From a virus (lineage: Duplodnaviria; Heunggongvirae; Uroviricota; Caudoviricetes): DNA of 64,000 nucleotides. Position 1 is the first letter of the stretch. Each line of letters opens with the position of its first letter. The notes beneath the pieces were generated by a model that saw only the letters and a list, made by a program, of their open reading frames with translations, was not told the DNA's origin and did not search any database. This document shows positions 1 through 64,000 of the stretch, one piece after another. A program made the position numbers and the translations under genes. The DNA is taken from IMG/VR virus record IMGVR_UViG_2872147552_000001; one strand, given 5' to 3'.

Positions 1-125
1 TGCACGGCTGAGACGCTCAACCAAACGCGCCAGCTTTTCCATGTCCCGAATAAGATATCGCTTAAATGCTTTCTGGCTGTTATTGAGTCTATTCCCCGCA
101 CGTTTGAACTGATGCGCATCGTATT

Positions 126-470
126 TCAGACCCATATATTCGCCCCCACTTCAAGATGCCCAGGTCTTCCTCGTAGCCCCCAGCGGCGATGAACACTGGA
201 CACCTTTAATTTTTGACCTTCAAGGATCAGCACATCATCAAGTTGTACAGCCGCTTCTAAAGGGACAACTAACACAGCATCAAACAGCTCCAGACTCGCC
301 TTACCACGACTACCAGAGCTATCAGCACGAACTGACGATTTCTCATTACTCTGTTCGAACTTAACCACGCCGACATTCGTCTTCCTGACGAATTGTAATT
401 GCGCCTCACCGTAAACGTTCTTTGCGCCAAAGCGGTAGATCGCAATTTCTGTTTGCCATGAAATATTCAT
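126..470 (-). CDS. hypothetical virion morphogenesis protein (head-tail joining region)
   Basis: Track ORF 126..566 trimmed to internal ATG at 470 (MNISWQ...), which has a GGGAGAG Shine-Dalgarno and avoids overlap with the upstream gene; co-oriented with the capsid module. Confidence 0.4.
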   Translation of the reverse strand: MNISWQTEIAIYRFGAKNVYGEAQLQFVRKTNVGVVKFEQSNEKSSVRADSSGSRGKASLELFDAVLVVPLEAAVQLDDVLILEGQKLKVSSVHRRWGLRGRPGHLEVGANIWV

Positions 471-549
471 GCTCTCTCCCTGTTGTTGTCGGTCGCTCTC
501 ATTACTGGCCAAAAAACCTTTCGACCAAAAGTAAATAATGCGACTGGCG

Positions 550-1383
550 TTACGCACGGCGAACAATCATACGGTTGTTGATGTAACTGACCAGCAAGCG
601 CCAGGTACTACGAGCCACATGCACGTTTGCAGCTTTACCGGTACGGTACATGTTGGTTGTTTCACCGATGGACTCTGACAAAATGCCATCCTCTCGTGCT
701 GCGGCTACATCATTGCCATTTGCGATCTCACACGCTTCGTTGACAACGGCAAGCATCAACGCTTCTTTGAAGTAGTCAGGGAACTCTTCAAACTTCTCCT
801 GCGTCATCTTTTCCCAATCGACTAAATCATGCCGGTACGCTCCATCTGCTCCCCACGGAATGTCATACACATTCAGCATATTTTGAGGGCGATCGTATCG
901 GTCAAAGTCGATACGTAGAATTTTGCGGATTGAGAACGGTAAAGTTTTAATTCGTCTGGTAGCCTCAATGAGACGCTTGCGCATTAAGCCTTCACCATCC
1001 GACAGCAAAGTGTCCCCATTCAGCATATCGATCGCCTGCATTTGAGCATCAGCGACAGTTGCAAACGACTGTTCTGGTATCGACAGTTCAAAACTATTCA
1101 GCAGAACATACATTTGCCGCTCTTCATGCGTCAGACCCGATGCAACAGCCTTCACAATGACGTACCGCAGATCGCGTTCTTTCTCAGAGAGCTGGTTATA
1201 TTCAGCCGACACGACAACCGGAATCGACATTTGACCGCTGGTAATTTCTAGCGGCTCGCCATCAACGAGAATAGCCCCGGTGCTGTCCTTTACTGTGTAG
1301 GTAGCAGATTCGATATCCAGCACGTTGAAGGCAAATGAAAGGGAAACAGCTTCACCGCTACGATACGAGTCGATCTGCGCCAT
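550..1383 (-). CDS. hypothetical structural protein (head-tail connector candidate)
   Basis: 277-aa ORF, ATG overlaps stop of upstream gene; position downstream of capsid and decoration genes. Confidence 0.4.
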   Translation of the reverse strand: MAQIDSYRSGEAVSLSFAFNVLDIESATYTVKDSTGAILVDGEPLEITSGQMSIPVVVSAEYNQLSEKERDLRYVIVKAVASGLTHEERQMYVLLNSFELSIPEQSFATVADAQMQAIDMLNGDTLLSDGEGLMRKRLIEATRRIKTLPFSIRKILRIDFDRYDRPQNMLNVYDIPWGADGAYRHDLVDWEKMTQEKFEEFPDYFKEALMLAVVNEACEIANGNDVAAAREDGILSESIGETTNMYRTGKAANVHVARSTWRLLVSYINNRMIVRRA

Positions 1384-1817
1384 TACTCACCGCCTTGTGC
1401 TTTCAGGATGCCTTCAATCATCTCGACAATTCCTTTCGCTTTGACACCAACCTGATTACCAATCACACGTAGACCGGCAATGCCTTCATTGTCTGCAATT
1501 GACTCCAACTCTTCTCGTGTGAAAGTCTGGATCTGTTTGGCCGGTTCATCTGGTGTCCCACGTTTCATTGGCACAATGTCAGGTGCTGCTGGCTCGGTAA
1601 TCAGGTCTGCGGTCAACTCGCCACGATCACTGTATGCGGCAGACGGAGAAACATTTTTGCCCTCGACTGTTGATGCTCGCATTGAGGCACAAATCCTTTG
1701 CTGATCGATAAAAGGCAACTCCGCTACGGACACCCCGTTCTCGAACTGAACGCCGCACAACATTCCCGAATAACCGGAAAATTGCGGTTCTAATAAAACA
1801 ATTTTTGCTGGTTTCAT
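1383..1817 (-). CDS. hypothetical structural protein
   Basis: 144-aa ORF in the capsid operon immediately after the Ig-like protein. Confidence 0.4.
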   Translation of the reverse strand: MKPAKIVLLEPQFSGYSGMLCGVQFENGVSVAELPFIDQQRICASMRASTVEGKNVSPSAAYSDRGELTADLITEPAAPDIVPMKRGTPDEPAKQIQTFTREELESIADNEGIAGLRVIGNQVGVKAKGIVEMIEGILKAQGGE

Positions 1818-1861
1818 AACGCATTCTCTCTACATGGGCGGCTTTCGCCGCCCAATATTGA

Positions 1862-2782
1862 TTATTCCTGTGCAGCAGTGACTTCTACGGTCGCTGTCGC
1901 TTTGTGGCTACCATCTTGGGTAGTAACCTCGATTGTGGCAGTACCAGCCGCAACGCCAGTTACAACACCGGTTTCGCTATCCACCGTTGCAAATTCGGTA
2001 TTTTTGGATTCCCAAGTAACGGTTTTATTTGTTGCTCCTGCCGGCTCGACATTTGCGGTCAGCTGAACAGTTTTGTTTGCCTCAACGTTTGTGCTATTTG
2101 GGTCGATTTCGACGCCGGTAACAGCCACAACAGGCGCAGTTACTTCCACCGTTGCAGTTCCCTTTTTGCTGCCATCTTGGGAAACGATCTCAATCGTCGC
2201 AGTGCCAACTTCTACACCAGTAACGTTCCCGCTCTGGTCTACCGTTGCCTTATCTTCATTTTTGGAAGACCAGGTAACAGCCTTATTCGTCGCATTTGAC
2301 GGCTGAACATTCGCTTTCAGACTGACTGATTTCCCTTTCTCAACAGACGTTGATTCTGGCGTTACCGTTACGGATTGAACGGCTACCGGATTTACGGTGA
2401 CTTCCACTGAAGCGGAAAGCTGGGTTTCCTGATCAGTTGCAGTAATTTTTACTTTGCCTGGTGCTACGCCAGTTACTAATCCAGTGCCGTTAACGGTTGC
2501 AATTTGGTCATTGGCTGACTTCCAGGTGAATGAACTGGCACTCTTACCCATAGTAATACCTGCACTAAGTTGAACAGTTTTCCCAACCAAAACTGACGGT
2601 GAAGCCGGGGTTATGTTTACGGATTGGGAGAAGGGAACCGCCTGCAAACAAGCAGATAGCTGACTTTGTTGTCGCTCGGTTAAAGGTTCATCGGAGATAG
2701 AATTGGTAAATCCGGCACGGCACATATGCCCCGTAAAATCCGAAAATGTCTCTTCCGTAATCTTCATCTTTTGTTCTGGCAT
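1862..2782 (-). CDS. Ig-like (Big_2-type) repeat protein, probable capsid decoration or fibre protein
   Basis: Three tandem ~80-aa repeats of the pattern VTGV..G.ATI.V...DGS.K.TATVEVTA typical of bacterial Ig-like group 2 domains; located directly after the major capsid gene; AGGAG RBS. Confidence 0.6.
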   Translation of the reverse strand: MPEQKMKITEETFSDFTGHMCRAGFTNSISDEPLTERQQSQLSACLQAVPFSQSVNITPASPSVLVGKTVQLSAGITMGKSASSFTWKSANDQIATVNGTGLVTGVAPGKVKITATDQETQLSASVEVTVNPVAVQSVTVTPESTSVEKGKSVSLKANVQPSNATNKAVTWSSKNEDKATVDQSGNVTGVEVGTATIEIVSQDGSKKGTATVEVTAPVVAVTGVEIDPNSTNVEANKTVQLTANVEPAGATNKTVTWESKNTEFATVDSETGVVTGVAAGTATIEVTTQDGSHKATATVEVTAAQE

Positions 2783-2855
2783 TTCTCGCTCCTACAAAAA
2801 GGGTGGGCGTATAGCCCACCCTTTAACATAGATAATTACTTATCTACTTCACTGA

Positions 2856-3731
2856 TTAAATTTTTACATTGGTCAGTGCAGCGATAGCCTTATCGTGCTT
2901 ATTCGCCAGAGAGCAGTACCACTTCACACGGGTACGTACTGCGTCTTTGTTCTGTACAGTACCAATGTTTTCAACAACGATACCTGCGTTGTCGCCGCCA
3001 TACAGACCAGTAACGCCGTTCTCTTCTGACAGATGCAGGCAGTAGATGCTTGCTTTGCCAGAATCGGTCGGGATGAAGTCGTTGATGATGAACGGAACGC
3101 CGTTATGACACAGCATCGGACGACCGAAGTTCTCCATCATGATTTCAGACGGACCTACGTTTACTGTACGCAGCAGCGCACGGTAAGCACGCAGGTGCTC
3201 TGAACGCATCATGATGCAGTCAGCACCAAGATCTTTCACCGCATCGACCAGTTCGTCGAACATAGAGAAAGTCATAGATGCACCGGCGATATCGATCTTC
3301 TGATCTGCGTGCATCAGGCGTGGAATGCCGTCAAACGCCTTGTTGTTGGAGCTGGAGTCACCCAAAATCAGGTTGCGACGGAACGCACGAGCCAGACCTT
3401 TAACTTTCTGACGAACCTGAATAGCCAACTGGTTGTTGGTGTCGGCCATAGTGGTCGCCAGGAATTTATCAACGTCTACGTCACCAGCCAGAATACGCAG
3501 TTTCGCAACGCATTCTTCGAAGGTTGCTGCACCTTCAGGGATGGTGTCGTTAACGTCGATGAAGGTAGCTTCACTCAGCGTTTTTTCACGGTTGTACAGA
3601 TATGCCTTTGAATTAATTTTCATAAAAGGCAGGATGGCAAACAGGTCATCGCGATCGATGATAGTTTCGATCACACCCTGTTCAAGTTCGTTGTTAGACA
3701 GCTTTTCAGCTTCTTCACGCAGTAATGGCAT
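2856..3731 (-). CDS. major capsid protein (by position and size)
   Basis: 291-aa ORF between scaffold-like gene and Ig-like decoration gene in the order TerS-TerL-portal-scaffold-capsid. Confidence 0.55.
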   Translation of the reverse strand: MPLLREEAEKLSNNELEQGVIETIIDRDDLFAILPFMKINSKAYLYNREKTLSEATFIDVNDTIPEGAATFEECVAKLRILAGDVDVDKFLATTMADTNNQLAIQVRQKVKGLARAFRRNLILGDSSSNNKAFDGIPRLMHADQKIDIAGASMTFSMFDELVDAVKDLGADCIMMRSEHLRAYRALLRTVNVGPSEIMMENFGRPMLCHNGVPFIINDFIPTDSGKASIYCLHLSEENGVTGLYGGDNAGIVVENIGTVQNKDAVRTRVKWYCSLANKHDKAIAALTNVKI

Positions 3732-3756
3732 CTATCAATTCCCTTTGATTTAGATG

Positions 3757-4644
3757 TTACTTAAGTCCAATTTTCCCCAGACCGGAGGCCAACTTATCCA
3801 TAGTCGACTTGTTCTTCGGTTGGGATATTGTGTAGGTCGATTTGGAATGTGAGCCTACACCCTGCTTGGCTTCGCTACGCATCAATGCGTCAGCTTCCGG
3901 ATCTGCCCGCACAATGCGTTCAATCGCGGATTCAAACGGCAACGGCTTACCTTCACCGTCAACCAGAACAGCTCGTTCTTTGTGACCTGCCGGTTTGTCA
4001 TAACCCACTACGCTACCGTCTTCACCAACTTCAAAATGAGAACCGTAGATCACGCGGGCTTTTGCCGGGGTCATCAGAACTTTGTCACGTAGGAAGAGAG
4101 AGTTACTGAAGGAAGCGCCCACGGTCATCTCGACTAATTGAGATTTCAGTGATGCGTTTTCACTTTCCAGTGCTGCATAACGTTCGTCACGCTGTGCCAG
4201 CTCTGCCTGGTGTGCTTCGATCATCTGTTTTTTAACAGCATCGAACTCACCACGACGCTCCAGTTCAGCTTGCTCCGCCTCACGACGTGCGTTTTCTGCG
4301 GCCTGTTCAGCTTCTAAAAGCTGGCGAGCACGAGCCGGATCGATATCACCGTACTGAGCAAGCTGATCGGCCAATGTGCGCTCTTTCTCTTTGCGCTTCA
4401 TGTTCTCCTTCAGCAGTTCAGCACCAGCTTTCTTGGTTTTACGAAGTTCGGCCAGTAACTCTTCCTGAGTCATGCCAGCGTATTCGTCATCGCCCTTCGG
4501 CTGCTCTTTTTGTTCACCCTGTTTGTCAGGATCTTGTGTACTCTGCTCATTATCAGCAGCTACACCGCCAGCGCCTCCACGCTCATGCGCTTCAGCGACA
4601 TCCATCAGACCACGACGGGCCAAAAGCATTTGCCACAGATTCAT
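3757..4644 (-). CDS. scaffolding protein (coiled-coil, E/A/K/R/Q-rich)
   Basis: 295-aa highly charged helical sequence (ELLAELRKTKKAGAELLKENMKRKEKE...) between portal and capsid genes; AAGGAA RBS. Confidence 0.5.
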   Translation of the reverse strand: MNLWQMLLARRGLMDVAEAHERGGAGGVAADNEQSTQDPDKQGEQKEQPKGDDEYAGMTQEELLAELRKTKKAGAELLKENMKRKEKERTLADQLAQYGDIDPARARQLLEAEQAAENARREAEQAELERRGEFDAVKKQMIEAHQAELAQRDERYAALESENASLKSQLVEMTVGASFSNSLFLRDKVLMTPAKARVIYGSHFEVGEDGSVVGYDKPAGHKERAVLVDGEGKPLPFESAIERIVRADPEADALMRSEAKQGVGSHSKSTYTISQPKNKSTMDKLASGLGKIGLK

Positions 4645-4665
4645 AAAAATTCCTTTTGTTACTTA

Positions 4666-6240
4666 TCACTCGTTCTCTTGAGTAGATGAGTCCCCATTCC
4701 CTCGGGGTTGATCTTGCCCGCTTTCTTGGGCTGCACCACGATCATAAGTAAGTACTGACTTATTTTCAAGGGTATTTAGATCATTTTTTGGAGGAAAATT
4801 CAAGAGATCTTTATCAAATTCCTTTTTCATCGCCTCAGTAATGTTCGGGAAAATCTTCTCAATAAGCATTTCCATCTGGTGACGACGTACAGAGTCCGGT
4901 GCCTGAAGTAATGACAGTTTCTCGGCAACAGAAAATTCATCAGTAAGGCCACGAATATCGAAACTTTCTGGATACGCAATTAAAGAGTGGTCTTCGTCCA
5001 GATCTACCCCCATCCATTTCGCAACCAGTAGCATGATTTGGCGTTCAGCCCTTTCCAGACGCTCTGCTTTTGTGACAAGCAAGCTATTTACACGCTGGAA
5101 GTCATACATTTTTGCGGCACCAGATGAATTATCGATTCCCTGTGCGTTGTCCTGCTTCGTTCGCTCACCAGCTACACCAACTGAATGGTAGATTTCGTTA
5201 ATCACCGTCTTAATCGTAGTGATGATCATCTGAGCTTGTTTCGGGTCTGGTGACAGATAAAACGGCTGGTTTCCACCTTCAGAATCGTAGGTGAAGACTC
5301 GCTTTGTGCCCATTTCAAGCACTTTAGTGTGGTTTTCATCACCAGGTAAAAGCGACTGTACCGGTATAGCCAACTGGCTAAATGTCTGATCCTGAATAAT
5401 GGCATCAAGGTTTGACAGATAGTTTGCAACCGCACGATCAAGATAAGCGATATCATCGATCAACGATGGGCTGAAATACGGTGATTCACTTTCTCCAATA
5501 CAATCAACAGGAAACACAGGAACTACGCCGAGATTATGCTCACCGCTATCCTCTAAAATAACTTTTGCCTGACGGCGACCTGCTCCACCAGCGCCCTTCT
5601 TCACTTCCTCACGGAACAGATACCACTCGTTTTGTGTCCACAGACGATAACGTTGGTATTCCTGACCTGTAGAAGTAAAAGGATCTGCGTCATCACGAGC
5701 GACTTCCACAATTAACGCCCACAACATATTCCCGTCGTCGTCCCATGCCACATCCAGCATTTGCTGAGGTGAAATCCAGTAGGCGTAGGCGCGAGCATCT
5801 TTCTTTTTCTCGTCAGCTACTGACTCAACATCACCACTCATCGTGCTATCGACAACAACCCATATGCGACCGTAAATAGACGACTGCAAATCAATAGCGG
5901 CCATAAATGAGTCAATAGAGGCATTCTGGCGAGTCGCACGTTTCCAGAAATTGCGGATCTGCTCTGGTGCCTCTTCGATATTTCTATGAATGTCTTCTTT
6001 AAAGAGATATTTGTTGATGAGGTTTACCACCTCACGAGTGTGGTTGAAGCGATAAGCACGTTCAACTCGCTCCTTAAACTCCTGATCTCCCTCTTTAAAG
6101 TAACGAAAGATATTGTCTGTAAACCAACCACGCCCGCCAGCGTAAGTGCTGGCGAGGAAGTCCCAATGTTCTTTTTTCTTTTCGTATTCCGGGTGGCGTC
6201 GCGCCACCAGATCCTTAATTTGTTTGTCGTTCAATTCCAT
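4666..6240 (-). CDS. portal protein (by position and size)
   Basis: 524-aa ORF immediately downstream of the large terminase. Confidence 0.55.
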   Translation of the reverse strand: MELNDKQIKDLVARRHPEYEKKKEHWDFLASTYAGGRGWFTDNIFRYFKEGDQEFKERVERAYRFNHTREVVNLINKYLFKEDIHRNIEEAPEQIRNFWKRATRQNASIDSFMAAIDLQSSIYGRIWVVVDSTMSGDVESVADEKKKDARAYAYWISPQQMLDVAWDDDGNMLWALIVEVARDDADPFTSTGQEYQRYRLWTQNEWYLFREEVKKGAGGAGRRQAKVILEDSGEHNLGVVPVFPVDCIGESESPYFSPSLIDDIAYLDRAVANYLSNLDAIIQDQTFSQLAIPVQSLLPGDENHTKVLEMGTKRVFTYDSEGGNQPFYLSPDPKQAQMIITTIKTVINEIYHSVGVAGERTKQDNAQGIDNSSGAAKMYDFQRVNSLLVTKAERLERAERQIMLLVAKWMGVDLDEDHSLIAYPESFDIRGLTDEFSVAEKLSLLQAPDSVRRHQMEMLIEKIFPNITEAMKKEFDKDLLNFPPKNDLNTLENKSVLTYDRGAAQESGQDQPRGNGDSSTQENE

Positions 6241-6266
6241 TTGAATAACCTTAGATAATTACTTAC

Positions 6267-7523
6267 CTATCGAGAACCACCAAGAATAACACGGTTTTTG
6301 ACTGGATACCTACGATGTACTGGATAGCCCAATGCGTCTGCACTATGCTCAATGCCACCTGTCTTATCCATATCTCGTGTTCCAGGCTTGTAGATGACTT
6401 TTTCCAGTGAATCAATCAAATGCTTGCACTTCGGATCGATATACAGCCGGATATCTCCAGATGCGGTCATCAGCATTCGGTTAACAGCATTAACACGATC
6501 CGCAATTGGCGGGTGCTTTTTCGAATAATCGACACGTAAGAATCCCTTCTCTTTGAATATGTCGACGTCAGACTCCCCGCGAGCATGTTGGCGATAAGCA
6601 CCTGCCGGATCTGGAAATACCGTTATCTGTGATTTCCAGCGCCAGAAGCGTCTCTCAAGCTCATCACAAACCTCTGCCGTGTTAGAGGAAAAGAGCACCA
6701 ATTCATCAATTGCCCATAGCTCACCATTTGGCTGAGGTTGCAAAATTACTGAAGACATCGGGTCAATGTTGAAGTCCTGCCCTACCCATATAGGCAACCG
6801 AGGGTTGAACTGAAGCGGTTTTACATGCACGTTACGATCGAACGGGTAGTAAACGCGCCCGGACATGTTCTCAAAGCTCGCCAGGTACTCCTGAGCGAAC
6901 GATTTCGGGTCCATATCGTTCTTAGCAGCTTCAATTTCCGCCGTAGGTACAAACGGAGAATCGGCAGTTACAAACTGCCAGCTCTTCCACTGTCCCTTTC
7001 TTTGCAGCTCTACGTTCTGGCCTATAGTCCACAGTTTGTGAAATTCCGAGAAGCCTTTTGGCGTACCAATGATCAGTGCACCGCCGCGTGTCGATGAAAG
7101 AGTAGGTCGTAACACCTTGTACCAGGTGTCAGCCTTCATATCCTGAAATTCATCAAGCACTACAAAATGCAACGCTACGCCGCGCAGAGTGTCAGGCTTA
7201 TCAGCACCTTTGAGGGCGATCTCCGAACCGTTCTTCAACACGATTGTCATCGTGGTGTCGTTCTTTTTCCTAACCCACTTACGAGGCAGAACTTCCTGTA
7301 GATCGTCCCACAAAATCTGGCGAGCCATCTGGTAAGTAGGAGCGACATACCAGACCCTTTGCTTTTTTTCCTTTGCCGCCGCACGAATAATAGTGGAGAT
7401 CGACAACCGGGATTTTCCCCAGCGTCGACCAGCACAAACAACTTTAAATCGATGCGGAGACTGGAAGACTTTCATCTGTCCAGAATGCAGTTGCACAAGA
7501 CTGAGCGAGGACGGGATTGCCAT
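6267..7523 (-). CDS. terminase large subunit
   Basis: Walker A-like CAGRRWGKS near the N-terminus followed by nuclease-type C-terminal half; ATG overlaps TerS stop (TAATG coupling). Confidence 0.8.
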   Translation of the reverse strand: MAIPSSLSLVQLHSGQMKVFQSPHRFKVVCAGRRWGKSRLSISTIIRAAAKEKKQRVWYVAPTYQMARQILWDDLQEVLPRKWVRKKNDTTMTIVLKNGSEIALKGADKPDTLRGVALHFVVLDEFQDMKADTWYKVLRPTLSSTRGGALIIGTPKGFSEFHKLWTIGQNVELQRKGQWKSWQFVTADSPFVPTAEIEAAKNDMDPKSFAQEYLASFENMSGRVYYPFDRNVHVKPLQFNPRLPIWVGQDFNIDPMSSVILQPQPNGELWAIDELVLFSSNTAEVCDELERRFWRWKSQITVFPDPAGAYRQHARGESDVDIFKEKGFLRVDYSKKHPPIADRVNAVNRMLMTASGDIRLYIDPKCKHLIDSLEKVIYKPGTRDMDKTGGIEHSADALGYPVHRRYPVKNRVILGGSR

Positions 7524-8155
7524 TATTCGTCCTCCCCTTTACTTCCATCATCTGTCGCATCAAATTCGCTTAGAGCTTCTTCTTCTAACGTCTCAAGCAA
7601 TTCGTCATCGATGATTTCAGGCTCGTCGTCTTCCTGACGTAATTTCGCCACCTGGGAAGGCGTAAGCTCACCAAATACCAGGTTCGGAATTTCTTCCTCG
7701 TCATTTTCCGCATGATCCATGCCCAATGCTTTGGACGAAACTTCAAAGCATTTTGCAAGGGTATTACTGGCTCTCTGTAAGCTCTTGAGAGAATCCTCAA
7801 TCGCCCCTAAAGGCTTACCCTCACGTTTGGCCGTAGTGACTTCGACCATCACCATCTGCCCCAACGCATACGCCCAGCCGTCATAACGTGTACGACGTTC
7901 TTCTATCTTTTCCGCACGGGCTTTAGCGCGAAGCTCTGCGTCAGATTTAAGAGACTCACGAACCATCTTCCCAACAGAGTCCGCGCCTTTCTCTAATCCT
8001 CGCTTTTTGAAATGTCTGGAGAGTGTTTCACGACGAATGCCGTACTCTTCCTCCAGCTTTGAGAGTGTATATTCGCCTGACGTCCATTTGGCTTCAGCTT
8101 CGGCCCACTCCGCTGGTGTCAGGCGAGTTTTTACCTCGTCTTTTTCGACCGTCAT
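7523..8155 (-). CDS. terminase small subunit (HTH DNA-binding)
   Basis: 210-aa protein with N-terminal HTH-like segment and acidic C-terminal tail, translationally coupled to TerL; GAGGGA RBS. Confidence 0.6.
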   Translation of the reverse strand: MTVEKDEVKTRLTPAEWAEAEAKWTSGEYTLSKLEEEYGIRRETLSRHFKKRGLEKGADSVGKMVRESLKSDAELRAKARAEKIEERRTRYDGWAYALGQMVMVEVTTAKREGKPLGAIEDSLKSLQRASNTLAKCFEVSSKALGMDHAENDEEEIPNLVFGELTPSQVAKLRQEDDEPEIIDDELLETLEEEALSEFDATDDGSKGEDE

Positions 8156-8249
8156 AGATCCCTCTAAAACACACAGAGCGCGTCCATGCGCTCTAAAACA
8201 ACTTGTTTACTGAATCTGCTAACCAACTTGTTTTCTGGGGTGTTTAATT

Positions 8250-8349
8250 AGGTCTGGGCATGTCTTATTAAGCCTGCTTCCGTATATATTTAATAAGTTA
8301 CTTATTATTTATATATACAGAAGCAGGTCTTTAAATAAGCTCCCAGACC
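8250..8349. repeat. nested inverted-repeat element, copy 1 (outer arms AGGTCTGGG/CCCAGACC, inner arms GCCTGCTTCCGTATATA/TATATACAGAAGCAGG)
   Basis: Long AT-rich palindrome seen directly in sequence upstream of the terminase operon; near-identical copy at 38751-38850. Confidence 0.6.
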
Positions 8350-8351
8350 GG

Positions 8352-8618
8352 TTACATCACCAGTAACTTCGCTTTGGCTCGACCTAAAGTGGTTAACCCA
8401 AGAGTTCGGCGGTGATAGCGATTGTCACTGCGTTGGCGCGTATGCCCTTTCTCCACCAGCCCCTTTTTTATCAGAGCGCGAATTGAGAACTGGATACTTT
8501 GCTTGGTTGTCTTGTACGGCAAAACTTCAAGCAATTCGTCCAGATCAAGTAAATGACCTCGCTCATAACCGAGGTTGAGCGTTTTGATGATGTCCTTTTG
8601 TTTATCGGTTAACGTCAT
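8352..8618 (-). CDS. small DNA-binding protein (winged-helix-like), hypothetical
   Basis: 88-aa basic ORF, AAGGA RBS; first gene upstream of the terminase. Confidence 0.35.
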   Translation of the reverse strand: MTLTDKQKDIIKTLNLGYERGHLLDLDELLEVLPYKTTKQSIQFSIRALIKKGLVEKGHTRQRSDNRYHRRTLGLTTLGRAKAKLLVM

Positions 8619-8627
8619 GGCAAATCC

Positions 8628-9527
8628 TTATGCCGGTAAAGCAATTTCTAACGGTTTATCCAAAGGTTGTTTGTCGAATGCCAGCAGTGGCAGCGTGTCA
8701 GGCAGCCGACGACCAAAGTCAGGGTTTCGGTACACACCATACAACGGAGACGTAAAGCTCAGGTTGTGAATGTCCTTGAGCAGCTTCACAATGCTGGCCT
8801 CGTCCACCAGACTGTCGGCAATGTCCTGAATCGTCGTGCCACGATTCCGCCCAGCTTTTGCCAGGGAACTGTTCTTGTGGTAGTCCGCTACCAGATCACG
8901 CAGTGCACGGCGACGACGAGACTCGCTCATTGCGAACAACTCTTTGACGATCGCCTCGTTATCACCCGGGTCGGAACGGAAATGGCGCTGGAATACACGC
9001 AGTGCACTTTCATAGCTCTTCGGTCGCTCAGGGCGGATGAACTTAAACCCTGCTTTCATGGCGAAGGGATTGTATTTGCTCATCGAGGACTGGATCTCAA
9101 TGATTGGCCGGTCGTGCATCCTGCTAACCAGGTTAATCATTCGATAGGAGACGCCGACACCGCGGTACTGAGTGTCCACAACGGAACGGCTGATCACCGC
9201 AAAGTTGTTGTTCACGTACCGCCCCCAATACTGGTTGGCCACGGTGGTATTGGTGGTTGGCTTCAGCTTAGGAAACATGCGATGGCGAGGCGCCAGCAGC
9301 AGTTTCGGGTAAGCCATAACCACGACGCCCACCAGCCGGTCGTCCAGTTCGCAGCGATAATACGTTGGCGCAAACGGCTTACCATCCGTCTTGTAGTGCA
9401 GCGACTTCAGCGCGTGCCAGTCTTCAACCGTGCCTTTGGTAACGGTCATACGCTCCAGAAAGTCCAGATGACGCGGGAACTCTTCCGGGCGGTAGCGTTT
9501 GATGATGATGCCTGTCATGTCGATCAC
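8628..9527 (-). CDS. GNAT-like acetyltransferase-domain protein (tentative)
   Basis: Segment VISRSVVDTQYRGVGVSYRMINLV resembles the GNAT acetyl-CoA-binding motif (Q/R-x-x-G-x-G/A); track start is GTG overlapping upstream stop, alternative ATG about 10 nt downstream with AGGTGA RBS. Confidence 0.35.
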   Translation of the reverse strand: MIDMTGIIIKRYRPEEFPRHLDFLERMTVTKGTVEDWHALKSLHYKTDGKPFAPTYYRCELDDRLVGVVVMAYPKLLLAPRHRMFPKLKPTTNTTVANQYWGRYVNNNFAVISRSVVDTQYRGVGVSYRMINLVSRMHDRPIIEIQSSMSKYNPFAMKAGFKFIRPERPKSYESALRVFQRHFRSDPGDNEAIVKELFAMSESRRRRALRDLVADYHKNSSLAKAGRNRGTTIQDIADSLVDEASIVKLLKDIHNLSFTSPLYGVYRNPDFGRRLPDTLPLLAFDKQPLDKPLEIALPA

Positions 9528-9778
9528 CTACGCTCGATATTGGCATTGATGAAGTCCAGGCGAAGCGATTCCATCGCCCCAACCATGACGTATGGACGCC
9601 CACCGTTATGCCAGCAATCCAGCACACTGCCGTCGTTGTTGATCATCAGCAGTGCCAGGCTCTGGCTTTTGCCTTCTCTGGCGTACTGGAGTGCTTCTTC
9701 CAGCAGGCGGATGACTTCAACGTTGTTGTTGTCAGCCTCTTTCGATGGCTTCAGCTCTACGATCTTCAAATCAGGCAT
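9524..9778 (-). CDS. hypothetical protein
   Basis: 84-aa ORF tightly packed between the ABC ATPase and the GNAT-like gene. Confidence 0.35.
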   Translation of the reverse strand: MPDLKIVELKPSKEADNNNVEVIRLLEEALQYAREGKSQSLALLMINNDGSVLDCWHNGGRPYVMVGAMESLRLDFINANIERR

Positions 9779-10409
9779 ATTCCACCTTCACGCGTTCTTT
9801 GTAGTGCTTGGTGATCTGCATATCCGGGCGCAGCGCGTTCTTCAGGTCTTCGTGAGTCGTCGCCACCATTACCGTCGCACCAACCTTTCGAGCGGCACGC
9901 TGGAGGTTAGATGCCACAACCTGAGCGGTTACACGGTCTAGAACAGCCCCGAACTCGTCAGCAGCCCACACTTTAGCGCCTGACTCAATCAGTTTGGCAA
10001 TCTTGAGACGATATTTCTGGCCGTCTGACATTTCAGAAGGCTTGCGAACAAACAGATATGCATCGTTCAGACCAGCCATAGATAACAACCCAAGCGCATC
10101 ACTGGTCGTTTTGCCCAACTGATCGATGACGTTAACCTCATTATCGAAGGTAAAATCATCGATGGAGGCTACAGACAGCCCTTCATCCTTCATCTGTCGT
10201 TGCAACTCGCGCAGCACAACGGATTTGCCGGATCCGGATTGGCCGGTGATGTACACCACATCGCCCTGCTTCACTTCCAGCTCCAGATTGTCGTAAAGCG
10301 TCCACTCTTTTTCGTCCAGACCAAGCCCGAACGACTCAGCGATTTCCAACGTGCGCGTGGTTTTATTTACGCGTGTCTGAAACGATACGTTGATGATGTA
10401 TTTGCTCAT
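9771..10409 (-). CDS. stand-alone ABC-type ATPase (nucleotide-binding domain only)
   Basis: Walker A GQSGSGKS, ABC signature LSDGQKYRL, Walker B VWAADEFGAVLD and H-loop ATTHEDL all present in a 212-aa protein with no transmembrane partner. Confidence 0.6.
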   Translation of the reverse strand: MSKYIINVSFQTRVNKTTRTLEIAESFGLGLDEKEWTLYDNLELEVKQGDVVYITGQSGSGKSVVLRELQRQMKDEGLSVASIDDFTFDNEVNVIDQLGKTTSDALGLLSMAGLNDAYLFVRKPSEMSDGQKYRLKIAKLIESGAKVWAADEFGAVLDRVTAQVVASNLQRAARKVGATVMVATTHEDLKNALRPDMQITKHYKERVKVEYA

Positions 10410-11074
10410 GCAGCCATCTCCCCGGAAGAGATCTTCTCCGCATATGCCACAAATGCGTCTACCCCGCTTTCTCCTGTCATTTCTTCCATGTGGGCAAGCA
10501 AATCACCAACAACAATGGCAGAGCCAGCAGGGAGCGTTTTAAAGCCCAATACGTCGACAACACGTACTTCTTCCGCTGCAACTTCACGACTGATCTCGGT
10601 GTGTTCATCCTTCTGTCGTTTAGTTTCTTCGCCAAGATCGATAACTAGCGAGTCGGTGTCCATTTCTTCTGTCATACTGCCAACGAGAACATTCAACTCA
10701 CGCTCTTCAAAGCCGAAAACCTCGATATCGTCCAGAACAAGCGACTCAAGCTCTTTCTGTAGCTTAATTGCATCGTAATCAATGCTGGCTAGTCGGTTAT
10801 CTTCAAGGCGCTTCGCACGAACCTCGTCATCACTCAGATCATCGCGAACAATAACCGGCACGCGCTCAAGTCCAGCAAAAATTGCAGCCTCACGGCGGCC
10901 GTGGCCAGTAATAATTACGTCGTTCTTATCGACCGTAATTGGCTGGTCAAATCCTCGCTTTTTAATGGCTGCGGCCAGATCTCGGATCTGCTGTTCATCA
11001 TGCTTTTTGGCATTCATCTCATAGGGAATAAGATCTGCCGGGTCGCGATATACGATTTCAAACTTTTTGGTCAT
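10406..11074 (-). CDS. ParB-like nuclease-domain protein 1
   Basis: ParB/Srx N-terminal domain motif (ITGHGRREAA); start moved to ATG at 11074 with AAGGAG RBS, overlapping stop of the next gene. Confidence 0.6.
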   Translation of the reverse strand: MTKKFEIVYRDPADLIPYEMNAKKHDEQQIRDLAAAIKKRGFDQPITVDKNDVIITGHGRREAAIFAGLERVPVIVRDDLSDDEVRAKRLEDNRLASIDYDAIKLQKELESLVLDDIEVFGFEERELNVLVGSMTEEMDTDSLVIDLGEETKRQKDEHTEISREVAAEEVRVVDVLGFKTLPAGSAIVVGDLLAHMEEMTGESGVDAFVAYAEKISSGEMAA

Positions 11075-11754
11075 TACATACGCTCCTTGTAGTAGTCGAC
11101 CAGCCACACCAGAGCCTCACCAGCGTTCTCCATTTCATTACCGGTGTTAATAGCCTGCTCTTTGATGATGTTTTTTATGGTTTCTGCAACACGATCTGAC
11201 GCATCGAAAGTTACTTTGAAGCGCATGGTCTGATGTTCCGCCCCCACACGTTCGGTTTTCTCTCGTTTGTCGGTATCGACAGGCTCATCACTACCACGAG
11301 ACAACGCCTCCAGTGCTTCAAGGTCGATTGCCGCCTCTTTTGCTAAAACCATCGAGATTTCGTCGTCATACGGGGCGATTTCAGACAGTTGATAGTCAAG
11401 TTCTGACTGAATTTCTTCAATGAAGCGTTGCAATGCGATTTGGTCGTCTTCACCGTATCGCTCGTTGTCCACCAGTGACATCTGTTTAGCTACGACATCG
11501 CTAATTTTGCCCACAGAAAGCACCGGAACCGTTGAAATTCCTTGCTCAATAGCAGCACGCCAGCGATGTTCGCCGCCGAGGATTTCAAAAAATCCATCTT
11601 CAAGTTCACGAGCCAAAATTGGCTTAAAAAAGCCCAATTTTTCGATAGAACCTTTCAGTTTTTCAAAATTCTGCGCACCAACCGAATTGGTGTTCCAGGT
11701 ATTCGGGCGAAGGTTGGCAACATCAACCTGCAAAATCGTGATTTTTACATCCAT
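11074..11754 (-). CDS. ParB-like nuclease-domain protein 2
   Basis: ParB/Srx motif ILGGEHRWRAA; track start 11772 is GTG, ATG at 11754 used. Confidence 0.55.
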   Translation of the reverse strand: MDVKITILQVDVANLRPNTWNTNSVGAQNFEKLKGSIEKLGFFKPILARELEDGFFEILGGEHRWRAAIEQGISTVPVLSVGKISDVVAKQMSLVDNERYGEDDQIALQRFIEEIQSELDYQLSEIAPYDDEISMVLAKEAAIDLEALEALSRGSDEPVDTDKREKTERVGAEHQTMRFKVTFDASDRVAETIKNIIKEQAINTGNEMENAGEALVWLVDYYKERM

Positions 11755-11836
11755 TTTATTGCTACAATCCACTAAGTAATCACTTACTTATTATAATAGC
11801 CAAATAACATACAAAAGGCACTAAGGAAAGAGGTTT

Positions 11837-13396
11837 ATGACTGTTCGGATTGTATCTAACGCAGTAAATGCGCTTATTTCTGGCGCAGATGACAAGGTAA
11901 AGCAACTGGTGCAGCAAATGTTGAGCTACGAAGTCGAGACTGGCGACTGGAAGGGCACAAGCACGATGTTCAACTGGAGTAAAAACTCGTTCCCTGCTGG
12001 CTTTGCCAAGCCTGTAGCGGCGAACTTGAACAAGGCGGGCATCAAATGTGTTCATATCCGCAAAGACAAAGCCCCGGCGCTTGGTAAACCAAATCCTGCG
12101 GTTAACCCATTCCCATACAATCCTGATTATGCGTATCAGGATCAGACTGTGGAAACACTGGTTCGAGAGGGAATGATGATTGCGCAGATCGCTACTGGTG
12201 GCGGGAAATCTAACGTTGCCTGCAAAGCAGCTGCACGTATCGGTCGAATGACATTATTTTTAACAACCCGCTCTGTTCTGATGTTTCAAATGGCCGAAAA
12301 CTTCCAGAGATCCATCGACTACCGCGCCGAAAATGGTGAACCGTGGTTAAAAGACCAAAAGGTTGGAGTCATTGGCTCGGGTGAGTTCCAGGTATCACGA
12401 CATATCAACGTCGCTACAGTTCAAACTCTTGCAAGTTTCCTCGAAGAACCACCACGCGATGCAACACCAGATAAGAAAAGCTACCACCTCAAACGTCGGG
12501 AGTTGGTGAAACGCTTCCTTTCAAGTGTCTCTCTTCTTATTCTGGAAGAGGCGCATGAGTCTTCAGGCTCAAATTTCTATGACATCGCCAGATTATGTGT
12601 GAACGCAGACTATCGTCTGGCGCTTACAGCCACGCCGTTCATGAAGGATTCGACGGAAGCCAACATGCGCCTGATGGCGGTGGCCGGGCGAATTGAAATT
12701 AAAGTCACAGAAAAGTACCTGATTGATCGAGGCATTCTGGCAAAGCCGTACTTCCTTTATCATAAAGTTGCCTACAAGCCAGACGAGGCCAGAATCAAGG
12801 CCGAACTTGCCAACAAACACCTCAATTTTAGAGTTGGTATGAGCACCGCCTACCAAAAGGCTTATCAGTTGGGGATCGTGTATAATTTGGGACGTAACGA
12901 GGCCATAGTGCGCGAGGCATTGCTTTATAAGCAACATTCACTCAACTGCATGACTCTGGTTCGTCTTAAACGCCACGGGCAAATCCTGATGGAGATGATG
13001 AAGGAGTCAGGTCTTAAAGTTGATTTCATCTATGGGGAATCTAACCAGACGACAAGGCAAGCAAAGCTGAATAGTTTAGCGTCTGGTGAAATAGATGTTT
13101 TAATAGGCTCGACTATTCTGGATGTTGGTGTTGATGTGCCAAGCGTTGGTGCGGTCATTCTTGCTGGTGGTGGGAAAGCAGAAGTTGAAATGAGACAGCG
13201 TGTCGGTCGTGGCTTACGAGCCAAAAAAAATCAGGCAAACGTGTGTTTTATCACTGATTTCATTGACATTAGCAACAAATACCTGTTGTCTCACTCTTAT
13301 GAGCGAAAACACATCATCGACACCACACCTGGCTTTGCAGAAGGTGTATTGCCTATTGATGGAGCATTCGATTTTGGAGTTCTGAAACGAGATTAG
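11837..13396 (+). CDS. SF2 helicase (ResIII/DEAH-like)
   Basis: Motif I ATGGGKS, motif II LEEAHE, motif III TATP, motif VI QRVGRGLRA; AAGGAAAGAGG RBS. Confidence 0.75.
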   Translation: MTVRIVSNAVNALISGADDKVKQLVQQMLSYEVETGDWKGTSTMFNWSKNSFPAGFAKPVAANLNKAGIKCVHIRKDKAPALGKPNPAVNPFPYNPDYAYQDQTVETLVREGMMIAQIATGGGKSNVACKAAARIGRMTLFLTTRSVLMFQMAENFQRSIDYRAENGEPWLKDQKVGVIGSGEFQVSRHINVATVQTLASFLEEPPRDATPDKKSYHLKRRELVKRFLSSVSLLILEEAHESSGSNFYDIARLCVNADYRLALTATPFMKDSTEANMRLMAVAGRIEIKVTEKYLIDRGILAKPYFLYHKVAYKPDEARIKAELANKHLNFRVGMSTAYQKAYQLGIVYNLGRNEAIVREALLYKQHSLNCMTLVRLKRHGQILMEMMKESGLKVDFIYGESNQTTRQAKLNSLASGEIDVLIGSTILDVGVDVPSVGAVILAGGGKAEVEMRQRVGRGLRAKKNQANVCFITDFIDISNKYLLSHSYERKHIIDTTPGFAEGVLPIDGAFDFGVLKRD

Positions 13397-13398
13397 TT

Positions 13399-13677
13399 AT
13401 GAGTGAAAAGAAAACAACTTACTGTCAGGTAGCATTGTCTGATAAGGCCAATGACAAACTTGGAAAGTTTCAAGTGAAACTAAAAGAAAAAAATATCAAA
13501 ATGTCTAAGGCTGAAGTCATAAATACCATTCTGGAACAATTGACAATGGCCGACTTTGACAAGGTTATATCTTCTGTCGGGGCTTCCGCTAAGACTCGTG
13601 AGAAAATCATGCGTATCTATGAGAACTCTAATATGACAAAGGAAGATCTCGAAACGCTATTAAGCAGATTAAAATAA
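13399..13677 (+). CDS. small DNA-binding protein, possibly ribbon-helix-helix
   Basis: 92-aa ORF whose N-terminus (KTTYCQVALSDKANDKLGKF) has a beta-strand-then-helix pattern like RHH proteins; coupled to helicase stop. Confidence 0.35.
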   Translation: MSEKKTTYCQVALSDKANDKLGKFQVKLKEKNIKMSKAEVINTILEQLTMADFDKVISSVGASAKTREKIMRIYENSNMTKEDLETLLSRLK

Positions 13678-13703
13678 TCACGCTATCAATTAGGGAGACA
13701 AAG

Positions 13704-14168
13704 ATGAAGTCTCCCATACTGTTCACTTTCTGTTCTAAAACTATCATGAAATACTCGCTTCTCCCTCTACTAACGTTACCAGTGTTGATGCTTACCGCGT
13801 GCCAATCACGCCCAATATCAATCCATGACGCCAAACCAGCACCGCAGGCCAAAGTGTTCAAGTATCAAAGCGCAGCGCCAGCTACGTTGGTGGTAATGAG
13901 AGACACAGGTTTTGTAGGAGCTGGATGTGATGCTTCCATTTTCATCAACGGCGAAACTGTCGCAAAACTGGCTACAGGCGAAAAAGCGACTTTCCATTTA
14001 AATGCCGGAGAATTAATTGTGGGTGCATCTCTTGAAGGTGCAGGTTTATGTGCTCTAAACCCCGCTCGTCAAGAGCGAGAAACGACTCTGAAGAATGGAG
14101 ACACAAAAGCATTCAGGGTGTTCACCAGCAATTCTGGTGACATCGACATTCTGCCAACAACTCTGTGA
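13704..14168 (+). CDS. lipoprotein (lipobox LTAC), hypothetical; superinfection-exclusion candidate
   Basis: Hydrophobic signal segment ending in L-T-A-C; GGGAGA RBS at the 13704 start, alternative start at 13746. Confidence 0.5.
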   Translation: MKSPILFTFCSKTIMKYSLLPLLTLPVLMLTACQSRPISIHDAKPAPQAKVFKYQSAAPATLVVMRDTGFVGAGCDASIFINGETVAKLATGEKATFHLNAGELIVGASLEGAGLCALNPARQERETTLKNGDTKAFRVFTSNSGDIDILPTTL

Positions 14169-14172
14169 TGAC

Positions 14173-14697
14173 ATGACAACCAAAGATATTACCTACGGTA
14201 TCCAAGCTGAACTCTGGCCGCGAGATTACACTAACGTTGAAAAACTACTGATGTTCTGGCGCAGAGAACAAATTCCTGTAAGGGTCACTCTCGAAGATGG
14301 CCAGGCGTTTTGCATGTACGTTTATGGCCTCATGCCATCTCGTAACAAAGTTGACCTTTGCCCAGCCCCTTTTGACAAAGAAAATCGTATAAGGCTCCCA
14401 CTTGAACGCATTAGTACAATTGAATCAGGTGTGGTTGACAGTATCGCTCACGATTTCAAAGGTCGACTAACAGTTCACCCTGATTATGTCGATAATCGGC
14501 CATCACGCCGCGATTTTTTTGCAATTTGCAACCAAGCCTACAAAGCAAACAAATCTATAAGGGTGTACATGGCGGATGGCCGTGAAATTGAGGGGGTGTC
14601 AGCAGGCGCAGATGCTTGTCAGGTTACACTACGTGTCGAGAACGGTAGAAAAATAGTTGTTTTGTTCGATTGGGTTGAACGAATTTTGCCTTTTTGA
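14173..14697 (+). CDS. hypothetical protein with two Rof-like repeats (tentative)
   Basis: Track ORF 14095..14697 trimmed to ATG at 14173 just after the upstream stop; repeats VRVTLEDGQAF and IRVYMADGREIEGV faintly resemble the Rho-inhibitor Rof fold. Confidence 0.35.
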   Translation: MTTKDITYGIQAELWPRDYTNVEKLLMFWRREQIPVRVTLEDGQAFCMYVYGLMPSRNKVDLCPAPFDKENRIRLPLERISTIESGVVDSIAHDFKGRLTVHPDYVDNRPSRRDFFAICNQAYKANKSIRVYMADGREIEGVSAGADACQVTLRVENGRKIVVLFDWVERILPF

Positions 14698-14700
14698 GTT

Positions 14701-15009
14701 ATGAAATCGATATTGTTACCACCATTATTTTTACTTTGCTCAGTTGCGGCAAATGCAATGGACTATAAGCCTGTCATTCAATCGCTGATGAATGATGTGT
14801 GCTCAACGTCTCAGAATGTATCAGTTTGCATGTATCAATTTTCGGCAGCCGTAAAAGCAGGAAAAGCGATAGGTGAGAATGTGGAACTGTGTAAGAAAGT
14901 GGCAAATGAAGAACGGGCAATGTTGGATTGCGAATCTAGCGAGTCATCGGCACAGTTCGTTGATGCGCTATTTGACACCAATCGTAAGGCTGTAGAGTCT
15001 GTTCAATAA
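14701..15009 (+). CDS. secreted or periplasmic small protein
   Basis: N-terminal signal peptide MKSILLPPLFLLCSVAANA followed by a Cys-containing mature domain. Confidence 0.45.
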   Translation: MKSILLPPLFLLCSVAANAMDYKPVIQSLMNDVCSTSQNVSVCMYQFSAAVKAGKAIGENVELCKKVANEERAMLDCESSESSAQFVDALFDTNRKAVESVQ

Positions 15010-15199
15010 ATCTATAAGGTTAATAACCGGCTAAGTCCGGTTATTATTTTTCACATCACTTCTTTATATCTATAAATCAAATAACCTAAATATATATAAG
15101 GTCTAAAGCCGGAATCGATTATTTATTTAGGGAACACCTTCGACGATCTCGCTTTTATTTCTAGGACTTTCATCCCTGCAAAAAAATTTAAAAAAACAC

Positions 15200-15228
15200 T
15201 TGCAATCTTTTTTCGCATATCGATAATT
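15200..15228 (+). promoter_or_regulatory. sigma70-type promoter candidate (TTGCAA - 17 nt - GATAAT)
   Basis: -35 and -10 hexamers with 17-nt spacer inside an AT-rich gap about 65 nt upstream of the 15293 start. Confidence 0.45.
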
Positions 15229-15292
15229 GAACTCGTCGAAAGCGAAGACGCTAACGACAATAAATTTTAAATTTACATAAGGAAAAATTATC

Positions 15293-15943
15293 ATGGCTAA
15301 CATTATCATTTCTAAAAAATCCATCATTGAAGCTGCTTCCATTGTATCCGATGAACTGCGCGAAAAAGCAGATCTGGCAACTCAAACATATAACGAACAT
15401 TATAAAAATGGTACGCACACTAAAGCAGACAAAGCAAATATGCAAGCTGCGACCACTAAACTTGCTTACTTCATCAACAACGTTGTAAACGCTGTAGAAG
15501 ACGAAAAATTATGCTCTGTTTTCTACTATGCGATCAAAGCAAGCAAACAAGCGCCAGAAGTTTTTTTCCGTGATGCAATGACTAACAGTTATTCTCTGGA
15601 AAAACTGGTTTATCTGGTCAAATCAATTAAATCTGGTAAATGCGTTTATTCCGTCGCTGATATGTCAGGATCTCGTGTATTTGCTTTAATCGATATGATT
15701 AACGACGAGATCGACACGTTCACCAATGGCGCTGTTTTCGATTTAATGAATGAAGCTAAAAAAGCGTGCGAAATTAAATTGGACGCTGGCTATACTCAAG
15801 CCAACCAGTTGATCAATCTTTGCGAACGTCTCGGACTTGTTGAAAAAGTCAAAGGAGCTGGGAGCGCGAAAGCTGGTACTCAGCAATATCGCTTCGTTAA
15901 AAATGATTTTTATAACTATCTGGCTGATGCTTTTAAAGCGTAA
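15293..15943 (+). CDS. hypothetical protein
   Basis: 216-aa ORF with AAGGAAAAA RBS after an AT-rich promoter region. Confidence 0.45.
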   Translation: MANIIISKKSIIEAASIVSDELREKADLATQTYNEHYKNGTHTKADKANMQAATTKLAYFINNVVNAVEDEKLCSVFYYAIKASKQAPEVFFRDAMTNSYSLEKLVYLVKSIKSGKCVYSVADMSGSRVFALIDMINDEIDTFTNGAVFDLMNEAKKACEIKLDAGYTQANQLINLCERLGLVEKVKGAGSAKAGTQQYRFVKNDFYNYLADAFKA

Positions 15944-15991
15944 TTAATGGAATCAAGCGCCCACTATGGGCGCTTTAAAGGAGCTTTAAAA

Positions 15992-16195
15992 ATGGTCAGC
16001 TATGACAAGATCCGCGCGGAATATCGCGCAAAGTATCGCGCTTATAAACTGGAATTAATCGATGATTTGATCGCGCAACGCGACCAATTAAATTTTACGT
16101 TTTCTGATTTGCTCAACAGCAAGCGAGATTGCAAGCGCAAACGTGAATACTTACGTTTAAGCGCATTAATCGGAAAACTTCAAAATTCTATTTAA
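15992..16195 (+). CDS. hypothetical small protein
   Basis: Track ORF 15947..16195 trimmed to ATG at 15992 with AAAGGAG RBS; the 15947 start would lie inside a hairpin. Confidence 0.35.
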   Translation: MVSYDKIRAEYRAKYRAYKLELIDDLIAQRDQLNFTFSDLLNSKRDCKRKREYLRLSALIGKLQNSI

Positions 16196-16216
16196 TTTTT
16201 TTTAAGGAGCTTTATC

Positions 16217-16447
16217 ATGTTTGTTCTTATCGCTGGCGTTAACGTGCGCAATGAATATTTTGTTAATCGCATCGCTGGGATCGCTGGTTACGCTGGGCGC
16301 TCAGTCGAGTTTATCGATGAAACAACGCGTAAAATTGATTTATTGAGCGACCAGGAGCGAAAAAAAGCAGACGTGAACGACGCTGATATATTTTTAATGT
16401 TAAAAGCGTTTGTAGAAATGGGATTTAAAATCAGTTTACACAAATAA
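16217..16447 (+). CDS. hypothetical small protein
   Basis: 76-aa ORF with AAGGAG RBS, followed by two hairpin-plus-T-run terminators. Confidence 0.4.
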   Translation: MFVLIAGVNVRNEYFVNRIAGIAGYAGRSVEFIDETTRKIDLLSDQERKKADVNDADIFLMLKAFVEMGFKISLHK

Positions 16448-16448
16448 A

Positions 16449-16478
16449 ATCGAGCGCCCATAGTGGGCGCTTTTTTCG
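16449..16478 (+). terminator. rho-independent terminator
   Basis: GAGCGCCCATAGTGGGCGC hairpin followed by TTTTTTCG. Confidence 0.6.
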
Positions 16479-16496
16479 TTTCCAATACTCCCACCA

Positions 16497-16526
16497 TAGC
16501 GCGCCATCATTGGCGCGTTTTTTATT
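16497..16526 (+). terminator. rho-independent terminator (second of tandem pair)
   Basis: AGCGCGCCATCATTGGCGCG hairpin followed by TTTTTTATT. Confidence 0.55.
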
Positions 16527-16938
16527 GTCTTTAACTCACTCCAACAACATAAAAATAAGCGCCAAAATAACGCCATAGACGCGCTTTTATATCCTTACCA
16601 GTACATACCCATTACTTAGCACATTAACGCGCTTAAAATGCGTTATATTGCGCTATAACGTATGGCTAATCATTGGCTTTTATTCTTGCTATGTGATCCG
16701 CGTTTATTTGTCGGCGCGGATCGGCATTTTGTGTTGTTCTGTATCCGCTCGCGTATTATGTGCGCGTGATTTTTCACATAATCACACCACTTAATCACGT
16801 ATGTGATTACGCTACGAAAGAAATCTGGATGTCTCAGGCGACGAAAGTCATCATAATTTTCCCCGCTCGCCTGTCCGACAACCGCTGGTTGGATTCCACC
16901 AGCTTCCCGATGTTTTTTTCTACATAAAGGCGAATGCA

Positions 16939-17052
16939 GCCGTTTCCCGAAAAAATCCTGGCCGTTTCCCGTCGGCTCATGAATACGTTCCTCGCCGTTT
17001 CTGAAAATTTCCCTGCGGCAGCTGGTGGCTATAGAGAAAGGGCCGTTTCTGG
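16939..17052 (+). repeat. direct-repeat array A (4 copies of GCCGTTTCC-type motif)
   Basis: CCGTTTCCCGAAAA, GCCGTTTCCCGTCGG, GCCGTTTCTGAAAA, GCCGTTTCTGGCC read directly; a Chi octamer GCTGGTGG lies at 17021-17028. Confidence 0.55.
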
Positions 17053-17064
17053 CCCTCTTCTCAG

Positions 17065-17547
17065 TTACACGCCATCAAGGATGTGGATGCGGTTGCTTGC
17101 GTATACATTCAGCATAAAGTTAGCGCAAAACAGTTTCCATGTATCAACGCCAGCGGTATACGTAATGTTTTTGCATTTAATCGCATTGTTGGCGATCCGC
17201 ATCCCCTGCGATACTGCTTCATCGTCGGAAAATTTGAACGACGATTGAGTTTTAATCCAGACAGAAATCTGCGTAGCGAACTCAATCAGCTTGGACTGGC
17301 AGAATCGCCCGGAGCGCACCGGAAAGACGAACGTTCCGAATCCAGAATTTACCACATACGCTTTCTCAAATACCCGCGAGTAACGACGATTGCCAATGAT
17401 GTCGCGTGCAATAATGCATTTTTCTTGTGCTGACAGTTCTACCGTCTCATTGTCGCGCCATGCACCAAGTACTCGTTTTTCAATGTCAGAGAACGTTACA
17501 GCGATATTGCCATGTGCGGGTGCGTTTACAGTAGCGATAAAATTCAT
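17065..17547 (-). CDS. hypothetical early protein
   Basis: 160-aa ORF with AAGGAA RBS, preceded by the conserved early promoter/operator module. Confidence 0.45.
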   Translation of the reverse strand: MNFIATVNAPAHGNIAVTFSDIEKRVLGAWRDNETVELSAQEKCIIARDIIGNRRYSRVFEKAYVVNSGFGTFVFPVRSGRFCQSKLIEFATQISVWIKTQSSFKFSDDEAVSQGMRIANNAIKCKNITYTAGVDTWKLFCANFMLNVYASNRIHILDGV

Positions 17548-17565
17548 GATTAATTCCTTATCGTA

Positions 17566-17601
17566 AATAACAAATTGTTTTCTTGTTGGTGTTAATTATC
17601 G
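17566..17601 (-). promoter_or_regulatory. early promoter/operator module (GATAAT ... AGAAAACAA-N-TTGTTT palindrome)
   Basis: Conserved element about 20-40 nt upstream of the start codon; one of at least 13 copies in the window. Confidence 0.45.
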
Positions 17602-17722
17602 TTGTACGAATAAGGCGTCAAAGTGGAAAGTTGCGGTAGCCGGACGGGAACAGGTGGGTTTGTCGGTTGCCTGGAGGTAAGAGGTTGGTGTTTTTAGCCT
17701 GCGGGAAACAGGATGGTCATTT

Positions 17723-17746
17723 AAGGCCACCAGCATTGGTGGCCTT
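17723..17746. terminator. hairpin AAGGCCACCAGCATTGGTGGCCTT (intergenic stem-loop family)
   Basis: Perfect 9-bp stem; contains the reverse complement of the Chi octamer; no strong T-run. Confidence 0.4.
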
Positions 17747-17751
17747 AATCT

Positions 17752-18039
17752 TTAGTGGAGCAGACCGATGTCGATGGTATCCCCTGAATCATCCACACGG
17801 ATCATCAGCATGGCGAAGGCGTTTAGTGGATAACTGGCGTGCCATTCAGGGAAGCGGTCATCTCGCATGAAGTCGGCAATGTCGTAAACGCATCCCTCAA
17901 AGTGGAAGAATCGCGTGCTTACCTGCTCGTCATATTCCACATGATCCATTTCTTGCTGTTCTGTTTCCGGCAAGTCCAGCCATGATTCAAGGAATACATT
18001 TTGTGCTTTAGGGGTAATGGTGAAATCAGTCATGAGCAT
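17752..18039 (-). CDS. hypothetical early protein
   Basis: Track ORF 17752..18165 trimmed to ATG at 18039, because the upstream part of the track ORF runs through the conserved promoter module. Confidence 0.45.
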   Translation of the reverse strand: MLMTDFTITPKAQNVFLESWLDLPETEQQEMDHVEYDEQVSTRFFHFEGCVYDIADFMRDDRFPEWHASYPLNAFAMLMIRVDDSGDTIDIGLLH

Positions 18040-18052
18040 ATCCTCACTGCGT

Positions 18053-18086
18053 AAACATGTTGTTTTCTTGTTGGTGTAATTATCGC
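18053..18086 (-). promoter_or_regulatory. early promoter/operator module
   Basis: Same GATAAT/AAACAA-N-TTGTTT architecture as at 17566. Confidence 0.45.
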
Positions 18087-18368
18087 AGTGTAGATAAGGC
18101 ATAAAAGAAGTTAATACAGGCTGAATACACAAGAAAGGTTCTGGAAGTTGATAGCCAGGTTTCAAACTAACCTTCGGTTATTAAAAGTCATTTAAGACCA
18201 CCAATGCTGGTGGCCTTAATAATTATCGACCGATTACGCTAAGGATCTTTTCCTCAACTGATTTGTTGTTGCGACTAAACTGCCTTGCGTATCTGATGAC
18301 AGAAGAGGCGTTTTGCTTTCTGACCATCTCGGCTCTTTCCTTCAGGCGTTTCTTGAAATCGCCCATAT

Positions 18369-18743
18369 TTACCACCAGGCGCAGAAGGTCAGTCTGTTAT
18401 TGTGAAAGTCGTGGTTCTTAATCAGATCTTCCACAATCTCTTTCAACTCCCCCACATCATGCCAGTAACCTTCATCGTACTCCTGACTGCCGAAGAAAAA
18501 ACCTTCCCGGGTAGGCAAGTACTCTTCGCAATTACTTTCGTTTATGTGCATCAAATGAGCCTTCAGAAAACAAATGTCATTCATCGTTAATTCTAAAAGC
18601 TCACAATTTTCGACTTCACCTACGTTGCGCTCCATCCACCCAACGAGCGCATTGAACTTACGGAAGTAAGCAACCTGCTTTCTGGATGCCTCGTTATTCA
18701 GATCGTTTTTAGGCTGTGTCTCGATATAGATATCAAGTCCCAT
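18369..18743 (-). CDS. hypothetical early protein
   Basis: Trimmed to ATG at 18743 with AAGGAAA RBS; conserved motif copy at 18797-18817. Confidence 0.45.
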   Translation of the reverse strand: MGLDIYIETQPKNDLNNEASRKQVAYFRKFNALVGWMERNVGEVENCELLELTMNDICFLKAHLMHINESNCEEYLPTREGFFFGSQEYDEGYWHDVGELKEIVEDLIKNHDFHNNRLTFCAWW

Positions 18744-18860
18744 GATGGTTTCCTTATTAAGTTGCTTCAGTGAAATCATTTTCACAAATCAGATAAGGCA
18801 GAAAACAAATTGTTATCGGGCATAAGAAAATGGCGCGGTTTACGCGCCATTTAAAGAGGA

Positions 18861-19256
18861 TTAAGCGAATACGCTTTCAGGGATTAAGGTGTCGGCAGGA
18901 ATGCCAGAGGTAATGCGCAGGCCGTACTGACCAATCCAGGCAGTGTTGGTATTCAGGTTGGAGGCGAATACGGTGTCAACCATATTCATCATTGGTTCAA
19001 ACACCTCTTCATCAACCTGGCGGAAGTAGTTCTCGATTTTCAGCAGCAGCGGGTCAGTTGCATCGAAAATAGACTGGTATTGAATCGCGTACTCGCCGCC
19101 GGAGGCATCACCTTTACGCACGATCGTACTGGCCTGGACTTCGGCACCAGTTTCGGTGTTGTACGTAACAACGGTGATTTTTGCCACATTCTTACCTTCG
19201 GCGGTTTCAGAGGCATAGTAAACATCAACTGTCAGTTTTTCGCGTTTAACGGTCAT
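18861..19256 (-). CDS. hypothetical early protein
   Basis: Trimmed to ATG at 19256 with GGAGAG RBS. Confidence 0.45.
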   Translation of the reverse strand: MTVKREKLTVDVYYASETAEGKNVAKITVVTYNTETGAEVQASTIVRKGDASGGEYAIQYQSIFDATDPLLLKIENYFRQVDEEVFEPMMNMVDTVFASNLNTNTAWIGQYGLRITSGIPADTLIPESVFA

Positions 19257-19320
19257 TTCACTCTCCGTAGTGTATTGGTTATTTTTATATTCTATGATCG
19301 TAAGTATGTACTTACAATAC

Positions 19321-19348
19321 AAAAAAGCCCCGTAAGGATGGCGGGGCT
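19321..19348 (-). terminator. rho-independent terminator
   Basis: Minus-strand hairpin AGCCCCGCCATCCTTACGGGGCT followed by TTTTTT. Confidence 0.55.
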
Positions 19349-19382
19349 GTCGTACTGTCGACTAATTACCACTTGCACATTA

Positions 19383-19694
19383 TCAGGCTATTGCCATCAC
19401 TGATGCTCTCTGAATTTCTTGCTGGGCCACGCGGTTAACTTCCATCAAAGCCAGTTCGAGCTGATGTTCCGGCCACATTCTTTGAAATGCCATCCAGCCT
19501 TTTCCACGCTGGCGACGAACATTCATTACATAACGAGTAAAGGTGTTTTTATCGAAAGACACCGCTGTTTCACGGAACAGACGAATAGAGGTTCCATTGG
19601 CAACGATGTCCAGCAAAGTTAATTGAGCAACCAGCGCAGGCTTCTCTTTTCTCTTCTGGTCTTTGTCCAGACCAAGAACCAATGATTTTTTCAT
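19383..19694 (-). CDS. hypothetical early protein (basic)
   Basis: Trimmed to ATG at 19694; promoter module copy at 19706-19740. Confidence 0.45.
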   Translation of the reverse strand: MKKSLVLGLDKDQKRKEKPALVAQLTLLDIVANGTSIRLFRETAVSFDKNTFTRYVMNVRRQRGKGWMAFQRMWPEHQLELALMEVNRVAQQEIQRASVMAIA

Positions 19695-19848
19695 CACAAC
19701 TCCGTAAACAACTTGTTTTCTCAATGGCGTAAATAATACCAGTAAGAAAACGGCTACAAAGCATAATGATCAGGTGCATGATCGATATGCAGGTTCTTCC
19801 CTGCGGCTACATATTAAGTTAAGCCAGCAATGCTGGCTTTGGTTGGGG

Positions 19849-20178
19849 TTACTCGAATACTTCAAGAAACTCCTGAACGTCCCAATGCTGGACGAGGTGA
19901 AGATAGACCTTAGAAATCACGTCATTTTCGCTATCGCATGTGAAGTAGTACTTCTGGCTGCGGTTGTATGTGTCCACACAAAATTCGCTCATATCCATAA
20001 AGTCAGCATCTTCACCCATGTCGCAAATCATCAAAGCAGGTGCGTCATCACGAGTCATCAGCTCAAGCACCCACCGCGAATTGATCAGAGTGGAAGACCA
20101 ACCTTCTAACTCATAAAACTGATCAAACTCTTTTTGAGTTAATTTCTTGATTTGGTTGATGTCGATATTTGCAAACAT
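19849..20178 (-). CDS. hypothetical early protein (acidic)
   Basis: Trimmed to ATG at 20178 with AAGGA RBS; promoter module copy at 20191-20224. Confidence 0.45.
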   Translation of the reverse strand: MFANIDINQIKKLTQKEFDQFYELEGWSSTLINSRWVLELMTRDDAPALMICDMGEDADFMDMSEFCVDTYNRSQKYYFTCDSENDVISKVYLHLVQHWDVQEFLEVFE

Positions 20179-20540
20179 AAAGCAATCCTTAAACAACTTG
20201 TTTTCTTGATGGTGTTATTATCGCAATAACGCACAGGCGAAAAAGGATTTTATTCCGGTGAATGTGGTTTTGGCAGTGAGTTTTCAGGTTCAGTACCGAG
20301 TACACTTTTTACATTATTCTGATTTAGTGGCCGAAGGTGGCTGGTGGGCAGAATAATCATCTCCCCGAAAACCTACTGAAATCGATTGTGACCCGTTGGC
20401 TGTCTGGCACAATTACGCTGTAGCTGGGCATTCAGAGGGAGTCCAACGGTAAGTTAGTCCGCCTGCACGTGAGCGCCTCTCTTCTTCCCGCACATTACAG
20501 GTGGGTAGCCGCAACTCTCCCTCACGCTATACCGGTACGC

Positions 20541-20672
20541 CGCCGTTCCTGAACCGGCATCGAGCCTTTTCCCGAAATCCACACAGGCAACTCGACCGTT
20601 TCCCTGAAAACCTCCAGCCGTTCCCCGAAGGCAACCCAGCCGTTTCTGTAGCGGGATGCAGCTTTTTCCCTG
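20541..20672 (+). repeat. direct-repeat array B (6 copies of GCCGTTCC/CCGTTTCC-type motif)
   Basis: GCCGTTCCTGAACC, CCTTTTCCCGAAATCC, ACCGTTTCCCTGAAAA, GCCGTTCCCCGAAGG, GCCGTTTCTGTAGCG, GCTTTTTCCCTGTATGG within about 130 bp. Confidence 0.55.
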
Positions 20673-21731
20673 TATGGACCGAAGGCTGACCGTAGGGGTG
20701 TTACGGGGGATAAAATCAGGAGTTGAATAAATACGAAAAAGGAGGCGACACCCCTCCTTCCCTCCCCACTTATACATACCTGGCTTCTTCGCTATACATG
20801 TTGTGTTTTATTCGTGTTTTATCTGTCTCAACCTCTCTATGGACGTTAACACTCACTCCTTCCAGAACGTTCTATACGGCGACTAATTCTGTTGGTGAAT
20901 TGGGTGTGTTGTTCTCTCTGTCGGTGTATGTGGTTTCGTTCGTTTTGCGGTGGTTCTTCTATGGGGTGTTCTCGTCGTTTTGGTGATTGTTCTTCTCCGT
21001 GTATGGAGTAATGGCAGGTGGGCGATTCCTTTCGTTGTTGTGTTTGAGTTGTTTGTCTGGAGTGTGAAAGGCTTTTGTAGTTATTCGTGTATTGGGTAAT
21101 GGCGTTTCCCGTGATTGTTCTGTTTCGTGTCTTTTGGGATTGAGAGAAGCCTTGCGGTTACAGGCTTCGTTGGGGGTTCAGTGATTCTGGTGTTTCTTCG
21201 CTGTTTGGGTAATGGCGTGTCGTGGGTATCGCGCGTATGAATGTTTTCGGATTGCCTGTGAAAGTTAGGTTGGTTGTCCGGTAGCCTGGGGAGAAGAGGT
21301 GGGTCTTTTCGGTAGCCTGCCATAAAGAGGTTGGTTGTTTTTGGAAATGGCATATGTGTTATTTAGTTGTTTTGTTATGCCTGAAAATAAGTTGTTTATA
21401 TGGTTATGTAACGCAACGGGAACGATTTTGAGCGTGTGTTTTTGTTGGTAGTGTGTTGGGTCGTCTGTGGTGAAAATTGGACGCTGTGGCGCTGTCTGCT
21501 GCGTAGAATTACGGGTATAAGCAGTGATGTGTGAAAACGTCAATTTTTTAGACCAAATAGGGTGAAAGCGTTGATGTTTCGTTGATCTGTTATTTAGTTG
21601 TTTTCTTGTTTGTATAAACAACTATAACCTATTGATATTTAAGGATGTGATTGCGGGTATGGAAGGGGAGTAGTGGCGATCAACGGATTCTTATAGAAAA
21701 GAATCAAATTGTGACCGCCATTATCAATGTT

Positions 21732-22466
21732 TTACTTAGTTTTGTTTAGCAGAGAGAGAATTTCATCACTAATTTCACTCGCCTGTTTGATAGCCAATGC
21801 AGTTACCTCTTCTATGGTTGGTGACTGTTGATGCTCATGTTTGGTTTCAGTTATGACAATGTGTTCTTCACCTGAATTTGCGCATAGTGCCGCATTGACT
21901 ATAAGGTTTGAGTAAGAATTTAGCAGAGCACTGTTGATAAACGCTTTCACGGTATTACTGTCTGCACCAAATACATCTTTTCTGACCGCTTCAGCCTCAC
22001 AGCGAACCCCTGCAGCAACATCGTGAAGAACATGTATGGCCTTGGAGCTTGTTTGTTCACAGTACTCAATCATTATTGTCGAATTGTTCTGTTCAACAAA
22101 TGATCTGATGCCTGACGATTCACCCATAGCATCGAAGGCAGCGTGACCCGCACTAGTAGAGATATCTTCGTAGAGTTCTTCATCGCTATCTTTTTCTTCA
22201 GGTGTCGAGGTGTCTTCATCGTCGTAATAGATATTGCCTTTAATCAGTGTTTTGGATACTTGATATAAACAATAAGAGACGAGATTTAAGCATTGGATTT
22301 TAGCTGTATTGTCCTTTGTCGCCTCGCTCTTCAGTTCTTTCGCTTCTTCAGTAAGGCTGTTGATAAGACTTTGTATTTTTTCCAACGCGTTAGGTGCACA
22401 CTCCGCGTTGTCCATAAAGAATTTATAACCAGTTCCAGGGATTTCTAAACTTTTCAACTTTTTCAT
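21732..22466 (-). CDS. hypothetical protein (AT-rich, acidic)
   Basis: 244-aa ORF of lower GC content than its neighbours. Confidence 0.4.
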   Translation of the reverse strand: MKKLKSLEIPGTGYKFFMDNAECAPNALEKIQSLINSLTEEAKELKSEATKDNTAKIQCLNLVSYCLYQVSKTLIKGNIYYDDEDTSTPEEKDSDEELYEDISTSAGHAAFDAMGESSGIRSFVEQNNSTIMIEYCEQTSSKAIHVLHDVAAGVRCEAEAVRKDVFGADSNTVKAFINSALLNSYSNLIVNAALCANSGEEHIVITETKHEHQQSPTIEEVTALAIKQASEISDEILSLLNKTK

Positions 22467-22511
22467 TTCTTTGATAATCCTAAAAACAAACTACCAATGC
22501 TTTAATATCTG

Positions 22512-22811
22512 TTACCAGTTCCAGCACTCAAGCCCTTCAACGACCGGTGCACCACAATCAAAATGTACAGAGTCAAAGCCTACATCAAGTACTTTCTGAA
22601 TGTTAGCAATCGCGCCTTCGGATATACCATATCGACGCAAGTCCTCTTTCCAGACATCATCCTGTAACCCGGCGTGGACAATACAACCGCCGTCAATTTG
22701 CGAAACCCAATCCAGCTCATTGCTTGCGATCATGAATCGGCGAGCATCTTCCTCTGATGTATGAGATGAACTGATCAATGCCACCTGGTAGGCTTGGGTA
22801 ATGTTCAACAT
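22512..22811 (-). CDS. hypothetical protein
   Basis: Track start 22820 is GTG; ATG at 22811 has GGAGTGG RBS; preceded by a complete two-operator promoter module at 22821-22892. Confidence 0.45.
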   Translation of the reverse strand: MLNITQAYQVALISSSHTSEEDARRFMIASNELDWVSQIDGGCIVHAGLQDDVWKEDLRRYGISEGAIANIQKVLDVGFDSVHFDCGAPVVEGLECWNW

Positions 22812-22820
22812 TTCAACCAC

Positions 22821-22892
22821 TCCGAAACAATTTGTTTTCTTATGTGGTTTATTATCTCCATCAACAAAAGGCAGAAAACAAATTGTTTTAGG
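22821..22892 (-). promoter_or_regulatory. complete early promoter module (two AAACAA-N-TTGTTT palindromes flanking GATAAT)
   Basis: Best-preserved copy of the module; the host-like insert begins immediately upstream. Confidence 0.5.
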
Positions 22893-22972
22893 TACTGTGT
22901 AAATCAGAAGGGATTGTGTCTATATGAAAATGCCCGGCGTGTTGCCGGGCATTGCGAAGAGAGGTTGTTTAA

Positions 22973-25006
22973 TTACTTAACCTGGTGGCCAGGTTTAGCA
23001 CCAGCATCCGGGCTTAACAGGAAGATATCTTTCCCGCCGGGGCCAGCAGCCATCACCATGCCTTCAGAGATACCGAAGCGCATTTTACGTGGTGCCAGGT
23101 TAGCCACCATAATGGTGTGACGACCAATCAGTGCCTGTGGATCTGGATAAGCGGAACGGATGCCTGAGAAGACATTACGCTTTTCACCACCGAGATCCAG
23201 CGTCAGGCGAAGCAGTTTGTCAGAACCTTCTACAAACTCTGCGTTTTCAATCAGCGCCACGCGCAGGTCAACTTTGGCGAAGTCGTCAAAGGTGATAGTT
23301 TCCTGAATCGGGTCGTCAGCCAGTGGGCCAGTTACCGGTGCGGCTGTGGCTTTCACTTCTTCTTTGGATGCTTCCACCAGTGCTTCAACCTGCTTCATAT
23401 CGATGCGGTTATACAGTGCCTTGAACGGATTTACTTTATGGCCCAGCAGCGGTTGCTGGATACCATCCCAGGTCAGTTCTGTATTCAGGAATGCTTCTGC
23501 ACGTTCAGTCAGTTTCGGCAGTACCGGCTTCAGGTACGTCATCAGCACGCGGAACAGGTTAATGCCCATAGAGCAAATCGCCTGCAGATCGGCATCGCGA
23601 CCTTCCTGCTTCGCCACCACCCACGGAGCCTGTTCATCGACATAGCGGTTAGCCAGGTCAGCCAATGCCATGATTTCACGGATAGCTTTACCAAATTCGC
23701 GGCTTTCCCATGCTTCGCCAATCACTTCAGCGGCATCAGTAAAGGTTTTGTACAGTTGCGGGTCAGCCAGTTCGCTTGCCAGCACGCCGTCAAAACGCTT
23801 GTTTATAAAGCCTGCATTACGGGAGGCCAGGTTAACCACTTTGTTCACGATATCGGCATTCACGCGCTGAACGAAATCCTCCAGGTTGAGATCGATATCA
23901 TCAATGCGCGAAGAGAGTTTCGCAGTGTAGTAGTAACGCAGGCTGTCGGCGTCAAAATGATTCAGCCAGGTGCTGGCTTTAATAAAGGTGCCGCGAGACT
24001 TGGACATCTTCGCGCCGTTCACCGTCACATAGCCGTGAACAAACAGGTTGGTCGGCTTGCGGAAGTTGCTGCCTTCCAGCATGGCAGGCCAGAACAGGCT
24101 GTGGAAGTAAACAATATCTTTACCGATGAAGTGGTACAGCTCGGCGGTGGAGTCTTTCTTCCAGTATTCATCGAAGCTGGTGGTATCGCCGCGCTTGTCG
24201 CACAGATTCTTGAAGGAACCCATGTAGCCAATCGGCGCGTCCAGCCAGACGTAGAAATATTTGCCCGGCGCGTCCGGAATTTCAAAACCGAAGTAAGGCG
24301 CATCGCGGGAGATATCCCACTGTTGCAGGCCGGATTCAAACCATTCCTGCATTTTGTTCGCCACCTGCTCCTGCAACGCGCCGCTGCGGGTCCATGCCTG
24401 CAACATTTCGCTGAAAGAAGGCAGATCAAAGAAGAAGTGTTCGGAATCACGCATTACCGGGGTAGCGCCAGAAACCACCGATTTCGGCTCGATCAATTCA
24501 GTCGGGCTATATGTTGCGCCGCAGACTTCACAGTTATCGCCGTATTGATCTGGCGCTTTACATTTCGGGCAGGTGCCTTTTACAAAACGATCCGGCAGGA
24601 ACATGCCTTTTTCCGGGTCGTACAACTGAGAGATAGTGCGGTTTTTAATAAAACCGTTCTCTTTCAGGCGAGTATAGATAAGCTCAGACAACTGACGGTT
24701 CTCTTCGCTGTGCGTCGAGTGATAGTTGTCATAGCTGATGTTAAAGCCTGCGAAATCAGTCTGGTGTTCCTGACTCATTTCGCCAATCATCTGCTCCGGT
24801 GTGATACCAAGCTGCTGCGCTTTCAGCATGATCGGCGTACCGTGGGCATCGTCGGCACAGATGAAATTAACCTCGTGGCCGCGCATTCGCTGGTAACGAA
24901 CCCAGACATCAGCCTGGATGTGCTCCAGCATATGGCCGAGGTGGATTGAGCCGTTAGCGTACGGCAGCGCGCACGTCACCAGAATTTTCTTCGCGACTTG
25001 GGTCAT
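22973..25006 (-). CDS. metG: methionyl-tRNA synthetase (chromosomal-type, near-identical to E. coli MetG as recalled)
   Basis: 677-aa product from [26 protein letters not shown] with HIGH and KMSKS motifs and the C-terminal tRNA-binding domain; track ORF extends 43 codons upstream of the true ATG at 25006; own hairpin terminator at 22931-22957. Confidence 0.95.
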
Positions 25007-25163
25007 AGTAGGCATTACTTCTTTGTAGTGAAAAGGGGCTTGATAGTAACAAAATGGCCTTATGTCTGCCATGTGATAACAGCATTTCTCATAAATGATT
25101 AAATGTCGTAGCTGGAGTACACTACAAGGCGACAATTGCGCAAATTAAAATAAAGGAGACGGG

Positions 25164-26264
25164 ATGAGCGAGTCCAAATCGCCGGATGCCCTGAGAGCAA
25201 TGGTAGCCGGTACGCTGGCTAATTTTCAGCACCCAACCCTGAAACACAACCTGACTACGCTTAAAGCGTTACACCATGTTGCGTTGATGGATGACACACT
25301 GCATGTCGAACTAATCATGCCTTTCGTGTGGAATAAGCCTTTTGAAGACCTGAAAGAGCAATGTAGTGGTGATCTGCTCCGTATCACTGGCGCAAAGGCT
25401 ATTGACTGGAAGCTGTCGTACAACATTGCCACGCTTAAGCGCGTCAAAAACCAACCAGGCATTAATGGCGTTAAGAACATTATCGCCGTCAGCTCAGGCA
25501 AGGGCGGCGTGGGTAAATCCTCCACGGCGGTAAACCTGGCACTGGCGTTGGCTGCTGAAGGTGCGAAAGTTGGTATTTTGGATGCCGATATCTATGGTCC
25601 ATCAATTCCAACCATGCTGGGTGCGGAAAACCAACGTCCAACCTCACCTGACGGTACTCACATGGCACCTATCATGTCTCATGGCCTGGCAACCAACTCT
25701 ATTGGTTATCTGGTCACCGACGACAATGCAATGGTGTGGCGTGGACCGATGGCCAGCAAGGCGCTGATGCAGATGTTGCAGGAAACTCTATGGCCTGATC
25801 TGGACTATCTCGTTCTCGATATGCCGCCGGGCACTGGTGATATTCAGTTGACGCTGGCGCAGAACATTCCTGTAACTGGTGCGGTTGTGGTAACTACGCC
25901 GCAAGACATCGCGCTGATCGATGCGAAGAAAGGCATTGTGATGTTCGAAAAAGTCGAAGTGCCGGTACTGGGTATCGTCGAAAACATGAGTGTGCATATT
26001 TGCAGTAACTGCGGTCATCACGAGCCAATTTTTGGCACCGGTGGCGCACAGAAACTGGCCGAGAAATACAACACGCAGTTGTTAGGCCAAATGCCACTTC
26101 ATATCTCTCTTCGTGAAGATCTGGATAACGGAACACCAACCGTTATTAGTCGTCCAGATAGCGAATTTACGGCTATTTATCGTGACCTCGCAGATCGCGT
26201 TGCCGCCCAAATGTATTGGCAAGGTGAAGTAATACCTGGCGAAATCGCATTCCGCGCAGTGTGA
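25164..26264 (+). CDS. apbC: Fe-S cluster carrier ATPase ApbC/Mrp
   Basis: 366-aa product with deviant Walker A SSGKGGVGKSSTAVNLA and CxxC motif (ICSNCGHHEPIFG); divergent from metG exactly as in the enterobacterial chromosome; AAAGGAGA RBS. Confidence 0.95.
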   Translation: MSESKSPDALRAMVAGTLANFQHPTLKHNLTTLKALHHVALMDDTLHVELIMPFVWNKPFEDLKEQCSGDLLRITGAKAIDWKLSYNIATLKRVKNQPGINGVKNIIAVSSGKGGVGKSSTAVNLALALAAEGAKVGILDADIYGPSIPTMLGAENQRPTSPDGTHMAPIMSHGLATNSIGYLVTDDNAMVWRGPMASKALMQMLQETLWPDLDYLVLDMPPGTGDIQLTLAQNIPVTGAVVVTTPQDIALIDAKKGIVMFEKVEVPVLGIVENMSVHICSNCGHHEPIFGTGGAQKLAEKYNTQLLGQMPLHISLREDLDNGTPTVISRPDSEFTAIYRDLADRVAAQMYWQGEVIPGEIAFRAV

Positions 26265-26269
26265 TAAAA

Positions 26270-26290
26270 AGGCGGTGCATTGCACCGCCT
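26270..26290 (-). terminator. hairpin terminator shared between apbC and the UmuD'-like gene
   Basis: GGCGGTGCATTGCACCGCC stem-loop; on the minus strand it is followed by a T-run. Confidence 0.5.
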
Positions 26291-26301
26291 AATCAGTTCT
26301 C

Positions 26302-26691
26302 CTACATCACGGGACAATCATCAAACTCGCCACTTCTTGCGTCGTTGATAATGTGAGTGATCACACCAAACACGGCATTGCTGCCCGTGCATCCATCGTC
26401 ATCCTTTGGCAATGCTTCCTTCTTACCGGTTCTTAAATCCTCCAGATGCTGACGTGGGTACTTCCGGTATCTTTTTACGCGATATTCCCCATCCAGAGCG
26501 CATACAAGCAGAGAACCATCAACCGGGGTAAGCGAGGAATCGACCACCAGCAATGCACCCTGTAATATTCCCTCACGATGATGACTATCAGCTGCCCTCA
26601 TGAAGTAGGTCGCTGAAGGATGTCTAATTATCTGCTGATCAAGAGAAATACGGCTCTCAGCATAATCCGCCGCAGGAGAAGGGAAGCCCAT
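26302..26691 (-). CDS. UmuD'-like S24 peptidase-fold protein (pre-processed form, P1 HumD-like)
   Basis: Product begins MGFPSPAADY..., i.e. at the position created by RecA-mediated cleavage of UmuD; conserved Ser and Lys of the S24 dyad retained (ADSH, VKR); GAGGG RBS; strong LexA box immediately upstream. Confidence 0.65.
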   Translation of the reverse strand: MGFPSPAADYAESRISLDQQIIRHPSATYFMRAADSHHREGILQGALLVVDSSLTPVDGSLLVCALDGEYRVKRYRKYPRQHLEDLRTGKKEALPKDDDGCTGSNAVFGVITHIINDARSGEFDDCPVM

Positions 26692-26707
26692 AGCGTTTTG
26701 CCCTCAA

Positions 26708-26727
26708 TACTGTTCATTTATACAGTA
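26708..26727. promoter_or_regulatory. LexA (SOS) box TACTGTTCATTTATACAGTA
   Basis: Matches the TACTGT-N8-ACAGTA consensus; lies 17-36 nt upstream of the UmuD'-like start codon. Confidence 0.75.
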
Positions 26728-26784
26728 TACATGAAAGAAGCTCACTCAGTGCAACTGATCGGTACATAGCACCAGACAAAGGAA

Positions 26785-26847
26785 CGTTATTTTCTCGAAC
26801 AAGAAAAGGTAGAAAACAAATTGTTTAAGGCCACAACTAGTGGCCTT
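26785..26847 (-). promoter_or_regulatory. truncated early promoter module plus terminator hairpin AAGGCCACAACTAGTGGCCTT
   Basis: Near-identical to the unit at 31041-31120 down to GTTATTTTC at about 26786, where similarity stops. Confidence 0.5.
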
Positions 26848-26863
26848 AATGGAGAAGGGATGC

Positions 26864-27427
26864 TTATTGGCTATGGCTAAAAATCAAATGAGACACTTCA
26901 TTTGGTTGTAGCTCGTCAAGATCCGGGGCCACAAAACCTTTTCCAAAAGACTTCACAAGTGATTCACCAGCCGCATCATTGTCACCTATTACGCGAAAGT
27001 CATACGGCAGCATTGCCAGTTGACGACGTAATCCTGCTGAGAAAGTCGAACCTAACAGCGCCCACGAATTTCCGCCCGCGTTGTGCACTGCTGCACTTTT
27101 AAAAATCGACTCAGTTATCCATATCGGTCCATCTTTTAAAGGAAGATAGGTTCCCCATAGTAGCTGTCTGCCGTTCGCTCGTGTGAAATACCGGGCCATC
27201 TTCGGATTGCTATGCTGCTTAGGAGCGCCTGGTCTGTATGTCTGATACCCGGCCAACATCCCATCAAACCTGTATAGAGGGAACGTAACAACTCCTTCGC
27301 TTTCATCGATCCACTGTCTATATGGATGCACATCATGGCGGTAGTTACGAGTTAGCAAATGAGCTTCCAGCTTTCCATATTTGGTCATAACTTCGCATCC
27401 CTCATAACACTTCCCATTTATCACCAT
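26864..27427 (-). CDS. Toprim-domain protein (primase-like)
   Basis: Conserved glutamate segment IWITESIFKSAAV and DxD motif RVIGDNDAAGESL typical of Toprim domains. Confidence 0.45.
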   Translation of the reverse strand: MVINGKCYEGCEVMTKYGKLEAHLLTRNYRHDVHPYRQWIDESEGVVTFPLYRFDGMLAGYQTYRPGAPKQHSNPKMARYFTRANGRQLLWGTYLPLKDGPIWITESIFKSAAVHNAGGNSWALLGSTFSAGLRRQLAMLPYDFRVIGDNDAAGESLVKSFGKGFVAPDLDELQPNEVSHLIFSHSQ

Positions 27428-28217
27428 ATTTCTCCATAGCTCTTAGCCAGTAAACATGGCCACTAGGCATAGTGATGTGAGGCTCGCCAAACTCTTCTCC
27501 ATGCACATCAAAGATGTCCCCAACAGAGAATTGGGGGATTTCTACGCCGTTTTCACCTATATGCGTAATTCGTATACGTTTCGGTTGAGATTCTCCCCCT
27601 TTGAGCGAGTTGTTCACTGCTCTGGCAATCTTCTCCCGCAATTGCTGCGTTCCGTGGTACTGAACCGCAATATCCCTCAACTCATTCACCAGTTCTCGAA
27701 TCTGGTGATCTTTAAGCTCATTATTTGAGTGATGGGTAACAACTCTGGTTAATTCACCCTTGTCTTTTGCTCTTACGTATGCAGCTCTTGTGCATTCGAC
27801 CCATGTATTACCGCCTACATTAACTTCGTAGATTAGGCTGGACTTATCTGTCAATTCGGAACAAATACGGGCCGTGGTCTGGCAACTAGAGCATTCGCAG
27901 TTATCGCGGAAACCGTGATCTACCGGTCGAGAAAGAGGTTTAACTTTTTCATCCAACTTCATCACAGCATCGTGATAAGCGTTCCAGCCGTCATCTTTAC
28001 CAAGTTGATAAATCTCTGAAGGCTCCATGTAGTCTATATCGCAACCTTCTTCATCCGATCTATCTGGTCGCTTCCCTGGTAATCGCTCATAAAAACGATT
28101 TCTGTCTCGACGTTCGGCTCTCAGTGCTAACGCAAGAAGTTGCTCAAGCGAGGTATTTGCACCAGCAATAATTTCATTGAGAATATCTTCTGTGAGATCT
28201 TTCGCTACCGTGCTCAT
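27402..28217 (-). CDS. hypothetical Cys-rich protein (possible zinc-binding partner of the Toprim protein)
   Basis: 271-aa ORF with clustered cysteines (CECSSCQ ... C); overlaps downstream gene by 26 nt. Confidence 0.3.
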   Translation of the reverse strand: MSTVAKDLTEDILNEIIAGANTSLEQLLALALRAERRDRNRFYERLPGKRPDRSDEEGCDIDYMEPSEIYQLGKDDGWNAYHDAVMKLDEKVKPLSRPVDHGFRDNCECSSCQTTARICSELTDKSSLIYEVNVGGNTWVECTRAAYVRAKDKGELTRVVTHHSNNELKDHQIRELVNELRDIAVQYHGTQQLREKIARAVNNSLKGGESQPKRIRITHIGENGVEIPQFSVGDIFDVHGEEFGEPHITMPSGHVYWLRAMEKYGDKWEVL

Positions 28218-28597
28218 TTATCTCTCTCAGTATGTTGCGATGGCGTAAATTTGACGACATCAAATATTTTGGATGGCATCAACTTTATCCGCGAGCTTAG
28301 TTCGGCTCTTCTCTGTAATGCGGTTAATAATGTTTTCGTTCTGACGCCTTCGTGTATCCTCATCCCTGGCACAAGAACTACATCGCAGGGGAGATGCTCA
28401 GGTGACAAATCATTTTGGGCATCGCTAATCAGTCGTGTAATCTCTCTTTCAAGCCGACCGCCTAGCTCTGTTTTAGTGCAATGTTCTGACCAATCACCAG
28501 CCTCAAGCAGCGCGAGAATGCTTAAAATATCGTCCAATAGATCAGTGGTATTATCGACTTCCTTCTGAAGCTCACCGGCTACTGATTTATGCATCAT
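28214..28597 (-). CDS. hypothetical protein
   Basis: 127-aa ORF translationally coupled to its neighbours. Confidence 0.35.
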   Translation of the reverse strand: MMHKSVAGELQKEVDNTTDLLDDILSILALLEAGDWSEHCTKTELGGRLEREITRLISDAQNDLSPEHLPCDVVLVPGMRIHEGVRTKTLLTALQRRAELSSRIKLMPSKIFDVVKFTPSQHTERDK

Positions 28598-29247
28598 TCG
28601 TCATCCTCATCCGAGTCATCCTCATCACAGGATGAGAGTAGTGGGTTAGTCATTCGCCCTACTTGAGTGGCGTAGCCACGCCGACAGAGATTGCGCAGCA
28701 CACTGTATATTTCGAACATCTCGGTTCGTTCATCGCCAACATCAAGCTCAGATGCTATAGCGTGGCATTCAGTCGCGAGAGCCGATATTTTCTGAAATAA
28801 CTCTGCATTATTCACTGTTCGACTCCTGCGGCGTTCTGGTAGTGACATCCAGTGTGTGACATTGCTAATCAGACCATATTCATTAGTTTGAGGATGGTTG
28901 CCGTTAGCGTCTCCGTATTTAAGACTCTCCATAAAGCCATAATGCCTATCACCATTAACGCTCACAAAGCCGTAATAAGCAGGTATAACGCCGATCTCAC
29001 ACGTAACCAGTAAAGGAAAACTAGTTCTCCAATTTAGCTCGCCAATTACAGGCATTCGCTCACTACAGCTTATCCAACCATCCTTAGATGCGGCTGTATT
29101 GGCATAGGCCTTACGGTGCTTCTGTAACTCTGCTGCAATCGCTCTCACGACTTCAACTGGTGCCCTTGCAGCAAACTCAATGTTGGTGATCAGCTCATTA
29201 AGATATTTCTCGCTTGGGTAGCATTTCTTATTGTTAACGGTGGTCAT
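28594..29247 (-). CDS. hypothetical protein with acidic C-terminal tail
   Basis: 217-aa ORF ending CDEDDSDEDDE. Confidence 0.35.
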   Translation of the reverse strand: MTTVNNKKCYPSEKYLNELITNIEFAARAPVEVVRAIAAELQKHRKAYANTAASKDGWISCSERMPVIGELNWRTSFPLLVTCEIGVIPAYYGFVSVNGDRHYGFMESLKYGDANGNHPQTNEYGLISNVTHWMSLPERRRSRTVNNAELFQKISALATECHAIASELDVGDERTEMFEIYSVLRNLCRRGYATQVGRMTNPLLSSCDEDDSDEDDE

Positions 29248-29432
29248 TAGGCAGCTCTCTCAACAACAAGCAATTCGTCGTAGTCATAATCAGTTTCGGA
29301 ACCATCCGTACCGAACAGAGTCACTTTGTCATTTTCCATCCAAAAAGATTTAACCGCACATTGTTGACCTTTAGATGTTATGAGCACATCACCAGGGATT
29401 ACGTCTTCAGCGCGAACCTCTAGTGTTCTCAT
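29247..29432 (-). CDS. hypothetical small protein
   Basis: 61-aa ORF, start and stop overlap adjacent genes. Confidence 0.3.
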   Translation of the reverse strand: MRTLEVRAEDVIPGDVLITSKGQQCAVKSFWMENDKVTLFGTDGSETDYDYDELLVVERAA

Positions 29433-29851
29433 CGTGCTGCCCCCTCTTTGGTGAAAATGCCTGCTGCAATGCTGTTTATGATGCTGTCAGTGCATGGAGT
29501 AGAAAGCTGGGCATCTCCAGCAATTTTCATGACCTCAACATCCGCATATCGAATACCGAGGTGTATCAGACCGGCTATACCTGACTTAAGTCGAACATTT
29601 TCCATAAACAGATCCTTTTCCCGCTGTTTAACGGTCTCCAGCTCAACACGCAACTTCTCAATTTCGGCAGCCATGTAGTAACCAACCATAGCGAAAGTGG
29701 CGAAAGGGTAGTCCGAATCATCAGGAGATACGGAGGCCATTAGCAGACCATCGTGCATGTTCTGGCTTCCATCAGTGATAGATACCGCATAAGAATCGCT
29801 GGTTTCCCGCTTATACAATACGACGACCGGGTTCTTGATTTTCTCTCTCAT
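29429..29851 (-). CDS. hypothetical protein
   Basis: 140-aa ORF in operon context. Confidence 0.35.
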   Translation of the reverse strand: MREKIKNPVVVLYKRETSDSYAVSITDGSQNMHDGLLMASVSPDDSDYPFATFAMVGYYMAAEIEKLRVELETVKQREKDLFMENVRLKSGIAGLIHLGIRYADVEVMKIAGDAQLSTPCTDSIINSIAAGIFTKEGAAR

Positions 29852-30405
29852 TACGATGCCTCTAACTTGTCTAACTCTTTCAGCCCTTCACGTACCGCGT
29901 TCACAATGCGTTCCAGATACTGGTATTTCGGGTTTGGTACCGTTGGCCAGTCGGCATACCACGGATCATCACCAAAGAGATTCAGTAGTTTGTTACCGAC
30001 GCCGAAACAGCAGCAGCTTTCTTTTACGTCATCGGCGTTTTCCGCCTCGTCCCACATTTCGCGAGCCAGTACGGCGTCTATTTCTCTCTCTCTTCGTAAC
30101 TTTATGATTTCTGACTTCACGAAAAGCAGATTTGCATCGTTGTCATCGTCGACCGTGCTTCGCAGTTGAGGGTCGAAATAGCCGATTAGATACTCGTTGC
30201 TGACCCGCTTAATGAACGTCTGCACATCATCACCGCCCATAGCAAACCAAGCCGCAGTCCACGCTTTTCCGTAGCAGGTGATGGTGATTCTTCCCTTACC
30301 AGGTTCGTAGTTTTCAATCATCACTCGAACCGGATCGAGGCGTTCCAGATCCGTCAGCACAAAGGAAAGAACATCTATTTTTTCGATCTTCATGCAGCCT
30401 CCCAC
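29851..30405 (-). CDS. hypothetical protein
   Basis: 184-aa ORF in operon context. Confidence 0.35.
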   Translation of the reverse strand: MGGCMKIEKIDVLSFVLTDLERLDPVRVMIENYEPGKGRITITCYGKAWTAAWFAMGGDDVQTFIKRVSNEYLIGYFDPQLRSTVDDDNDANLLFVKSEIIKLRREREIDAVLAREMWDEAENADDVKESCCCFGVGNKLLNLFGDDPWYADWPTVPNPKYQYLERIVNAVREGLKELDKLEAS

Positions 30406-31031
30406 GCGCTCCAGATCAGCGATTTGTGTTTTTCATAACGTTTGATGTGTACCGGTTTCAGAAGCGCAATACCTTCAGTGACTTTCGCCATTGCGCTTAA
30501 TAACAACGGGTGTTCTATACCTATCCTCTCCATGTACTCGACAACATCAGCGTTGGCACCAATCTCCTTCCCGTTAAAAAGTACGTCCAGCATCAGCTCT
30601 TTCTCTGCAAGGTAGATAGCTGAAAACTCAGGATCGCGACTCACGATAGAAGAGGTATTGTCGAGCAGGTCAGCCAGCTTGATCATGCGCGTCTGCATGT
30701 CGAGATTTTGCTCCAGCTCCCGGACATTGATGATGAAACGCTGTATTCGATTGCCGTCTTCTGGCCTTGCAATGTTGGTCAGAGCCTGAACCATTTCAGC
30801 TACGCGCTCACCGAAGTGATCACGAACCATCTCTATGGTTACATGGGTGTCTTCGACCACATCATGCAGAAGCGCCGCGATTTGCATCTCCACGGTTCCG
30901 TCATGCAATGCAACAATCTCTCGGACAGCAACCGGGTGGTTGATGTAGTCTTCGCCGGTATATTTTCTTTTCTGACCAACGCCACCATGAGCGCCAGCGG
31001 CGAACATATGAGCTTCGGAAATACTAGACAT
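30390..31031 (-). CDS. HD-domain small alarmone hydrolase (SpoT/Mesh1-type (p)ppGpp hydrolase domain)
   Basis: Motifs HPVAV, AALLHDVVEDT, FGERVAEMVQALT and IKLADLLDN match the RelA/SpoT hydrolase domain; 213 aa with no synthetase domain. Confidence 0.75.
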   Translation of the reverse strand: MSSISEAHMFAAGAHGGVGQKRKYTGEDYINHPVAVREIVALHDGTVEMQIAALLHDVVEDTHVTIEMVRDHFGERVAEMVQALTNIARPEDGNRIQRFIINVRELEQNLDMQTRMIKLADLLDNTSSIVSRDPEFSAIYLAEKELMLDVLFNGKEIGANADVVEYMERIGIEHPLLLSAMAKVTEGIALLKPVHIKRYEKHKSLIWSAWEAA

Positions 31032-31040
31032 TCTTAACTC

Positions 31041-31120
31041 CGTTGTTTTCTAGTTGTGGTTATTTTCACAAATAAGAAAAGGTAGAAAACAATTTATTTA
31101 AGGCCACAACTTATGGCCTT
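31041..31120 (-). promoter_or_regulatory. early promoter/operator module plus terminator hairpin AAGGCCACAACTTATGGCCTT
   Basis: Hairpin, inverted TTGTTTTCT/AGAAAACAA elements and -10-like sequence upstream of the HD hydrolase start. Confidence 0.45.
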
Positions 31121-31150
31121 TATTTATTCATGCCGAAGGATTTGTAGCGT

Positions 31151-31531
31151 CTAATTGCCGGATAAAATGGGGTGAGGTGCTTGCCAGTAGGCTCCACCGG
31201 TCCATGTGAACCCCATGCGAATAAGAGTGTTTATTGCGGCTTTGGTAGACTCCGATTCGACACTGGCTTTTCGAAACTCTTGAACCTCTTTCGCCAACTT
31301 GTATGTAATTGTGCAGGGGACGATTGCAGCCCAGCCTTTCTCATGACTGTTAATGACCATCTGGATGTGACCATCCAGAATAGGTTGATTAGGCATGTTA
31401 TTGAAAATGTCTGCCTGTTTTTGAATGTGAAGAAAAAGCCTTGCCAGCTCCATTTGCTCACTACGAGACAAGGGATTATCAAGAGGGCTTTTTGCAAAAG
31501 CGGCTATACGCTGTGCGTCAATGCCAAACAT
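31151..31531 (-). CDS. hypothetical protein
   Basis: 126-aa ORF. Confidence 0.35.
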   Translation of the reverse strand: MFGIDAQRIAAFAKSPLDNPLSRSEQMELARLFLHIQKQADIFNNMPNQPILDGHIQMVINSHEKGWAAIVPCTITYKLAKEVQEFRKASVESESTKAAINTLIRMGFTWTGGAYWQAPHPILSGN

Positions 31532-32235
31532 CAGCGCACCTCACCATCTTTATGGCTGGAGTTAACTTCCGCCATTAAATGTCTGACGTAATCGACAAGA
31601 GAGCCGCCTGGTGGAATCTGGCATTCCTCAACTAACTGGAAGTAGATATCCGCTGCATTACGTGTATTGCTACCCGCGCATATTCTTTCTTCCCGAAGTG
31701 CATGAAGCTCGTTGATCAAACGGTCACACTCTCCGTTACGCTGATCCACAACGGCCTCAAGCTCTGCGACGCGTTCACCTGGCGTCTTACCTTCTTTGCG
31801 TTGGATGGTAACGACGAAATCGCCAATTGCAGGGACGTTGTAATCCAGCTCAAGGTAGTTTTTGGCACCGCTGCGGACGAACTCACCCGCGAACATGGTG
31901 GCGAACATCGCAGAGGCCACTTCGCCGTTGAAAAGTGACTCCAGATCTAACGGAGTCCCGGCATCAAGAGCCTCTTTTGCTGTATCCATTGCATCCATGA
32001 ACCGATCAAACTCATTGGCGCGCTTTTCCAGGTTTTTCCATTGCTCGCTCCAACGTTTGGCAACGAAGTCTATGAATGTTTTCGCGGATTCATCAAAATT
32101 CCCCTCAAACTTAACGATGCCTTTATCAATAATGATCTGGCCTACCGCATCCTCTGCATAACCTTTCAATGTAAACTTGAAAGGAAAATCGGAATGGCCT
32201 GTGACGTTAAAATGCTCTAACTGGAGGTTGCTCAT
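31531..32235 (-). CDS. hypothetical protein
   Basis: 234-aa ORF; palindromic motif 32277-32297 upstream. Confidence 0.4.
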   Translation of the reverse strand: MSNLQLEHFNVTGHSDFPFKFTLKGYAEDAVGQIIIDKGIVKFEGNFDESAKTFIDFVAKRWSEQWKNLEKRANEFDRFMDAMDTAKEALDAGTPLDLESLFNGEVASAMFATMFAGEFVRSGAKNYLELDYNVPAIGDFVVTIQRKEGKTPGERVAELEAVVDQRNGECDRLINELHALREERICAGSNTRNAADIYFQLVEECQIPPGGSLVDYVRHLMAEVNSSHKDGEVR

Positions 32236-32295
32236 GTGTTTTCTCTTATCGTTTAGTTACTACATTCTTACATAAACTAAGTAAGTATTTACCTA

Positions 32296-33981
32296 TCATT
32301 TAACGCGTTTGAAAACGTATACGCTGACTGTGATCCCTGTGTCTTCAAACTCGTTGGTAAACGACTTCCCTCTGGCATAAACGTAATTATCCATCGTCAT
32401 CCAGTCCAGTATTGGCGCAGTGCCCGGCAATACTGCTACAAGACGCCCGCCGACTTTCAGATGCCCCAGCGCAGCCAGCGTGTGCTCTCTATGACGACCA
32501 AGCGAGTACGGCGGGTTCATAACGATTTTGTCGAACTGATAACCTACGTTGTCCTCAGACCACTTTATGAAGTCGCAGCAAATCGTGTTCGTATACCCTT
32601 TTCCGCGCAGGATATCAGCGAAGAGAGGTGCGATTTCTATGCAGGTAACATCTTCCAGATCGGCGTTAATATAGGCCAGAAGATCCCCACGTCCGGCTTG
32701 AGGCTCCAGCAGCTTCTCACCAGGCTTCAATTCAGTGGCTCTGGCAACGTACTCAGCAATCAAGCGTGGGGTAGGGTAGAACTGGTGTGATTTTGTATCC
32801 GGTATTAAACCGGTAGCCACAATCGTATTTAGCGTATGGACGATGTCATACGGGAACTGCCAGTGCTTTTTCTCCTGCACGCCGCCAATGAAGCTCAGTG
32901 TGCGCTCAAGCTCTTCCACCTGCGACTTCTGGAGAGCTGAATCAGAGAAGTACCATACGCCTTTGTCTTTGCTCAATCGCCCGTCACGAAGCGCAGTGCG
33001 AACCGGCACGGAGATCGTCTTCTGGATTAACCCGAACTGCTTTGGTGCCCGTGTTTTTGGCGCGGTGCGACATGGCGCGGGGATTGCAGCAGGCATACTG
33101 TAAGCCAGCACCTCATTCAACTTCCAGGCCACGTCAGGATGTATTTCAAAGTGAACGTTGCCGTTCTTGAACATCTTCACGCGCATCAGATTTCCATCGA
33201 CGTTCATCCAGTCACCGGTCTGGCAGTCGTTTGCCCGATACGCAGCTGATAGCACCTCAGCAGTGCGGTTGATGGTAATAAATTCTTTGTGCGCGAAGAA
33301 ATGAAGCAAGACACGCAGATCGTCGATGTAGTCCTCTTTGCGATAGTTCACGCTAACGCTGTCCCGCCAGAAATCAGAAATGCAGTCAGCGATTATCAGC
33401 CGCTCGCTGAAACCGTTTGTCTTATTTGTCTTGTGCGCAGGACTCAGCGCCTTAAACAAGCCATACACGCGCTCAGAGAGATATTTGTGCCTGTCATTCA
33501 GCAAATTAAGCATCGTGGGTATGACCGTTTCTGCTTTGAACTCCGGTACACCAACGAACTCTTTAACCTTCATCTGGTAGCCGGTTCTGTCAGTTTTGAT
33601 GACTTCCTGTTTGCCCTCTATAAACTGCTCGCGCCACTCATCTCGACGGGAAGCTGGCATGATCAGCAAAACGTTAGTCATGTCCGTGACCTTCCTCCAG
33701 TACTCGGCCCAAATATTCTGTTTCACCCATTCCAGATCGACTTTATCCAACCAACCTCGATTTAAACGCGAGCGATCTTCATCTGGTCGATGGTTTAGTC
33801 TCAGCAGGCGATTAATCATGTTGTGGCGTTCGTCGCCATAAACGAAGTCGTGTACCTGATACATGAAGGCGATCTCTTTCTCGCACTCGGCCACAATTTC
33901 GTGGATGACGTTCATTTCCTGCCGATAGTCGATAGCAGTGTTTGAGTTGGCATCGTCGATGATGGAAAGGGCTGTATTCAT
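32296..33981 (-). CDS. DNA N6-adenine (or N4-cytosine) methyltransferase fused to a ~380-aa N-terminal domain of unknown function
   Basis: C-terminal motif I (LEPQAGRGDLL) then motif IV (NPPYS) in gamma-class order; no recognisable motifs in the N-terminal 380 aa. Confidence 0.6.
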   Translation of the reverse strand: MNTALSIIDDANSNTAIDYRQEMNVIHEIVAECEKEIAFMYQVHDFVYGDERHNMINRLLRLNHRPDEDRSRLNRGWLDKVDLEWVKQNIWAEYWRKVTDMTNVLLIMPASRRDEWREQFIEGKQEVIKTDRTGYQMKVKEFVGVPEFKAETVIPTMLNLLNDRHKYLSERVYGLFKALSPAHKTNKTNGFSERLIIADCISDFWRDSVSVNYRKEDYIDDLRVLLHFFAHKEFITINRTAEVLSAAYRANDCQTGDWMNVDGNLMRVKMFKNGNVHFEIHPDVAWKLNEVLAYSMPAAIPAPCRTAPKTRAPKQFGLIQKTISVPVRTALRDGRLSKDKGVWYFSDSALQKSQVEELERTLSFIGGVQEKKHWQFPYDIVHTLNTIVATGLIPDTKSHQFYPTPRLIAEYVARATELKPGEKLLEPQAGRGDLLAYINADLEDVTCIEIAPLFADILRGKGYTNTICCDFIKWSEDNVGYQFDKIVMNPPYSLGRHREHTLAALGHLKVGGRLVAVLPGTAPILDWMTMDNYVYARGKSFTNEFEDTGITVSVYVFKRVK

Positions 33982-34084
33982 AATTGCACCATTAAGAAGT
34001 GATTTGTTTAATGGTGCAATTATTTCAAAAATGAAAAGGTACTAAATAGAAATAAACAGGCAATCCTTCAAATAAAGGCATTGG

Positions 34085-34699
34085 CTAATCATACTTGGAG
34101 GTATTTATCACCAGAATTTTGTTTGTATAAATCTTCTTAATATCCCATGTGACATTACCGGAATACCATTGACCGTTATATACTTGGTTTCCAGTTGCAC
34201 CTGTCATTGTTACATAGACAGGTCTGTCGTAATCGGTTCGTCTATAGTTATATACTCCAACCATAGCAGGCATTACCGCACATGGATACCCCATATCTAT
34301 TGTAAATTGAGGGTCAGAAATAGTGATAAGTTTCGCATCAAGGGGCATCATCTCACCGTGATACACCATTGCGCCTGCGCTGTTATACATGGCAATGCCA
34401 TAGCCAGAATGTGGTAACACCATATCAGAAAAAGCATAAACTGTTATTGTTCCGGGGCTACCATTTACCTGATGCAATCTGAGAGCATTGTATCCGTTAC
34501 TATGCTCATGAATAAACATCATGTTCGCCTTATTACTGCTTTTTATGAAGAAAAAGCATGATTTGTTTGATGGGATTGATGTTTGAAAAACAGAACCTTT
34601 AGATGTAGACATTGTCCCTTTATTAATCAGATTTTGCGGAGTAAATTCTGGACTCATCCACAAACTTCCATCTGATTGAGTAATTGACATCCCGAACAT
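34085..34699 (-). CDS. hypothetical protein (AT-rich island)
   Basis: Track ORF 34085..34756 trimmed to ATG at 34699, which follows the upstream stop by 2 nt; G/Y/N/T/S-rich, low GC. Confidence 0.3.
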   Translation of the reverse strand: MFGMSITQSDGSLWMSPEFTPQNLINKGTMSTSKGSVFQTSIPSNKSCFFFIKSSNKANMMFIHEHSNGYNALRLHQVNGSPGTITVYAFSDMVLPHSGYGIAMYNSAGAMVYHGEMMPLDAKLITISDPQFTIDMGYPCAVMPAMVGVYNYRRTDYDRPVYVTMTGATGNQVYNGQWYSGNVTWDIKKIYTNKILVINTSKYD

Positions 34700-34701
34700 A
34701 A

Positions 34702-34983
34702 TTATCCCCAGTATGTGTATATGTAAGAACCAAGCCCCGTATATAAATTTGACCAACTAACCGTATTTCCATTAATAGTAACTGTTGGAACAGGTAAATT
34801 AATGTAGTTGTCGTTGTTAAGAGGCATCAATGACCACACGGCATGTAGCGATTTACCCGGTGGCGGATTGGAGTACGTCTTAGAGCCTGATGACGCAGTA
34901 AATCGATCAAGAAAAAAAATAGGAGTAAGGAAGCCAGTAACGTTAATTCCTTTATTGTTGTAAATCCCTGTACCGTATGCCAT
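34702..34983 (-). CDS. hypothetical protein (AT-rich island)
   Basis: 93-aa ORF, same low-GC segment. Confidence 0.3.
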   Translation of the reverse strand: MAYGTGIYNNKGINVTGFLTPIFFLDRFTASSGSKTYSNPPPGKSLHAVWSLMPLNNDNYINLPVPTVTINGNTVSWSNLYTGLGSYIYTYWG

Positions 34984-35038
34984 TTTTCATCCTTGTTTTT
35001 TATCAACACAATATGGCCGATCATGCGGCCATATCAGA

Positions 35039-35608
35039 TCAATTAGAGCTTTGAAAGGCTTTGTGTGGCTGTGTTGCGAGGTTATGTCGATGGCTTAACT
35101 CACGCATCATGTCTTCAAGCCGACTCTTTGTGTCGTCGAGTTGGTCGGCCATTGCTCCCAAAAGCTGACGAACGGCCATCGGATCATCGCTGTTTAGTGA
35201 TGGCATTTTATAACCCGCCTGAGAAGACATAAGATTGAACGCAGACATCAACATCGTTAGAGAGGATTTAAGCCCAGCAATTTCACGATCTTTGCTGGCA
35301 ATAATCGCCTCACTCTTGTTAGTGTCATCAGTTCGTTGAGTCTCGCTCACCATATCCAAAGTCGCCTGCAACTTATCAGCGCGCTCTTTTTCAGCAAGAT
35401 AATGAACACCGAAATGATGTGCTAAAGCTACAACCTGAGTTGGCTCTTCAAAGGTGGACTCAAAATTAAGTGCTGTAACCACTCTCTCAAATATGGAAAC
35501 GTCTTCTATTCCTCGAAGAATGGCTAACATTTTGACCAGTTCATTAGCATCCATTTCTTCGAATAAGGCGTTTTGTTCATCAGCTATCGCTTTGCATTTC
35601 TTGCACAT
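35039..35608 (-). CDS. hypothetical protein
   Basis: 189-aa ORF with AGGAAAAACAC-ATG context; promoter module at 35627-35661. Confidence 0.4.
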   Translation of the reverse strand: MCKKCKAIADEQNALFEEMDANELVKMLAILRGIEDVSIFERVVTALNFESTFEEPTQVVALAHHFGVHYLAEKERADKLQATLDMVSETQRTDDTNKSEAIIASKDREIAGLKSSLTMLMSAFNLMSSQAGYKMPSLNSDDPMAVRQLLGAMADQLDDTKSRLEDMMRELSHRHNLATQPHKAFQSSN

Positions 35609-35905
35609 GTGTTTTTCCTAATGCTTAAACAAGTTGTTTTCTTATTGGCTTTATTGTGATGTGGCATAAAAGGGGAGCAAGCTAAACGTAAAGGTGCAAA
35701 CTCTCTATTTCGGTCAACGAAACACAAGGGCCATTTGGCCCTTGTCATTAACACGTTGCTTTACGGACTAGCGGATAAGCGAAGTAGATCGCCAGACCAA
35801 TGAGGACGCCATCAGAAATGACAGACATCATCTTTCCCGTAAAATCCACCAACACCGCCATCACCAGAAGAGCAATGACGGTCACAAGCCGGAATCTCTC
35901 AAGCA

Positions 35906-36331
35906 TTAGAGATAAGCATCCAGTGACAACTGAAGCGCCTGTGCGATCTTTTTCAGTGCCAGCTCTTCTTGTTCGCCAATACCGTCTTGGTCGGCAATAT
36001 CAAGGCACAGACACAGTACATCTACTGCATCATTAGTCCCGGCCACATCAGCCAGCTCACGTAAAGCCTGGGCATTAGCGCGGCGCGGTGAGGCTTCGTA
36101 TTGAGCACGGATATTGGCGCTCATTTGGGCAATCTCACCAGCAAACGGAGAAAACGCAGGCAGAGCTGCAATTGTTTTCTCAAGAATGGAAATTTCCTTT
36201 GCGTCGCATGTGCCATCGGCATAGGAGATCATGTACGCGCCCCACACGGTGGCTTCAACCGCATCACGGTTCTCCATTTTTTTGACTTCAATAACAGCTT
36301 TACGAGTTTTCTTTTTGAATAAACCTAACAT
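35906..36331 (-). CDS. TerB-like (tellurite-resistance TerB fold) protein, tentative
   Basis: All-helical 141-aa protein with paired ADG...E and DQDG...EE segments resembling TerB; AAGGAAAACAC RBS. Confidence 0.4.
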   Translation of the reverse strand: MLGLFKKKTRKAVIEVKKMENRDAVEATVWGAYMISYADGTCDAKEISILEKTIAALPAFSPFAGEIAQMSANIRAQYEASPRRANAQALRELADVAGTNDAVDVLCLCLDIADQDGIGEQEELALKKIAQALQLSLDAYL

Positions 36332-36423
36332 GTGTTTTCCTTTTATTATTTGTCAAAACAAGTTGTTTTCTAGTTTCATAAATGCTTGCGCAAAGATGGT
36401 CAATGCATATGCACTAACAACCG

Positions 36424-36612
36424 TCAGAAATAACCAAGTACCGAACCAACTGGAAAAACAAAAATCCCAACTACACGAGCCAAGGTCATGCCAGCCTGAA
36501 ACTGGAGATCACCAGAGCAAACAAGTTTTATAATGTTCGATACCCAACCGGCGGCCATGAGGGCCAGAATTGCCAGCCAAATTTTTCCAAAGTGATTTGA
36601 AAACCAGTTCAT
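36424..36612 (-). CDS. small membrane protein
   Basis: 62-aa ORF with two predicted hydrophobic helices. Confidence 0.35.
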   Translation of the reverse strand: MNWFSNHFGKIWLAILALMAAGWVSNIIKLVCSGDLQFQAGMTLARVVGIFVFPVGSVLGYF

Positions 36613-36621
36613 ACAACCGCC

Positions 36622-37116
36622 TTAGTCACAACATGATCCTGAGTAACTGGATGAACTTGAGGTATCGCATCCACCGTCATCCCATCCAGAGTGACAGGAC
36701 GCTCTACTGGAGTGGTGGTAATTGTCGTCGACGGAGGTGTGGTGATGGATGAACCCGGCATCAAAAGGCTCTGGCCGGCTGGAACGGCTATCGTCGCCAG
36801 TGAAACTATAATGAGAACGTAGGCCATTGGTTTCAGCCTCTTTCTTTGAAAATTTTCCATTCGAACTGTCCTTGTTGTTTTTCTCCTTCACTAAAGGCCG
36901 TGCATTTTTCGCTTGGTGTGAAGAACCAGAGGTAACAATCGCCCCCACGTTCGCAACAACTGACGCTTGCTTATCTAAACGTTCATTCAGCAACCGAACG
37001 GTAGTCTCCAGTTCATCAAGACGTGACAGAACACGACCGCTAAATAATTCGGCCAAAATTTGACGTAGTGAACGAGGACGTTTAGTTGCAGAAGTGAAAT
37101 AGGTTTGACGTGCCAT
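36622..37116 (-). CDS. hypothetical protein (frame ambiguous; overlaps an alternative-frame ORF 36609..36860)
   Basis: 164-aa ORF with basic helical N-terminus and Ser/Cys-rich C-terminus; alternative frame encodes a hydrophobic segment plus Pro/Thr-rich tail. Confidence 0.3.
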   Translation of the reverse strand: MARQTYFTSATKRPRSLRQILAELFSGRVLSRLDELETTVRLLNERLDKQASVVANVGAIVTSGSSHQAKNARPLVKEKNNKDSSNGKFSKKEAETNGLRSHYSFTGDDSRSSRPEPFDAGFIHHHTSVDDNYHHSSRASCHSGWDDGGCDTSSSSSYSGSCCD

Positions 37117-37261
37117 GTGGACTCCATCCAGTGTCAGAAAGAGTTGCGGCTGGCGATTGCCAGCCGCCTTTCTCGTTCCATCCTGGAACTGTGTCTTACC
37201 GACACATTGTCATCCTGACGCTGATAAGATACATGATTTAAAATGATAGGTAAACACTTAC

Positions 37262-37855
37262 TTACTGCTTGTTGTAAACAAAACCAATATCTTTCTTGTG
37301 AGGCATATCTGCTGCGGAAAAAGCTGCGATCTTCGCGAGTCGATCACATATTTCATTTTCACGATGCCCGGCGTGACCTTTAACCCACTTCCAGCGAACA
37401 TTATGTCGACTTGCAGCCTCATCCAGACGCTTCCACAGATCAACATTCTTTACCGGTTTTTTGTCAGAAGTCACCCATCCATTGCGTTTCCACCATTTCA
37501 TCCACTGTGTCATGCCGTTTTTCAGATACTGGCTATCAGAGTACAAAATAACGTTGCATGGATATTTCAAACGCTCCAGCCCGATAAGTGCGCCCATCAT
37601 CTCCATGCGGTTATTGGTGGTGCTATGAAAACCATCTGAGAACTCGCGTTCCTCACCACGATACTGGAGAACGATACCGTAACCACCCGGGCCACCCGGA
37701 TTTTTAAGGCAAGAGCCATCACTAAAGATTTTCACGGTTTTGAGCTGGGGATTGAACTCTACGACAGGCGTTGTGGGATTGGTGCGGGGAGAATTTTTGT
37801 TTTTGGCTTTTTTGCGAGTTTTTGCTTGCGATCGGGCTGGTGTCTTCGTCGTCAT
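37262..37855 (-). CDS. ribonuclease HI
   Basis: RNase H fold motifs ([41 protein letters not shown]); track GTG start 37906 replaced by ATG at 37855 with AGGAG RBS. Confidence 0.8.
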
Positions 37856-38439
37856 ATAAACTCCTGAATCAAGCGCCGCGCCGATTTTTTCCTCGCGCGT
37901 GCGCACACGCGTGCGTGTTAATAATTATTAAAATAAACAAATTACTTCCCAGAACAGGTTTTTATAAACCTGAACTGAACGAACGAAGTGAGTGAAGTTC
38001 ACCTCGAACGAAGTGAGAGGTTGTCTTTTCAGGTAATACTCTCCCAGGGAGGTGAGTATAAAAATCCCTCACCAACCTGGTCGTTTCATAACCTGAAAAG
38101 TTATGGCCTAAGTCTACTGCCAGCTTAGACTTGGGAAGTTATGGATGACAGCACCCCAGAACCGAGATCTTCCCACACTTTATGAAGGGGAGTACTGGAT
38201 TCAACCTCTCGAAACACCCCAGACTCGACAATCATAAAGTGACCCTTGTCTCCGCTCACTTTGGTTCCCCCTTCCCCGACACCTAAACGGCACCGGTTCT
38301 ACGCTGGTAGTGAGCTTTTTTTAAACCTGACGCCAGTGACGCTTACCCCCACCCATCAGGTCGAGTCTCCAGTCTACGACTGGAAACTAGCAGATCTTAG
38401 CACTTACAATTCACTTTATGAATAGTTTGTACTTATCTA

Positions 38440-38694
38440 TCATTTCGATTGATTATTTTCTCGACCATGTAGTTGAACATTCAAGGCAAACACCTCATTG
38501 ATCAACTCACCTAAAAGCTGTTCAACAAGTTCGCGATGCTCGCCAAGATGCAAGCACTTAATTGCCCATTCGTACAAGTTGAAAGCCTGCTCGCGATCTT
38601 TCATCATTTCACGGGCCTGGGCCAGAAAATCGCTCTCTACGAGCGCAACGACATTAGTCGGGTATGACATGTTGGTTTCCTTAAAGTGGTTCAT
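38440..38694 (-). CDS. hypothetical small protein
   Basis: 84-aa ORF downstream of nested hairpin element copy 2. Confidence 0.4.
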   Translation of the reverse strand: MNHFKETNMSYPTNVVALVESDFLAQAREMMKDREQAFNLYEWAIKCLHLGEHRELVEQLLGELINEVFALNVQLHGRENNQSK

Positions 38695-38750
38695 AAAATC
38701 GATTTTAAAGCGTCTGGGAAGGGGTTCTAGTGGATTCTGTAGTGGTGTTC

Positions 38751-38850
38751 AGGTCTGGGAGTCTCTGATATAAAACAGCCTGCTTCCGTATATTAATAAT
38801 TAATATGTAGTTATTTATATATACAGAAGCAGGCTAATTACAGACGCCAG
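38751..38850. repeat. nested inverted-repeat element, copy 2
   Basis: Shares AGGTCTGGG and the GCCTGCTTCCGTATAT / TATATACAGAAGCAGG arms with the copy at 8250-8349. Confidence 0.6.
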
Positions 38851-38856
38851 AACAAA

Positions 38857-39450
38857 CTAAGCAGCCTTCTTTGATGGTCTTTTTTTCCTGATCACATTCG
38901 CAGGATCATACCCTCCCAGACTTTTCATGACATCCAAAGGGATCTTGCTTATAGAGTGCCCAGCGTCCTGACAGAATCCTCGAAAAACAACGAGCATACT
39001 GCCACCGGGGTTGATGTTTACTTCTACCTGACCCAGATTGACGTCAGGCTCGACAAACGCTACGCGGCCACCAGACAGAATAATCGTCTCATTCGCACAC
39101 TCTGTTGCACGCTCATACCACTTTGTATCGAGGGATTGAGGAATTAGCATCACTGTTGTAACTCCGCGAGCCTGCTCACGTATAGCCGCATCAATCCAGG
39201 GGGAGATTTTGGAGTAGGGTGGATTGAGGAAGGCAATTGTACCTGGCTGCCCCCATTCAGATTTCAAAGCATCACGCTCAACGCCTATGAAATTAGGCAG
39301 CTTCGCATTATCCTTGTTGCAGGCAACGTCAACATCAAATGTCACTCCAAGATAACGTTGAATGGCAGAAAACAGCCAGTCAGGTGTTCTCCAGAGGTCA
39401 CGAAGAGAGTTGTCGCGCTTTCGCTGTTTGATTTTTTCGGCTGCAATCAT
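38857..39450 (-). CDS. phage-type DNA N6-adenine methyltransferase (Dam-like)
   Basis: IAFLNPPYS catalytic motif and overall size (197 aa) typical of phage Dam-family enzymes; palindromic motif 39461-39481 immediately upstream. Confidence 0.7.
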   Translation of the reverse strand: MIAAEKIKQRKRDNSLRDLWRTPDWLFSAIQRYLGVTFDVDVACNKDNAKLPNFIGVERDALKSEWGQPGTIAFLNPPYSKISPWIDAAIREQARGVTTVMLIPQSLDTKWYERATECANETIILSGGRVAFVEPDVNLGQVEVNINPGGSMLVVFRGFCQDAGHSISKIPLDVMKSLGGYDPANVIRKKRPSKKAA

Positions 39451-39633
39451 CTTCTTTCTCGATAGGTAAGTGATTACCTATTTTTGCATTTGATTTTATG
39501 TCTGGCAATCAAATAAAACGCGACAGAAATGCAAACGAGAAGCTCTCTGGCGCGTTTTTGTGGTGCTGGATATGTGATTGGCTTACCCAGCACTATAAAG
39601 CTCTCTATGGGCTTTATTTTCAGTAGGGGGACG

Positions 39634-40443
39634 TCATCCAATAGTGTACTCCGCGACAAACTTCTTAACGATCGGTGATTCTTCGTTCAATGTTAGATTT
39701 CCACCGTCTCTAACAGCAATTCCTGTAGCTGGAAATACAGCCATCATTTGCCCAGCCTGAGTTGACGCAGTGTTAAGCGGATACGGTTTTTCTGGATTGC
39801 TCATTAAAGCAATCTTAATACTATTACTTGTAGCCTTCTTTTCTGTGAGAAGGTGTCTCATGGAAATTACCGTGTAAACACTAATATCTGGACCTCCGCT
39901 AAACCAATTAAGAAGGTTTAATATCTTATCCTTTGCTTTGACAGGCGCGTTTTCGTAAGCGTCTAAGAAAATATCTTTTTCTAAGCCTGCTTTATTGAAA
40001 AACAAATCATCTTTATCACTTAAAGTAAAACGAGGACCTCTTGCAGTACGAGCTTTTTTATTTGTATTGCTATCATTTGACTGTTGAACTTTTAATTCAT
40101 CATTAACCTCAACACACTCTTCAACCTCAATAAACCCCAATTGTTCTGGCTCGTTTTCGGCAGATTCAACACTTTCAGCCTTAATTACGTTTATAGGCTC
40201 ATGAGCTAACTCCAACTCATTTAAAGCGGAGCTGAAATCACCTGCTTTTCCTTCATTGAACAGTTCTTCGGCAACATCATCAGAACTCATGGCTACGCCA
40301 GCATCGAGGCCGAGAAGCAGATCGTCAATATCATCAGTATTTTCAACCTGTGCAGCTTTTTTTACTGGTTCATCAAGTGATTGCAACATGGCTGTCAGCT
40401 CATCCAGATCATCATTTGTCATTACATTTTCAACCGAACTCAT
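39634..40443 (-). CDS. highly acidic protein, hypothetical (DNA-mimic-type anti-restriction candidate)
   Basis: N-terminal 130 aa about 30 percent D/E (DDLDELTAMLQSLDEP..., ESVESAENEPEQ); lower-GC segment. Confidence 0.4.
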   Translation of the reverse strand: MSSVENVMTNDDLDELTAMLQSLDEPVKKAAQVENTDDIDDLLLGLDAGVAMSSDDVAEELFNEGKAGDFSSALNELELAHEPINVIKAESVESAENEPEQLGFIEVEECVEVNDELKVQQSNDSNTNKKARTARGPRFTLSDKDDLFFNKAGLEKDIFLDAYENAPVKAKDKILNLLNWFSGGPDISVYTVISMRHLLTEKKATSNSIKIALMSNPEKPYPLNTASTQAGQMMAVFPATGIAVRDGGNLTLNEESPIVKKFVAEYTIG

Positions 40444-40601
40444 GTAAGTCTCCTTCTGTTTGGTTACATTTGCGTTTCGATGGCTACATTTTGACTAAAC
40501 CTATCAGGCGGAAAAGTATTAAATACAGGCAGGAAATGATTGAAAGGCGACTGTTCTTTAAAAGAAAGCCTACTTTAAACTTTTTAAAGTAGGCTTTTGT
40601 T

Positions 40602-41159
40602 TTACACAATTTCAGAGGGTAATTTAAAAAATCCGTACTTATTACGTGCCTTAAAGAAGCATTGCATCATTAAGTTTGTGTCATATAAGGCACTATGTGC
40701 TTTGGCATGATCGTATATAAAGCCAAGAGAGAAGGCCAACTCTTCAAGGCGGGGACGTTTACCGTCTTCTGTGGCCCACAATCCCGATAACATAGTATCT
40801 ATAACAGGAACTTCTGGCAGTCTTACTCCATACCCTGAAAACTCGTGTCGAATAAATGGTATATCAAATGCTTCGCCGTTATGAGCAACCCACACACTAC
40901 ATGCCCCCATATAAGCGCCAATTTCGCTGGCATGATTTGACAACAAAGGTTCAGCTGCGAGCTGTTCCAATGAAATGCCATGAACGGCTTGAGCTTTCGG
41001 ATCTATGTTTCTGCGAGGGTTAAAACGCATCTCCAGACTATCAATATGTCTCTGTGTCTCCAGTTCATAGCGGGTAATTGCGATTTCAATAATTTTATGA
41101 CCAGCAAGGAAATCCAGTCCCGTAGACTCGATATCGATGCCTGCAACAATCGTTGTCAT
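40602..41159 (-). CDS. DnaQ-like 3'-5' exonuclease (DEDDh)
   Basis: Exo I DIESTG, Exo II HNGEAFDIPF, Exo III HSALYD. Confidence 0.75.
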   Translation of the reverse strand: MTTIVAGIDIESTGLDFLAGHKIIEIAITRYELETQRHIDSLEMRFNPRRNIDPKAQAVHGISLEQLAAEPLLSNHASEIGAYMGACSVWVAHNGEAFDIPFIRHEFSGYGVRLPEVPVIDTMLSGLWATEDGKRPRLEELAFSLGFIYDHAKAHSALYDTNLMMQCFFKARNKYGFFKLPSEIV

Positions 41160-41168
41160 CAGAACTCC

Positions 41169-41588
41169 TTACAACTTCTTAGCGCCCTTAAGTAGTGCGC
41201 TACGTACAAATTGAGCCGCTTTTTTCAAAGTTTCTTCACTGGTTTCACAGACAATCGGATCTTTCCACTTACCTGACACAGTGTTGAGAATATTGATTTG
41301 GTTGCTATCCAGACAAACAGAGATATAAAGCACCGTGCCACCAGCCAGCATCAAATGCATAGGAAACAGAGGCTTTTTACTGCCTTCACTGAACTGAGAC
41401 ATGGCGATGTTAATGGCTTCACCCACTTGTGTACCAACAAGCCCCTGCGCAGTTTCGAATATGGCACGAATAGCCAGACGAGCCTCTCGATCGCTCATAA
41501 GCGACCGGGAATGTTCGTCCGCTACACGAATCAAAGCCTCTGTTGTTTTCCGATCCAGTTCATCTTCAAGCAACATTTCACTAAACAT
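41169..41588 (-). CDS. hypothetical protein
   Basis: 139-aa ORF. Confidence 0.35.
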   Translation of the reverse strand: MFSEMLLEDELDRKTTEALIRVADEHSRSLMSDREARLAIRAIFETAQGLVGTQVGEAINIAMSQFSEGSKKPLFPMHLMLAGGTVLYISVCLDSNQINILNTVSGKWKDPIVCETSEETLKKAAQFVRSALLKGAKKL

Positions 41589-41649
41589 TTTTTATCCTTA
41601 ACCCATTTTGAGAGTTTTATTGTCGCAATGTCGAAGAGGCGAACAATTT

Positions 41650-42294
41650 CTAATGAACGGTCACTCGGCCACAGAACCGGTTTTCTATCTTTTCTACAGC
41701 GTTATCTAGCATTCTCATCACTGATCTGGCTCTTGCTTCAACCGTGCGATATCGGTTGGAAACGACGAAGGTTTGCAGATCCCCCCTTTGCGGATGCAGG
41801 TGAATTTTTGTCAGTTCCCCGCACATCAACGCATCAATACGAGCGACATACAGACGGTCTAATGATGCTCGTTGTGATCGCAAGTAATCTCGCTCTGAGA
41901 GAGCGACTCCCGGGCGTAGGCCAGCAATGGCGTTAAAGTTTGAAATAGCAGTTTTGTGGCAAAACTTTTCGATATCGAGGGCTAACTCAATACACCGATC
42001 TTCATTTGTATGGCCGACCAAATCCAACGTGTAGGCCATAACATCAGCAGGTGTGCGATCGATAACAAAGCCTTCAACACCACGTGTAAGTAGCTCTATA
42101 TGCTTTGCTATTTCCATTTGAATCTGAAGCCGCTCATATAGAGGCATAGACTCACCTACTCGAACACCGAGGCGGCTCATCAAACTTCCGACACCAGCAT
42201 CCACGTAAGGGATTCCGTAATGTTTGTCGATATATTTAGCCAGGGTTGTTTTCCCACTGCCCTGAGCACCAGTGATCCCAATCCGGTAATCCAT
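41650..42294 (-). CDS. P-loop nucleotide kinase (possible dNMP/thymidylate-type kinase)
   Basis: Walker A GITGAQGSGKTTLAKYI at N-terminus, DRT segment resembling the kinase DRY/DRX motif; embedded among nucleotide-metabolism genes. Confidence 0.5.
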   Translation of the reverse strand: MDYRIGITGAQGSGKTTLAKYIDKHYGIPYVDAGVGSLMSRLGVRVGESMPLYERLQIQMEIAKHIELLTRGVEGFVIDRTPADVMAYTLDLVGHTNEDRCIELALDIEKFCHKTAISNFNAIAGLRPGVALSERDYLRSQRASLDRLYVARIDALMCGELTKIHLHPQRGDLQTFVVSNRYRTVEARARSVMRMLDNAVEKIENRFCGRVTVH

Positions 42295-42770
42295 TACGAC
42301 CTTCTGTATACGATCTGCGAAAAGCCAGGCTCTTCCTCGCTGGCTCGTTGGGTAAAAACTGTTTCAACAGGCACAAAGCCTAAATTACGCATCATGCTTG
42401 CCGGGAAGAATGCATCGGCGTTTGGCACATCAACGCCGATGTGGGAGAGCCAAATCTCTTCAACATGCGGCATGAATAGCGAGTAAATTTGTTCCCCGCC
42501 AATCACCCACACAGGCTCTGGTAATCGCAACACATCATCCACACCAGCAGGGTAGAATCCATTTGGTACAAAGCCATGAGAGCGCGTCAAAACGAGGTTA
42601 TGACGCTCTGGAAGAGGGCGTTTGAGACTTTCCATCGTTTTACGCCCCATAACGACAGTGGCGTTTTTGGTGAGTCTCTTAAATAGCTTCAGATCGGTAG
42701 AACAACGCCAGGGGAGTTCATTCGCTATGCCGATCTCATAGTTACGGCCAACAGCAGCGATCATCTTCAT
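42294..42770 (-). CDS. dihydrofolate reductase
   Basis: MKMIAAVGRNYEIGIANELPW... with the DHFR-type N-terminal M-I-A-A and GRKT motifs; 158 aa. Confidence 0.8.
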   Translation of the reverse strand: MKMIAAVGRNYEIGIANELPWRCSTDLKLFKRLTKNATVVMGRKTMESLKRPLPERHNLVLTRSHGFVPNGFYPAGVDDVLRLPEPVWVIGGEQIYSLFMPHVEEIWLSHIGVDVPNADAFFPASMMRNLGFVPVETVFTQRASEEEPGFSQIVYRRS

Positions 42771-43180
42771 TTGCTCACCTCATAGATGACCGGTCGATGG
42801 TGAGAGTCGGCTAAAGCGGCACGGAGTCGAGGATCGTGCACCAGCGCAGCGATAAGCAGATCGCCTTTATGCTCCGCTAATGTGCGCTTAATATGCTTCT
42901 CATAACTGGTGCCATTCGGTACGAGATGAAGCCAGTCATAATCAACGCCAAAATCTTTCAGCCATCGTTTAGTTGGCGCTTCAAGAGTTTCAGAGCGGCT
43001 ACTGATAAGCACCACTTCAGCCCCTGAGCGAGCAAAACCACGCAACATACGGCTGGTGGGGAAAATGAGTTCATCACCGGCAATGAGCTGGCCTGCATCC
43101 GCGTCAGATACTGATTTACGATGGCTGGCATTTGCCAGCACACCTTCAATTTCGCATAAGACATACATACCTCTTGCCAT
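42767..43180 (-). CDS. hypothetical protein (possible degenerate HAD-type phosphatase)
   Basis: Track ORF trimmed to internal ATG at 43180 to avoid a 110-nt overlap with the thymidylate synthase gene. Confidence 0.3.
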   Translation of the reverse strand: MARGMYVLCEIEGVLANASHRKSVSDADAGQLIAGDELIFPTSRMLRGFARSGAEVVLISSRSETLEAPTKRWLKDFGVDYDWLHLVPNGTSYEKHIKRTLAEHKGDLLIAALVHDPRLRAALADSHHRPVIYEVSK

Positions 43181-43181
43181 A

Positions 43182-44285
43182 TCACACCGCCACTGGAACC
43201 TTGATCCACGGAAGAGTGCTGTAGCCGCACACCTGCACACCTTCCCATTTGAAGTCGTCCAGTTCGGCCCATTCATGCGGGAAGATGACAACCGGGTCGG
43301 ACTCTTTGGGCGGCTCGCGCTTCATCAGTTCCTCAACGCCTTCCATGTGGTTGTTGTACAAATGCACGTCAAAGCCAAAATGCACGAATGCGCCAGCCAT
43401 GTGGCCGGTGATCTTCGCGAGGAAGTGGGTGAGAATGCCGTAACCGGCGATGTTGAACGGCATACCAACAAAGGTATCGACACTGCGTTGAACCAGGCAT
43501 GAGTTCAGAATGCGTTTCGGGATGCCCAGCTCGTCCAGCATGTTCTCAGTAATGCCGCCATCTCTTTCCAGAAGACACAGCATCTGGGTGTAAATGGACT
43601 CGTGGCCGTGGCGGTTGTGCTGTATACCAATGTCAGTTGCCATCGTTAAACGGGTTTCAAAATCCAGCTCACGACTCCACAAAGAGAAGACAAAGTGGCA
43701 AGGTGGCAGTTTCATATCCTCAAGCTCGCCTACGTTCCATGCGTTAAGCATGATGCGACGATCGGTAGGGTTCGTGCGCAGTGTATCGACAATACGCTGT
43801 AGCTGATCGATTTCACGGGACAGCACTACGCGATCTTCACTGATACCCAGGTATCCCTCGACTCTGTACCCGCGTTCACGGAAAGTAGCGATCTTGCTCA
43901 GATATTCACTATGGCTCACGATGCGGGTATCTTCCCATCGACGCCACTGCTTACCGTAAACCGGCCCCAAATCGCCATTCTCATCGGCCCATGCATCCCA
44001 AATCTTAACGCCGTTATCCTTGAGAAATTGGATGTTGCCCGTGCCTTTCAGATACCACTCAAGTTCGACAAGCAGTGGCTTAAGATTTACCGCCTTTCCA
44101 GAAATAAGCGGCACAGTCCCACCAGTAAGCATGTAATAAGAGGGAACGTAGCAGGTGCTTAAAGTACCAGTGCCTGTGCGATCATCAGCCTGCACGCCGC
44201 TTTTAAGCACCGTCTCAATAACTTTTGCATACGATGCGTTTGTTACCTGACCGTTCGTATGCTCTCGATTCAAAAGGAGTGACAC
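43182..44285 (-). CDS. thymidylate synthase family enzyme with ~100-aa internal insertion
   Basis: DDRTGTGT, LGPVYGKQWR, RRIMLNAW...LPPCHFVF and QRSVD...MPFNIAGY match ThyA active-site motifs; 367 aa versus about 264-290 for typical enzymes; GTG start. Confidence 0.7.
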   Translation of the reverse strand: MSLLLNREHTNGQVTNASYAKVIETVLKSGVQADDRTGTGTLSTCYVPSYYMLTGGTVPLISGKAVNLKPLLVELEWYLKGTGNIQFLKDNGVKIWDAWADENGDLGPVYGKQWRRWEDTRIVSHSEYLSKIATFRERGYRVEGYLGISEDRVVLSREIDQLQRIVDTLRTNPTDRRIMLNAWNVGELEDMKLPPCHFVFSLWSRELDFETRLTMATDIGIQHNRHGHESIYTQMLCLLERDGGITENMLDELGIPKRILNSCLVQRSVDTFVGMPFNIAGYGILTHFLAKITGHMAGAFVHFGFDVHLYNNHMEGVEELMKREPPKESDPVVIFPHEWAELDDFKWEGVQVCGYSTLPWIKVPVAV

Positions 44286-44455
44286 AAAAACCTCACAAAG
44301 ATAAGTAATTACTTATTCATCATGTGAGTTTACATTCATTGAGAGAACAAGACCAGACAGATAAAAAAATGGTGGCCATAGGCCACCAAAACGAATAGTC
44401 ATTCCAGAGTTTTATTACGCATGTTAAATATACATAGATAGATAACTACCTACAA

Positions 44456-45325
44456 TTATTTTTTGATCATTCCGTACATTGCTGAGGCTTTAGCTTGCTC
44501 AACAAAGGAGGATAAATCGACATCACTATAGGTTGGAGACTTCAGAATCTTTCCATCGGAAATTCGAAAACCGATCATCTTATCGGTGCCATCAGCATGG
44601 CGGAATCCCAGATCTGAAGAGTCGTATTTGCAGTTGGCCACAGCCTGGCGACGTTCCTCAACATCAGCAGGCCATAATTTTGTCATGTTAGACCGATGAA
44701 TTTCGCCAACCAGCTCGACGACATTGATACCGAGGAAATCAGCCAGTCGATAAGTCATCATGCACGCCACATAGATTTTGTTCATTACACGGCGCAGTTC
44801 CTGAATCAGCTCAGAATCCTTAACAGCCTTCTTCTCAAGTTTATCTGCCAGCTCTTCGAGCATACATGACGCCTCACGAGCTTCCTGAAATGGCATTGCC
44901 ATATCATCGAAAACAGTGTTACCAGGCACAAAAATTGTCTGCATAAAGCGATCAATGCTCTGTTCCTGCGTGTAATAGGTCATGCCGGTAGAAATACCAC
45001 CTTTGATGGCGACCATCGTACCAACACCAACGTATAAAAAGTCGGCCATTGCATCCAGCAGTTGCTCAATATCCCCATTCATTGCAGCTGGAATACCTTC
45101 CACTACAGCTTCTTCATGAATCAGGCTTGCACGGAGACGAAGCAGCTCTGGTGTCGGCATAACGCGTCTCGGATGCTGGAAGAGTTCATGAAACTGATCG
45201 ACCATCTTGTAAATACTTTCAGTGGCTACACCATGGCCTTCATGCAACTCATATGGTTCTGGCTTAAATCCAATGAGTCGATCGGTGGCAAGTTTCAGGT
45301 GGTCAGTCAGTTTGGTAAAGTTCAT
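44456..45325 (-). CDS. hypothetical protein (possible all-alpha NTP pyrophosphohydrolase)
   Basis: 289-aa helical protein with E/D-rich segments between thyA-like and nrdB; assignment weak. Confidence 0.3.
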   Translation of the reverse strand: MNFTKLTDHLKLATDRLIGFKPEPYELHEGHGVATESIYKMVDQFHELFQHPRRVMPTPELLRLRASLIHEEAVVEGIPAAMNGDIEQLLDAMADFLYVGVGTMVAIKGGISTGMTYYTQEQSIDRFMQTIFVPGNTVFDDMAMPFQEAREASCMLEELADKLEKKAVKDSELIQELRRVMNKIYVACMMTYRLADFLGINVVELVGEIHRSNMTKLWPADVEERRQAVANCKYDSSDLGFRHADGTDKMIGFRISDGKILKSPTYSDVDLSSFVEQAKASAMYGMIKK

Positions 45326-45402
45326 GCTAGTTTTGTTCCTTCTTAATTCTTGTGATCCATTGTGGCCCAGCGTTGCCAGGCCACATAATGCTTTGTATCG
45401 GT

Positions 45403-46545
45403 TTACAGGTCTGCAAACTGGCTTAGAGAAGCCTTATCCACGGTAGAATCGATCTGACCTACCAGATATGTGCTTTGCTCTGCCTCTTGTGGTGCAATTT
45501 GCAGTGTGTCGGTTAACAACCACTTGTTCATCCAGACCAGCGGATCGGTGGTAACCTCTGGAAATAAAGCCTTCAGGCCAAGACGATTCATAGCCAGATT
45601 GGTGCGGTATTTTACATAGGTTTTGAGAATATCCGCGTTTAAACCAATCATCGAACCGTCTTTGAAGAGATAGTCTGCCCAGTTCATTTCTTGTTCGGCG
45701 ACTGATTTCATGGTGTCGTAAATGACGTTTTCTTCATCAGCAGCAATCTCTTTCCACAATAAACCTTCGCGACCGGTACGCATGAAGCGGATCATGCGTT
45801 CAGTTCCTTCGCAATGCAGAGCTTCATCACGGGCAATAAAGCGCATAATTTTGGTGTTACCCTCAAGCAACTTCCGTTCGCCAAAGGCAAACGTACATGC
45901 AAAACTTACATAGAAACGGATCGCCTCAAGCGCATTAATGGACACCAACGTGCGGAAAAGCTGACGGTGCAAAGGGTATGGCTCCCAGCCATATTCATTT
46001 ACGTACAGACGTTCAAACTCTTTCTCACCTAACGACTGGCGCTCGCAGGTCATCCCATAAAGCCTGTCATATTCAGCAGAGATACTGATCGCTCGGTTGA
46101 TGATTTCTTCATCCGTAACAATACCGTCAAAAACAATACTCGGATCGTCCACCATGCCACGAATAATGTGGGTGTAGCTGCGGCTATGGATAGTCTCAGA
46201 GAAAGACCACGTTTCAACCCACGTTTCCAGTTCAGGAATAGAGATAAGCGGCAGCAGAGTTGCGTTTGGGCTACGTCCCTGAACTGAATCGAGCAACGTT
46301 TGATAACGGAGATTACTCAGGAAAATGTGGCGTTCGTGGTCCCGCAGCTTCGTATTGAAGTCGATGCGATCGCTCGAAATATCAACTTCTTCCGGCCGCC
46401 AGAAGAAAGACAATTGACGTTCAATCAACTTTTCAAAATCACGGTATTTTTGTTGATCGTAACGTGCCACGTTGACAGATTGTCCGAGGAACATAGGCTC
46501 TTTGGTTGCATCATTAGCACCCAAACGGAACGTTGAATATGACAT
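45403..46545 (-). CDS. nrdB: ribonucleotide reductase class Ia beta subunit
   Basis: 380 aa with the di-iron/tyrosyl-radical region ([23 protein letters not shown]...) and C-terminal tail; AAAGGAAAAACAC RBS. Confidence 0.85.
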
Positions 46546-46645
46546 GTGTTTTTCCTTTTTTGATGTGTTTAAACAAGTTGTTATCTTATGTGTTTAAACA
46601 AGGCTTACAAATCAAAGATAAGGTGGGGATATACCCCACCATATG

Positions 46646-48961
46646 TCAGATTTTGCAGGCTCCGTCGCACTCATCTTCTGGCTCGACGGCTACAGCTTGC
46701 GTCAGTGGATTCTGCGCTTCGTCGTCATCACGCTTTCCTGCCCCATCTCTGGTGTTGTGGTAGTAAAGCGTTTTAACTCCCATCTTGTAGGCGAGAAGCA
46801 AATCTGACAGTAGCGTCATCATTGGGACTTTATCGCCTTCAAAGCGAGAAGGGTCATAGTTGGTATTGGCTGAAATAGCCTGGTCAAAGAACTTCTGGAT
46901 GATCGCCACCTTTGTCAGATAGCCGCGGTTGTCCGGCATATCCCACAGGTATTCATACTGTTCCTTCAGTTTTTCAAACTCAGGCACGACCATCTTAACG
47001 ATGCCGTCCTTAGAAGATTTCACCGACACCGGTCCACGAGGCGGTTCGATGCCGTTGGTGGAATTAGTGATCTGGCTGGAAGTCTCGCATGGCATTTGTG
47101 CCGTCAGTGTGGAGTTGCGAAGGCCGTATTTTGCAATACGTTCACGCAGTTCTTCCCACGGCATCTTTAACTCAAAGTTGGTTTCGCCGCTTTCGTCTAA
47201 TGAAGAACGGTAATGGTCGATCGGCAACTGACCAATTGCGTACTTGGTCTGCTCAAACCAGTCACACTCACCTTTTGCTTCAGCAAGTCGGCAGCTGGCA
47301 TCAAGAAGGTAATACTGGATAGCTTCGAACGTTTCATGCACCAGTTTATTGCCAGCGGTATCAGAATAACGAACGCCATTCTTTGCCAGGTAATAAGCAA
47401 AGTTGGTTACACCAATTCCCAAGCTACGACGAGCTTTGGCAGGCACTTCGGCTGCCTCCATCGGATAGTCTTGATAATCCAGTAACGAATCCAGTGCAGC
47501 AACGGCATAGAACGCCACCTCTTTAAGAGACTCCAGTGAACGGATGGCTCCGAGGTTAAAAGCGGATAAAGTGCATAGCGCGATCTCACCGTTCGGGTCG
47601 TCGGTAAATGCCAGTGGACGAGTGGGTAGAGTGATCTCCATGCACAGGTTTGACTGGCGGACAGGTGCAAGAGCAGGAATGAAAGCGCCATGCTCATTAA
47701 TATGATCGACGTTCGCAATATAAATTCGGCCCGTGGACGCTCGTTCCTGCATCAGAGATGAGAACAGCTCAATGGCAGGTACTGACTTCTTGCGAATTGA
47801 ATCATCGGCTTCGTATTTATGGTACAGCTTTTCAAACAGATCCTGGTCTGTGAAGAAGGCTTCGTACATATCAGGCACATCATGCGGGCTGAACAGAGTG
47901 ATGTTCTCGCTTCTGACGAGTCGACGGTACATTAGACGGTTACTCATGACGCCGTAATCAAGATGGCGAACGCGGTTTTCATCAATACCACGGTTATTTT
48001 TCACCACCAGCAGACTTTCAACTTCAAGATGCCAGATCGGGTAAAACGCTGTTGCTGCGCCACCACGAACACCACCTTGCGAACAAGATTTAACAGCCGT
48101 CTGGAAATGCTTCAGGAATGGAATAACTCCGGTATGGGTGGCTTCACCATTGCGGATCTCGCTGCCCAGCGCACGGATACGGCCAAAACCAATACCAATT
48201 CCAGCACGACGTGAAACGTAGTCGATAATTGCGGCTGAAGCTGCACTAATCCCTTTCAGACTATCGCCAGACTCAATCAGCACACAACTGGAGAACTGAC
48301 GGGTTGGAGTACGGACGCCAGCCATGATTGGTGTGGGCAGAGACAGTTTGAACGTACTTGTAACGTCATAGAAACCTTTGACCATCTCCATACGTGTTTT
48401 GCCCGCGCAGTCGTCTTCCCAATTCTGGAACAGACACATGCCCACCAGCATATAGATATGTTGCGGGCCTTCGTGAATCTCACCAGTAACACGGTTTTGA
48501 ACGAGGTATTTGCTTTGCAACTGCACCGTAGCTGCATAGCCAAAAAGATCGTCACGTTTAGGCTTAATGTAATTGCCGAGTTCTTCGATCTCTTCAAATG
48601 AATAATGTGTCAGCAAATCCTTGTCATAAACGCCCTTGTTAACGTTCTTGACAATGTGTTGGTAGAAGTTCGGATAGTCGTAACGACCGAAGGCATCTTT
48701 GCGGATTTTAAAAATGTTCAGGCGGGCAGCCACCTGCGAGTAATTTGGTGCATCTGGTGAGATCAAATCAGCGGCAGATTTAACCAAAGCCTCATGCAAC
48801 TGGCTGGTGGTAATCCCATCAAAAATGCTGGCCGCAGCTCCCATTGCTACAGCGGATGCGCTTACGCCACGAATGCCTTCTACGCCATACATTACGACGC
48901 GGTTGTATTTTTCTTCGGATAACGGCTCTGTTTGGCCGTTACGTTTTACGATGCTTATCAT
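46646..48961 (-). CDS. nrdA: ribonucleotide reductase class Ia alpha subunit
   Basis: 771 aa, N-terminal ATP-cone, catalytic core, C-terminal redox cysteines CDGACKI; no intein. Confidence 0.9.
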   Translation of the reverse strand: MISIVKRNGQTEPLSEEKYNRVVMYGVEGIRGVSASAVAMGAAASIFDGITTSQLHEALVKSAADLISPDAPNYSQVAARLNIFKIRKDAFGRYDYPNFYQHIVKNVNKGVYDKDLLTHYSFEEIEELGNYIKPKRDDLFGYAATVQLQSKYLVQNRVTGEIHEGPQHIYMLVGMCLFQNWEDDCAGKTRMEMVKGFYDVTSTFKLSLPTPIMAGVRTPTRQFSSCVLIESGDSLKGISAASAAIIDYVSRRAGIGIGFGRIRALGSEIRNGEATHTGVIPFLKHFQTAVKSCSQGGVRGGAATAFYPIWHLEVESLLVVKNNRGIDENRVRHLDYGVMSNRLMYRRLVRSENITLFSPHDVPDMYEAFFTDQDLFEKLYHKYEADDSIRKKSVPAIELFSSLMQERASTGRIYIANVDHINEHGAFIPALAPVRQSNLCMEITLPTRPLAFTDDPNGEIALCTLSAFNLGAIRSLESLKEVAFYAVAALDSLLDYQDYPMEAAEVPAKARRSLGIGVTNFAYYLAKNGVRYSDTAGNKLVHETFEAIQYYLLDASCRLAEAKGECDWFEQTKYAIGQLPIDHYRSSLDESGETNFELKMPWEELRERIAKYGLRNSTLTAQMPCETSSQITNSTNGIEPPRGPVSVKSSKDGIVKMVVPEFEKLKEQYEYLWDMPDNRGYLTKVAIIQKFFDQAISANTNYDPSRFEGDKVPMMTLLSDLLLAYKMGVKTLYYHNTRDGAGKRDDDEAQNPLTQAVAVEPEDECDGACKI

Positions 48962-49034
48962 GTATCACCAAATAAAGAGGGCCACTATATTTAGTGGCCC
49001 ATGTTAATAGATAAGCACTTACCTATCAATGAGA

Positions 49035-49604
49035 TCAAATGAGAGACTTGAGAACATCGCGCACCTGGCGAAACTGATCTGTTTGCATACCGGTATGGAT
49101 GGCAGCCACCGCATCAGCCAAATGTTCGTTTTTGTTCACGAGAACATCCTGTCCAGATTGCTTACGACGCAGCCACGGTGCTTTAGGGTGTTTTTTCGTA
49201 GCCCACTGGATAATCTCTTCTTTCGATGTAGTAAGTTTATTGCCGACAAAATGTTTAATTTCGTTTGGAGTAACCTGGATCAATGGCTTATCTACGCACG
49301 CAAGTACACCGATGCAAATACCGTAAGACGTCTGCGAACGAGAGTTTTGGCTCCCAACCGGTAGCTCACAAAAAACCATATTTGCCTTATCAATGATTGG
49401 CTTCGCAACACGCCATATTTCACTGGCACGGCGCAGATCGTCACTGTTCACACGAACGGTCTTTTTGTTACTCCCCGCTTTAGTCTCAACAAGAGTAAGG
49501 CCGTGAATCTCAAGTTCGTCCGTTTCAAGGTCTAAAGTGCCCACAGCAAGCCCAAAGTTGCTCATAGAGGGATCAACACCAACTACGCTGATTTTTTTAC
49601 TCAT
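49035..49604 (-). CDS. RuvC-like Holliday junction resolvase
   Basis: N-terminal VGVDPSMSNFGLAV matches the RuvC/RNase H-fold first catalytic Asp motif; 189 aa. Confidence 0.55.
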   Translation of the reverse strand: MSKKISVVGVDPSMSNFGLAVGTLDLETDELEIHGLTLVETKAGSNKKTVRVNSDDLRRASEIWRVAKPIIDKANMVFCELPVGSQNSRSQTSYGICIGVLACVDKPLIQVTPNEIKHFVGNKLTTSKEEIIQWATKKHPKAPWLRRKQSGQDVLVNKNEHLADAVAAIHTGMQTDQFRQVRDVLKSLI

Positions 49605-49613
49605 ATAGTCTCC

Positions 49614-50357
49614 TTACCATGTTCCCCATATAGGGTTTTCCAATAATCTCGCCTCCAACGAATTGGCTACTATTGCCGTTTGCAACGTTGGTTGGGGATA
49701 GTTTGCAAAGTCTGAATACTCATTTTCCTGCGTGACACGTTTATCTGCGGCATGTTTAACACCACTTGCTATGAAATGACGCATGATGCCCAATAGCCTC
49801 CGACTGTCTGCACTATCGTTTGCTAAAACATGAGGGAGCTGAAGTTCGATTTCTACCATTTCTCCATACTTACCAACAAACTGTAGTTTGTCCGCACTGT
49901 ACTTTTTATCCCTCCTTTGGATAAGGAAACCAGTAAAAGCATCACCTGGCGATGCCAAACTATCCACCCGCTTATTGGCAAGTCGAATAAGGTTCGTGAA
50001 AGCCATACAGTGATGCGCACCCATTCCCCCAAAGAACCCTTCGCTATTAATGTTAAGATCTTCAGTTTCATGGGATGCAATAAACCCAGGCCCGACGTTG
50101 GGAAGATATCCCCCCTCAACAAAAGGATTAATCAGGATCGGCGCAATACATCCAGGTGGTAGTGATTTCAAACTTTGCATCAATGGCGTCTCGGATATTA
50201 GACCAAGCAACGCGGCGAATTGTACTCCGTCAATATTGTTGCTGCCCCACAGAATACGTGGAGCCGCACCATTGGAGGTATGCCCATTGATCAGTTTTAT
50301 CGACTGCATCACTGCAAATACCTGCAAAAACTGTGAGCGGCTTAATTTAAACGACAT
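49614..50357 (-). CDS. hypothetical protein
   Basis: 247-aa ORF coupled to the SbcC-like gene. Confidence 0.35.
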   Translation of the reverse strand: MSFKLSRSQFLQVFAVMQSIKLINGHTSNGAAPRILWGSNNIDGVQFAALLGLISETPLMQSLKSLPPGCIAPILINPFVEGGYLPNVGPGFIASHETEDLNINSEGFFGGMGAHHCMAFTNLIRLANKRVDSLASPGDAFTGFLIQRRDKKYSADKLQFVGKYGEMVEIELQLPHVLANDSADSRRLLGIMRHFIASGVKHAADKRVTQENEYSDFANYPQPTLQTAIVANSLEARLLENPIWGTW

Positions 50358-52263
50358 AGCTGCGCCCCTCTTTAACTTCCAGCGTAATAGTTTCCCGGAA
50401 CCACGACTTCATCTCTTTATGGGAGATAATCAGCACAGTACCTCGCTCGCGAGCTTTGGACTCCAGAATACCCATGAGGCGTTCAAGACCGGCTGTATCG
50501 AGTGCATCGTCAATTTCGTCGCCGATAAACAAATCGATGTTTTTACTCGCCCGGTTACTAACCAGATCCTGCAATGCCAAAGAACACGCAATGCGAACCT
50601 TCCGCTTCTCACCACCAGAGAGGGTTTGGAACGACTTACTTGAACCTTTCTTCTGCACACTAATGTTGAATTTGTCGCGATACTCACCTTTTTTAGTGAC
50701 ATCCATCGTCGACCACTCAGCAGTAATATTCCCGTCAGACAACGTATTGAGATACTCGGCAGTGCGTGTATTCAGGAAAGGCGTAACAGACGTCAAAATA
50801 TGAGAACGCACCCCGGCAGGAGAGTAGACCTGACGAGCTTTTTCCAATAGCAACGTTTGTTCCTGAATAGCCTTCAACTCATCTTTTAAGGACTTGAAGG
50901 TAGACTTACTGGATACCAGGTTATCTTCGTGTCTGGCGATAAGAGCAATAAACGGATTAATCTCTTTTGATATACGATCGACCTCAGTACGAGCACGAGT
51001 CACAAGAGACTCAATAGCAACAACCTCCTTCTCACGATGACGCAAAGATGAGAGTTGTTTCGTAAGCTCTTCAATCCGGGCAATGATAGCCGTTACATCA
51101 GGTGTCGTTTTAACAAGGGCAGACTCAATGCTTAACGCTTTCTCAAGATTCGTTTTGTGTTTAGCCATTGCCTCTGCAAGTGTCTTCGCCTGACCAATTT
51201 CCTGACGTGCTTGTTCAATGAAACTCTCCTTCACCGTTGATAGATCTTCTTCGCAGTAGGCTTTGCCACAAGTAGGGCATGGTGATCCCACTTTAGTACC
51301 AACCTCTTCTGCTTTGGTCTTAAAATTACGCGCGCGGTTCATTGCATCAGCCTGACTATTTTCTGTAGCTTTGATGCTTGCCCGAATATCAGTTATCGCA
51401 CCACGAACTTTGAGCAACTTGGCGTCATGTTCTTCTTTTGAGGCTAACTTTTTGCGCTCACTTTCGATTGCCTTCTCGGTATCACGTATCTGTTCGGGAA
51501 GAGTGCGGATCTCAAGTTCAACTTCCGTTAACTCAACTTCGGCACTGGCCAGCCCAGCCAGGGCATCGTCATAACGTTTAGAACGCTCTTGCTCCCATGA
51601 TTCAGAGGAGGCTTTCGCTGACTCAATTTCTGACTGTGTTGCCTCAATGGTCGAGATTGTCGACTCCAATTTGGTTTTAACCACATCCATACGTGCGGCA
51701 GCTGCATTAGCTCGCTCACGAGCAATAGCGTAGGCGCGTGTCAGTCTGTCAACGCCAGCGGCTTCTTCTACGATGGTTTTGAGGTTTTTGTCGGACATTC
51801 CAGGTAAATCTGGCATAGCTTCTTGGCTCGCATAGATGGAAGCCATGAAAACCTCTTTAGATGCACCGATCAGACGCTCGACGAACTCCTGCGTCAGCGC
51901 ATCTTTGCCTTTCGTCATATCGCCATCTTCACCACGAACGATAAGACGATTTTTGAACTCTTTGTGTTTACGGTGACGAATGATTGCGTATCTCTTGCCT
52001 TCATCCTCGATGGTTACTGCAACACGACAGTTCTTTTCATGGTCGGTAGACAACACATCGTCACCCTTCACACCATGAGCTGTTTCGCCATAAAGACACC
52101 ACATCAGACTATTCATTAGAGTTGACTTTCCAGAGCCATTACTTGATGCGGAACTATCATCACTATTAACACCCTGAATAAGCACTAAACCACGCTGATC
52201 TAACTCGACCTCCGCGCTGGCGATAGCCATAAAATTCTCAACCTGGAGCTTTAAAAACTTCAT
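50347..52263 (-). CDS. SbcC/Rad50-like recombination ATPase (T4 gp46-type)
   Basis: Walker A GVNSDDSSASSNGSGKST, long coiled-coil with central CPTC zinc-hook, signature LSGGEKRKV, Walker B LFIGDEIDDALD. Confidence 0.8.
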   Translation of the reverse strand: MKFLKLQVENFMAIASAEVELDQRGLVLIQGVNSDDSSASSNGSGKSTLMNSLMWCLYGETAHGVKGDDVLSTDHEKNCRVAVTIEDEGKRYAIIRHRKHKEFKNRLIVRGEDGDMTKGKDALTQEFVERLIGASKEVFMASIYASQEAMPDLPGMSDKNLKTIVEEAAGVDRLTRAYAIARERANAAAARMDVVKTKLESTISTIEATQSEIESAKASSESWEQERSKRYDDALAGLASAEVELTEVELEIRTLPEQIRDTEKAIESERKKLASKEEHDAKLLKVRGAITDIRASIKATENSQADAMNRARNFKTKAEEVGTKVGSPCPTCGKAYCEEDLSTVKESFIEQARQEIGQAKTLAEAMAKHKTNLEKALSIESALVKTTPDVTAIIARIEELTKQLSSLRHREKEVVAIESLVTRARTEVDRISKEINPFIALIARHEDNLVSSKSTFKSLKDELKAIQEQTLLLEKARQVYSPAGVRSHILTSVTPFLNTRTAEYLNTLSDGNITAEWSTMDVTKKGEYRDKFNISVQKKGSSKSFQTLSGGEKRKVRIACSLALQDLVSNRASKNIDLFIGDEIDDALDTAGLERLMGILESKARERGTVLIISHKEMKSWFRETITLEVKEGRSYVV

Positions 52264-52492
52264 ATAACACCTCTGATACCGCGTGTTAGCTTTTGGCCTT
52301 CTTTCAATCTGAACTCCGTATGCGCCGGGAAGGATCTGCGCCTCAATACGCCTTTTCTTGTTAACCTTCCAAGATAAAACGCTACGGGATTTCCTTGTGG
52401 CGGGTAGGGCTTGTGAAACATCACCGTCTGGCCTCGTTCAAGTCTTTTCATCGTGATGGCAAAGTCTCGAAAGCTCCCATAACGACTTTGCT

Positions 52493-53578
52493 TCACACAG
52501 CCTCCGAACTCTCCGCTTCGGTGAGGATTTCCTGACACAAAATATCCAATTTGCTCAGATCAAATCCGCCGTCAGTATCGTGGACAATCTTGCAATAAGC
52601 AGATACCGACTCTCCCAGGCTATCGATTTTGCTGGTTTCAGTTGTGCTGGCTGTACCTTCCATCATTGATGACTTACGGATGAAGTTGCACACGACACCT
52701 TTTGCACCCATTGTTTTGAGGATGTTCTGGTACTTAATGCCTTCTTCATCGTTCTCAATTACGGCGCGGAAACGCACGTAGTTGCCGCGAATTTGGTCAT
52801 CAGCAACATCATCTTCCAGGTTAATGAATTTAGGCGCACTGGTTTCGTAGTGACTGAAACTGCCGTCCGGGTTTACGATCATGTAGCCAGCCAGAGATCC
52901 AACATCTCCCCAATTTTGATGAGTCAGTGCACCGACACTGATAACTCCAGGAATGACCTCTTTGTGGTTGTGGTAATGCCCACTAAGCACGAGACGAAAG
53001 CCGATATCCTTTAACTCCTGCGCATCGATACCGACGTCAGGCATTGTTGGAATGGCTTTGTTAATGGATGTATGGATAACAACGTCATGATTATCACCTT
53101 CTACGCTCTTACGTAATGCTTTCAGATCGCTGATAAGCTCCGCATGATTGTTACGCCAGCTAATCAGGTGGACAGTCACATCACCAATTTTTATTGAGTG
53201 TGGGCGCTTGCCACATACGATTACCACGCCGATAGAACTCAGCGATGCTGCTGCGTTGGCGCTATATACTGAATCGTTGGTTTCAAGATCGTGATTACCG
53301 GCCAGCATTACTACTGTCAGATCAAGCTCGTTGATAATCCACTTGTACGTTTCAGTTACGTAATGCAAAACAGAAGGGGACACAGTTCCTCGGACGTGAA
53401 ATGTATCACCGGCAACCAACATGTACTTACAACCGGCCTTCTTCATGGCGATGGCTGCTTCTTTCGTTGCTTCCAACTGTATTTCAAGTCTGGAGTTAAG
53501 CCCCTCAGCGTTCGTCGTGGAGAACGCATCCCATTTGTGGTAGTGGCAGTCAGAAATGACGCCGTATGGCAAAGTCAT
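52493..53578 (-). CDS. SbcD/Mre11-like nuclease (T4 gp47-type)
   Basis: Calcineurin-like phosphoesterase motifs (DCHYH, GDTFH, GNHD, GHYH). Confidence 0.8.
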   Translation of the reverse strand: MTLPYGVISDCHYHKWDAFSTTNAEGLNSRLEIQLEATKEAAIAMKKAGCKYMLVAGDTFHVRGTVSPSVLHYVTETYKWIINELDLTVVMLAGNHDLETNDSVYSANAAASLSSIGVVIVCGKRPHSIKIGDVTVHLISWRNNHAELISDLKALRKSVEGDNHDVVIHTSINKAIPTMPDVGIDAQELKDIGFRLVLSGHYHNHKEVIPGVISVGALTHQNWGDVGSLAGYMIVNPDGSFSHYETSAPKFINLEDDVADDQIRGNYVRFRAVIENDEEGIKYQNILKTMGAKGVVCNFIRKSSMMEGTASTTETSKIDSLGESVSAYCKIVHDTDGGFDLSKLDILCQEILTEAESSEAV

Positions 53579-53832
53579 GTGTTTTTCCTTTGTGGTTATT
53601 TTGATACAAATTCTAAGAGCAATGAGGAGGTAAACAACTATGCATAACGGTATGTTAGGAATGAAACTAGCGCCTTAATATACAAAATTTATAAGTAAGT
53701 ATATACCTATTTATCGTGGCGCAACTTTGCTTGTCTGTATGACTAAAAATAAGACAGGATCACTGTAGAACGCTATGAGAGCTATTTTGAGGGGGCGTAG
53801 ATTCTATCTACGCCAATATACGATCTGGAGGG

Positions 53833-54477
53833 TTACAGCGCGTCAGTTGGCTTTTTACGCGCTGCATTTATGCTTATGACGCCAGCTTTAGGACGTGGAT
53901 CGACAAGGTTCAGTTCTTCTTCGCTATGGTATTCAAGGTCGAACTCACGTTTTACATGTCTGATGTAGATTGCAGTGAGCAGGCTATCTTTGGTCAGGAA
54001 GTGTCCGTAGGATTTGCGGATCACTTCTTCAACCTTCTCGATTTTCTCACCACCCATGCAGAGGTGATTAAACCGGCTGTGTTTCCGCAACATCTCGTCA
54101 ACTGGGCCTGAGTAAACCTTGTCTACTTTCCCAAAACGAATGATTTTTCCTGTATCTGCGGATACAAGGCAAATCAGTTTGTCTGGTGATAAACGATCTC
54201 GCCACGTTACTCCTGAACGGAGTGTGTTGAAGTAGGGCGCATCCAATCCGATGATCGGTTTACGAAATGCGAGCAATGGAACGTACCTGATACAACTATT
54301 CAAATGAAAGTTCACACCAGCCTTATCAAGTTTAATTCTGGTTTCGTAGATCGGGCACTTCGCCGCTATACCGCAGATATCACAAAGTAACTTCTGCTTA
54401 TTCAGGTTGGAATTTGATTCGATAGTGTAGGAGCCGTCCTCAAGACGACGAACCCAGCGCGTGCGTTTTAGATCCAT
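53833..54477 (-). CDS. hypothetical protein
   Basis: 214-aa ORF abutting the iteron/origin region. Confidence 0.35.
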   Translation of the reverse strand: MDLKRTRWVRRLEDGSYTIESNSNLNKQKLLCDICGIAAKCPIYETRIKLDKAGVNFHLNSCIRYVPLLAFRKPIIGLDAPYFNTLRSGVTWRDRLSPDKLICLVSADTGKIIRFGKVDKVYSGPVDEMLRKHSRFNHLCMGGEKIEKVEEVIRKSYGHFLTKDSLLTAIYIRHVKREFDLEYHSEEELNLVDPRPKAGVISINAARKKPTDAL

Positions 54478-54676
54478 AATCGTTTTTTCAGTAGTTATTG
54501 GCCGATGCTACGATAACTCATTAGGCATACCTTAATCTGCATTTGCCTGTTTTACTTATCCCAGTTATCCACTGGATAGATCCAAATAAGAGATCCCAAG
54601 TAAGATCAAATAGAAGATCCAAAGAGATCCCAGATCGCCTCTAGCCGTTGCGGTTACTGGTCTGAAAGGGTGTTGC

Positions 54677-54779
54677 CATCCACTATGGAGAGCAAAGAAA
54701 CCTCTGTAGAGAGCTGAATAACCGCTATGAAGAGTAAAACAACCACTCTGGAGAGCTGTATATATCCACTGTAGAGAGT
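54677..54779 (+). repeat. iteron array 1 (5 direct repeats, consensus A-A/T-CCACT-A/G-T-A/G-GAGAG-C/T, about 21-22 bp spacing)
   Basis: ATCCACTATGGAGAGC, ACCTCTGTAGAGAGC, AACCGCTATGAAGAGT, AACCACTCTGGAGAGC, ATCCACTGTAGAGAGT. Confidence 0.7.
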
Positions 54780-54890
54780 AGAGCACATTGTCTTTTATGG
54801 ATAACTTAATGACTTAATTCTTCATTAACATACTGATATACATAGATATATTTTAAACTCTACTCTTAGTCATGATTCTTATGTCCTTAA

Positions 54891-54946
54891 ATATCCACAG
54901 AAGAGTAGAGTTACCTGTTCTTGAAATCCTCTGATTTTTATCCACA
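54891..54946 (+). promoter_or_regulatory. DnaA boxes (ATATCCACA 8/9 at 54891-54899; TTATCCACA 9/9 at 54938-54946) in an AT-rich spacer
   Basis: Perfect match to the TTATCCACA consensus, located between iteron arrays 1 and 2 next to a 110-bp AT-rich stretch. Confidence 0.6.
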
Positions 54947-55057
54947 GGCCCGATCCAGTAATTCAGATCACAAAGAGAACCAAAGAGACCCATAAAGACC
55001 CAATAAGATCCCCGCCCACCTCAAACCGTTGTGCCATCTGCCTTCAGACATGATCGA

Positions 55058-55180
55058 TATCCACTATAGAGAGCGAATAATCCACTATAGGGAGCAAAGC
55101 AACCACTATAGAGAGGAGAAAAACCACTATAGACGGTAGGATAACCGCTGTGATGAGTGCTACTATCCACTGTAATCAGC
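55058..55180 (+). repeat. iteron array 2 (6 direct repeats)
   Basis: ATCCACTATAGAGAGC, ATCCACTATAGGGAGC, AACCACTATAGAGAGG, AACCACTATAGACGGT, AACCGCTGTGATGAGT, ATCCACTGTAATCAGC immediately upstream of the rep gene. Confidence 0.7.
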
Positions 55181-55220
55181 AAAGGCCACCAAAGCCGTCG
55201 AATAACAAGAGACATTTGGA

Positions 55221-56276
55221 ATGAGCGAAAACGGCAATAAAAACATAGCGATCGTTGAAGCATTTTCAGAAACAGATAAAAAGACAGGCGAAGTTGTTAC
55301 GTTGGTTCCTAACACTAATAACACTGTTCAGCCTGTTGCTTTGATGCGTCTGGGCCTCTTCGTTCCGACGCTGAAATCGACATCCAGAGGAAGAAAGGGG
55401 CAAATGGTCTCTATGGATGCCTCTGCTGAACTCAAACAGCTGTCTCTGGCAAAAGCCGAAGGGTACGAAGACATAAGGATCTCTGGCCTTCGGCTTGATA
55501 TGGATAACGACTTTAAAACGTGGGTGGGAATAATCCACGCGTTTGCCAAACACAAGGTCGTTGGCGATACTGTCACGTTGCCGTTCGTTGAGTTTGTAAG
55601 GCTGTGTGGCATTCCGACCGCCAGGTCATCAGCGAAGTTACGCAAACGCCTGGACAGTTCGCTAAGCCGTATTGCCACAAATACCATCTCGTTCCGTAGT
55701 AAAGGCTCTGATGAGTTTTACGTAACGCATCTTGTGCAAACGGCAAAATATAGTGTCAAGCACGATACGGTCGAACTGAAAGCAGATCCCAAGATTTTCG
55801 AACTCTACCAGTTCGACAAAAAGGTTCTTCTGCAACTCCGGGCTATAAACGAACTCTCAAGAAAAGAATCCGCTCAGGCGCTTTATACTTTTATTGAAAG
55901 TTTGCCGCCTGATCCGGCACCAATATCACTAGCCCGTTTACGCGCCAGACTTAATCTGACAAGTCGCACTATTACTCAGAATGCGACGGTAAGAAAGGCT
56001 ATGGAACAGCTGCGAGAGATAGGATATCTCGATTACACGGAAGTTAAGCGCGGAAACTCGGTCTACTTCGTCATCCACTATAGGCGGCCAAAGTTACGCC
56101 AGGCACAAATATCAACAAAAATCGATAATGATGAGACGGAATATAGCCTCCCAGATGAGAATCAAGATGACATTATCGACGTTGTGCCTGACGAAAAAGA
56201 AGGCAAAATGGTCATGTTGAGTAAAGAAGAACTGGCGCTTCTCGAAGAGTTGCGCAAGGCAAAGACTCGCAAATAG
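55221..56276 (+). CDS. replication initiator protein (iteron-binding Rep candidate)
   Basis: 351-aa plus-strand ORF flanked on both sides by iteron arrays, DnaA boxes and an AT-rich region; assignment by context. Confidence 0.55.
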
Positions 56277-56278
56277 CC

Positions 56279-56395
56279 CAACCACTGTAGTTAGTAGTAA
56301 GGCTCACTATCCACTGTAGTGAGCCTTACTTATATCTGTAATTCGCTATCCACTATAGTGAGTATCGTTATCTGTTGATAACCACTGTAGGCAGT
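56279..56395 (+). repeat. iteron array 3 (4 direct repeats downstream of rep)
   Basis: AACCACTGTAGTTAGT, ATCCACTGTAGTGAGC, ATCCACTATAGTGAGT, AACCACTGTAGGCAGT. Confidence 0.65.
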
Positions 56396-56494
56396 AGAAT
56401 GCAAATACTGAATTAAATGTTAGTGATCACTAACACTGATGAAACAAGGGCTGCGAGGTTAGTGGTCACTGGGTATCTTGGAAAATTTACTGTC

Positions 56495-56760
56495 TATAGT
56501 GGTTGTTGTCGCCCTCATCTTTGAGCGTATCCACTGTGGCGAGTGGATATCCACTGAAAACAGCAAAGGCTTACTCACCATAGTGTATACCCGCTGGACA
56601 TCTCACTCCAATACTCACCATAGTGGTTGTTTGATGCGAATGAAAGGCTGTCTACTCGCTACAGTGGTTAGCAGATATGTAGGAAGAGAGGACTGCAGAC
56701 CACAGTGGATAATGAGCTGATACGAATGCGGTGAGCTGGCTACTCACCGCAGTGGTTGGT
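56495..56760 (-). repeat. iteron array 4 (about 6 copies, mostly inverted orientation)
   Basis: CTATAGTGGTTG, CACCATAGTG, CACCATAGTGGTTG, CTACAGTGGTT, CCACAGTGGATAAT, CACCGCAGTGGTTGG are reverse complements of the iteron core. Confidence 0.55.
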
Positions 56761-56764
56761 GCTA

Positions 56765-56977
56765 TTAGTGTATTTTCTTCAACAGACCCCAAAGTGTTCC
56801 GGCTTTTGTAGTCAGTTTTCCTGTTTCTGGATCGTACATACGCCATTCACGCCGCTGGTGGACGATATACCCATCTTCACGTTCCAGACGCTCAAGAATG
56901 CCAGGCTGCTTGAAACCCTTAGCGCGCCAGTATCCGCTTGTTTTCTCGATTTCCAGACCTGCCAGTGTTAATGCCAT
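56765..56977 (-). CDS. hypothetical small protein
   Basis: 70-aa ORF. Confidence 0.3.
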   Translation of the reverse strand: MALTLAGLEIEKTSGYWRAKGFKQPGILERLEREDGYIVHQRREWRMYDPETGKLTTKAGTLWGLLKKIH

Positions 56978-57312
56978 TATCCAACCTCCTTGCAGTCATC
57001 GAAAAGGTAGCTTTGCTGAGAAGCGTGAACGCCATAGAAGCCCTTGTATTTGTTGTATACGAAGTGGTCTTCTCCGACGCCGGTTAATTTGCCATTACGA
57101 TTTGTGAGATATGGGGATGACAATACTCGATCGTCACGCACAACATAGAACTGGTCGCCGCTGTCTACGACCATCGCTCCATATGGTGCTTTTATGACGT
57201 CGGTAAGAGCACCATTCTTAACGTCGGCTACAGACATTTCACACTGATAAACAGTGGTGTCGGCCACAACGATCGAAGAAAGGAACAACAGCGCGAATGG
57301 GATGGCCTTCAT
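56977..57312 (-). CDS. secreted small protein
   Basis: Signal peptide MKAIPFALLFLSSIVVA followed by a Cys-containing domain. Confidence 0.4.
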   Translation of the reverse strand: MKAIPFALLFLSSIVVADTTVYQCEMSVADVKNGALTDVIKAPYGAMVVDSGDQFYVVRDDRVLSSPYLTNRNGKLTGVGEDHFVYNKYKGFYGVHASQQSYLFDDCKEVG

Positions 57313-57488
57313 GCTGCCACCTCTTTGATTACATCAAATGCTGAATTAAATACGAGCACGATAGCCAAAGCGTTTATGACTACGTCGTGCACCGGGGAAA
57401 AGACTTTACGAATGACACCAGTGAAAATGCAGTCGATGACAAAAGCTATTGAAACGATGAGTAACAAGTATTCAATAAAAATCTTCAT
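57309..57488 (-). CDS. small membrane protein (59 aa, not in ORF track)
   Basis: ATG at 57488, two hydrophobic helices (MKIFIEYLLLIVSIAFVIDCIF...), stop overlaps next ATG (ATGA). Confidence 0.3.
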   Translation of the reverse strand: MKIFIEYLLLIVSIAFVIDCIFTGVIRKVFSPVHDVVINALAIVLVFNSAFDVIKEVAA

Positions 57489-57527
57489 GATAGGTAGATA
57501 CTAACTTATATAAATTTTACTGTAAAC

Positions 57528-57803
57528 TCACTCAAAAGTGCTGATGCTTAAAATACGCTCAAGATGTTCGGCATCTTCATCACTGATTTGTTGAGTCTCT
57601 TCTACGTACCAACAGTTGCCGTTATGCCAACAAACACCATCATCATCAACCATCACTGAATCAGCGTCATGACCTGTATATTCAACGAGAATACGCTGGA
57701 TCAGCGCGTCAGTTTCTTCGTCGTTAAGGCCATCGGCTTTGACCATAAAAAGCGGAAACACGTCATAGACAGTGCTGGTAACGATTCGAACTAAAACTCT
57801 CAT
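57528..57803 (-). CDS. hypothetical small protein
   Basis: 91-aa ORF with AAGGAAAAACAC RBS. Confidence 0.35.
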   Translation of the reverse strand: MRVLVRIVTSTVYDVFPLFMVKADGLNDEETDALIQRILVEYTGHDADSVMVDDDGVCWHNGNCWYVEETQQISDEDAEHLERILSISTFE

Positions 57804-57858
57804 GTGTTTTTCCTTTTGTGGTTAGTGTTTACTTATTTTGTTAGTTATGAATAGGCGA

Positions 57859-58284
57859 TCAATCTTCTTGTTTAGGGAAAAACTGTTCAATAACTCTGTC
57901 AACGGCTGTGTCTATATGGAGTAGATGCCACACAACCATATCTTTGCTTCCCATGCCTTGTGTGAATATCACGTCATACTTACGCCATGCGCAGTGGAAC
58001 CAATATGCTGAGTCATCAATTGGTAAATCCTCTCCCGCCTCTTTGAAGTATTTCAGCAGCATTGCCTGCTCTGCCGTTGGCGTTGGACCTATTTCCTGAG
58101 CGTACATACGGATGAATCGCTGCCAGTCTGTCTCGTCGGGGGTTGGATCTGGTGGGGTCATTTCTGCGATAGCGTTTCGTAGCTGATGCGCCCAATCAGG
58201 TTCAGGAAAGCCTTTTGCTACTTCATCATCAATAACATCCAGAGCCACGTTTGCGGCATCGTAGAGTTTCTTAATAACTGTCAT
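57859..58284 (-). CDS. hypothetical protein
   Basis: 141-aa ORF behind promoter module copy at 58301-58332. Confidence 0.4.
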   Translation of the reverse strand: MTVIKKLYDAANVALDVIDDEVAKGFPEPDWAHQLRNAIAEMTPPDPTPDETDWQRFIRMYAQEIGPTPTAEQAMLLKYFKEAGEDLPIDDSAYWFHCAWRKYDVIFTQGMGSKDMVVWHLLHIDTAVDRVIEQFFPKQED

Positions 58285-58332
58285 GTTTTCTTATCCTTTT
58301 AAACAAATTGTTTTCTTAATAAGATAATTGCG

Positions 58333-58359
58333 ATAAAAAAGGCGTCCAACTGGACGCCT
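58333..58359 (-). terminator. rho-independent terminator
   Basis: Minus-strand hairpin AGGCGTCCAGTTGGACGCCT followed by TTTTTTAT. Confidence 0.6.
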
Positions 58360-58375
58360 GAACTTTTTAGGGGAG

Positions 58376-59206
58376 TTATTTCACTGTAATGAAAGGAGTG
58401 TTAGCCCCTTGAGTCATGTACTGCGGTAACTGGCCATTCCATTTATTGATGGCTTCCAGTTCCATAACGTTCGGGTTTTGACGCAGAGCTTCACCGCGCA
58501 GACGAATGGCGTCTGCTTCTGCTTGCGCACGAGCACGGATAGCATCAGCTTCACCATTAGCCTGTTCACGTAGCATATTCGCCTCAGCTTTACGTTGTTC
58601 AACTTCCTGCTGACGTTGCAGAGTACGCTGGTTAGCCGTTACTTTGGCGTTGATAGATTCTATGACGGTTTTTGGGTAATCAGGCTTTCCAACCCATGAC
58701 AGGCTCAGTACCTCAATACCAACCGGAGACATCTCTTTCTGAATATCTTTCAGTGCGTTGTCCAGCAATTGCGCCTTACCACCGTCGATAAATGAGTCAG
58801 TGGTCATACGGCTGGCCAAACGGTTTAGAGAGTCGGCAATTTTCTGACGCAGATCTGATTCGGTGATATCGTCTACGCCTTTGCGATAGGTCTGGAACAC
58901 CGTCGTTACCTTGTCACGATTAACCAGATACGCAACGCCAATTTTGTGACCAATAGCAGTACCGTCACTCATCTGGAATGTGAATGGCTCGTCGTAGGTC
59001 TTCATTTGTTTGAAGGTCGGGAATACGTAAAGTTCGGTGTTAAGACCTGTCCATTGGCGACCAACGCCAACCACTTCACCAATCCCTTTGTCTTCACCTA
59101 ATTTGTTTACTTTGATGCCAACGTATCCAGGCTCCACGCGATCGCAGCCAGTAAGACCCATTGTGCAAATAGCCGCCAGAGCAACTGCAAGTAAACCTTT
59201 CTTCAT
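58376..59206 (-). CDS. SPFH/band-7 (prohibitin-like) domain lipoprotein
   Basis: Lipobox LTGC after signal peptide; SPFH-type core and Ala/Glu/Arg/Gln-rich coiled-coil C-terminus (QRKAEANMLREQANGEADAIRARAQAEADAIRLRGEA). Confidence 0.65.
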   Translation of the reverse strand: MKKGLLAVALAAICTMGLTGCDRVEPGYVGIKVNKLGEDKGIGEVVGVGRQWTGLNTELYVFPTFKQMKTYDEPFTFQMSDGTAIGHKIGVAYLVNRDKVTTVFQTYRKGVDDITESDLRQKIADSLNRLASRMTTDSFIDGGKAQLLDNALKDIQKEMSPVGIEVLSLSWVGKPDYPKTVIESINAKVTANQRTLQRQQEVEQRKAEANMLREQANGEADAIRARAQAEADAIRLRGEALRQNPNVMELEAINKWNGQLPQYMTQGANTPFITVK

Positions 59207-59209
59207 TAC

Positions 59210-59410
59210 TTATTTCCCCTTTGCTTTGATTAATGAGTTGATAAACTTACGACCAGCAATAAGACCGATTACAGGAGCACCAAAACCAACGATAACTCCA
59301 AACATGACGGCTAAATCACTCTTGGTAGAAATCAGCGACGGAACCAGTAAACCGTAGATGAGAGCCACTGAAAGGCCTGTGGCTACTGCCAATAGATAGA
59401 TTTTGATCAT
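59210..59410 (-). CDS. small two-helix membrane protein (NfeD-like partner candidate)
   Basis: 66-aa hydrophobic ORF 3 nt upstream of the SPFH gene; AGGAAAACAC RBS. Confidence 0.45.
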   Translation of the reverse strand: MIKIYLLAVATGLSVALIYGLLVPSLISTKSDLAVMFGVIVGFGAPVIGLIAGRKFINSLIKAKGK

Positions 59411-59472
59411 GTGTTTTCCTATGTGGTTGTTATGCGAAAATAATAAGTAAGTGCTTATATATTTTCAAGAGA

Positions 59473-59499
59473 TAAAAAAGGCGTCCTGTGGACGCCTTG
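59473..59499 (-). terminator. rho-independent terminator
   Basis: Minus-strand hairpin AAGGCGTCCACAGGACGCCTT followed by TTTTTATCTC. Confidence 0.6.
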
Positions 59500-59502
59500 T
59501 GT

Positions 59503-61842
59503 TTACTCTTCTACTGACTCGGTGGGGTTGTCTTTTGCTCTTCGGTCGTCGATTGCCTGCAAAGCCGCAATGATTTCAGCCAGTGGCTTCTCCCGATACA
59601 TCTCGACGATCTGCGATTTGGTGTATTTCTTGTCACCAATTTCAACTCGCCCGCTGGCGTTCTTTGGCAGGTATCCTTCTTCCAGCATGTACTCGACGAG
59701 CGATTCGATAACGTCGAGGCCACGAGTAGGATCGAAGTAGAATTTCCAGGTGCATTTGCCATACGGTGGTGCAACTTTGTTTTTGATGCATTCTGCGCCT
59801 ACGTCCTGGCCGATCTTCTCTTTACCATCCTTCATCACCGATGCACCAAGACGGATACGTACAGAAGCGTAGAACTTCGGTGAATCTCCACCTGGCGACG
59901 TAGTAGGGTCGCCAAACATTACACCGATTTTTGTGCGAACCTGATTCAAGAAGATGATGCAGGCGTTGTATTTGCGTGCCCACAAAGCCAGAGTAGGGAA
60001 GTTCGCACTCGTCGCACGAGCCAGTGCCGTATTGTCGTTCATGTTTAGCTGATCTTTGTCTTTGGCAGTGCCTTCAGCCATCTTTTCGAACTTCTCGGCT
60101 TTGGAGTTCGGAACCATAGACGCAAGAGAGTCAGCCACGATACAGATTGGTGCTGATTCGGGGATAAGCTCTTCATCACGAACCAATTTAAGTATTGTGC
60201 CGATCAACTCTACAGAGTCTTCGAAGGTATCTGGCTGCTTGTATACCCACTGACCGTCATCCTCATCTGCGTTCAGGCCATTGGCGACAGCCAGGCCAAC
60301 GTCAAAACTGTTTTCATGATCGAGGAATACCGCCAGACCATCCTGTTTTTGTGCTGACACCATCGCAGCCGTCGCGAGGAATGTGTTGTGGCTGATAATC
60401 CCGTTAGACCAGAAAGAGTGTGTTTCCGGCATCGCTACGTCGAACGTTGGTGCTTCACCTTCCTCAATAGCCACGACTTCGTCGTAGAACAAGTTAGAGC
60501 CAATTACCGCTGCCAGTTGTGCAAACAGATGCTCGTTAAAACGATTCTTTCTGCCAATGAAGGAGACATAGATTTCTCGCAGTTTGTCTATTCCGACACG
60601 ATCGCCGCGGCCAATAACGTGGTCTACCAGAGCGTAGTCTTCACGGGTGGTCTTGGTGAGCGACTCGTAGAGTGATTTCACTAAGCCGCTGATGTGCGGA
60701 ACATAGCCTGAGTAAGTGCGGTCAAAACCAATGTCCCGTTTGGTTGCCACTGATAAACGTGCCGGAGATTCGAAACCAATCGTTGACAGAAAAAGGTCGT
60801 AATTAGAGCCACTGAATGACAGCCGGTAATATGTATTTTCATAACCCGCGACGTGTTTTTCAGAGATAGTTGACGTAATCCCCAGATTCAGGAGCATGAG
60901 GCGAATTTGCTGTAGCAGCAGCCCACTCGCGCTCACAACCTCAATGCAGCGACCATCATTGACGTGGCATTCCAGCTCAAAGTAGCCGCGAAGGAATGCA
61001 ATTTGAGCCTCGCTATTGGCGCGACGCACACTCAACGGAACCTGCTTGCCAGCAGCTTTCTCATACTCCAGACCATATTCTTTAAAAAGCAGCGAACGCA
61101 CCTCTTTGCTAAACAGCACATGGTCTTCCGAGCCGTTATGTTTTCTCGTAACTGGCATCTTGTCTGATACCAGCGAAATGAGGCGGTAGTACTCATCCTT
61201 GATGAATGGATCTGTGTTAGAAAAATGCACAGAATTTTCAGAGGCCACGTATCCGTCAGCAATTAAATAGCCCATCAGTTTTGCGATATTGGCATCCAGG
61301 TGCTGATCGCCGAATTGATGTGTGCCAACCATTGAAGGAATCGTGTCGCCTACACTGATTTTTTCAGCATACCGCCAGACGATATTGCCTAAGTCGTCAA
61401 CCACACGGATTGGGTGACGGAACGTAGCCTCGATGTAACCCCCTGATGCCAGCTTAATGCGCTTGAATTTGCGACGGTTGTTCCATGTCAGGTGTGAGGT
61501 CTTCTCTATCACGCCATTTTCATTGATGAGTCCAACGTTATGCTCTACATCGCGAGTAGTGCATGTCGCTTTGTACCCTTCAATCTCAAACAACTCTTTC
61601 ACTGTTACCATTCCACGCTCCGTCAGCAGCATGGTGTCTGCGGTAACACATTTCCCCGCACTTGGTGGCCCGAATACTTCTACGATACGACCACATGGGA
61701 AACCGCCATCGTAACGACCGGAAATAGCTTTGTTTAACGGAGGAAAGCCTGTGTCAATCCAATGAGTTACTTTCTGAATTTCGTCGTTGCTACCGATTTT
61801 CTTTTTCAGAGCAAGTGCCAGTGCGGATTTTCCTTTTGCCAT
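59503..61842 (-). CDS. RecA/UvsX-family recombinase interrupted by an intein
   Basis: Extein reads GRIVEVFGPPSAGK-[intein]-TFLATAAMVSAQKQDGLAVFLDHENSF..., colinear with RecA GRIVEIYGPESSGKTT...; 779-aa precursor. Confidence 0.8.
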   Translation of the reverse strand: MAKGKSALALALKKKIGSNDEIQKVTHWIDTGFPPLNKAISGRYDGGFPCGRIVEVFGPPSAGKCVTADTMLLTERGMVTVKELFEIEGYKATCTTRDVEHNVGLINENGVIEKTSHLTWNNRRKFKRIKLASGGYIEATFRHPIRVVDDLGNIVWRYAEKISVGDTIPSMVGTHQFGDQHLDANIAKLMGYLIADGYVASENSVHFSNTDPFIKDEYYRLISLVSDKMPVTRKHNGSEDHVLFSKEVRSLLFKEYGLEYEKAAGKQVPLSVRRANSEAQIAFLRGYFELECHVNDGRCIEVVSASGLLLQQIRLMLLNLGITSTISEKHVAGYENTYYRLSFSGSNYDLFLSTIGFESPARLSVATKRDIGFDRTYSGYVPHISGLVKSLYESLTKTTREDYALVDHVIGRGDRVGIDKLREIYVSFIGRKNRFNEHLFAQLAAVIGSNLFYDEVVAIEEGEAPTFDVAMPETHSFWSNGIISHNTFLATAAMVSAQKQDGLAVFLDHENSFDVGLAVANGLNADEDDGQWVYKQPDTFEDSVELIGTILKLVRDEELIPESAPICIVADSLASMVPNSKAEKFEKMAEGTAKDKDQLNMNDNTALARATSANFPTLALWARKYNACIIFLNQVRTKIGVMFGDPTTSPGGDSPKFYASVRIRLGASVMKDGKEKIGQDVGAECIKNKVAPPYGKCTWKFYFDPTRGLDVIESLVEYMLEEGYLPKNASGRVEIGDKKYTKSQIVEMYREKPLAEIIAALQAIDDRRAKDNPTESVEE
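60385..61650 (-). mobile_element. intein (422 aa) with LAGLIDADG homing-endonuclease domain, inserted in the recombinase Walker A motif
   Basis: Starts with Cys (CVTADTMLLTERG), ends His-Asn followed by Thr (+1); internal LMGYLIADGYV and FLRGYFELECHVN LAGLIDADG-like motifs. Confidence 0.75.
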
Positions 61843-61844
61843 GA

Positions 61845-62117
61845 TCAGGCTCCTTTTGTTTCGTTGATTCGTTTTAAAGCGGCGGATTCATCGAATACAA
61901 TCGCATCGTGGTTAAGGAGTCTGGATACACGAGCGAGGATTTTTACGACCTGCTCGCTGACTAATCCAAACTCGCGATCTGTCGCTTTCATTCCGGCAGC
62001 GCCTAGAATTGACGGCAGTGCGATGACAGCGTACTCACCGTGATAAAAGACAATCTCTTTTGCCAGTTGGGCAGGGGTGGTTGTAGCGCCATTGATAATC
62101 GATTTAAGCATTAGCAA
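61845..62117 (-). CDS. hypothetical small protein
   Basis: 90-aa ORF between the flap endonuclease and recombinase genes. Confidence 0.35.
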   Translation of the reverse strand: MLMLKSIINGATTTPAQLAKEIVFYHGEYAVIALPSILGAAGMKATDREFGLVSEQVVKILARVSRLLNHDAIVFDESAALKRINETKGA

Positions 62118-63106
62118 TACCTTTCGAATGGAAGAACAAACACTTCAAGGTCTTCAAGGAACGAACGGAAATTCAGCTCGTAGCACAGTTGCTCGAATGC
62201 TTTCACGTCACGATTGCCTTTGATTGTTTCGATTTCGGTAGGCGGAAACTTCGTCTCAATCAGGTTCATTAGCGTGATGTTTCTCTTGAACGCTTCGAGC
62301 ATTCGACAGCCTGTTTTCTCGTTGAAGGCATTCTTCGCTAGTTTGTTGAAGGCGGTCTTATGACGCCCTTTATTAACCACGATTGAGCCGTCGTTGATGC
62401 CGCGTACCATCGTTGCGACACTTCCCCATTCATGCAGCAGCTCTTTCGCACCGCCAGCACCAATGCCACCAACACCGCTAATGTTGTCCGAGTTATCGCC
62501 TTGTAATGCTTTTGCTTCCAAAAATGCGCGAGGCGTGGCGAATCCTGTCAGCTCCGCAAATTGCTCAAAATTAACCTGCTTGTTTTTGGCGTCTTCACGC
62601 AGGCTTACCCAGCTTACGTTTTCGCGAACTAACTGAAGCCAGTCGCTATCGCCTGTTAACAGATAGATGTGTTCAACGGTTGGCTGCGGTGCCATGCGGG
62701 ATACCAGCAGCCCGGCCAGATCATCCGCTTCTGCATCTTTTGCAATGATTTGGTTAACACCAAGCGCGGTCATCATTTTGAGGATGTATGGCTTCTGGAT
62801 AGCAAAGCCTTCCTTCATCTTTTTCATATCAGGATCGTCGTCGCGATTTGCTTTGTAGTCCGGGTAAAAGTCGCGACGCTTGTCACTAAATCCATCCCAA
62901 AGAATCATAGGTCGGGCATGGAGGATGGAGGCATAACGACGGACGTTCTTAACAAAGCCGAAAGCAGCCTGTACTTCCATTTCGCCGTTGTGCAATTTGT
63001 CAGATTGTTGGTGGTAATAACCCAGGCTATTGCCATCTACGAAGAGATAATTCACCGGTACATTCCTTCCAAAAAGTAAGGCGTCCGTAGACGCCTTACT
63101 GGTCAC
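62111..63106 (-). CDS. 5'-3' exonuclease / flap endonuclease (FEN, T5 D15-like)
   Basis: Motifs LFVDGNSLGY, DAEADDLAG, LLTGDSDWLQL and GDNSDNISGVGGIG match the PIN-like 5' nuclease and H3TH regions; GTG start. Confidence 0.8.
   Translation of the reverse strand: MTSKASTDALLFGRNVPVNYLFVDGNSLGYYHQQSDKLHNGEMEVQAAFGFVKNVRRYASILHARPMILWDGFSDKRRDFYPDYKANRDDDPDMKKMKEGFAIQKPYILKMMTALGVNQIIAKDAEADDLAGLLVSRMAPQPTVEHIYLLTGDSDWLQLVRENVSWVSLREDAKNKQVNFEQFAELTGFATPRAFLEAKALQGDNSDNISGVGGIGAGGAKELLHEWGSVATMVRGINDGSIVVNKGRHKTAFNKLAKNAFNEKTGCRMLEAFKRNITLMNLIETKFPPTEIETIKGNRDVKAFEQLCYELNFRSFLEDLEVFVLPFERYC
63070..63101 (-). terminator. rho-independent terminator
   Basis: Minus-strand hairpin AGTAAGGCGTCTACGGACGCCTTACT followed by TTTTTGG. 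Confidence 0.5.
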
Positions 63107-63115
63107 GTAATGGGA

Positions 63116-63982
63116 TTACAGAGAGTCCAGCTCTCTCAGTAGGTCATCCAGACCTTCATCTTCCGTCGCAGATGCGGTTGCTACAGATGTCGCTGCGACT
63201 GCTTCAGACTCTTTGACTGATACAGCAACGGCAGCGGAACTTGCCTCTGGTTTAAATTCAGTTTCAACGGCACGGAGGATTTCTTCATCAACCAGACTGG
63301 TTGGTTCAGAAGCCGGTGTGTGCGCGGTTGCTACAGCCGTCGCTCCTTCTGTATGACCAGTGACAGAGCCAAATCCAGGTAGTGCCGCAGCCGATGTTTT
63401 CGCGGTTGAGGAAATTGCTGGTGCAGATGCTGCGGCAGTTGGTGCAGCGATGCCAATCAGACGACCCATAGTGCGAACTGTCGACAGAAGACGAGTTTCA
63501 TCAGCCTGATTTGCGTATGCGATCAGATCATGCTGGGTGTTCCAGAATTTATCTTCGATATCGCCTTTGTAGACTTTACGCTTAGGCGAGACGTCATATT
63601 TGGTATCGCGACCAGAGCCAGTACGTTTAATCAGGAATGCGTAGCCTTCCTCTTTGCTCAGTGGATTGCCGATATCATCAGCGATGTCTTCGGTGATTGC
63701 TTTGCAGATATCATCGAATACAGTAGACGGCAGCTCGATTAACTGGCATTTCTCAGCATCTGCGAAATCCTCACGAGCAGAAAGAATGCCGTTGACCAGG
63801 TAGCGAGGAGTGGCACGCATTTGACCGATGCGTTCTTCCATTGCTTTGTTACCCTTGTGACGAGCGCGACCTTCCATCACCATTTCGCATAGCTGACAAG
63901 CGCGACCGTGAGTATGTTGCTCACAAATATAAGCGTTGGTTGCTTCTTTACCTTCCTCGTTCTGATACTTAACGTAGTGCAT
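63116..63982 (-). CDS. single-stranded DNA-binding protein candidate (acidic C-terminal tail); N-terminus may continue beyond the window
   Basis: N-terminal Cys/His cluster (CEQHTHGRACQLCE), Ala/Thr/Ser-rich linker and acidic tail DEGLDDLLRELDSL; no stop codon between the ATG at 63982 and the window edge. Confidence 0.4.
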   Translation of the reverse strand: MHYVKYQNEEGKEATNAYICEQHTHGRACQLCEMVMEGRARHKGNKAMEERIGQMRATPRYLVNGILSAREDFADAEKCQLIELPSTVFDDICKAITEDIADDIGNPLSKEEGYAFLIKRTGSGRDTKYDVSPKRKVYKGDIEDKFWNTQHDLIAYANQADETRLLSTVRTMGRLIGIAAPTAAASAPAISSTAKTSAAALPGFGSVTGHTEGATAVATAHTPASEPTSLVDEEILRAVETEFKPEASSAAVAVSVKESEAVAATSVATASATEDEGLDDLLRELDSL

Positions 63983-64000
63983 ACCGAAAGTCTGGAAGAA

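Follow-up and report, generated by a model that had tools for sequence, protein, structure and literature searches.

In the annotation of phage P1, operators of the C1 repressor lie on promoters in different positions, Oref in the spacer of P2ref and Ossb after a −10 element. KorB of plasmid RK2 has 12 dispersed OB operators and represses many operons. In phage P22, the operator of Arc shares sequence with the Pant/Pmnt promoter region, and open-complex formation is hindered (PMC2724298). Well-studied phages place their late genes under positive control (PMC10695390), and a repressor acting directly on head, tail and lysis genes would thus be out of the ordinary. SSU5-like elements have been described as the largest supergroup of phage-plasmids (n = 268; PMC9600943), and when a capsid-region sequence was searched against PLSDB, 663 plasmids matched, from Klebsiella, Escherichia, Enterobacter, Yersinia and Salmonella; no description of their lysis–lysogeny control was found in the searchable literature. 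The stretch of DNA analysed here (64,000 nucleotides, hereafter the window) comes from an SSU5-like phage-plasmid of E. coli, and it carries ~15 copies of a 20-bp palindrome that is a real, conserved DNA control site. On balance, these palindromes are probably operators of an element-encoded homodimeric, sequence-specific repressor, the binding of which is predicted.

The consensus is a perfect 20-bp palindrome, ATAGGTAAGT|ACTTACCTAT, with dyad symmetry through its centre. Searching the window for ATAGGTAA-N4-TTACCTAT with up to 3 mismatches gave 13 matches against 0.19 expected (100 shuffles, maximum 2), and a scan with a position weight matrix (PWM) returned 18 positions scoring at least 14 bits, against 0.13 in Markov controls. 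The ten palindromes of the original prediction all exist, with coordinates right to within 0–2 nt, and sites at 4744–4763 and 57490–57509, together with a weaker one at 44434–44453, are additions to that list. Sequences resembling the motif at 8286–8305 and 38803–38822 sit centrally within a different long inverted repeat. The proposed location at transcription-unit boundaries holds, with a distance to the next start codon of 1–129 nt rather than the 10–110 nt first given; of the sites, one falls within a gene and three run over the stop codon of the gene before them. Scatter inside coding regions had been named as the pattern that would speak against the motif; instead, in the annotated relative Cyrano, 24 of 27 matches (up to 4 mismatches) are intergenic in a genome that is 87% coding (binomial p = 1e-18). 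No site of at least 9 bits was found by the PWM scan within 11.8–32.2 kb (the ‘early module’), which has its own motif, GAAAACAANTTGTTTTC; a regulon separate from that motif, as had been claimed, is supported. With its A+T-rich sequence and no T tract, the palindrome fits neither an intrinsic terminator, which would have a G+C-rich stem and then a run of T, nor a REP-like extragenic repeat devoid of positional logic; true terminators adjoin the sites instead of lying within them. LexA boxes show no enrichment (2 found, 0.9 expected).

Several sites lie among the structural genes. The palindrome at 2828–2847 (minus strand; 25 bits) is located between the major capsid gene (2856–3731) and an Ig-like gene (1862–2782), and 4 nt downstream of it there is a terminator-like hairpin (~2795–2823); from a weak promoter at this site, GTGAAG-16-TATGTT, transcription would begin within the 5′ arm of that hairpin. 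The site at 4744–4763 (minus strand) lies within the portal gene, at its 3′ end, and 99 nt before a DUF6651/scaffold-like gene (3757–4644); it fills the spacer of TTGAAA (4769–4764)-17-TATGAT (4746–4741), a promoter match of 13.1 bits that exceeds the 99th percentile. It is kept in L026, L079, SSU5 and Drgb1 with lineage-specific half-sites, and expression in Cyrano in macrophages at 6 h, which bears on this site, increases in the order portal, hyp4, MCP. The portal site at 6251–6270 (minus strand) overlaps the TerL stop codon, with the portal ATG (6240) 10 nt downstream; promoter scoring revealed no convincing promoter there, and orthologues with cores of the A, B or C type are present in ~40 distinct relatives, the most divergent of which share 69% portal identity. 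The site at 11772–11791 has no assigned strand and occupies the divergent region between a ParB-like operon (ATG 11754, minus strand) and a UvsW-like helicase operon (11837, plus strand). TATTAT/TATAAT abuts this palindrome on its plus side, and its orthologues are found in Cyrano (105107), Drgb1 (14254) and pCP102 (33128).

The remaining sites, all on the minus strand, are located beyond the early module. Those at 32277–32296 (27.4 bits) and 37246–37265 overlap the stop codons of a DUF4942 gene and an RNase H-like gene, respectively, 41 nt upstream of an Ead/Ea22-like ATG (32235) and 129 nt upstream of the ATG of a hypothetical gene (37116). The site at 39462–39481 has 0 mismatches and is followed after 11 nt by the Dam methyltransferase ATG (39450); the promoter TTGCCA (39508–39503)-17-AAAAAT (39485–39480; 9.7 bits) ends at motif position 2, and the site therefore covers its −10 element and start. 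At 44297–44316, the palindrome lies 11 nt upstream of the ThyX GTG (44285), and a terminator (44388–44370) separates it from the weaker second copy. The nrdA site (49007–49026; 1 mismatch), upstream of the nrdA ATG (48961), lies within TTGATA (49029–49024)-17-TAACAT (49006–49001; 11.8 bits), after which comes a terminator hairpin (49000–48979); the promoter is conserved in SSU5, Drgb1 and pCP102. The site at 53691–53710 (26.5 bits) lies 112 nt upstream of an sbcD-like ATG (53578), and RNA falls by 2–3.6 log2 units across this boundary in Cyrano lysogens. A further site (57490–57509) ends 1 nt upstream of a 59-aa membrane open reading frame (57488–57312) and is combined with TTTACA (57526–57521)-17-TAGTAT (57503–57498; 10.2 bits), so that here the −10 element is in the centre of the palindrome. 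Finally, the site at 59443–59462, preceded by a terminator (59498–59478), is found 32 nt upstream of an NfeD-like/SPFH operon (ATG 59410) and fills the spacer of TTGAAA (59468–59463)-17-TATTAT (59445–59440; 13.1 bits).

Approximately 30% of sites are embedded in sigma-70 core promoters of sense orientation, either in the 17-bp spacer or over the −10 element and start, and for 10 of 31 sites the promoter score is above the 99th percentile of the background. A score of at least 8 bits is reached at 21 of 72 sites in the sense direction versus 3 of 72 in the antisense direction (Wilcoxon p = 2e-4), with the palindrome’s own antisense side serving as control; similarly, TTG is found upstream of the palindrome in 12 sense versus 2 antisense cases. 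An independent promoter scan also places TTGAAA-17-TATTAT and TTGATA-17-TAACAT on sites, with the promoter of the NfeD-like/SPFH operon (10/12) as its top match in 16 kb. The register varies, with at least three arrangements (−10 element at motif position 18, 21, −4, 7 or 12), and a consensus −35 element is present at 3–4 orthologous loci. At the remaining sites, the promoter is weak or lacking; at those of portal, ThyX and several other genes, which have no convincing promoter, a Shine–Dalgarno sequence directly follows the palindrome. The −10-like flank TAnnnT occurs in 37 sense and 37 antisense cases; part of the ‘promoter’ signal is thus the extended palindrome itself, and a directional −10 element at motif positions 18–23 was rejected as a general feature, since the same hexamer is equally common on the mirrored side.

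Expression data were taken from an RNA-seq study of LF82/Cyrano (PMC9928086, S1 table), which concerns a relative ~95–97% identical to the present element, in bulk cultures, and was designed for another question. In the LB lysogen, 18 of 19 sites are followed by first genes at log2 2.3–4.3 (floor 2.32), the one exception being CYRAN_34, which reaches log2 5.3 behind a weak site (34730). Even downstream of near-consensus promoters, genes stay at the floor, and RNA levels fall across sites in lysogens. In macrophages at 6 h, RNA steps up by +2.5 to +3.65 log2 units exactly at sites with predicted strong promoters, including the orthologues of 57490–57509 (+3.65) and 59443–59462 (+3.6), both with zero reads in LB. 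A general step-up test over all sites in the macrophage data is not significant (p = 0.34); only the sites with predicted strong promoters rise. The nrdA promoter, although strong on paper, displays no induction in macrophages.

Palindromes are found at orthologous positions across the SSU5-like family. Three types of half-site can be distinguished by their core, namely AAGT in E. coli, Klebsiella and SSU5 (A-type), ATTT in Pectobacterium Drgb1 and L079 (B-type), and AGTT in Enterobacter pCP102 and L067–70 (C-type). The variant is specific to a lineage and consistent throughout each genome, and this genome-wide switch points to a sequence-specific, element-encoded dimer that co-evolves with its sites. 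The dimeric DNA-binding regulator of the original prediction hence finds support in the central dyad, the lineage-consistent half-sites and the lack of a G·U bias.

The likeliest candidate for this binder, put forward tentatively, is an XRE-family helix-turn-helix (HTH) protein that is encoded outside the window, beside the integrase (CYRAN_45 of Cyrano; 98% identical counterpart in CP053388.1). CYRAN_45 is expressed in lysogens. In every A-type variant (56–100% identity), the promoter of its gene, TTTACA-16-TAATAT, carries the core palindrome, with CGGTAAGCACTTACC directly after it. The recognition helix of CYRAN_45-type proteins reads LSLIK throughout the A-types, VSMLK in the B-type and LSNIK in the C-type, a co-variation with the operator that comprises one B-type and one C-type genome. 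No S24 cleavage domain was found in the candidate repressor, and in SSU5, a lytic phage, the sites are kept and the XRE repressor gene is absent. A secondary candidate is a 92-aa protein (13399–13677, plus strand), the orthologue of CYRAN_117, which is expressed in lysogens (114 fpkm in LB); a ribbon-helix-helix fold for this protein was discarded, as it has no Pfam match. PDB sequence searches with two candidate binders yielded nothing useful.

The pattern of sites, promoters and RNA is explained better by a repressor operator than by an activator site, and we infer both the repressing sign of the regulation and the identity of the binder. Where the operators sit on or next to sigma-70 promoter cores, a bound repressor would block RNA polymerase, either from within the 17-bp spacer between the −35 and −10 elements or from a position over the −10 element and start; at sites without a promoter, it would probably stop read-through. 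In this way, ~20–25 scattered lytic transcription units, with functions in nucleotide metabolism, recombination, head, tail and lysis, could be kept silent during plasmid replication, and loss of repressor activity would derepress all of them together.

The alternative that survives best, and that had been favoured in the original prediction, is an activator site, that is, a middle or late promoter element at which a positive phage factor would bind in the spacer and replace the −35 element, as Lpa does in P1. We regard this as unlikely, but it accounts for a number of observations: most sites have no −35 element, TAnnnT is found at motif positions 18–23 in 51%, head, tail and lysis genes, normally positively controlled, belong to the regulon, and the RNA step-ups at sites are compatible with either sign of regulation. 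In addition, P1 late promoters have the arrangement AAGT(G/T)ACTT-4 nt-(−10), similar to AAGTACTT, and one of them, LPmat, also has a −35 element. This resemblance is, however, not conserved, since B-type genomes have ATTT in place of AAGT. The P1 −22 box is separated by 4 nt from the −10 element in seven of eight annotated late promoters (9 nt in LPhot), whereas the distance between palindrome and −10 element is not fixed, the registers differing by at least 3 bp. Moreover, several promoters match the consensus at 10 of 12 positions with a 17-bp spacer and should fire unaided, but have zero reads in lysogens, and at the repressor gene’s own promoter the site covers the transcription start, a repressing position. 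No Lpa homologue was detected by tblastn in five genomes (E > 0.5) or by PHROGs/Pfam searches of ten candidate proteins. A candidate binder for an activator site would be an 88-aa putative winged-helix protein (8352–8618, minus strand; CYRAN_123 orthologue) encoded just upstream of terS, with a match to LexA_DNA_bind (E = 0.07) that falls below threshold; its putative recognition helix is constant across operator types, and it was rejected as binder on these grounds. The ‘middle/late’ temporal class with its implied positive control is thus not upheld in the form proposed, given varying registers and silent near-consensus promoters, nor is the class a clean one, as the regulon mixes genes for replication and nucleotide metabolism with those for head, tail and lysis.

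The palindromes could also be silencing or partition sites of the window’s own ParB-like protein (11074–11754, minus strand), acting in the manner of KorB, which we consider very improbable. This protein does have a ParB_N domain (E = 3e-13), its start is preceded by a site, at 17 nt, in every lineage, and promoter-less sites would suit repression at a distance or spreading. Yet its expression in lysogens does not rise above the floor (log2 2.32), precisely when silencing would be needed. The gene belongs to an operon continuing into the terminase genes and lacks a neighbouring ParA, and the protein therefore looks like a packaging or nuclease accessory factor. The palindrome is not known to resemble parS or OB sequences.

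FljA is reported to act post-transcriptionally, and an FljA-like protein is encoded at 14179–14694 (plus strand; PF03614, E = 1e-80). That the palindrome is an RNA hairpin (8-bp stem, 4-nt loop) at the ribosome-binding site, serving for processing or as an FljA-like translational operator, is nevertheless scarcely credible: several sites do lie 1–17 nt upstream of start codons with the Shine–Dalgarno sequence directly 3′ of the palindrome, and all are in transcribed orientation between co-directional genes, but mismatches on the sense strand do not favour G·U over A·C (57 versus 67; p = 0.42), the central pair 10/11, unable to pair in a hairpin, is complementary in 47 of 72 sites (65%), stem pair 4/17 is complementary in only 35 of 72 and non-complementary in most B-type sites, the sequence itself is conserved beyond pairing, and the −35 elements are oriented and conserved. 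On these statistics, the palindrome acts as duplex DNA rather than as an RNA hairpin.

Returning to the repressor, the operator, the regulon map and the candidate protein provide a handle for predicting induction and immunity groups, and may help to explain the switch to virion production in phage-plasmids that carry resistance genes. They also offer a source of tightly repressed promoter parts, and allow a test of whether late genes of a large temperate phage can be expressed in the absence of positive regulation. In its strongest form, the idea is that a single palindromic operator, with a single small XRE-type repressor, exerts direct control over essentially all lytic units of the ~108-kb element, with late genes that need no activator and with the A, B and C variants as immunity types; this full version is doubtful. 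If it were true, the immunity types would decide which SSU5-like elements can coexist or superinfect, and this would concern carriers of resistance genes as well as relatives of Yersinia pMT1 and Salmonella Typhi pHCM2.

With lambda CI, 434 and P22 C2, the proposed system shares dyad operators, which here overlap core promoters at part of the sites, and negative autoregulation; in lambdoid and other XRE repressors, too, operator and recognition-helix variants define immunity types. In contrast to the 2–6 operators gathered in one immunity region of lambdoid phages and P22, single operators are spread here over ~100 kb and would act directly at ~20 or more units. Dispersal of this kind is seen with KorA/KorB of IncP plasmids, where a palindromic operator in ~10–12 or more copies across the backbone co-ordinates operons, although the proteins and sequences are different, and KorB acts partly at a distance, whereas many of the present sites are inside core promoters. 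The P1 Lpa −22 box is likewise a short inverted repeat in the promoter spacer near the −10 element, has a core (AAGTnACTT) resembling that of the palindrome, and is present in ~11–25 copies before morphogenesis and lysis genes, mostly without a −35 element; it differs in its length (9 bp versus 20 bp), and in the SSU5-like element the spacing to the −10 element is variable and some promoters have a consensus −35 element.

The closest parallel is P1 C1. In both cases, a plasmid prophage of ~100 kb has many single operators scattered genome-wide that overlap sigma-70 promoters in variable register (in the spacer, after the −10 element or on the −35 element), convincingly so at ~30% of the SSU5-like sites; the targets include ssb, dam-type and recombination genes, and the repressor gene, for the SSU5-like element that of the candidate, has its own operator. 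By contrast, there is no C1 homologue in five SSU5-like genomes (tblastn, no match with E ≤ 1), and the asymmetric 17-mer of P1 is replaced by a symmetric 20-bp dyad, the perfection of which implies a symmetric dimer, probably of the XRE-HTH type. Furthermore, head, tail and lysis units use Lpa in P1, whereas those of SSU5-like elements carry the palindrome. Thus, the kind of system is already known from the dispersed C1 operators of P1, and the SSU5-like palindrome regulon would be a new member of it.

By megablast, the window is an SSU5-like phage-plasmid of E. coli, with 97.8% identity to 'phage CMS-2020a' (CP053388.1) and ~94–97% to PhiR41_1 and Cyrano (pLF82, OV696614); the gene map was taken from the manual annotation of the latter. 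Relative to Cyrano the window is reverse-complemented, which puts almost every gene on the minus strand.

The original prediction had described ten copies of a palindrome at operon boundaries; all ten were found, displaced by 0–2 nt at most, and the observation is confirmed. Once aligned, the sites give a perfect 20-bp palindrome with the half-sites ATAGGTAAGT and ACTTACCTAT. The pattern ATAGGTAA-N4-TTACCTAT has 13 matches in the window with ≤3 mismatches (0.19 expected), and a symmetrised position weight matrix (PWM) scores 18 positions at ≥14 bits, where Markov controls give 0.13. Sites were added at 4744–4763 (within the portal gene, at its 3′ end), 57490–57509 and, more weakly, 44434–44453, and two look-alikes (8286 and 38803) were set aside: each is the A+T-rich middle of another, long inverted repeat. 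Equal scatter into coding regions, set beforehand as the refuting outcome, is not seen: 24 of the 27 matches in Cyrano (≤4 mismatches) are intergenic in a genome that is 87% coding (p = 1e-18). With TAG and TAA triplets in its sequence, the palindrome takes in the stop codons of the terL, DUF4942 and RNase H-like genes (6267–6269, 32296–32298 and 37262–37264), so that operators and coding ends overlap tightly there.

In a set of eighty IMG/VR portal loci, three sites are kept down to 69% portal identity: one between terL and portal, one within the portal 3′ end and one after the capsid gene. Whole-genome scans revealed ~27 sites of the window's type (A, core AAGT) in SSU5, the variant ATAGGTATTT and AAATACCTAT (type B) in the Pectobacterium plasmid Drgb1 at orthologous positions (ParB, portal-internal, primase, SPFH, sbcD, nrdA and dam), and ATAGGTAGTT and AACTACCTAT (type C) genome-wide in the Enterobacter plasmid pCP102. 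The outer ATAGGTA/TACCTAT is invariant across types, and positions 8–9 and their mirror positions change jointly in every site within one genome. Such a joint switch is the signature of a sequence-specific, element-encoded dimer co-evolving with its sites.

A sigma-70 PWM scan placed 10 of 31 sites above the background 99th percentile. Recurrent architectures include a −35 (TTGAAA, TTGATT) adjoining the motif with the −10 at motif positions 18–23; a −35 TTGATA overlapping positions 1–3 with the −10 at 21–26; and a −10 ending at position 2, with the palindrome over the transcription start. As the site is palindromic, its antisense side serves as an internal control: promoter scores of ≥8 bits occur at 21 sense versus 3 antisense sites (Wilcoxon p = 2e-4), and an upstream TTG at 12 versus 2. 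TAnnnT at positions 18–23 is equally frequent on the mirrored side (37 versus 37) and is therefore partly an extension of the palindrome. An independent scanner predicted TTGAAA-17-TATTAT (59468–59440, the top match in 16 kb), TTGATA-17-TAACAT (49029–49001) and TTTACA-17-TAGTAT (57526–57498). Terminators lie immediately upstream of one palindrome (59498–59478) and immediately downstream of another (49000–48979); for sites 2828 and 49007, transcription is predicted to begin within the 5′ arm of the hairpin that follows, and this hairpin would stop incoming upstream transcripts but not those initiated at the site. No convincing sigma-70 promoter was found at about two-thirds of sites, including portal and ThyX, and at these promoter-poor sites a Shine-Dalgarno sequence directly follows the palindrome.

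Expression was read from a supplementary table of PMC9928086, which gives RNA-seq values per Cyrano gene in LB, medium and macrophages. In LB, expression of the first gene behind a site is at the floor or close to it, also for those with near-consensus promoters (CYRAN_56 and CYRAN_60, 2.32, no reads; MCP and nrdA, both 2.9); CYRAN_34, moderately expressed in all conditions, is the exception. In all lysogen conditions except macrophages at 6 h, RNA tends downward across site boundaries (mean step −0.2 to −1.0 log2), and steps are unusually low in condition B6 (upper-tail p 0.996). In macrophages at 6 h, RNA steps up exactly at sites with strong predicted promoters (Cyrano 9018, +2.5; 57446, +3.6; 59399, +3.65; and 3527, portal < hyp4 < MCP). 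These step-ups, together with silence in LB, indicate that transcription starts at the strong-promoter sites and is silenced in the lysogen. The most abundant lysogen transcript by far (~7000 normalised reads, ~700x background) is CYRAN_43 (Cyrano 40268–40822 (−), outside the window), which encodes a 184-aa protein with no assigned function (phrog_28788); its abundance may point to an sRNA or to a maintenance role.

Promoters with 10 of 12 consensus matches and a 17-bp spacer should fire unaided yet are silent, so a repressor is needed, and the palindrome is the sole conserved element overlapping them. We therefore lean towards the palindrome being the operator of a lysogeny repressor, a prediction we hold with somewhat better than even confidence. 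That it is instead an activator site, modelled on the Lpa-dependent late promoters of phage P1, is the main alternative and an unlikely one: although the P1 late-promoter box AAGT(G/T)ACTT resembles the core AAGTACTT, its distance from the −10 is 4 nt in all but one of the eight P1 late promoters read (LPhot, 9 nt), whereas spacing is variable here; B-type genomes replace the core with ATTT; and no Lpa homologue was found in five genomes, nor any homologue of the P1 lysogeny repressor C1. The original prediction is partly supported: a sequence-specific, dimeric, element-encoded regulator is upheld by half-site co-switching, and the positive control implied by its middle/late class is weakened by spacing, core change and the lack of Lpa.

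An RNA hairpin is disfavoured. Over 72 sites scored in sense orientation, G·U pairs (57) and A·C pairs (67) are similarly frequent (p = 0.42), the central dinucleotide, whose bases could not pair if a hairpin formed, is self-complementary in 47, and pair 4/17 is complementary in only 35; the palindrome is therefore read as duplex DNA, which disfavours the window's FljA-like protein acting on RNA hairpins. The full-length homologue of FljA ('repressor of phase-1 flagellin') at 14179–14694 (+), unexpected in a phage-plasmid, is kept in SSU5, Drgb1 and pCP102; its Cyrano orthologue matches PF03614 (E = 1e-80), with a weak Hfq-like match at the C-terminus. A host factor as binder, and chance, are ruled out by the genome-wide co-switching.

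For the predicted repressor, the best candidate is CYRAN_45, a 128-aa XRE/HTH_19 protein encoded next to the integrase, expressed in lysogens and encoded outside the window; the relative closest to the window has it at 98% identity. Its recognition helix reads ..LSLIK.. in all A-types, LSNIK in one C-type genome and VSMLK in one B-type genome. Upstream of the gene, every A-type variant (56–100% identity) carries TTTACA-16-TAATAT followed directly by CGGTAAGCACTTACC, a core palindrome over the transcription start, as would be expected for autorepression. SSU5, a lytic isolate, lacks the gene yet retains the sites. An integrase/XRE/divergent-gene module lies between tRNA genes and cobT in all plasmid-borne relatives examined and is missing from the type phage SSU5 at 41776–42761; SSU5 may be a derivative locked into lytic growth. 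The small divergent gene, CYRAN_46 (Cyrano 42826–43038 (+)), rises from log2 4.3 in LB to 10.8 in macrophages at 6 h alongside a subset of site-controlled genes, although virions are not made there, a pattern resembling partial derepression short of the full lytic programme. Other candidates are weaker: a putative winged-helix protein of 88 aa encoded upstream of terS (putative recognition helix invariant across operator types), a ParB-like protein (not expressed in lysogens) and a 92-aa lysogen-expressed protein (13399–13677; no recognised DNA-binding domain).

The early module, said in the original prediction to lack the motif, is indeed free of it between 11.8 and 32.2 kb and carries a separate repeated palindrome, GAAAACAANTTGTTTTC. 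Its ~6–10 copies (17569–31123) take the form GAAAACAA-N-TTGTTTTC followed by a TTGnTGGTGTTATTAT-like promoter sequence (for example 17569–17594, 18054–18079, 20192–20217, 22826–22851, 26786–26850 and 31059–31123), often adjoin GGCCAC...GTGGCC terminator hairpins, and presumably are operators of a second regulator; one copy in pCP102 precedes a cobT-like gene. Tandem 28–31-nt repeat pairs such as TTGTCGGTTGCCTGGAGGTAAGAGGTTGGTGTTTTT occur twice in this module (17660–17723 and 21275–21341). A LexA-box-like CTGTTCATTTATACAG (26710–26725) lies immediately upstream of a umuD/LexA-like S24 gene (26302–26691, −), strongly expressed in Cyrano and more so in macrophages (log2 7.2 to 12.2). The long inverted repeat GCCTGCTTCTGTATATATAAATAA...ATATACGGAAGCAGGC, whose A+T-rich centres mimic the motif, occurs between a small DNA-binding gene and terS (8270–8325, the linearisation point of the Cyrano record) and between dam and the next gene (38775–38840); it could be a bidirectional terminator or a packaging or recombination site. 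The methionyl-tRNA synthetase gene (22973–25135 (−), by Cyrano and PhiR41_1 annotation), the oppositely oriented MinD/Mrp-like ATPase gene adjoining it and, at another place in the genome, a cobT/cobS pair are unusual siphovirus cargo.

The searchable literature yielded no description of the motif or of regulation in the SSU5 group. The closest parallel is P1, whose annotated C1 operators, in the P2ref spacer and after the P2ssb −10, share the palindrome's variable register. Unlike in P1, the proposed operator is a symmetric 20-mer, the repressor is probably of the XRE type, and neither C1 nor Lpa is present; unusually for a dispersed P1-type operator regulon, this one extends to head, tail and lysis units. 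The operator variants look like immunity types. The palindrome set would be a dispersed phage repressor regulon of the P1 type, familiar in kind and built from other parts.

Follow-up and report, generated by a model that had tools for sequence, protein, structure and literature searches.

A three-copy hairpin family at candidate transcript boundaries of SSU5/pHCM2/pMT1-type phage-plasmids

Introduction

Rho-independent terminators are characterized by a stable hairpin of 5-12 pairs with a G+C-rich base, positioned directly after a stop codon in the orientation of the operon and followed by a U-rich tail. Hairpins of another kind are found in phage T7, whose RNase III sites, such as R0.3 and R1.1, are sequence-related structures located between the gene blocks of one genome; these sites display a characteristic internal loop and have been mapped biochemically. 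Packaging sites, exemplified by lambda cos, P1 pac and SPP1 pac, usually reside in the vicinity of the small terminase gene, and cosN exhibits dyad symmetry. The phage-plasmid N15 harbours several palindromic centromere sites distributed around the replicon, some of them beside lytic-gene control regions; these sites are short (∼16 bp) and are bound by a known protein, SopB. ERIC and REP elements are imperfect palindromes of ∼100 nt lying in transcribed intergenic regions.

The window analysed here, a stretch of 64,000 nucleotides, belongs to an SSU5/pHCM2-type phage-plasmid of E. coli and is 96-98% identical to 'phage CMS-2020a', PhiR41_1 and Cyrano. Phage-plasmids of the SSU5 type are common in clinical Enterobacterales and their regulation is essentially unstudied. 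The window contains two copies of a large hairpin, copies 1 and 2, which are members of a three-copy family in phage-plasmids of the SSU5/pHCM2/pMT1 type.

The element shares with Rho-independent terminators the stable hairpin, the G+C-rich base, the position after a stop codon and the orientation, together with a U-rich tail at copies 2 and 3 and a large drop in RNA at copy 3; moreover, a canonical terminator stands in at the copy-1 site of a relative. It departs from them in its stem, which comprises at least 25 pairs, or ∼45 with the flanks, and is AT-rich in its upper half, in the recurrence of the same sequence at three sites and in different genera, and in the lack of a U-tract at copy 1. 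As in T7, several related hairpins separate gene blocks of one genome, and the predicted double-stranded RNA of more than 20 bp is long enough for RNase III and could leave a protective 3' structure; unlike the T7 sites, copies 2 and 3 look like terminators. The location of copy 1 just upstream of the presumed small terminase gene and the dyad symmetry are reminiscent of cos and pac, but there are three copies per genome, the large terminase is not of the cos type and the sequence is absent at the corresponding site of relatives. In comparison with the SopB sites of N15, the core is much longer (55 bp) and is tied to stop codons and U-tracts. Finally, whereas size and intergenic position recall ERIC and REP elements, the family is confined to SSU5-type plasmids, where it is fixed at three orthologous sites, and no similarity to those elements has been established.

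The interpretation that we favour, with moderate confidence, is that the three hairpins form a family of transcript-boundary structures, which most likely stop or trim transcripts. The hairpin is probably an ordinary, so far unannotated regulatory element of a clinically widespread phage-plasmid family.

Gene neighbourhood of the two window copies

Almost all genes of the window are carried on the minus strand. In the direction of transcription copy 1 therefore follows the 88-aa gene and precedes terS, and copy 2 follows dam and precedes the 84-aa gene (Table 1). A preliminary description of this DNA had located the hairpins at operon starts, which is accurate with regard to the downstream genes but leaves out that, in the sense direction, each hairpin comes directly after the end of the preceding gene. 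The 88-aa product is a probable winged-helix DNA-binding protein. The 210-aa protein encoded beyond copy 1, annotated as 'Terminase small subunit' in Cyrano, is presumed to be the small terminase (TerS). Pfam and PHROGs confirmed the identities of TerL, portal, Dam and RNase H, and searches of PDB sequences with the 88-aa protein and TerS as queries returned no useful match.

Table 1. Coordinates of the hairpin copies and of neighbouring features in the 64,000-nt window
Feature	Position	Strand	Remarks
Copy 1 (class c1), whole nested palindrome	8250-8349	-	between 88-aa gene and terS
Copy 1, core palindrome	8273-8327		arms 8273-8288 and 8312-8327, AT-rich self-complementary centre between
Copy 1, outer arm AGGTCTGGG	8250-8258		pairs with 8342-8349
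Copy 1, outer arm CTCCCAGACC (sense strand GGTCTGGGAG)	8340-8349		begins 2 nt beyond the stop codon that ends the 88-aa gene
Copy 2 (class c2), palindrome	38751-38850	-	between dam and 84-aa gene
Copy 2, core palindrome	38779-38833		from repeat pairing and arm search
Copy 2, U-rich tail in sense direction, CUGUUUUAU	38770-38778	-	
Two AAACAANTTGTTT dyads	8196-8233		between copy 1 and terS
Compact terminator-like hairpin	8164-8195	-	GAGCGCATGGACGCGCUC then UGUGUGUUUUAG; U-rich tail; terS leader, past the dyads and immediately ahead of the start codon
88-aa gene	8352-8618	-	phrog_900; CYRAN_123 in Cyrano; last gene before copy 1
210-aa DNA-binding protein (presumed TerS)	7523-8155	-	phrog_867; first gene past copy 1
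TerL	6267-7523	-	directly after terS; Pfam/PHROGs
dam methyltransferase	38857-39450	-	PF05869, 2.5e-38; stop codon directly before copy 2
84/76-aa gene	38440-38670	-	phrog_5343; first gene after copy 2, followed by RNase H

Two further regions of the window deserve mention. Iteron-like repeats (CCACTATAGAGAG) at 54673-55132 and 56304-56673 flank a plus-strand ORF of 351 aa (55221-56276), which is annotated as RepA/RepB in relatives; the plasmid's origin of replication lies here. A 45-aa ORF at ∼38126-38260 on the minus strand, located between the 84-aa gene and RNase H, corresponds to CYRAN_81, which reaches ∼117 fpkm in the Cyrano lysogen against a background of ∼10 and could represent a small RNA or a moron gene.

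Sequence and folding of copies 1 and 2

Both members of the duplicated ∼100-base hairpin are present with the sequences first reported for them. Copy 1 consists of AGGTCTGGG, GCCTGCTTCCGTATATA, an AT-rich centre, TATATACAGAAGCAGG and CCCAGACC, and copy 2 contains the same AGGTCTGGG and both inner arms. A repeat search paired 8271-8327 with 38777-38833 over 57 nt at 82% identity, and a search of the 64 kb for arms of 16 nt with up to three mismatches retrieved exactly these four arms (0.56 expected).

The centre, previously regarded as a loop, pairs with itself (AATAAGT-T-ACTTATT), so that the core is a near-perfect palindrome of ∼55 nt with a 3-nt apex. The arms and the outer stem of copy 1 are as originally proposed, with AGGTCTGGG pairing with CCCAGACC and the core nested inside; it is the open loop that does not hold. 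Copy 2 is devoid of an exact outer complement and exhibits offset pairs instead, GGTCTGG/CCAGAAC and GCGTCTG (38720)/CAGACGC (38842).

Compared with shuffled sequences, the DNA fold of copy 1 has a z-score of -7.8 on one strand and -8.6 on the other; for copy 2 the values are -3.8 and -5.7. The sense RNAs fold with -50.6 kcal/mol (z -10.2) and -41.8 kcal/mol (z -6.5), respectively, and the base of the stem, CCUGC/GCAGG, is G+C-rich. The predicted sense fold of copy 1 comprises a 17-pair stem, 7 further apical pairs and the outer stem.

A third copy and the distribution of the family

The complete circular plasmid NZ_CP062854.1 (107,422 bp) harbours exactly three copies in the same orientation, at 28.2, 64.1 and 91.4 kb, which are thus spaced 27-44 kb apart on the ∼107-kb circle. 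The third copy (c3) falls outside the window. A pattern scan of IMG/VR, complemented by BLAST over the returned loci, yielded about 95 places; a later arm-pair scan, to which loci from genome collections were added, increased the set to 109 instances, 105 of which are assignable to three positional classes. Class c1 lies between the 88-aa gene and terS, class c2 between dam and the 84-aa gene, and class c3 at the third site, where the upstream flank is variable cargo and the downstream flank (CCCTTCCGTTTCCACTTCC...) is constant and leads to a 246-aa gene, a DnaB-like helicase and a primase. Every copy begins 2-25 nt past the stop codon that closes a minus-strand operon, and the following operon opens with its first gene ∼80-145 nt beyond the hairpin, the downstream operons being the packaging and structural operon (c1), the 84-aa gene with RNase H (c2) and the helicase-primase operon (c3).

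The upstream side of c3 is a hotspot of variable cargo, as seen at 28171-28315 of NZ_CP062854.1 and in the IMG/VR copies of this class. The cargo includes a GIY-YIG nuclease gene and toxin-like genes, and its breakpoint falls at or just outside the palindrome.

In PLSDB, 799 plasmids from Klebsiella, Escherichia, Enterobacter, Yersinia, Salmonella, Citrobacter and Cronobacter contain the element, which is also found in Kluyvera and Buttiauxella genomes. Among 5,426 complete E. coli genomes, 260 carry it, in all cases unannotated, and 1041 of the 1043 places are on plasmids, with none scattered through chromosomes; the median of four places per genome is to be read with the fact that a palindromic copy can be counted on both strands. 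The representative contig of Yersinia pestis contains a single palindromic match. Rfam 15 has no match in the window at gathering thresholds, the only local hits being generic sub-threshold hairpins of the miRNA-precursor kind. About 5% of the complete E. coli genomes harbour plasmids with the element; genes for resistance and for toxins are found on these plasmids, and the hairpins may be used as landmarks in their annotation.

Evidence for transcript ends

U-rich tails after the 3' arm occur in the sense direction only and in classes c2 and c3 only. The sense tail contains on average 5.4 T in 9 positions at c2 and 5.8 in 9 at c3, against 3.1-3.8 in the antisense direction, the lower value being that of c2, and 2.9 in 9 at c1. 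Examples are CTGTTTTAT or CTTTTTAAG for c2 and TCTTTTAAA or TCTTTTTCT for c3. At the equivalent position copy 1 reads CUUAAUAAG, without a U-tract, as is the case in every lineage that has the core, and c1 is thus not a canonical terminator. A consensus terminator scan called neither of the window copies. All three copies are nevertheless located where a terminator is expected, downstream of the end of a co-oriented gene, and the predicted fold of copy 1, a hairpin in an intergenic region, exceeds the ∼20 bp of double-stranded RNA that RNase III acts upon.

Cyrano is the plasmid pLF82, for which RNA-seq of the lysogen has been published (PMC9928086, S1 Table; GSE154648). A gap of 194 nt separates CYRAN_30 from the co-directional CYRAN_31 and contains the c3 copy, which starts 24 nt past the CYRAN_30 stop codon and has perfect arms, with TCTTTTAAAG behind them; CYRAN_31 starts 116 nt after the copy. 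The ParA-operon genes CYRAN_28-30 reach log2(fpkm+5) values of up to 10.4; CYRAN_30 itself is at 8.6-10.4 in four of five conditions and at 5.7-5.8 in LB, whereas CYRAN_31 is at 2.3-4.2, at or near the floor of 2.32 (PMC9928086). The RNA level consequently falls ∼100- to 1000-fold across c3, a drop in gene-level data that may stem from termination or from decay of the downstream RNA. The combination of variable upstream cargo with a constant hairpin and a constant downstream flank is what a terminator shielding the replication operon would be expected to show.

The picture at the other two sites is less contrasted. In condition MB6 the 88-aa gene is at 6.5-6.6 and terS at 4.9-5.6 (PMC9928086), a ∼2-3-fold difference across c1 in that one condition; in these data both sides of c1 are near background, and so are the genes on either side of c2. 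The idea of an insulator between genes expressed in lysogeny and silent genes was for this reason discarded for c1 and c2 and holds for c3 only.

Sites homologous to copy 1 in more distant relatives are instructive. Relatives whose TerS is 53-61% identical maintain the gene order of two ParB_N proteins, an ABC ATPase, the 299-aa and 88-aa genes, the gap, TerS, TerL and portal. In one of them (L157, TerS 61% identical) only a remnant of the 5' arm, GAGCCTGATTCTGTATGT, persists; its partner is a new 3' arm with ATTTTTTTTATTTTTT behind it. The resulting hairpin, called by the terminator scan, has a U8 tract and is a canonical intrinsic terminator, after which come the AAACAANTTGTTT dyads. In a second relative (L158) the gap measures only 87 nt and the 13-bp hairpin within it is unrelated, and in two others (L155 and L156) the site is AT-rich and its hairpins are weak. 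The replaced hairpins indicate that the site needs a hairpin at the transcript end and not this particular sequence.

Taken with the sense-only tails and the drop at c3, the terminator of L157 favours termination, as had been suggested at the outset, but in one direction and not in both. Each member of the family is a near-perfect AT-centred palindrome of ∼55 nt embedded in an imperfect palindrome of ∼100-120 nt and, once transcribed, would adopt a very stable hairpin. At c2 and c3 this hairpin and the U-rich tract would terminate transcription in a factor-independent manner and so insulate the lytic operon that comes next, a function that is shown indirectly at c3 and that we infer for c2. 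Copy c1, with the longest hairpin and no U-tract, would by the same reasoning act as a weak or leaky terminator, or as a hairpin that protects the 3' end or is cleavable by RNase III, and would separate the message of the 88-aa gene from the late promoter region; promoter function downstream would reside in neighbouring motifs and not in the hairpin. Such an arrangement would provide a first map of transcription units in these replicons, with three conserved hairpins delimiting the lytic operons and one of them preventing the constitutive expression of partition and cargo genes from reaching the replication operon.

Conservation of the core and possible action at the DNA level

From class to class and genus to genus, hardly any variation is seen in the arms (CCTGCTTCYGTATATA) and in much of the centre. 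Among 15 c1 orthologues the arms vary at two mirrored positions only, where compensated alleles are found (CTTCCG/CGGAAG; CGTCTG/CAGACG, as in L008); uncompensated hybrid arms also occur, as in c2 of SSU5. RNAalifold applied to the same 15 orthologues shows an invariant inner stem and two compensatory pairs, both in the outer stem. The flanks differ by class and have in common an outer inverted motif, TCTGG(G) with (C)CCAGA, through which most of the flank pairing takes place. When native flanks were compared with chimeric ones, the native match was slightly but not significantly better (p = 0.11). The balance of G.U and A.C mismatches, which would discriminate selection on RNA from selection on DNA, disclosed no consistent strand bias: the bias is towards the sense strand in c1 (16 of 20) and towards the antisense strand in the Klebsiella and Salmonella lineages at c2, and c3 is mixed.

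Since the sequence is conserved and not only its pairing, simple termination does not explain the core, whose length also exceeds by far what a terminator requires, and a nearly invariant core and apex within divergent flanks point to sequence-specific recognition. The conservation may be due to gene conversion between the copies or to recognition by some factor; in the latter case the sites would offer handles on the switch from lysogeny to lysis.

This pattern is an argument for a possible action on DNA, in which a palindrome or cruciform is recognised by a putative phage or plasmid protein. We consider this unlikely on the whole, although several observations speak for it: at three sites the core and the outer TCTGG/CCAGA are kept as sequence and not merely as pairing, c1 and c2 are each followed by additional CCAGA(C/A) repeats, extrusion of a cruciform is favoured by the AT-rich centre together with the near-perfect symmetry, and the two strands fold about equally well, with no asymmetry of the RNA type. 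Genes for two ParB_N proteins closely precede c1, a gene for a ParA-type ATPase lies upstream of c3, and the phage-plasmid encodes T4-like recombination and replication proteins as well as SbcCD- and RuvC-like nucleases. Possible variants, each of comparably low probability, are dispersed lytic origins with the AT-rich centre as unwinding element, centromere sites akin to those of N15, and programmed cleavage sites. In the cleavage variant, which we hold to be no more probable, the element's own SbcCD/RuvC-type nucleases would open the circular prophage for recombination-dependent replication.

None of these variants predicts the strict placement after stop codons, the sense-specific U-tracts or the RNA drop at c3, and in relatives that share the gene order the sequence is missing at c1, with ordinary or unrelated hairpins in its place. 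A centromere role is further at odds with the single palindromic match in the representative contig of Y. pestis. The partition system of pMT1, which we take to be a P1-type par system, would likewise argue against it.

The palindromes could also act on DNA instead of, or besides, RNA in a more specific manner, as cruciform or hairpin sites for the phage-plasmid's own machinery at the lytic switch, a proposal that strikes us as rather improbable. Candidate components, put forward with the same reserve, are the SbcCD- and RuvC-like nucleases, the ParB_N proteins, the 88-aa winged-helix-like protein and, at copy 1, the terminase; opening of the circle, the start of recombination-dependent replication or the start of packaging are the conceivable, and similarly doubtful, outcomes. 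If true, this proposal would account for the preservation of the core sequence, beyond its pairing, at three sites.

Packaging site

Its position upstream of the terminase genes had made a pac- or cos-associated role for copy 1 seem plausible, and this attribution was a guess based on position. In such a scenario copy 1 would be the recognition or cleavage site of packaging, or a part of it, and the other copies relics or decoys. Copy 1 does lie 144 nt upstream of the presumed terS, in the usual neighbourhood of pac and cos, and c1 has the longest and best preserved outer stem of the three classes and no terminator tail. In addition, the linear GenBank record of the virion-derived SSU5 (NC_018843.1, 103,299 bp) is opened inside the copy-1 loop, starting and ending 8 nt past the centre of the palindrome.

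The last point loses weight on closer inspection. Contig ends from unrelated assemblies gather at all three copies: of 38 such ends, five are situated at a distance of 140-210 nt from a c1, c2 or c3 copy, and one IMG/VR contig (L068) begins 12 nt past the centre of a c3 copy. As assemblies break at copies of every class, the SSU5 end looks like an artefact, and an assembly artefact is its simplest explanation; record ends at these hairpins should therefore not be taken as phage termini. The Cyrano record has a start identical to that of SSU5, but Cyrano is a re-annotated plasmid that was compared with SSU5 over the whole genome in its paper, so that its layout was presumably matched to SSU5 and is not independent evidence. 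The record of phage vB_KpnS_p4727 also begins close to copy 2, but its first position is the ATG of the gene that follows; it was set aside as an arbitrary choice of start.

A packaging site is moreover expected to be single, whereas three near-identical cores are present per genome, and homologous TerS/TerL operons of relatives are not preceded by this sequence. TerL is Terminase_6N/Terminase_3-like in Pfam and does not belong to a cos-type family; its characterised relatives, those of Jersey-like and T5-like phages, are only 25-27% identical, too distant to decide the mode of packaging. Jersey-like and T5-like phages are, to our knowledge, not cohesive-end phages. Searches of the literature on SSU5, pHCM2, pMT1 and Cyrano for palindromes or termini found nothing, and thus no paper reporting termini of the SSU5 type. 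On these grounds a packaging role appears highly doubtful, and the transcript-boundary interpretation is preferred for copy 1 as well.

Promoter elements and AAACAANTTGTTT dyads

It had also been suggested that the hairpin is itself a late promoter or an activator-binding site. All three copies do precede the first gene of such an operon, and the 3' flanks share CCAGAC, ∼11 nt and CCAGAA, as well as CCCTTCC. Yet no sigma-70-like promoter is called in copy 1, and CYRAN_31, located after c3, is silent while the genes upstream are expressed. A much better candidate is the AAACAANTTGTTT dyad, which persists in relatives without the palindrome. This motif, often extended to ...TTTTCT, is found 16 times in the window, where 0.5 matches would be expected, and each time in a gap that closely precedes a minus-strand operon, so that the promoter role first ascribed to the hairpin fits the adjacent dyads better and is very improbable for the hairpin.

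The dyads probably represent an operator or promoter element of the lytic operons. They are found 15-50 nt before many operon starts, including that of terS, and the pair at 8196-8233 is the probable promoter/operator of the packaging operon; further matches are located at 17568, 18053, 18803, 19706, 20191, 21385, 22825, 22876, 26814, 31087, 35627, 36356, 46571 and 58301. Downstream of this pair, the compact terminator-like hairpin of the terS leader is kept in SSU5, with an altered stem, and in L157. This suggests that the late operon is under antitermination control.

Repetitive elements and recombination sites

A selfish or neutral repeated palindrome of the MITE, ERIC or REP kind, with no function for the phage-plasmid, would be multi-copy, intergenic and an imperfect palindrome of ∼100 nt, as this one is, and the arms occur as alternative alleles with hybrids, which suggests exchange between copies; this too is most improbable given that the copies occupy three orthologous positions that do not change from genus to genus, that the E. 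coli occurrences are plasmid-borne with two exceptions and not scattered in chromosomes, and that no target duplications or variable insertion sites were seen. A telomere-resolution site (protelomerase, telRL) was discounted, as the replicon NZ_CP062854.1 is circular and its annotation includes no protelomerase gene, the only annotated recombinase being a 367-aa integrase. The arms resemble those of loxP (CTTCGTATA), but a recombinase site was rejected on reasoning alone, since three direct copies would delete the segments between them.

Other hairpins of the window

A second family of small hairpins, for example GATAGGTAAGTGATTACCTATC with a 9-bp stem and a GTGA loop, is present at gene junctions, with 8 matches against 0.6 expected (2831, 6254, 11775, 32280, 37249, 39465, 44300 and 49010). 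In the Cyrano RNA-seq data the RNA level drops across the copy of this family between CYRAN_78 and dam. The apex of the large palindrome holds a TAAGTnAC motif that is similar to the small hairpins.

Compact terminator-like palindromes (TTAAGGCCACC...GGTGGCCTTAA; AAGGCCACAACTAGTGGCCTT) are located in the accessory region at 17721-17748 and 18192-18219, and at 26830 and 31100. Their recurrence indicates that the phage-plasmid also employs conventional short hairpins.

Follow-up and report, generated by a model that had tools for sequence, protein, structure and literature searches.

The window, that is, the whole 64,000-nucleotide stretch of viral DNA analysed here, belongs to an SSU5-type phage-plasmid and is 97% identical to Escherichia phages CMS-2020a and Cyrano. 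Upstream of the terminase genes TerS and TerL lies a minus-strand operon, 8352–11772, of translationally coupled ORFs whose junctions either overlap by 1–8 nt or leave a gap of at most 9 nt. A preliminary description of this DNA had proposed six coupled genes here, and all six ORFs are indeed present. The features, ordered along the window, are:

6267–7523, minus strand: large terminase TerL, 418 aa (Terminase_6N/6C, phrog_2); a solid assignment
7523–8155, minus strand: putative small terminase TerS, 210 aa with an acidic C-terminus; overlaps TerL and lies directly upstream of it
8251–8349, no strand: imperfect palindrome of 99 bp, AT-centred, hairpin/cruciform type; between the wHTH stop and TerS
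8352–8618, minus strand: winged-helix (wHTH) protein, 88 aa, small and basic, MarR/Lrs14-like; last gene of the operon
8628–9527, minus strand: predicted GNAT-fold acyltransferase, 299 aa from GTG or 296 aa from the ATG at 9518
9524–9778, minus strand: 84-aa accessory gene (phrog_796), between the ABC and GNAT genes
9771–10409, minus strand: ABC-type ATPase, 212 aa, a minimal nucleotide-binding domain
10406–11074, minus strand: ParB-B, the second ParB/Srx-domain protein, 222 aa from the ATG at 11074
11074–11772, minus strand: ParB-A, with a ParB/Srx N-terminal domain, 232 aa; first gene of the operon
11773–11836, no strand: divergent intergenic region between ParB-A and the helicase; contains TATAATAAGTAAGTGATTACTTA
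11837–13396, plus strand: DEAD/UvsW-type helicase, divergent neighbour of ParB-A, conserved in all relatives

All six operon proteins match PHROG families, with E values from 1e-45 to 1e-165, and therefore form a conserved set of genes rather than ORFs arisen by chance. The same block is present in 791 PLSDB plasmids. The sequences of the module are common and already catalogued, in PHROGs and in these plasmids, and its novelty is one of function, not of sequence. We found no publication on a ParB/ABC/GNAT module, and no characterised protein family or defence system, including known partition and terminase-accessory families, that claims its proteins.

The 84-aa gene is outside the conserved core, which corrects the preliminary description. 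It is absent from Cyrano, PhiR41_1 and CMS-2020a SCU-175, its product has no match in Pfam, NCBIfam or PADLOC, and it occupies a variable slot between the ABC and GNAT genes that in distant relatives holds 0–3 unrelated small genes and in RHEph10 a DUF2829 gene. The wHTH assignment of the last gene, also made in the preliminary description, finds weak support in matches to Sta1/Lrs14 (E 0.003–0.004) and to the MarR-family structure 2eb7 (E 0.042; the match spans recognition helix and wing). The protein matches phrog_900 (E 2e-45) and is kept in all proteobacterial-phage versions, with orthologues in loci L003–L007 and L010; its positional counterpart in L011 is unmatched by phmmer and only 18% identical.

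The palindrome that follows has arms at 8251–8289 and 8311–8349 and, folded as RNA, a dG of -50.6 kcal/mol (z -11.9 versus shuffles). L011 and L006 have analogous palindromes in the corresponding place, and the element is a candidate recognition site for terminase or for ParB/wHTH, or a candidate transcriptional barrier. The GenBank records of SSU5 and Cyrano were opened within the palindrome loop. The motif ATAATAAGTAA occurs exactly at 8298–8308 and again at 11784–11794, in the divergent intergenic region; the latter, 11773–11836, contains no strong sigma-70 consensus and is presumably the operon promoter/operator. As for the small terminase said to adjoin the module, the gene is there and is conserved in all related loci, with a match to phrog_867, “DNA binding domain” (E 5e-100); it has no Pfam match, and its identity as TerS follows from position only.

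A split ABC–GNAT enzyme and its ParB-like partners

The ATPase matches ABC_tran (E 5.3e-13), phrog_293 and phrog_11143, and it has the complete set of ABC motifs: Walker A (GQSGSGKS), signature, Walker B (VWAADE) and H-loop (THE). The signature, however, is MSDGQ and not the LSDGQ first reported. The protein encoded by 8628–9527 has a conserved helical C-terminal domain and a net charge of +15, and the GNAT-like acetyl-CoA motif previously noticed can be read in it as motif A, YRGVGVSYR.

A profile search returned many proteins of 450–500 aa that have ABC_tran at the N-terminus and a GNAT-like part at residues ~200–480, for which Pfam GNAT models reach E 1e-5. The ABC ATPase family corresponds to the N-terminal 200 aa of these fused relatives, whose consensus agrees motif for motif with the window ATPase, and the R-x-x-G motif is invariant in the split and fused families. 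With phmmer, one single ORF is matched by both the ABC and the GNAT proteins of the window in L012–L036, and the single-chain form is encoded by many archaeal and planctomycete viruses. These comparisons identify the ABC ATPase and the predicted GNAT protein as the N-terminal and C-terminal halves of one split enzyme. Thus, the ATPase is not the “lone” protein it was taken to be. The absence of a membrane partner does hold, since none of the operon proteins has a hydrophobic segment able to span a membrane.

Both ParB/Srx proteins named in the preliminary description are recognised by Pfam ParB_N. ParB-A (ParB_N E 3.3e-13; phrog_723 E 2e-79; Spo0J structure 1vz0 E 2.6e-9) has the motifs GGEHRWRAA and DNERYGEDD, conserved in 7 orthologues. 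An acidic linker leads on to its small, conserved C-terminal domain, and a ParA-binding motif is lacking. The ORF of ParB-B extends over 10406–11107, to a GTG at 11107, and the ATG at 11074, annotated in SSU5, is its likely start. ParB-B (ParB_N E 1.5e-8; phrog_930 E 1e-112) contains PYEMNAKKH and GHGRREAA and also matches phrog_498, a ParB–methyltransferase family (E 5e-32). Both proteins are strongly acidic, with net charges of -18 (ParB-A) and -21, and no DNA-binding domain is detectable in either.

Approximately 30 protein clusters are natural fusions of ParB, zinc-ribbon, ABC and GNAT parts, and PF02195 and PF00005 are recorded together, in precomputed annotation, on P0402-4 and P0408. 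The N-termini of five fusions (P0225, P0246, P0218, P0191 and P0221) match the ParB-B family with an hhalign probability of 98% (E 2.8e-13) and ParB-A with one of 96.7%; of the two paralogues, ParB-B is the nearer to the ParB domains of ParB–methyltransferase and ParB–ABC–GNAT fusions. In planctomycete loci, ParB_N genes flank the ABC–GNAT gene. Because ParB is fused to the enzyme in nature, and is its neighbour in planctomycete proviruses, sequence comparison assigns the ParB-like domains to the same machine as ABC–GNAT.

Linkage to the large terminase

The order helicase / ParB, ParB, ABC, (slot), GNAT, wHTH, TerS, TerL, portal is found in L003, L004, L006, phage nickie and RHEph10, and it holds at 41–45% identity. 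Among 113 distant loci from Bathyarchaeia, Planctomycetota and IMG/VR, TerL is encoded no more than 2.5 kb from ABC–GNAT in 70, and no more than 200 bp away in 53 (for example L125, L020, L012 and L027). In L172, TerL comes after a triple fusion, with a 181-aa ORF between the two. The enzyme gene of archaeal viruses is contiguous with TerL, often with an 8-bp gap, and these versions mostly lack ParB and wHTH as separate genes; the enzyme is upstream of TerS/TerL in proteobacterial and planctomycete viruses. Predicted lytic Nickievirus phages and archaeal proviruses carry the module as well. Very distant tailed viruses thus share the placement of the unit next to the large terminase, and the comparisons argue that the module is one enzyme system, ancient and linked to terminase. 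This synteny, from enterobacterial phage-plasmids to planctomycete and archaeal viruses, bears out the earlier view of a packaging-proximal unit of unrecognised type.

Possible functions of the module

TmcA and NAT10 are ATPase–GNAT enzymes that produce N4-acetylcytidine in an ATP-dependent manner, and RNA is the substrate of TmcA, NAT10 and ASCH proteins alike. These two enzymes are the best Foldseek PDB matches of the GNAT-protein model (TmcA, E 6.7e-5 over 302 columns; NAT10, 376–382 columns), with low TM-scores of 0.31–0.34, and the likeness is unsupported at the sequence level (hhalign probability 0.4% for the split and 12% for the fused family). Mom of phage Mu is also a close structural neighbour. 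The substrate cannot be told from the fold, because further neighbours are agmatine, polyamine and spermine N-acetyltransferases, protein N-terminal and lysine acetyltransferases, and Sulfolobus Pat. Genes with an ASCH domain above the Pfam cut-off lie ~1.3 kb or less from the fused enzyme in 12 of 116 loci, only ~10% of the distant loci, and there is none in this window. ASCH proteins are N4-acylcytosine amidohydrolases and erasers of ac4C (PMC6972931; bioRxiv 10.64898/2026.02.27.708502). To act on dsDNA, one DNA-modifying enzyme needs activation by phage ParB-like proteins that lack a DNA-binding domain (PMC13229309); fusions of the ParB fold to DNA methyltransferases are frequent in phages, and a ParB–acetyltransferase fusion binds GTP (PMC12704722).

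We propose, with a probability of about 0.4, that the module is an acyltransferase, gated by ATP and assisted by ParB, and that it marks the nucleic acid of the virus around packaging. The ABC domains would dimerise on ATP binding, and the dimer would gate or position two GNAT domains on the nucleic-acid substrate, to which an acyl group would move from acyl-CoA. The acidic ParB-like proteins, each with an NTP-binding N-domain and a small C-terminal domain but no recognisable DNA-binding domain, would serve as loaders or activators on double-stranded DNA, as do the ParB partners of phage thymine dioxygenases. Site or timing specificity may come from the basic wHTH protein, perhaps with the 99-bp palindrome before TerS. 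The most likely substrate would be replicated phage DNA, shortly before or during packaging, and the most likely chemistry N-acylation of an exocyclic base amine, with N4-acylcytosine as the leading candidate. The mark would protect the incoming genome against host nucleases. DNA modification by the module is something we infer, and the TerL linkage suits a packaging role at least as well.

It is conceivable, if doubtful, that the proteins assist terminase at the packaging site, in its recognition, opening or processing. In that case the palindrome before TerS would be where the ParB-like proteins act, as NTP-dependent DNA clamps or nickases, with the wHTH protein as a site binder and ABC–GNAT as a regulator of TerS, TerL or portal, e.g., by acetylation. 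The placement of the enzyme next to TerL in archaeal viruses and upstream of TerS/TerL in the others fits such a role, as does a large palindrome conserved by position between wHTH and TerS, and ParB-fold domains can act as nickases or NTPases (PMC5512222). Yet the separate ParB and wHTH genes are usually missing from archaeal versions, so that site recognition cannot be the conserved core function, and the invariance of the acyl-CoA motif favours real catalysis over a scaffold. Moreover, we know of no tailed phage with a characterised terminase that requires an ABC ATPase or a GNAT protein.

Acetylation of DNA-bound nucleoid proteins (HU, H-NS, archaeal Alba, histones), with neutralisation of their lysines, or of polyamines, clearing or conditioning the DNA for packaging, seems unlikely to us. 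The polyamine and protein acetyltransferases among the top structural neighbours speak for it, and TerL linkage in both bacteria and archaea suits a need common to all packaging motors. The idea is nevertheless purely conjectural; such enzymes normally have no ATPase or ParB partner, and the ASCH neighbours and the similarity to TmcA, NAT10 and Mom favour base chemistry.

There is still less to recommend Dar-type early effectors: the ParB-like proteins, possibly with the enzyme, would travel in the head and be injected together with the DNA, to act against restriction or other defences. DdrB-like ParB domains are encoded among late genes, adjacent to virion genes, and DdrB of P1 is packaged in the head (PMC5512222); here, the module is at the end of the deposited genome and adjoins head genes, and its slot gathers small accessory genes such as that for DUF2829 in RHEph10. 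Against this, the module resembles neither DdrB nor Dar families, nor any PADLOC model, and a two-part enzyme dependent on ATP and acyl-CoA would be unlikely to travel in the capsid. The literature yielded no virion proteomics.

A viral analogue of TmcA/NAT10 that acetylates cytidines of host or viral tRNA or rRNA, tuning late translation, we regard as very improbable. Although the best Foldseek matches are RNA ac4C writers, and the ASCH neighbours are tRNA ac4C erasers (bioRxiv 10.64898/2026.02.27.708502), ParB fusion and neighbourhood and the terminase linkage favour DNA, and the window has no tRNA gene.

Finally, plasmid partition plus an ABC transporter or auxiliary metabolic gene, as the NCBI and PHROGs names (“ParB/RepB/Spo0J family partition protein”, “ABC transporter”) would have it, is a reading already contradicted: there is no adjacent ParA, ParA-binding motif or HTH, TIGR00180 scores 43 bits, below its cut-off of 58, canonical parS does not exceed chance, SSU5 has a separate ParA-like gene at a distance of 30 kb, predicted lytic Nickievirus phages and archaeal proviruses retain the module, and no operon gene encodes a membrane protein. 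The preliminary description had rightly seen no textbook ParAB pair.

Comparison with known systems

With ParABS, the module shares the ParB/Srx N-terminal NTP-binding fold and the GxxR and (D/E)N motifs, but not ParA, its binding peptide, the HTH centromere-binding domain or parS, and it occurs in non-plasmid phages predicted to be lytic. Mom of phage Mu, a GNAT-fold DNA adenine modifier of ~230 aa, stands alone and has neither an ATPase nor a ParB partner; it has no sequence-level match here, and its genomic position and regulation are different. The module's own enzyme family is that of the [quoted passage not shown] (COG2401-type, MK0520-like), as JGI and the Cyrano record name it. The two genes of the window follow the order of its domains, yet they encode two polypeptides, with a variable gene slot between. 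We found no characterised member of this family.

TmcA and NAT10 likewise consist of a P-loop ATPase, then a GNAT domain, then a helical C-terminal domain, and their Walker A, Walker B and GNAT motif A are collinear with those of the fused family. Here, however, the ATPase is an ABC nucleotide-binding domain and not a RecD-type helicase domain, DUF1726 is lacking, sequence similarity is not significant (hhalign probability 0.4–12%), and the context is viral, adjoining terminase and with ParB partners.

Phage ParB–methyltransferase fusions are often encoded directly upstream of terminase genes. In these fusions (phrog_498; PMC12704722), whose ParB domain is matched by ParB-B, ParB is coupled to a DNA-modifying catalytic module, as predicted here; the predicted partner in the window is an acyl-CoA-dependent GNAT with an ABC ATPase, not a SAM-dependent methyltransferase. 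Among the closest systems are also the ParB-dependent phage thymine dioxygenases (5mYOX176/ParB176; PMC13229309), in which a small ParB-like protein, composed of an NTP-binding N-domain and a C-terminal domain with no obvious DNA-binding domain, is encoded beside the enzyme. That enzyme is cognate-specific and acts on polymer DNA, and ParB is required for its activity on dsDNA. The present module differs in having an ABC ATPase and a predicted GNAT acyltransferase in place of an Fe(II)/2OG dioxygenase, two ParB paralogues, ParB that is also covalently fused to the enzyme, and linkage to terminase.

A six-gene block before the terminase genes

Six minus-strand genes, joined by overlaps or by gaps of 9 nt or less, stand directly before TerS, as the preliminary description had it, and the motifs quoted there are found in the sequence; the ABC signature, given as LSDGQ, reads MSDGQ. 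The genes are the following.

11074-11772, minus strand: ParB-A, ORF of 232 aa
10406-11074, minus strand: ParB-B, 222 aa, starting at the ATG used in SSU5
9771-10409, minus strand: ABC ATPase, ORF of 212 aa
9524-9778, minus strand: small ORF of 84 aa
8628-9527, minus strand: GNAT-like protein, ORF of 299 aa
8352-8618, minus strand: winged-helix (wHTH) protein, ORF of 88 aa

Past a 196-bp gap on the downstream side lie a putative small terminase of 210 aa, TerL (Terminase_6N/6C) and the portal; on the upstream side is a divergently transcribed helicase of the DEAD/UvsW type. As a whole, the window is a phage-plasmid of the SSU5 type. Over the 3.4-kb region it shares 97% identity with Escherichia phages CMS-2020a and Cyrano, 87% with Salmonella phage SSU5 and about 82% with Klebsiella phage-plasmids. 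Since all six proteins match PHROG families strongly (E 1e-45 to 1e-165) and 791 PLSDB plasmids carry the block from TerL to ParB-A (Klebsiella 307, Escherichia 237, Enterobacter 91, Yersinia 62, Salmonella 49), the module sequences are common and already catalogued.

The names under which they are catalogued vary. In the RefSeq records of Pseudomonas phage nickie and Rhizobium phage RHEph10, ParB-B, which has no methyltransferase domain, is labelled ‘DNA methyltransferase’; the GNAT protein appears in database records as ‘ABC transporter ATP-binding subunit’, and NCBI names both ParB-like proteins partition proteins. The annotation of the module genes is inconsistent and probably misleading; ‘ABC transporter’, ‘partition protein’ and the ‘DNA methyltransferase’ that some records give for ParB-B are transferred labels.

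A split ABC-GNAT enzyme and its ParB partners

The ATPase carries in order GQSGSGKS (residue 56), VIDQLG, MSDGQ (127), VWAADE (147) and THE (185), and thus the Walker A, Q-loop, signature, Walker B with catalytic Glu and H-loop of the ABC ATPase superfamily. It matches PF00005 above the cut-off (E 5.3e-13) and NBD entries of the PDB down to 1e-13. The 299-aa protein barely touches the Pfam GNAT model (E 0.038, sequence level), and a PDB sequence search with its family found no relative. Its AF2 model, built from 34 diverse homologues, is confident (pLDDT 89.1, pTM 0.81); the protein has the alpha/beta fold and the acyl-CoA pyrophosphate-binding motif A (Q/R-x-x-G-x-G/A) of GNAT proteins, here YRGVGVSYR, in which R122 and G125 are invariant. 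Residues ~170-299 form an extra domain, conserved and mostly helical.

What, then, is an ABC ATPase doing beside such a protein? A profile of the GNAT-like family, run against 1.8 billion representatives, returned 979 proteins, many of them 450-500 aa long with the GNAT match at residues ~200-480. Pfam places an ABC domain at the N-terminus of these fused relatives, and the consensus of the fused family agrees motif by motif with the ATPase of the window. In phmmer searches, the ABC protein (E to 1e-60) and the GNAT protein (E to 1e-20) matched one shared ORF in loci L012-L036, which are contigs of Bathyarchaeia, Nitrososphaeria and Planctomycetota. JGI and the Cyrano record call the family ‘ABC-type ATPase fused to a predicted acetyltransferase domain’. 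Because both proteins match single fused ORFs by profile, Pfam and phmmer, being homologous to one polypeptide of the single-chain (COG2401-type) family in the same N-to-C order, we conclude that the window encodes a split form of one ABC-GNAT enzyme, with the genes in domain order. The ATPase, earlier described as ‘lone’, is one half of it.

Three distant relatives (P0169, P0180, P0189) have unusual architectures: one is a fused ABC-GNAT protein with a LAGLIDADG-endonuclease intein inside the ABC domain, and two are predicted fusions of a family-B DNA polymerase with ABC-GNAT, 791 and 1260 aa long, which may be real fusions or run-on gene calls.

The position between the two halves of the enzyme is an accessory-gene slot, a hot spot outside the module core. 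Cyrano, PhiR41_1 and one CMS-2020a record have no gene there; in distant relatives 0-3 unrelated small genes occupy it. Its content was compared between the window (9524-9778) and loci L001, L003, L004, L006, L010 and L011: here it is the 84-aa phrog_796 gene, in L003 (a distant relative) Phage_gp49_66 and RyR-domain genes, and in RHEph10 (L011) a gene of DUF2829, which we take to be the family of the anti-Thoeris protein Tad2.

Both ParB-like proteins lie above the gathering score of PF02195 (49.9 and 35 bits against 26.3) and have the ParB/Srx N-terminal (ParB-CTPase) fold; the GxxR box II and a downstream (D/E)N motif are invariant across the orthologues of both. At E 5e-32, ParB-B is also similar to the ParB portion of ParB-methyltransferases. 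The C-terminal domains had no match in a PDB sequence search and give the impression, and only that, of ribbon-helix-helix folds. The AF2 model of ParB-A has a pLDDT of 35, too low for use; the homologue search had given nothing but variants at least 84-85% identical. The two ParB-like proteins are very acidic (net charges -18 and -21), and the GNAT (+15) and wHTH (+9) proteins basic.

The relation of ParB to the enzyme is clearest where the genes are joined. In five of the longer fused relatives (664-699 aa) the chain is extended at its N-terminus and has a CPxCxY zinc ribbon; hhalign assigns the extension to the ParB-B family with a probability of 98% (E 2.8e-13) and to ParB-A with 96.7%. 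A further search gave about 30 clusters of ParB, zinc ribbon, ABC and GNAT fusions, several of which have precomputed PF02195 and PF00005 matches and carry a JGI name in which ParB, ABC and acetyltransferase all appear. Planctomycete proviruses keep ParB_N as a gene of its own next to the fused ABC-GNAT gene. Judged by sequence, ParB belongs to the same machine as ABC-GNAT.

Terminase linkage and flanking elements

The ParB, ABC and GNAT genes form a conserved unit linked to the terminase. Several distant sources, with proteins 41-45% identical to those here, keep one gene order: helicase, ParB, ParB, ABC, (slot), GNAT, wHTH, gap, TerS, TerL, portal. They comprise a contig from Ectothiorhodospira, a MAG of Piscirickettsiaceae, marine contigs, the phages nickie and RHEph10, and Stenotrophomonas and Xanthomonas phages. 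Among 113 much more distant loci, the fused-enzyme carriers from GTDB genomes and IMG/VR, TerL lies on the same strand within 2.5 kb in 70 and within 200 bp in 53. Bathyarchaeia-type viruses have TerL followed by ABC-GNAT, often 8 bp apart (L125, L020, L012); planctomycetes have ABC-GNAT, ParB, TerL and portal (L027); and in L172 a triple fusion is followed by a 181-aa ORF, TerL and, later, the portal. The linkage persists through fusion and fission, through a reversal of order (TerL is upstream in archaeal and downstream in bacterial viruses) and across the divide between bacteria and archaea. It therefore argues for functional coupling or co-timing with packaging, and we reject synteny as mere vertical inheritance in one phage lineage.

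In many of the IMG/VR contigs (L097-L170), TerL lies just upstream of ABC-GNAT and the contig ends at that gene or within ~200 bp past it; in the longer locus L020, host-like genes follow. For these reasons the pair seems to mark either the border of these archaeal proviruses or a point where assemblies repeatedly break.

An imperfect palindrome of 99 bp with an AT-rich centre occupies 8251-8349, after the wHTH stop and before TerS; its folding energy as single strand is -50.6 kcal/mol (z -11.9). Palindromes without sequence similarity to it occupy the same position in RHEph10 (L011, 7118-7198) and in a marine relative (L006, 9221-9301), and the GenBank records of SSU5 and Cyrano were opened inside the palindrome loop. 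Its possible roles are those of a cos/pac element, a binding site for proteins or a barrier to transcription. The 11-mer ATAATAAGTAA has three exact copies, at 8298-8308 (-), 11784-11794 (-) and 59440-59450 (+), and, if one mismatch is allowed, 5 occurrences where 0.88 are expected. One of the exact copies lies at the palindrome centre; another is in the divergent region between ParB-A and the helicase, where it overlaps TATAAT and a TAAGTAA/TTACTTA inverted repeat. This sequence may act as an operator or form part of a late promoter. A terminator-like GC-rich stem with a T-rich tract (8174-8195, -), some 20 nt before the start codon of TerS and conserved in SSU5, could serve as an attenuator or antitermination target for late transcription; the number of terminator-like sites in the region is not above shuffled expectation, nor did a scan for sigma-70 promoters and terminators exceed it. 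An Rfam search found no RNA family anywhere in the window.

Possible functions

We propose, with a probability of about 0.4, that the module transfers acyl groups to nucleic acid in an ATP-gated reaction assisted by ParB; phage DNA, during packaging or ahead of it, is the likeliest substrate, and N4-acylcytosine the leading candidate for the mark. The hedged earlier reading, of DNA modification, DNA protection or packaging, is supported in part and sharpened by the split enzyme, the ParB fusion and the TerL linkage in both domains of life.

The chemistry is suggested by structural neighbours and by gene neighbours. In Foldseek searches of the PDB with the GNAT model, TmcA (2zpa, E 6.7e-5, 302 aligned columns) and NAT10 (376-382 columns) rank at the top, a weak match with TM-scores of 0.31-0.34. 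Both make N4-acetylcytidine, and both share with the module enzyme a P-loop ATPase, a GNAT domain and a helical domain. Homology to TmcA is rejected at the sequence level (hhalign against the E. coli protein gives probabilities of 0.4% for the split and 12% for the fused family), and the ATPase here is of the ABC type, whereas that of TmcA is of the RecD helicase type; we treat the match as an analogy, not as membership. In 12 of 116 distant loci, genes with an ASCH domain (the N4-acetylcytidine deacetylase family), scoring above the Pfam cut-off, stand no more than ~1.3 kb from the fused enzyme, often in convergent orientation. The ASCH protein YqfB is an N4-acylcytosine amidohydrolase (PMC6972931). 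The window itself has no ASCH gene. In the ASCH loci (among them L099, L113, L129, L144, L153, L156, L162, L172 and L174) the gene often overlaps the 3′ end of the fused enzyme; in L174 an MT-A70 methyltransferase and a TrmB wHTH are close by as well.

It is a doubtful, if tempting, extension that the ParB-ABC-GNAT unit writes a previously unknown N-acyl mark on viral DNA at packaging time, with N4-acetyl- or N4-acyl-deoxycytidine as the leading candidate. The ABC dimer, by hydrolysing ATP, and ParB-assisted loading would then open access to the base, and ASCH proteins would be the matching erasers or readers. Such a mark would constitute a new class of enzymatic DNA modification, conserved across viruses from enterobacterial phage-plasmids (SSU5, pHCM2, Yersinia pestis pMT1) to those of planctomycetes and Bathyarchaeia.

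The terminase linkage would equally suit a direct accessory of packaging, which we regard as unlikely; if the module did serve the terminase, packaging motors would gain their first accessory dependent on ATP and acyl-CoA. Structurally, the GNAT model lies as near to polyamine and protein acetyltransferases as to TmcA and NAT10, and acetylation of DNA-bound proteins or polyamines is a rather less probable alternative. That the proteins are injected anti-defence effectors is improbable; the idea is based on head-packaged ParB-domain proteins such as P1 DdrB (PMC5512222), and the PHROG matches of the ParB-like proteins here are to other ParB families. Slimmer still is the chance of an RNA substrate, for which one might cite the report of ASCH proteins as tRNA ac4C erasers (bioRxiv 10.64898/2026.02.27.708502).

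A partition system or a transporter is very improbable. No ParA is present in the operon or its conserved neighbourhood, the sole operon ATPase being of the ABC type; the ParA-binding pattern [LFI]G[KR]G[LFI] does not occur in the ParB-like proteins; TIGR00180, the full-length ParB model, is matched over the N-domain part only, at 43 bits against a cut-off of 58.45; and canonical parS matches in the window are at chance level, 70 of 100 shuffles doing as well. ParABS membership would call for an adjacent ParA, an N-terminal ParA-binding motif in ParB and a central HTH centromere-binding domain with parS sites, and the module falls outside it. The separate ParA-like gene in SSU5 and the presence of the module in the predicted-lytic Nickievirus also oppose partition, so that the earlier remark that this is no textbook ParAB pair holds good. 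A near-palindromic 16-mer at 13466-13481, AGTTTCAAGTGAAACT, parS-like with 3 mismatches, lies inside a small ORF downstream of the helicase. As had also been noted, the ABC domain has no membrane partner: in the six proteins and TerS no run of 19 residues has a mean hydropathy above 1.5, and no permease was found in the conserved neighbourhood, so the ABC transporter (AMG) reading is rejected. So is a known defence system, since a PADLOC 2.0 scan gave only generic P-loop and ParB-part-of-MTase_II matches and no system-level match; NCBIfam added only sub-threshold ParB matches and generic ABC hits.

The question matters beyond one phage. Phage-plasmids of clinical Klebsiella, E. coli, Enterobacter and Salmonella carry the block in their hundreds, and it is also present in Yersinia pestis plasmids; viral contigs of archaea and planctomycetes are rich in the core enzyme. 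Databases list the block under the labels ‘ABC transporter’ and ‘partition protein’. Our literature searches, including those on Nickievirus/RHEph10 and on archaeal virus terminase with acetyltransferase, found no paper on the module. If DNA acylation is true, it would be a new chemistry for phage genome modification, an independent second example of ParB-fold proteins in the service of DNA-modifying enzymes, and a DNA-side counterpart to the TmcA/NAT10-ASCH writer/eraser pair. Acylation and terminase service are both directly testable in E. coli with the existing phages SSU5, Cyrano and PhiR41_1.

How does the module compare with known systems? Mom, the DNA modification protein of phage Mu, is no more than a fold neighbour of the GNAT protein, and the Mom family is absent from the Pfam and PHROG matches. 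In phages, fusions of the ParB fold with DNA methyltransferases are widespread, and the fold binds CTP, ATP or GTP; one fusion of ParB with an acetyltransferase was specific for GTP (PMC12704722). Phage ParB-like proteins with an NTP-binding and a C-terminal domain, and no DNA-binding domain, are cognate activators, on which a DNA-modifying thymine dioxygenase depends for its action on dsDNA (PMC13229309). ParB-A and ParB-B may be of this kind: their layout, an NBD and a CTD with no DNA-binding domain detected, would fit, and ParB is encoded next to the enzyme, a candidate DNA modifier, or fused to it in relatives. The module differs from all ParB-, GNAT- or ABC-based systems described so far, and resembles in kind the ParB-assisted modules of phage nucleic-acid modification.
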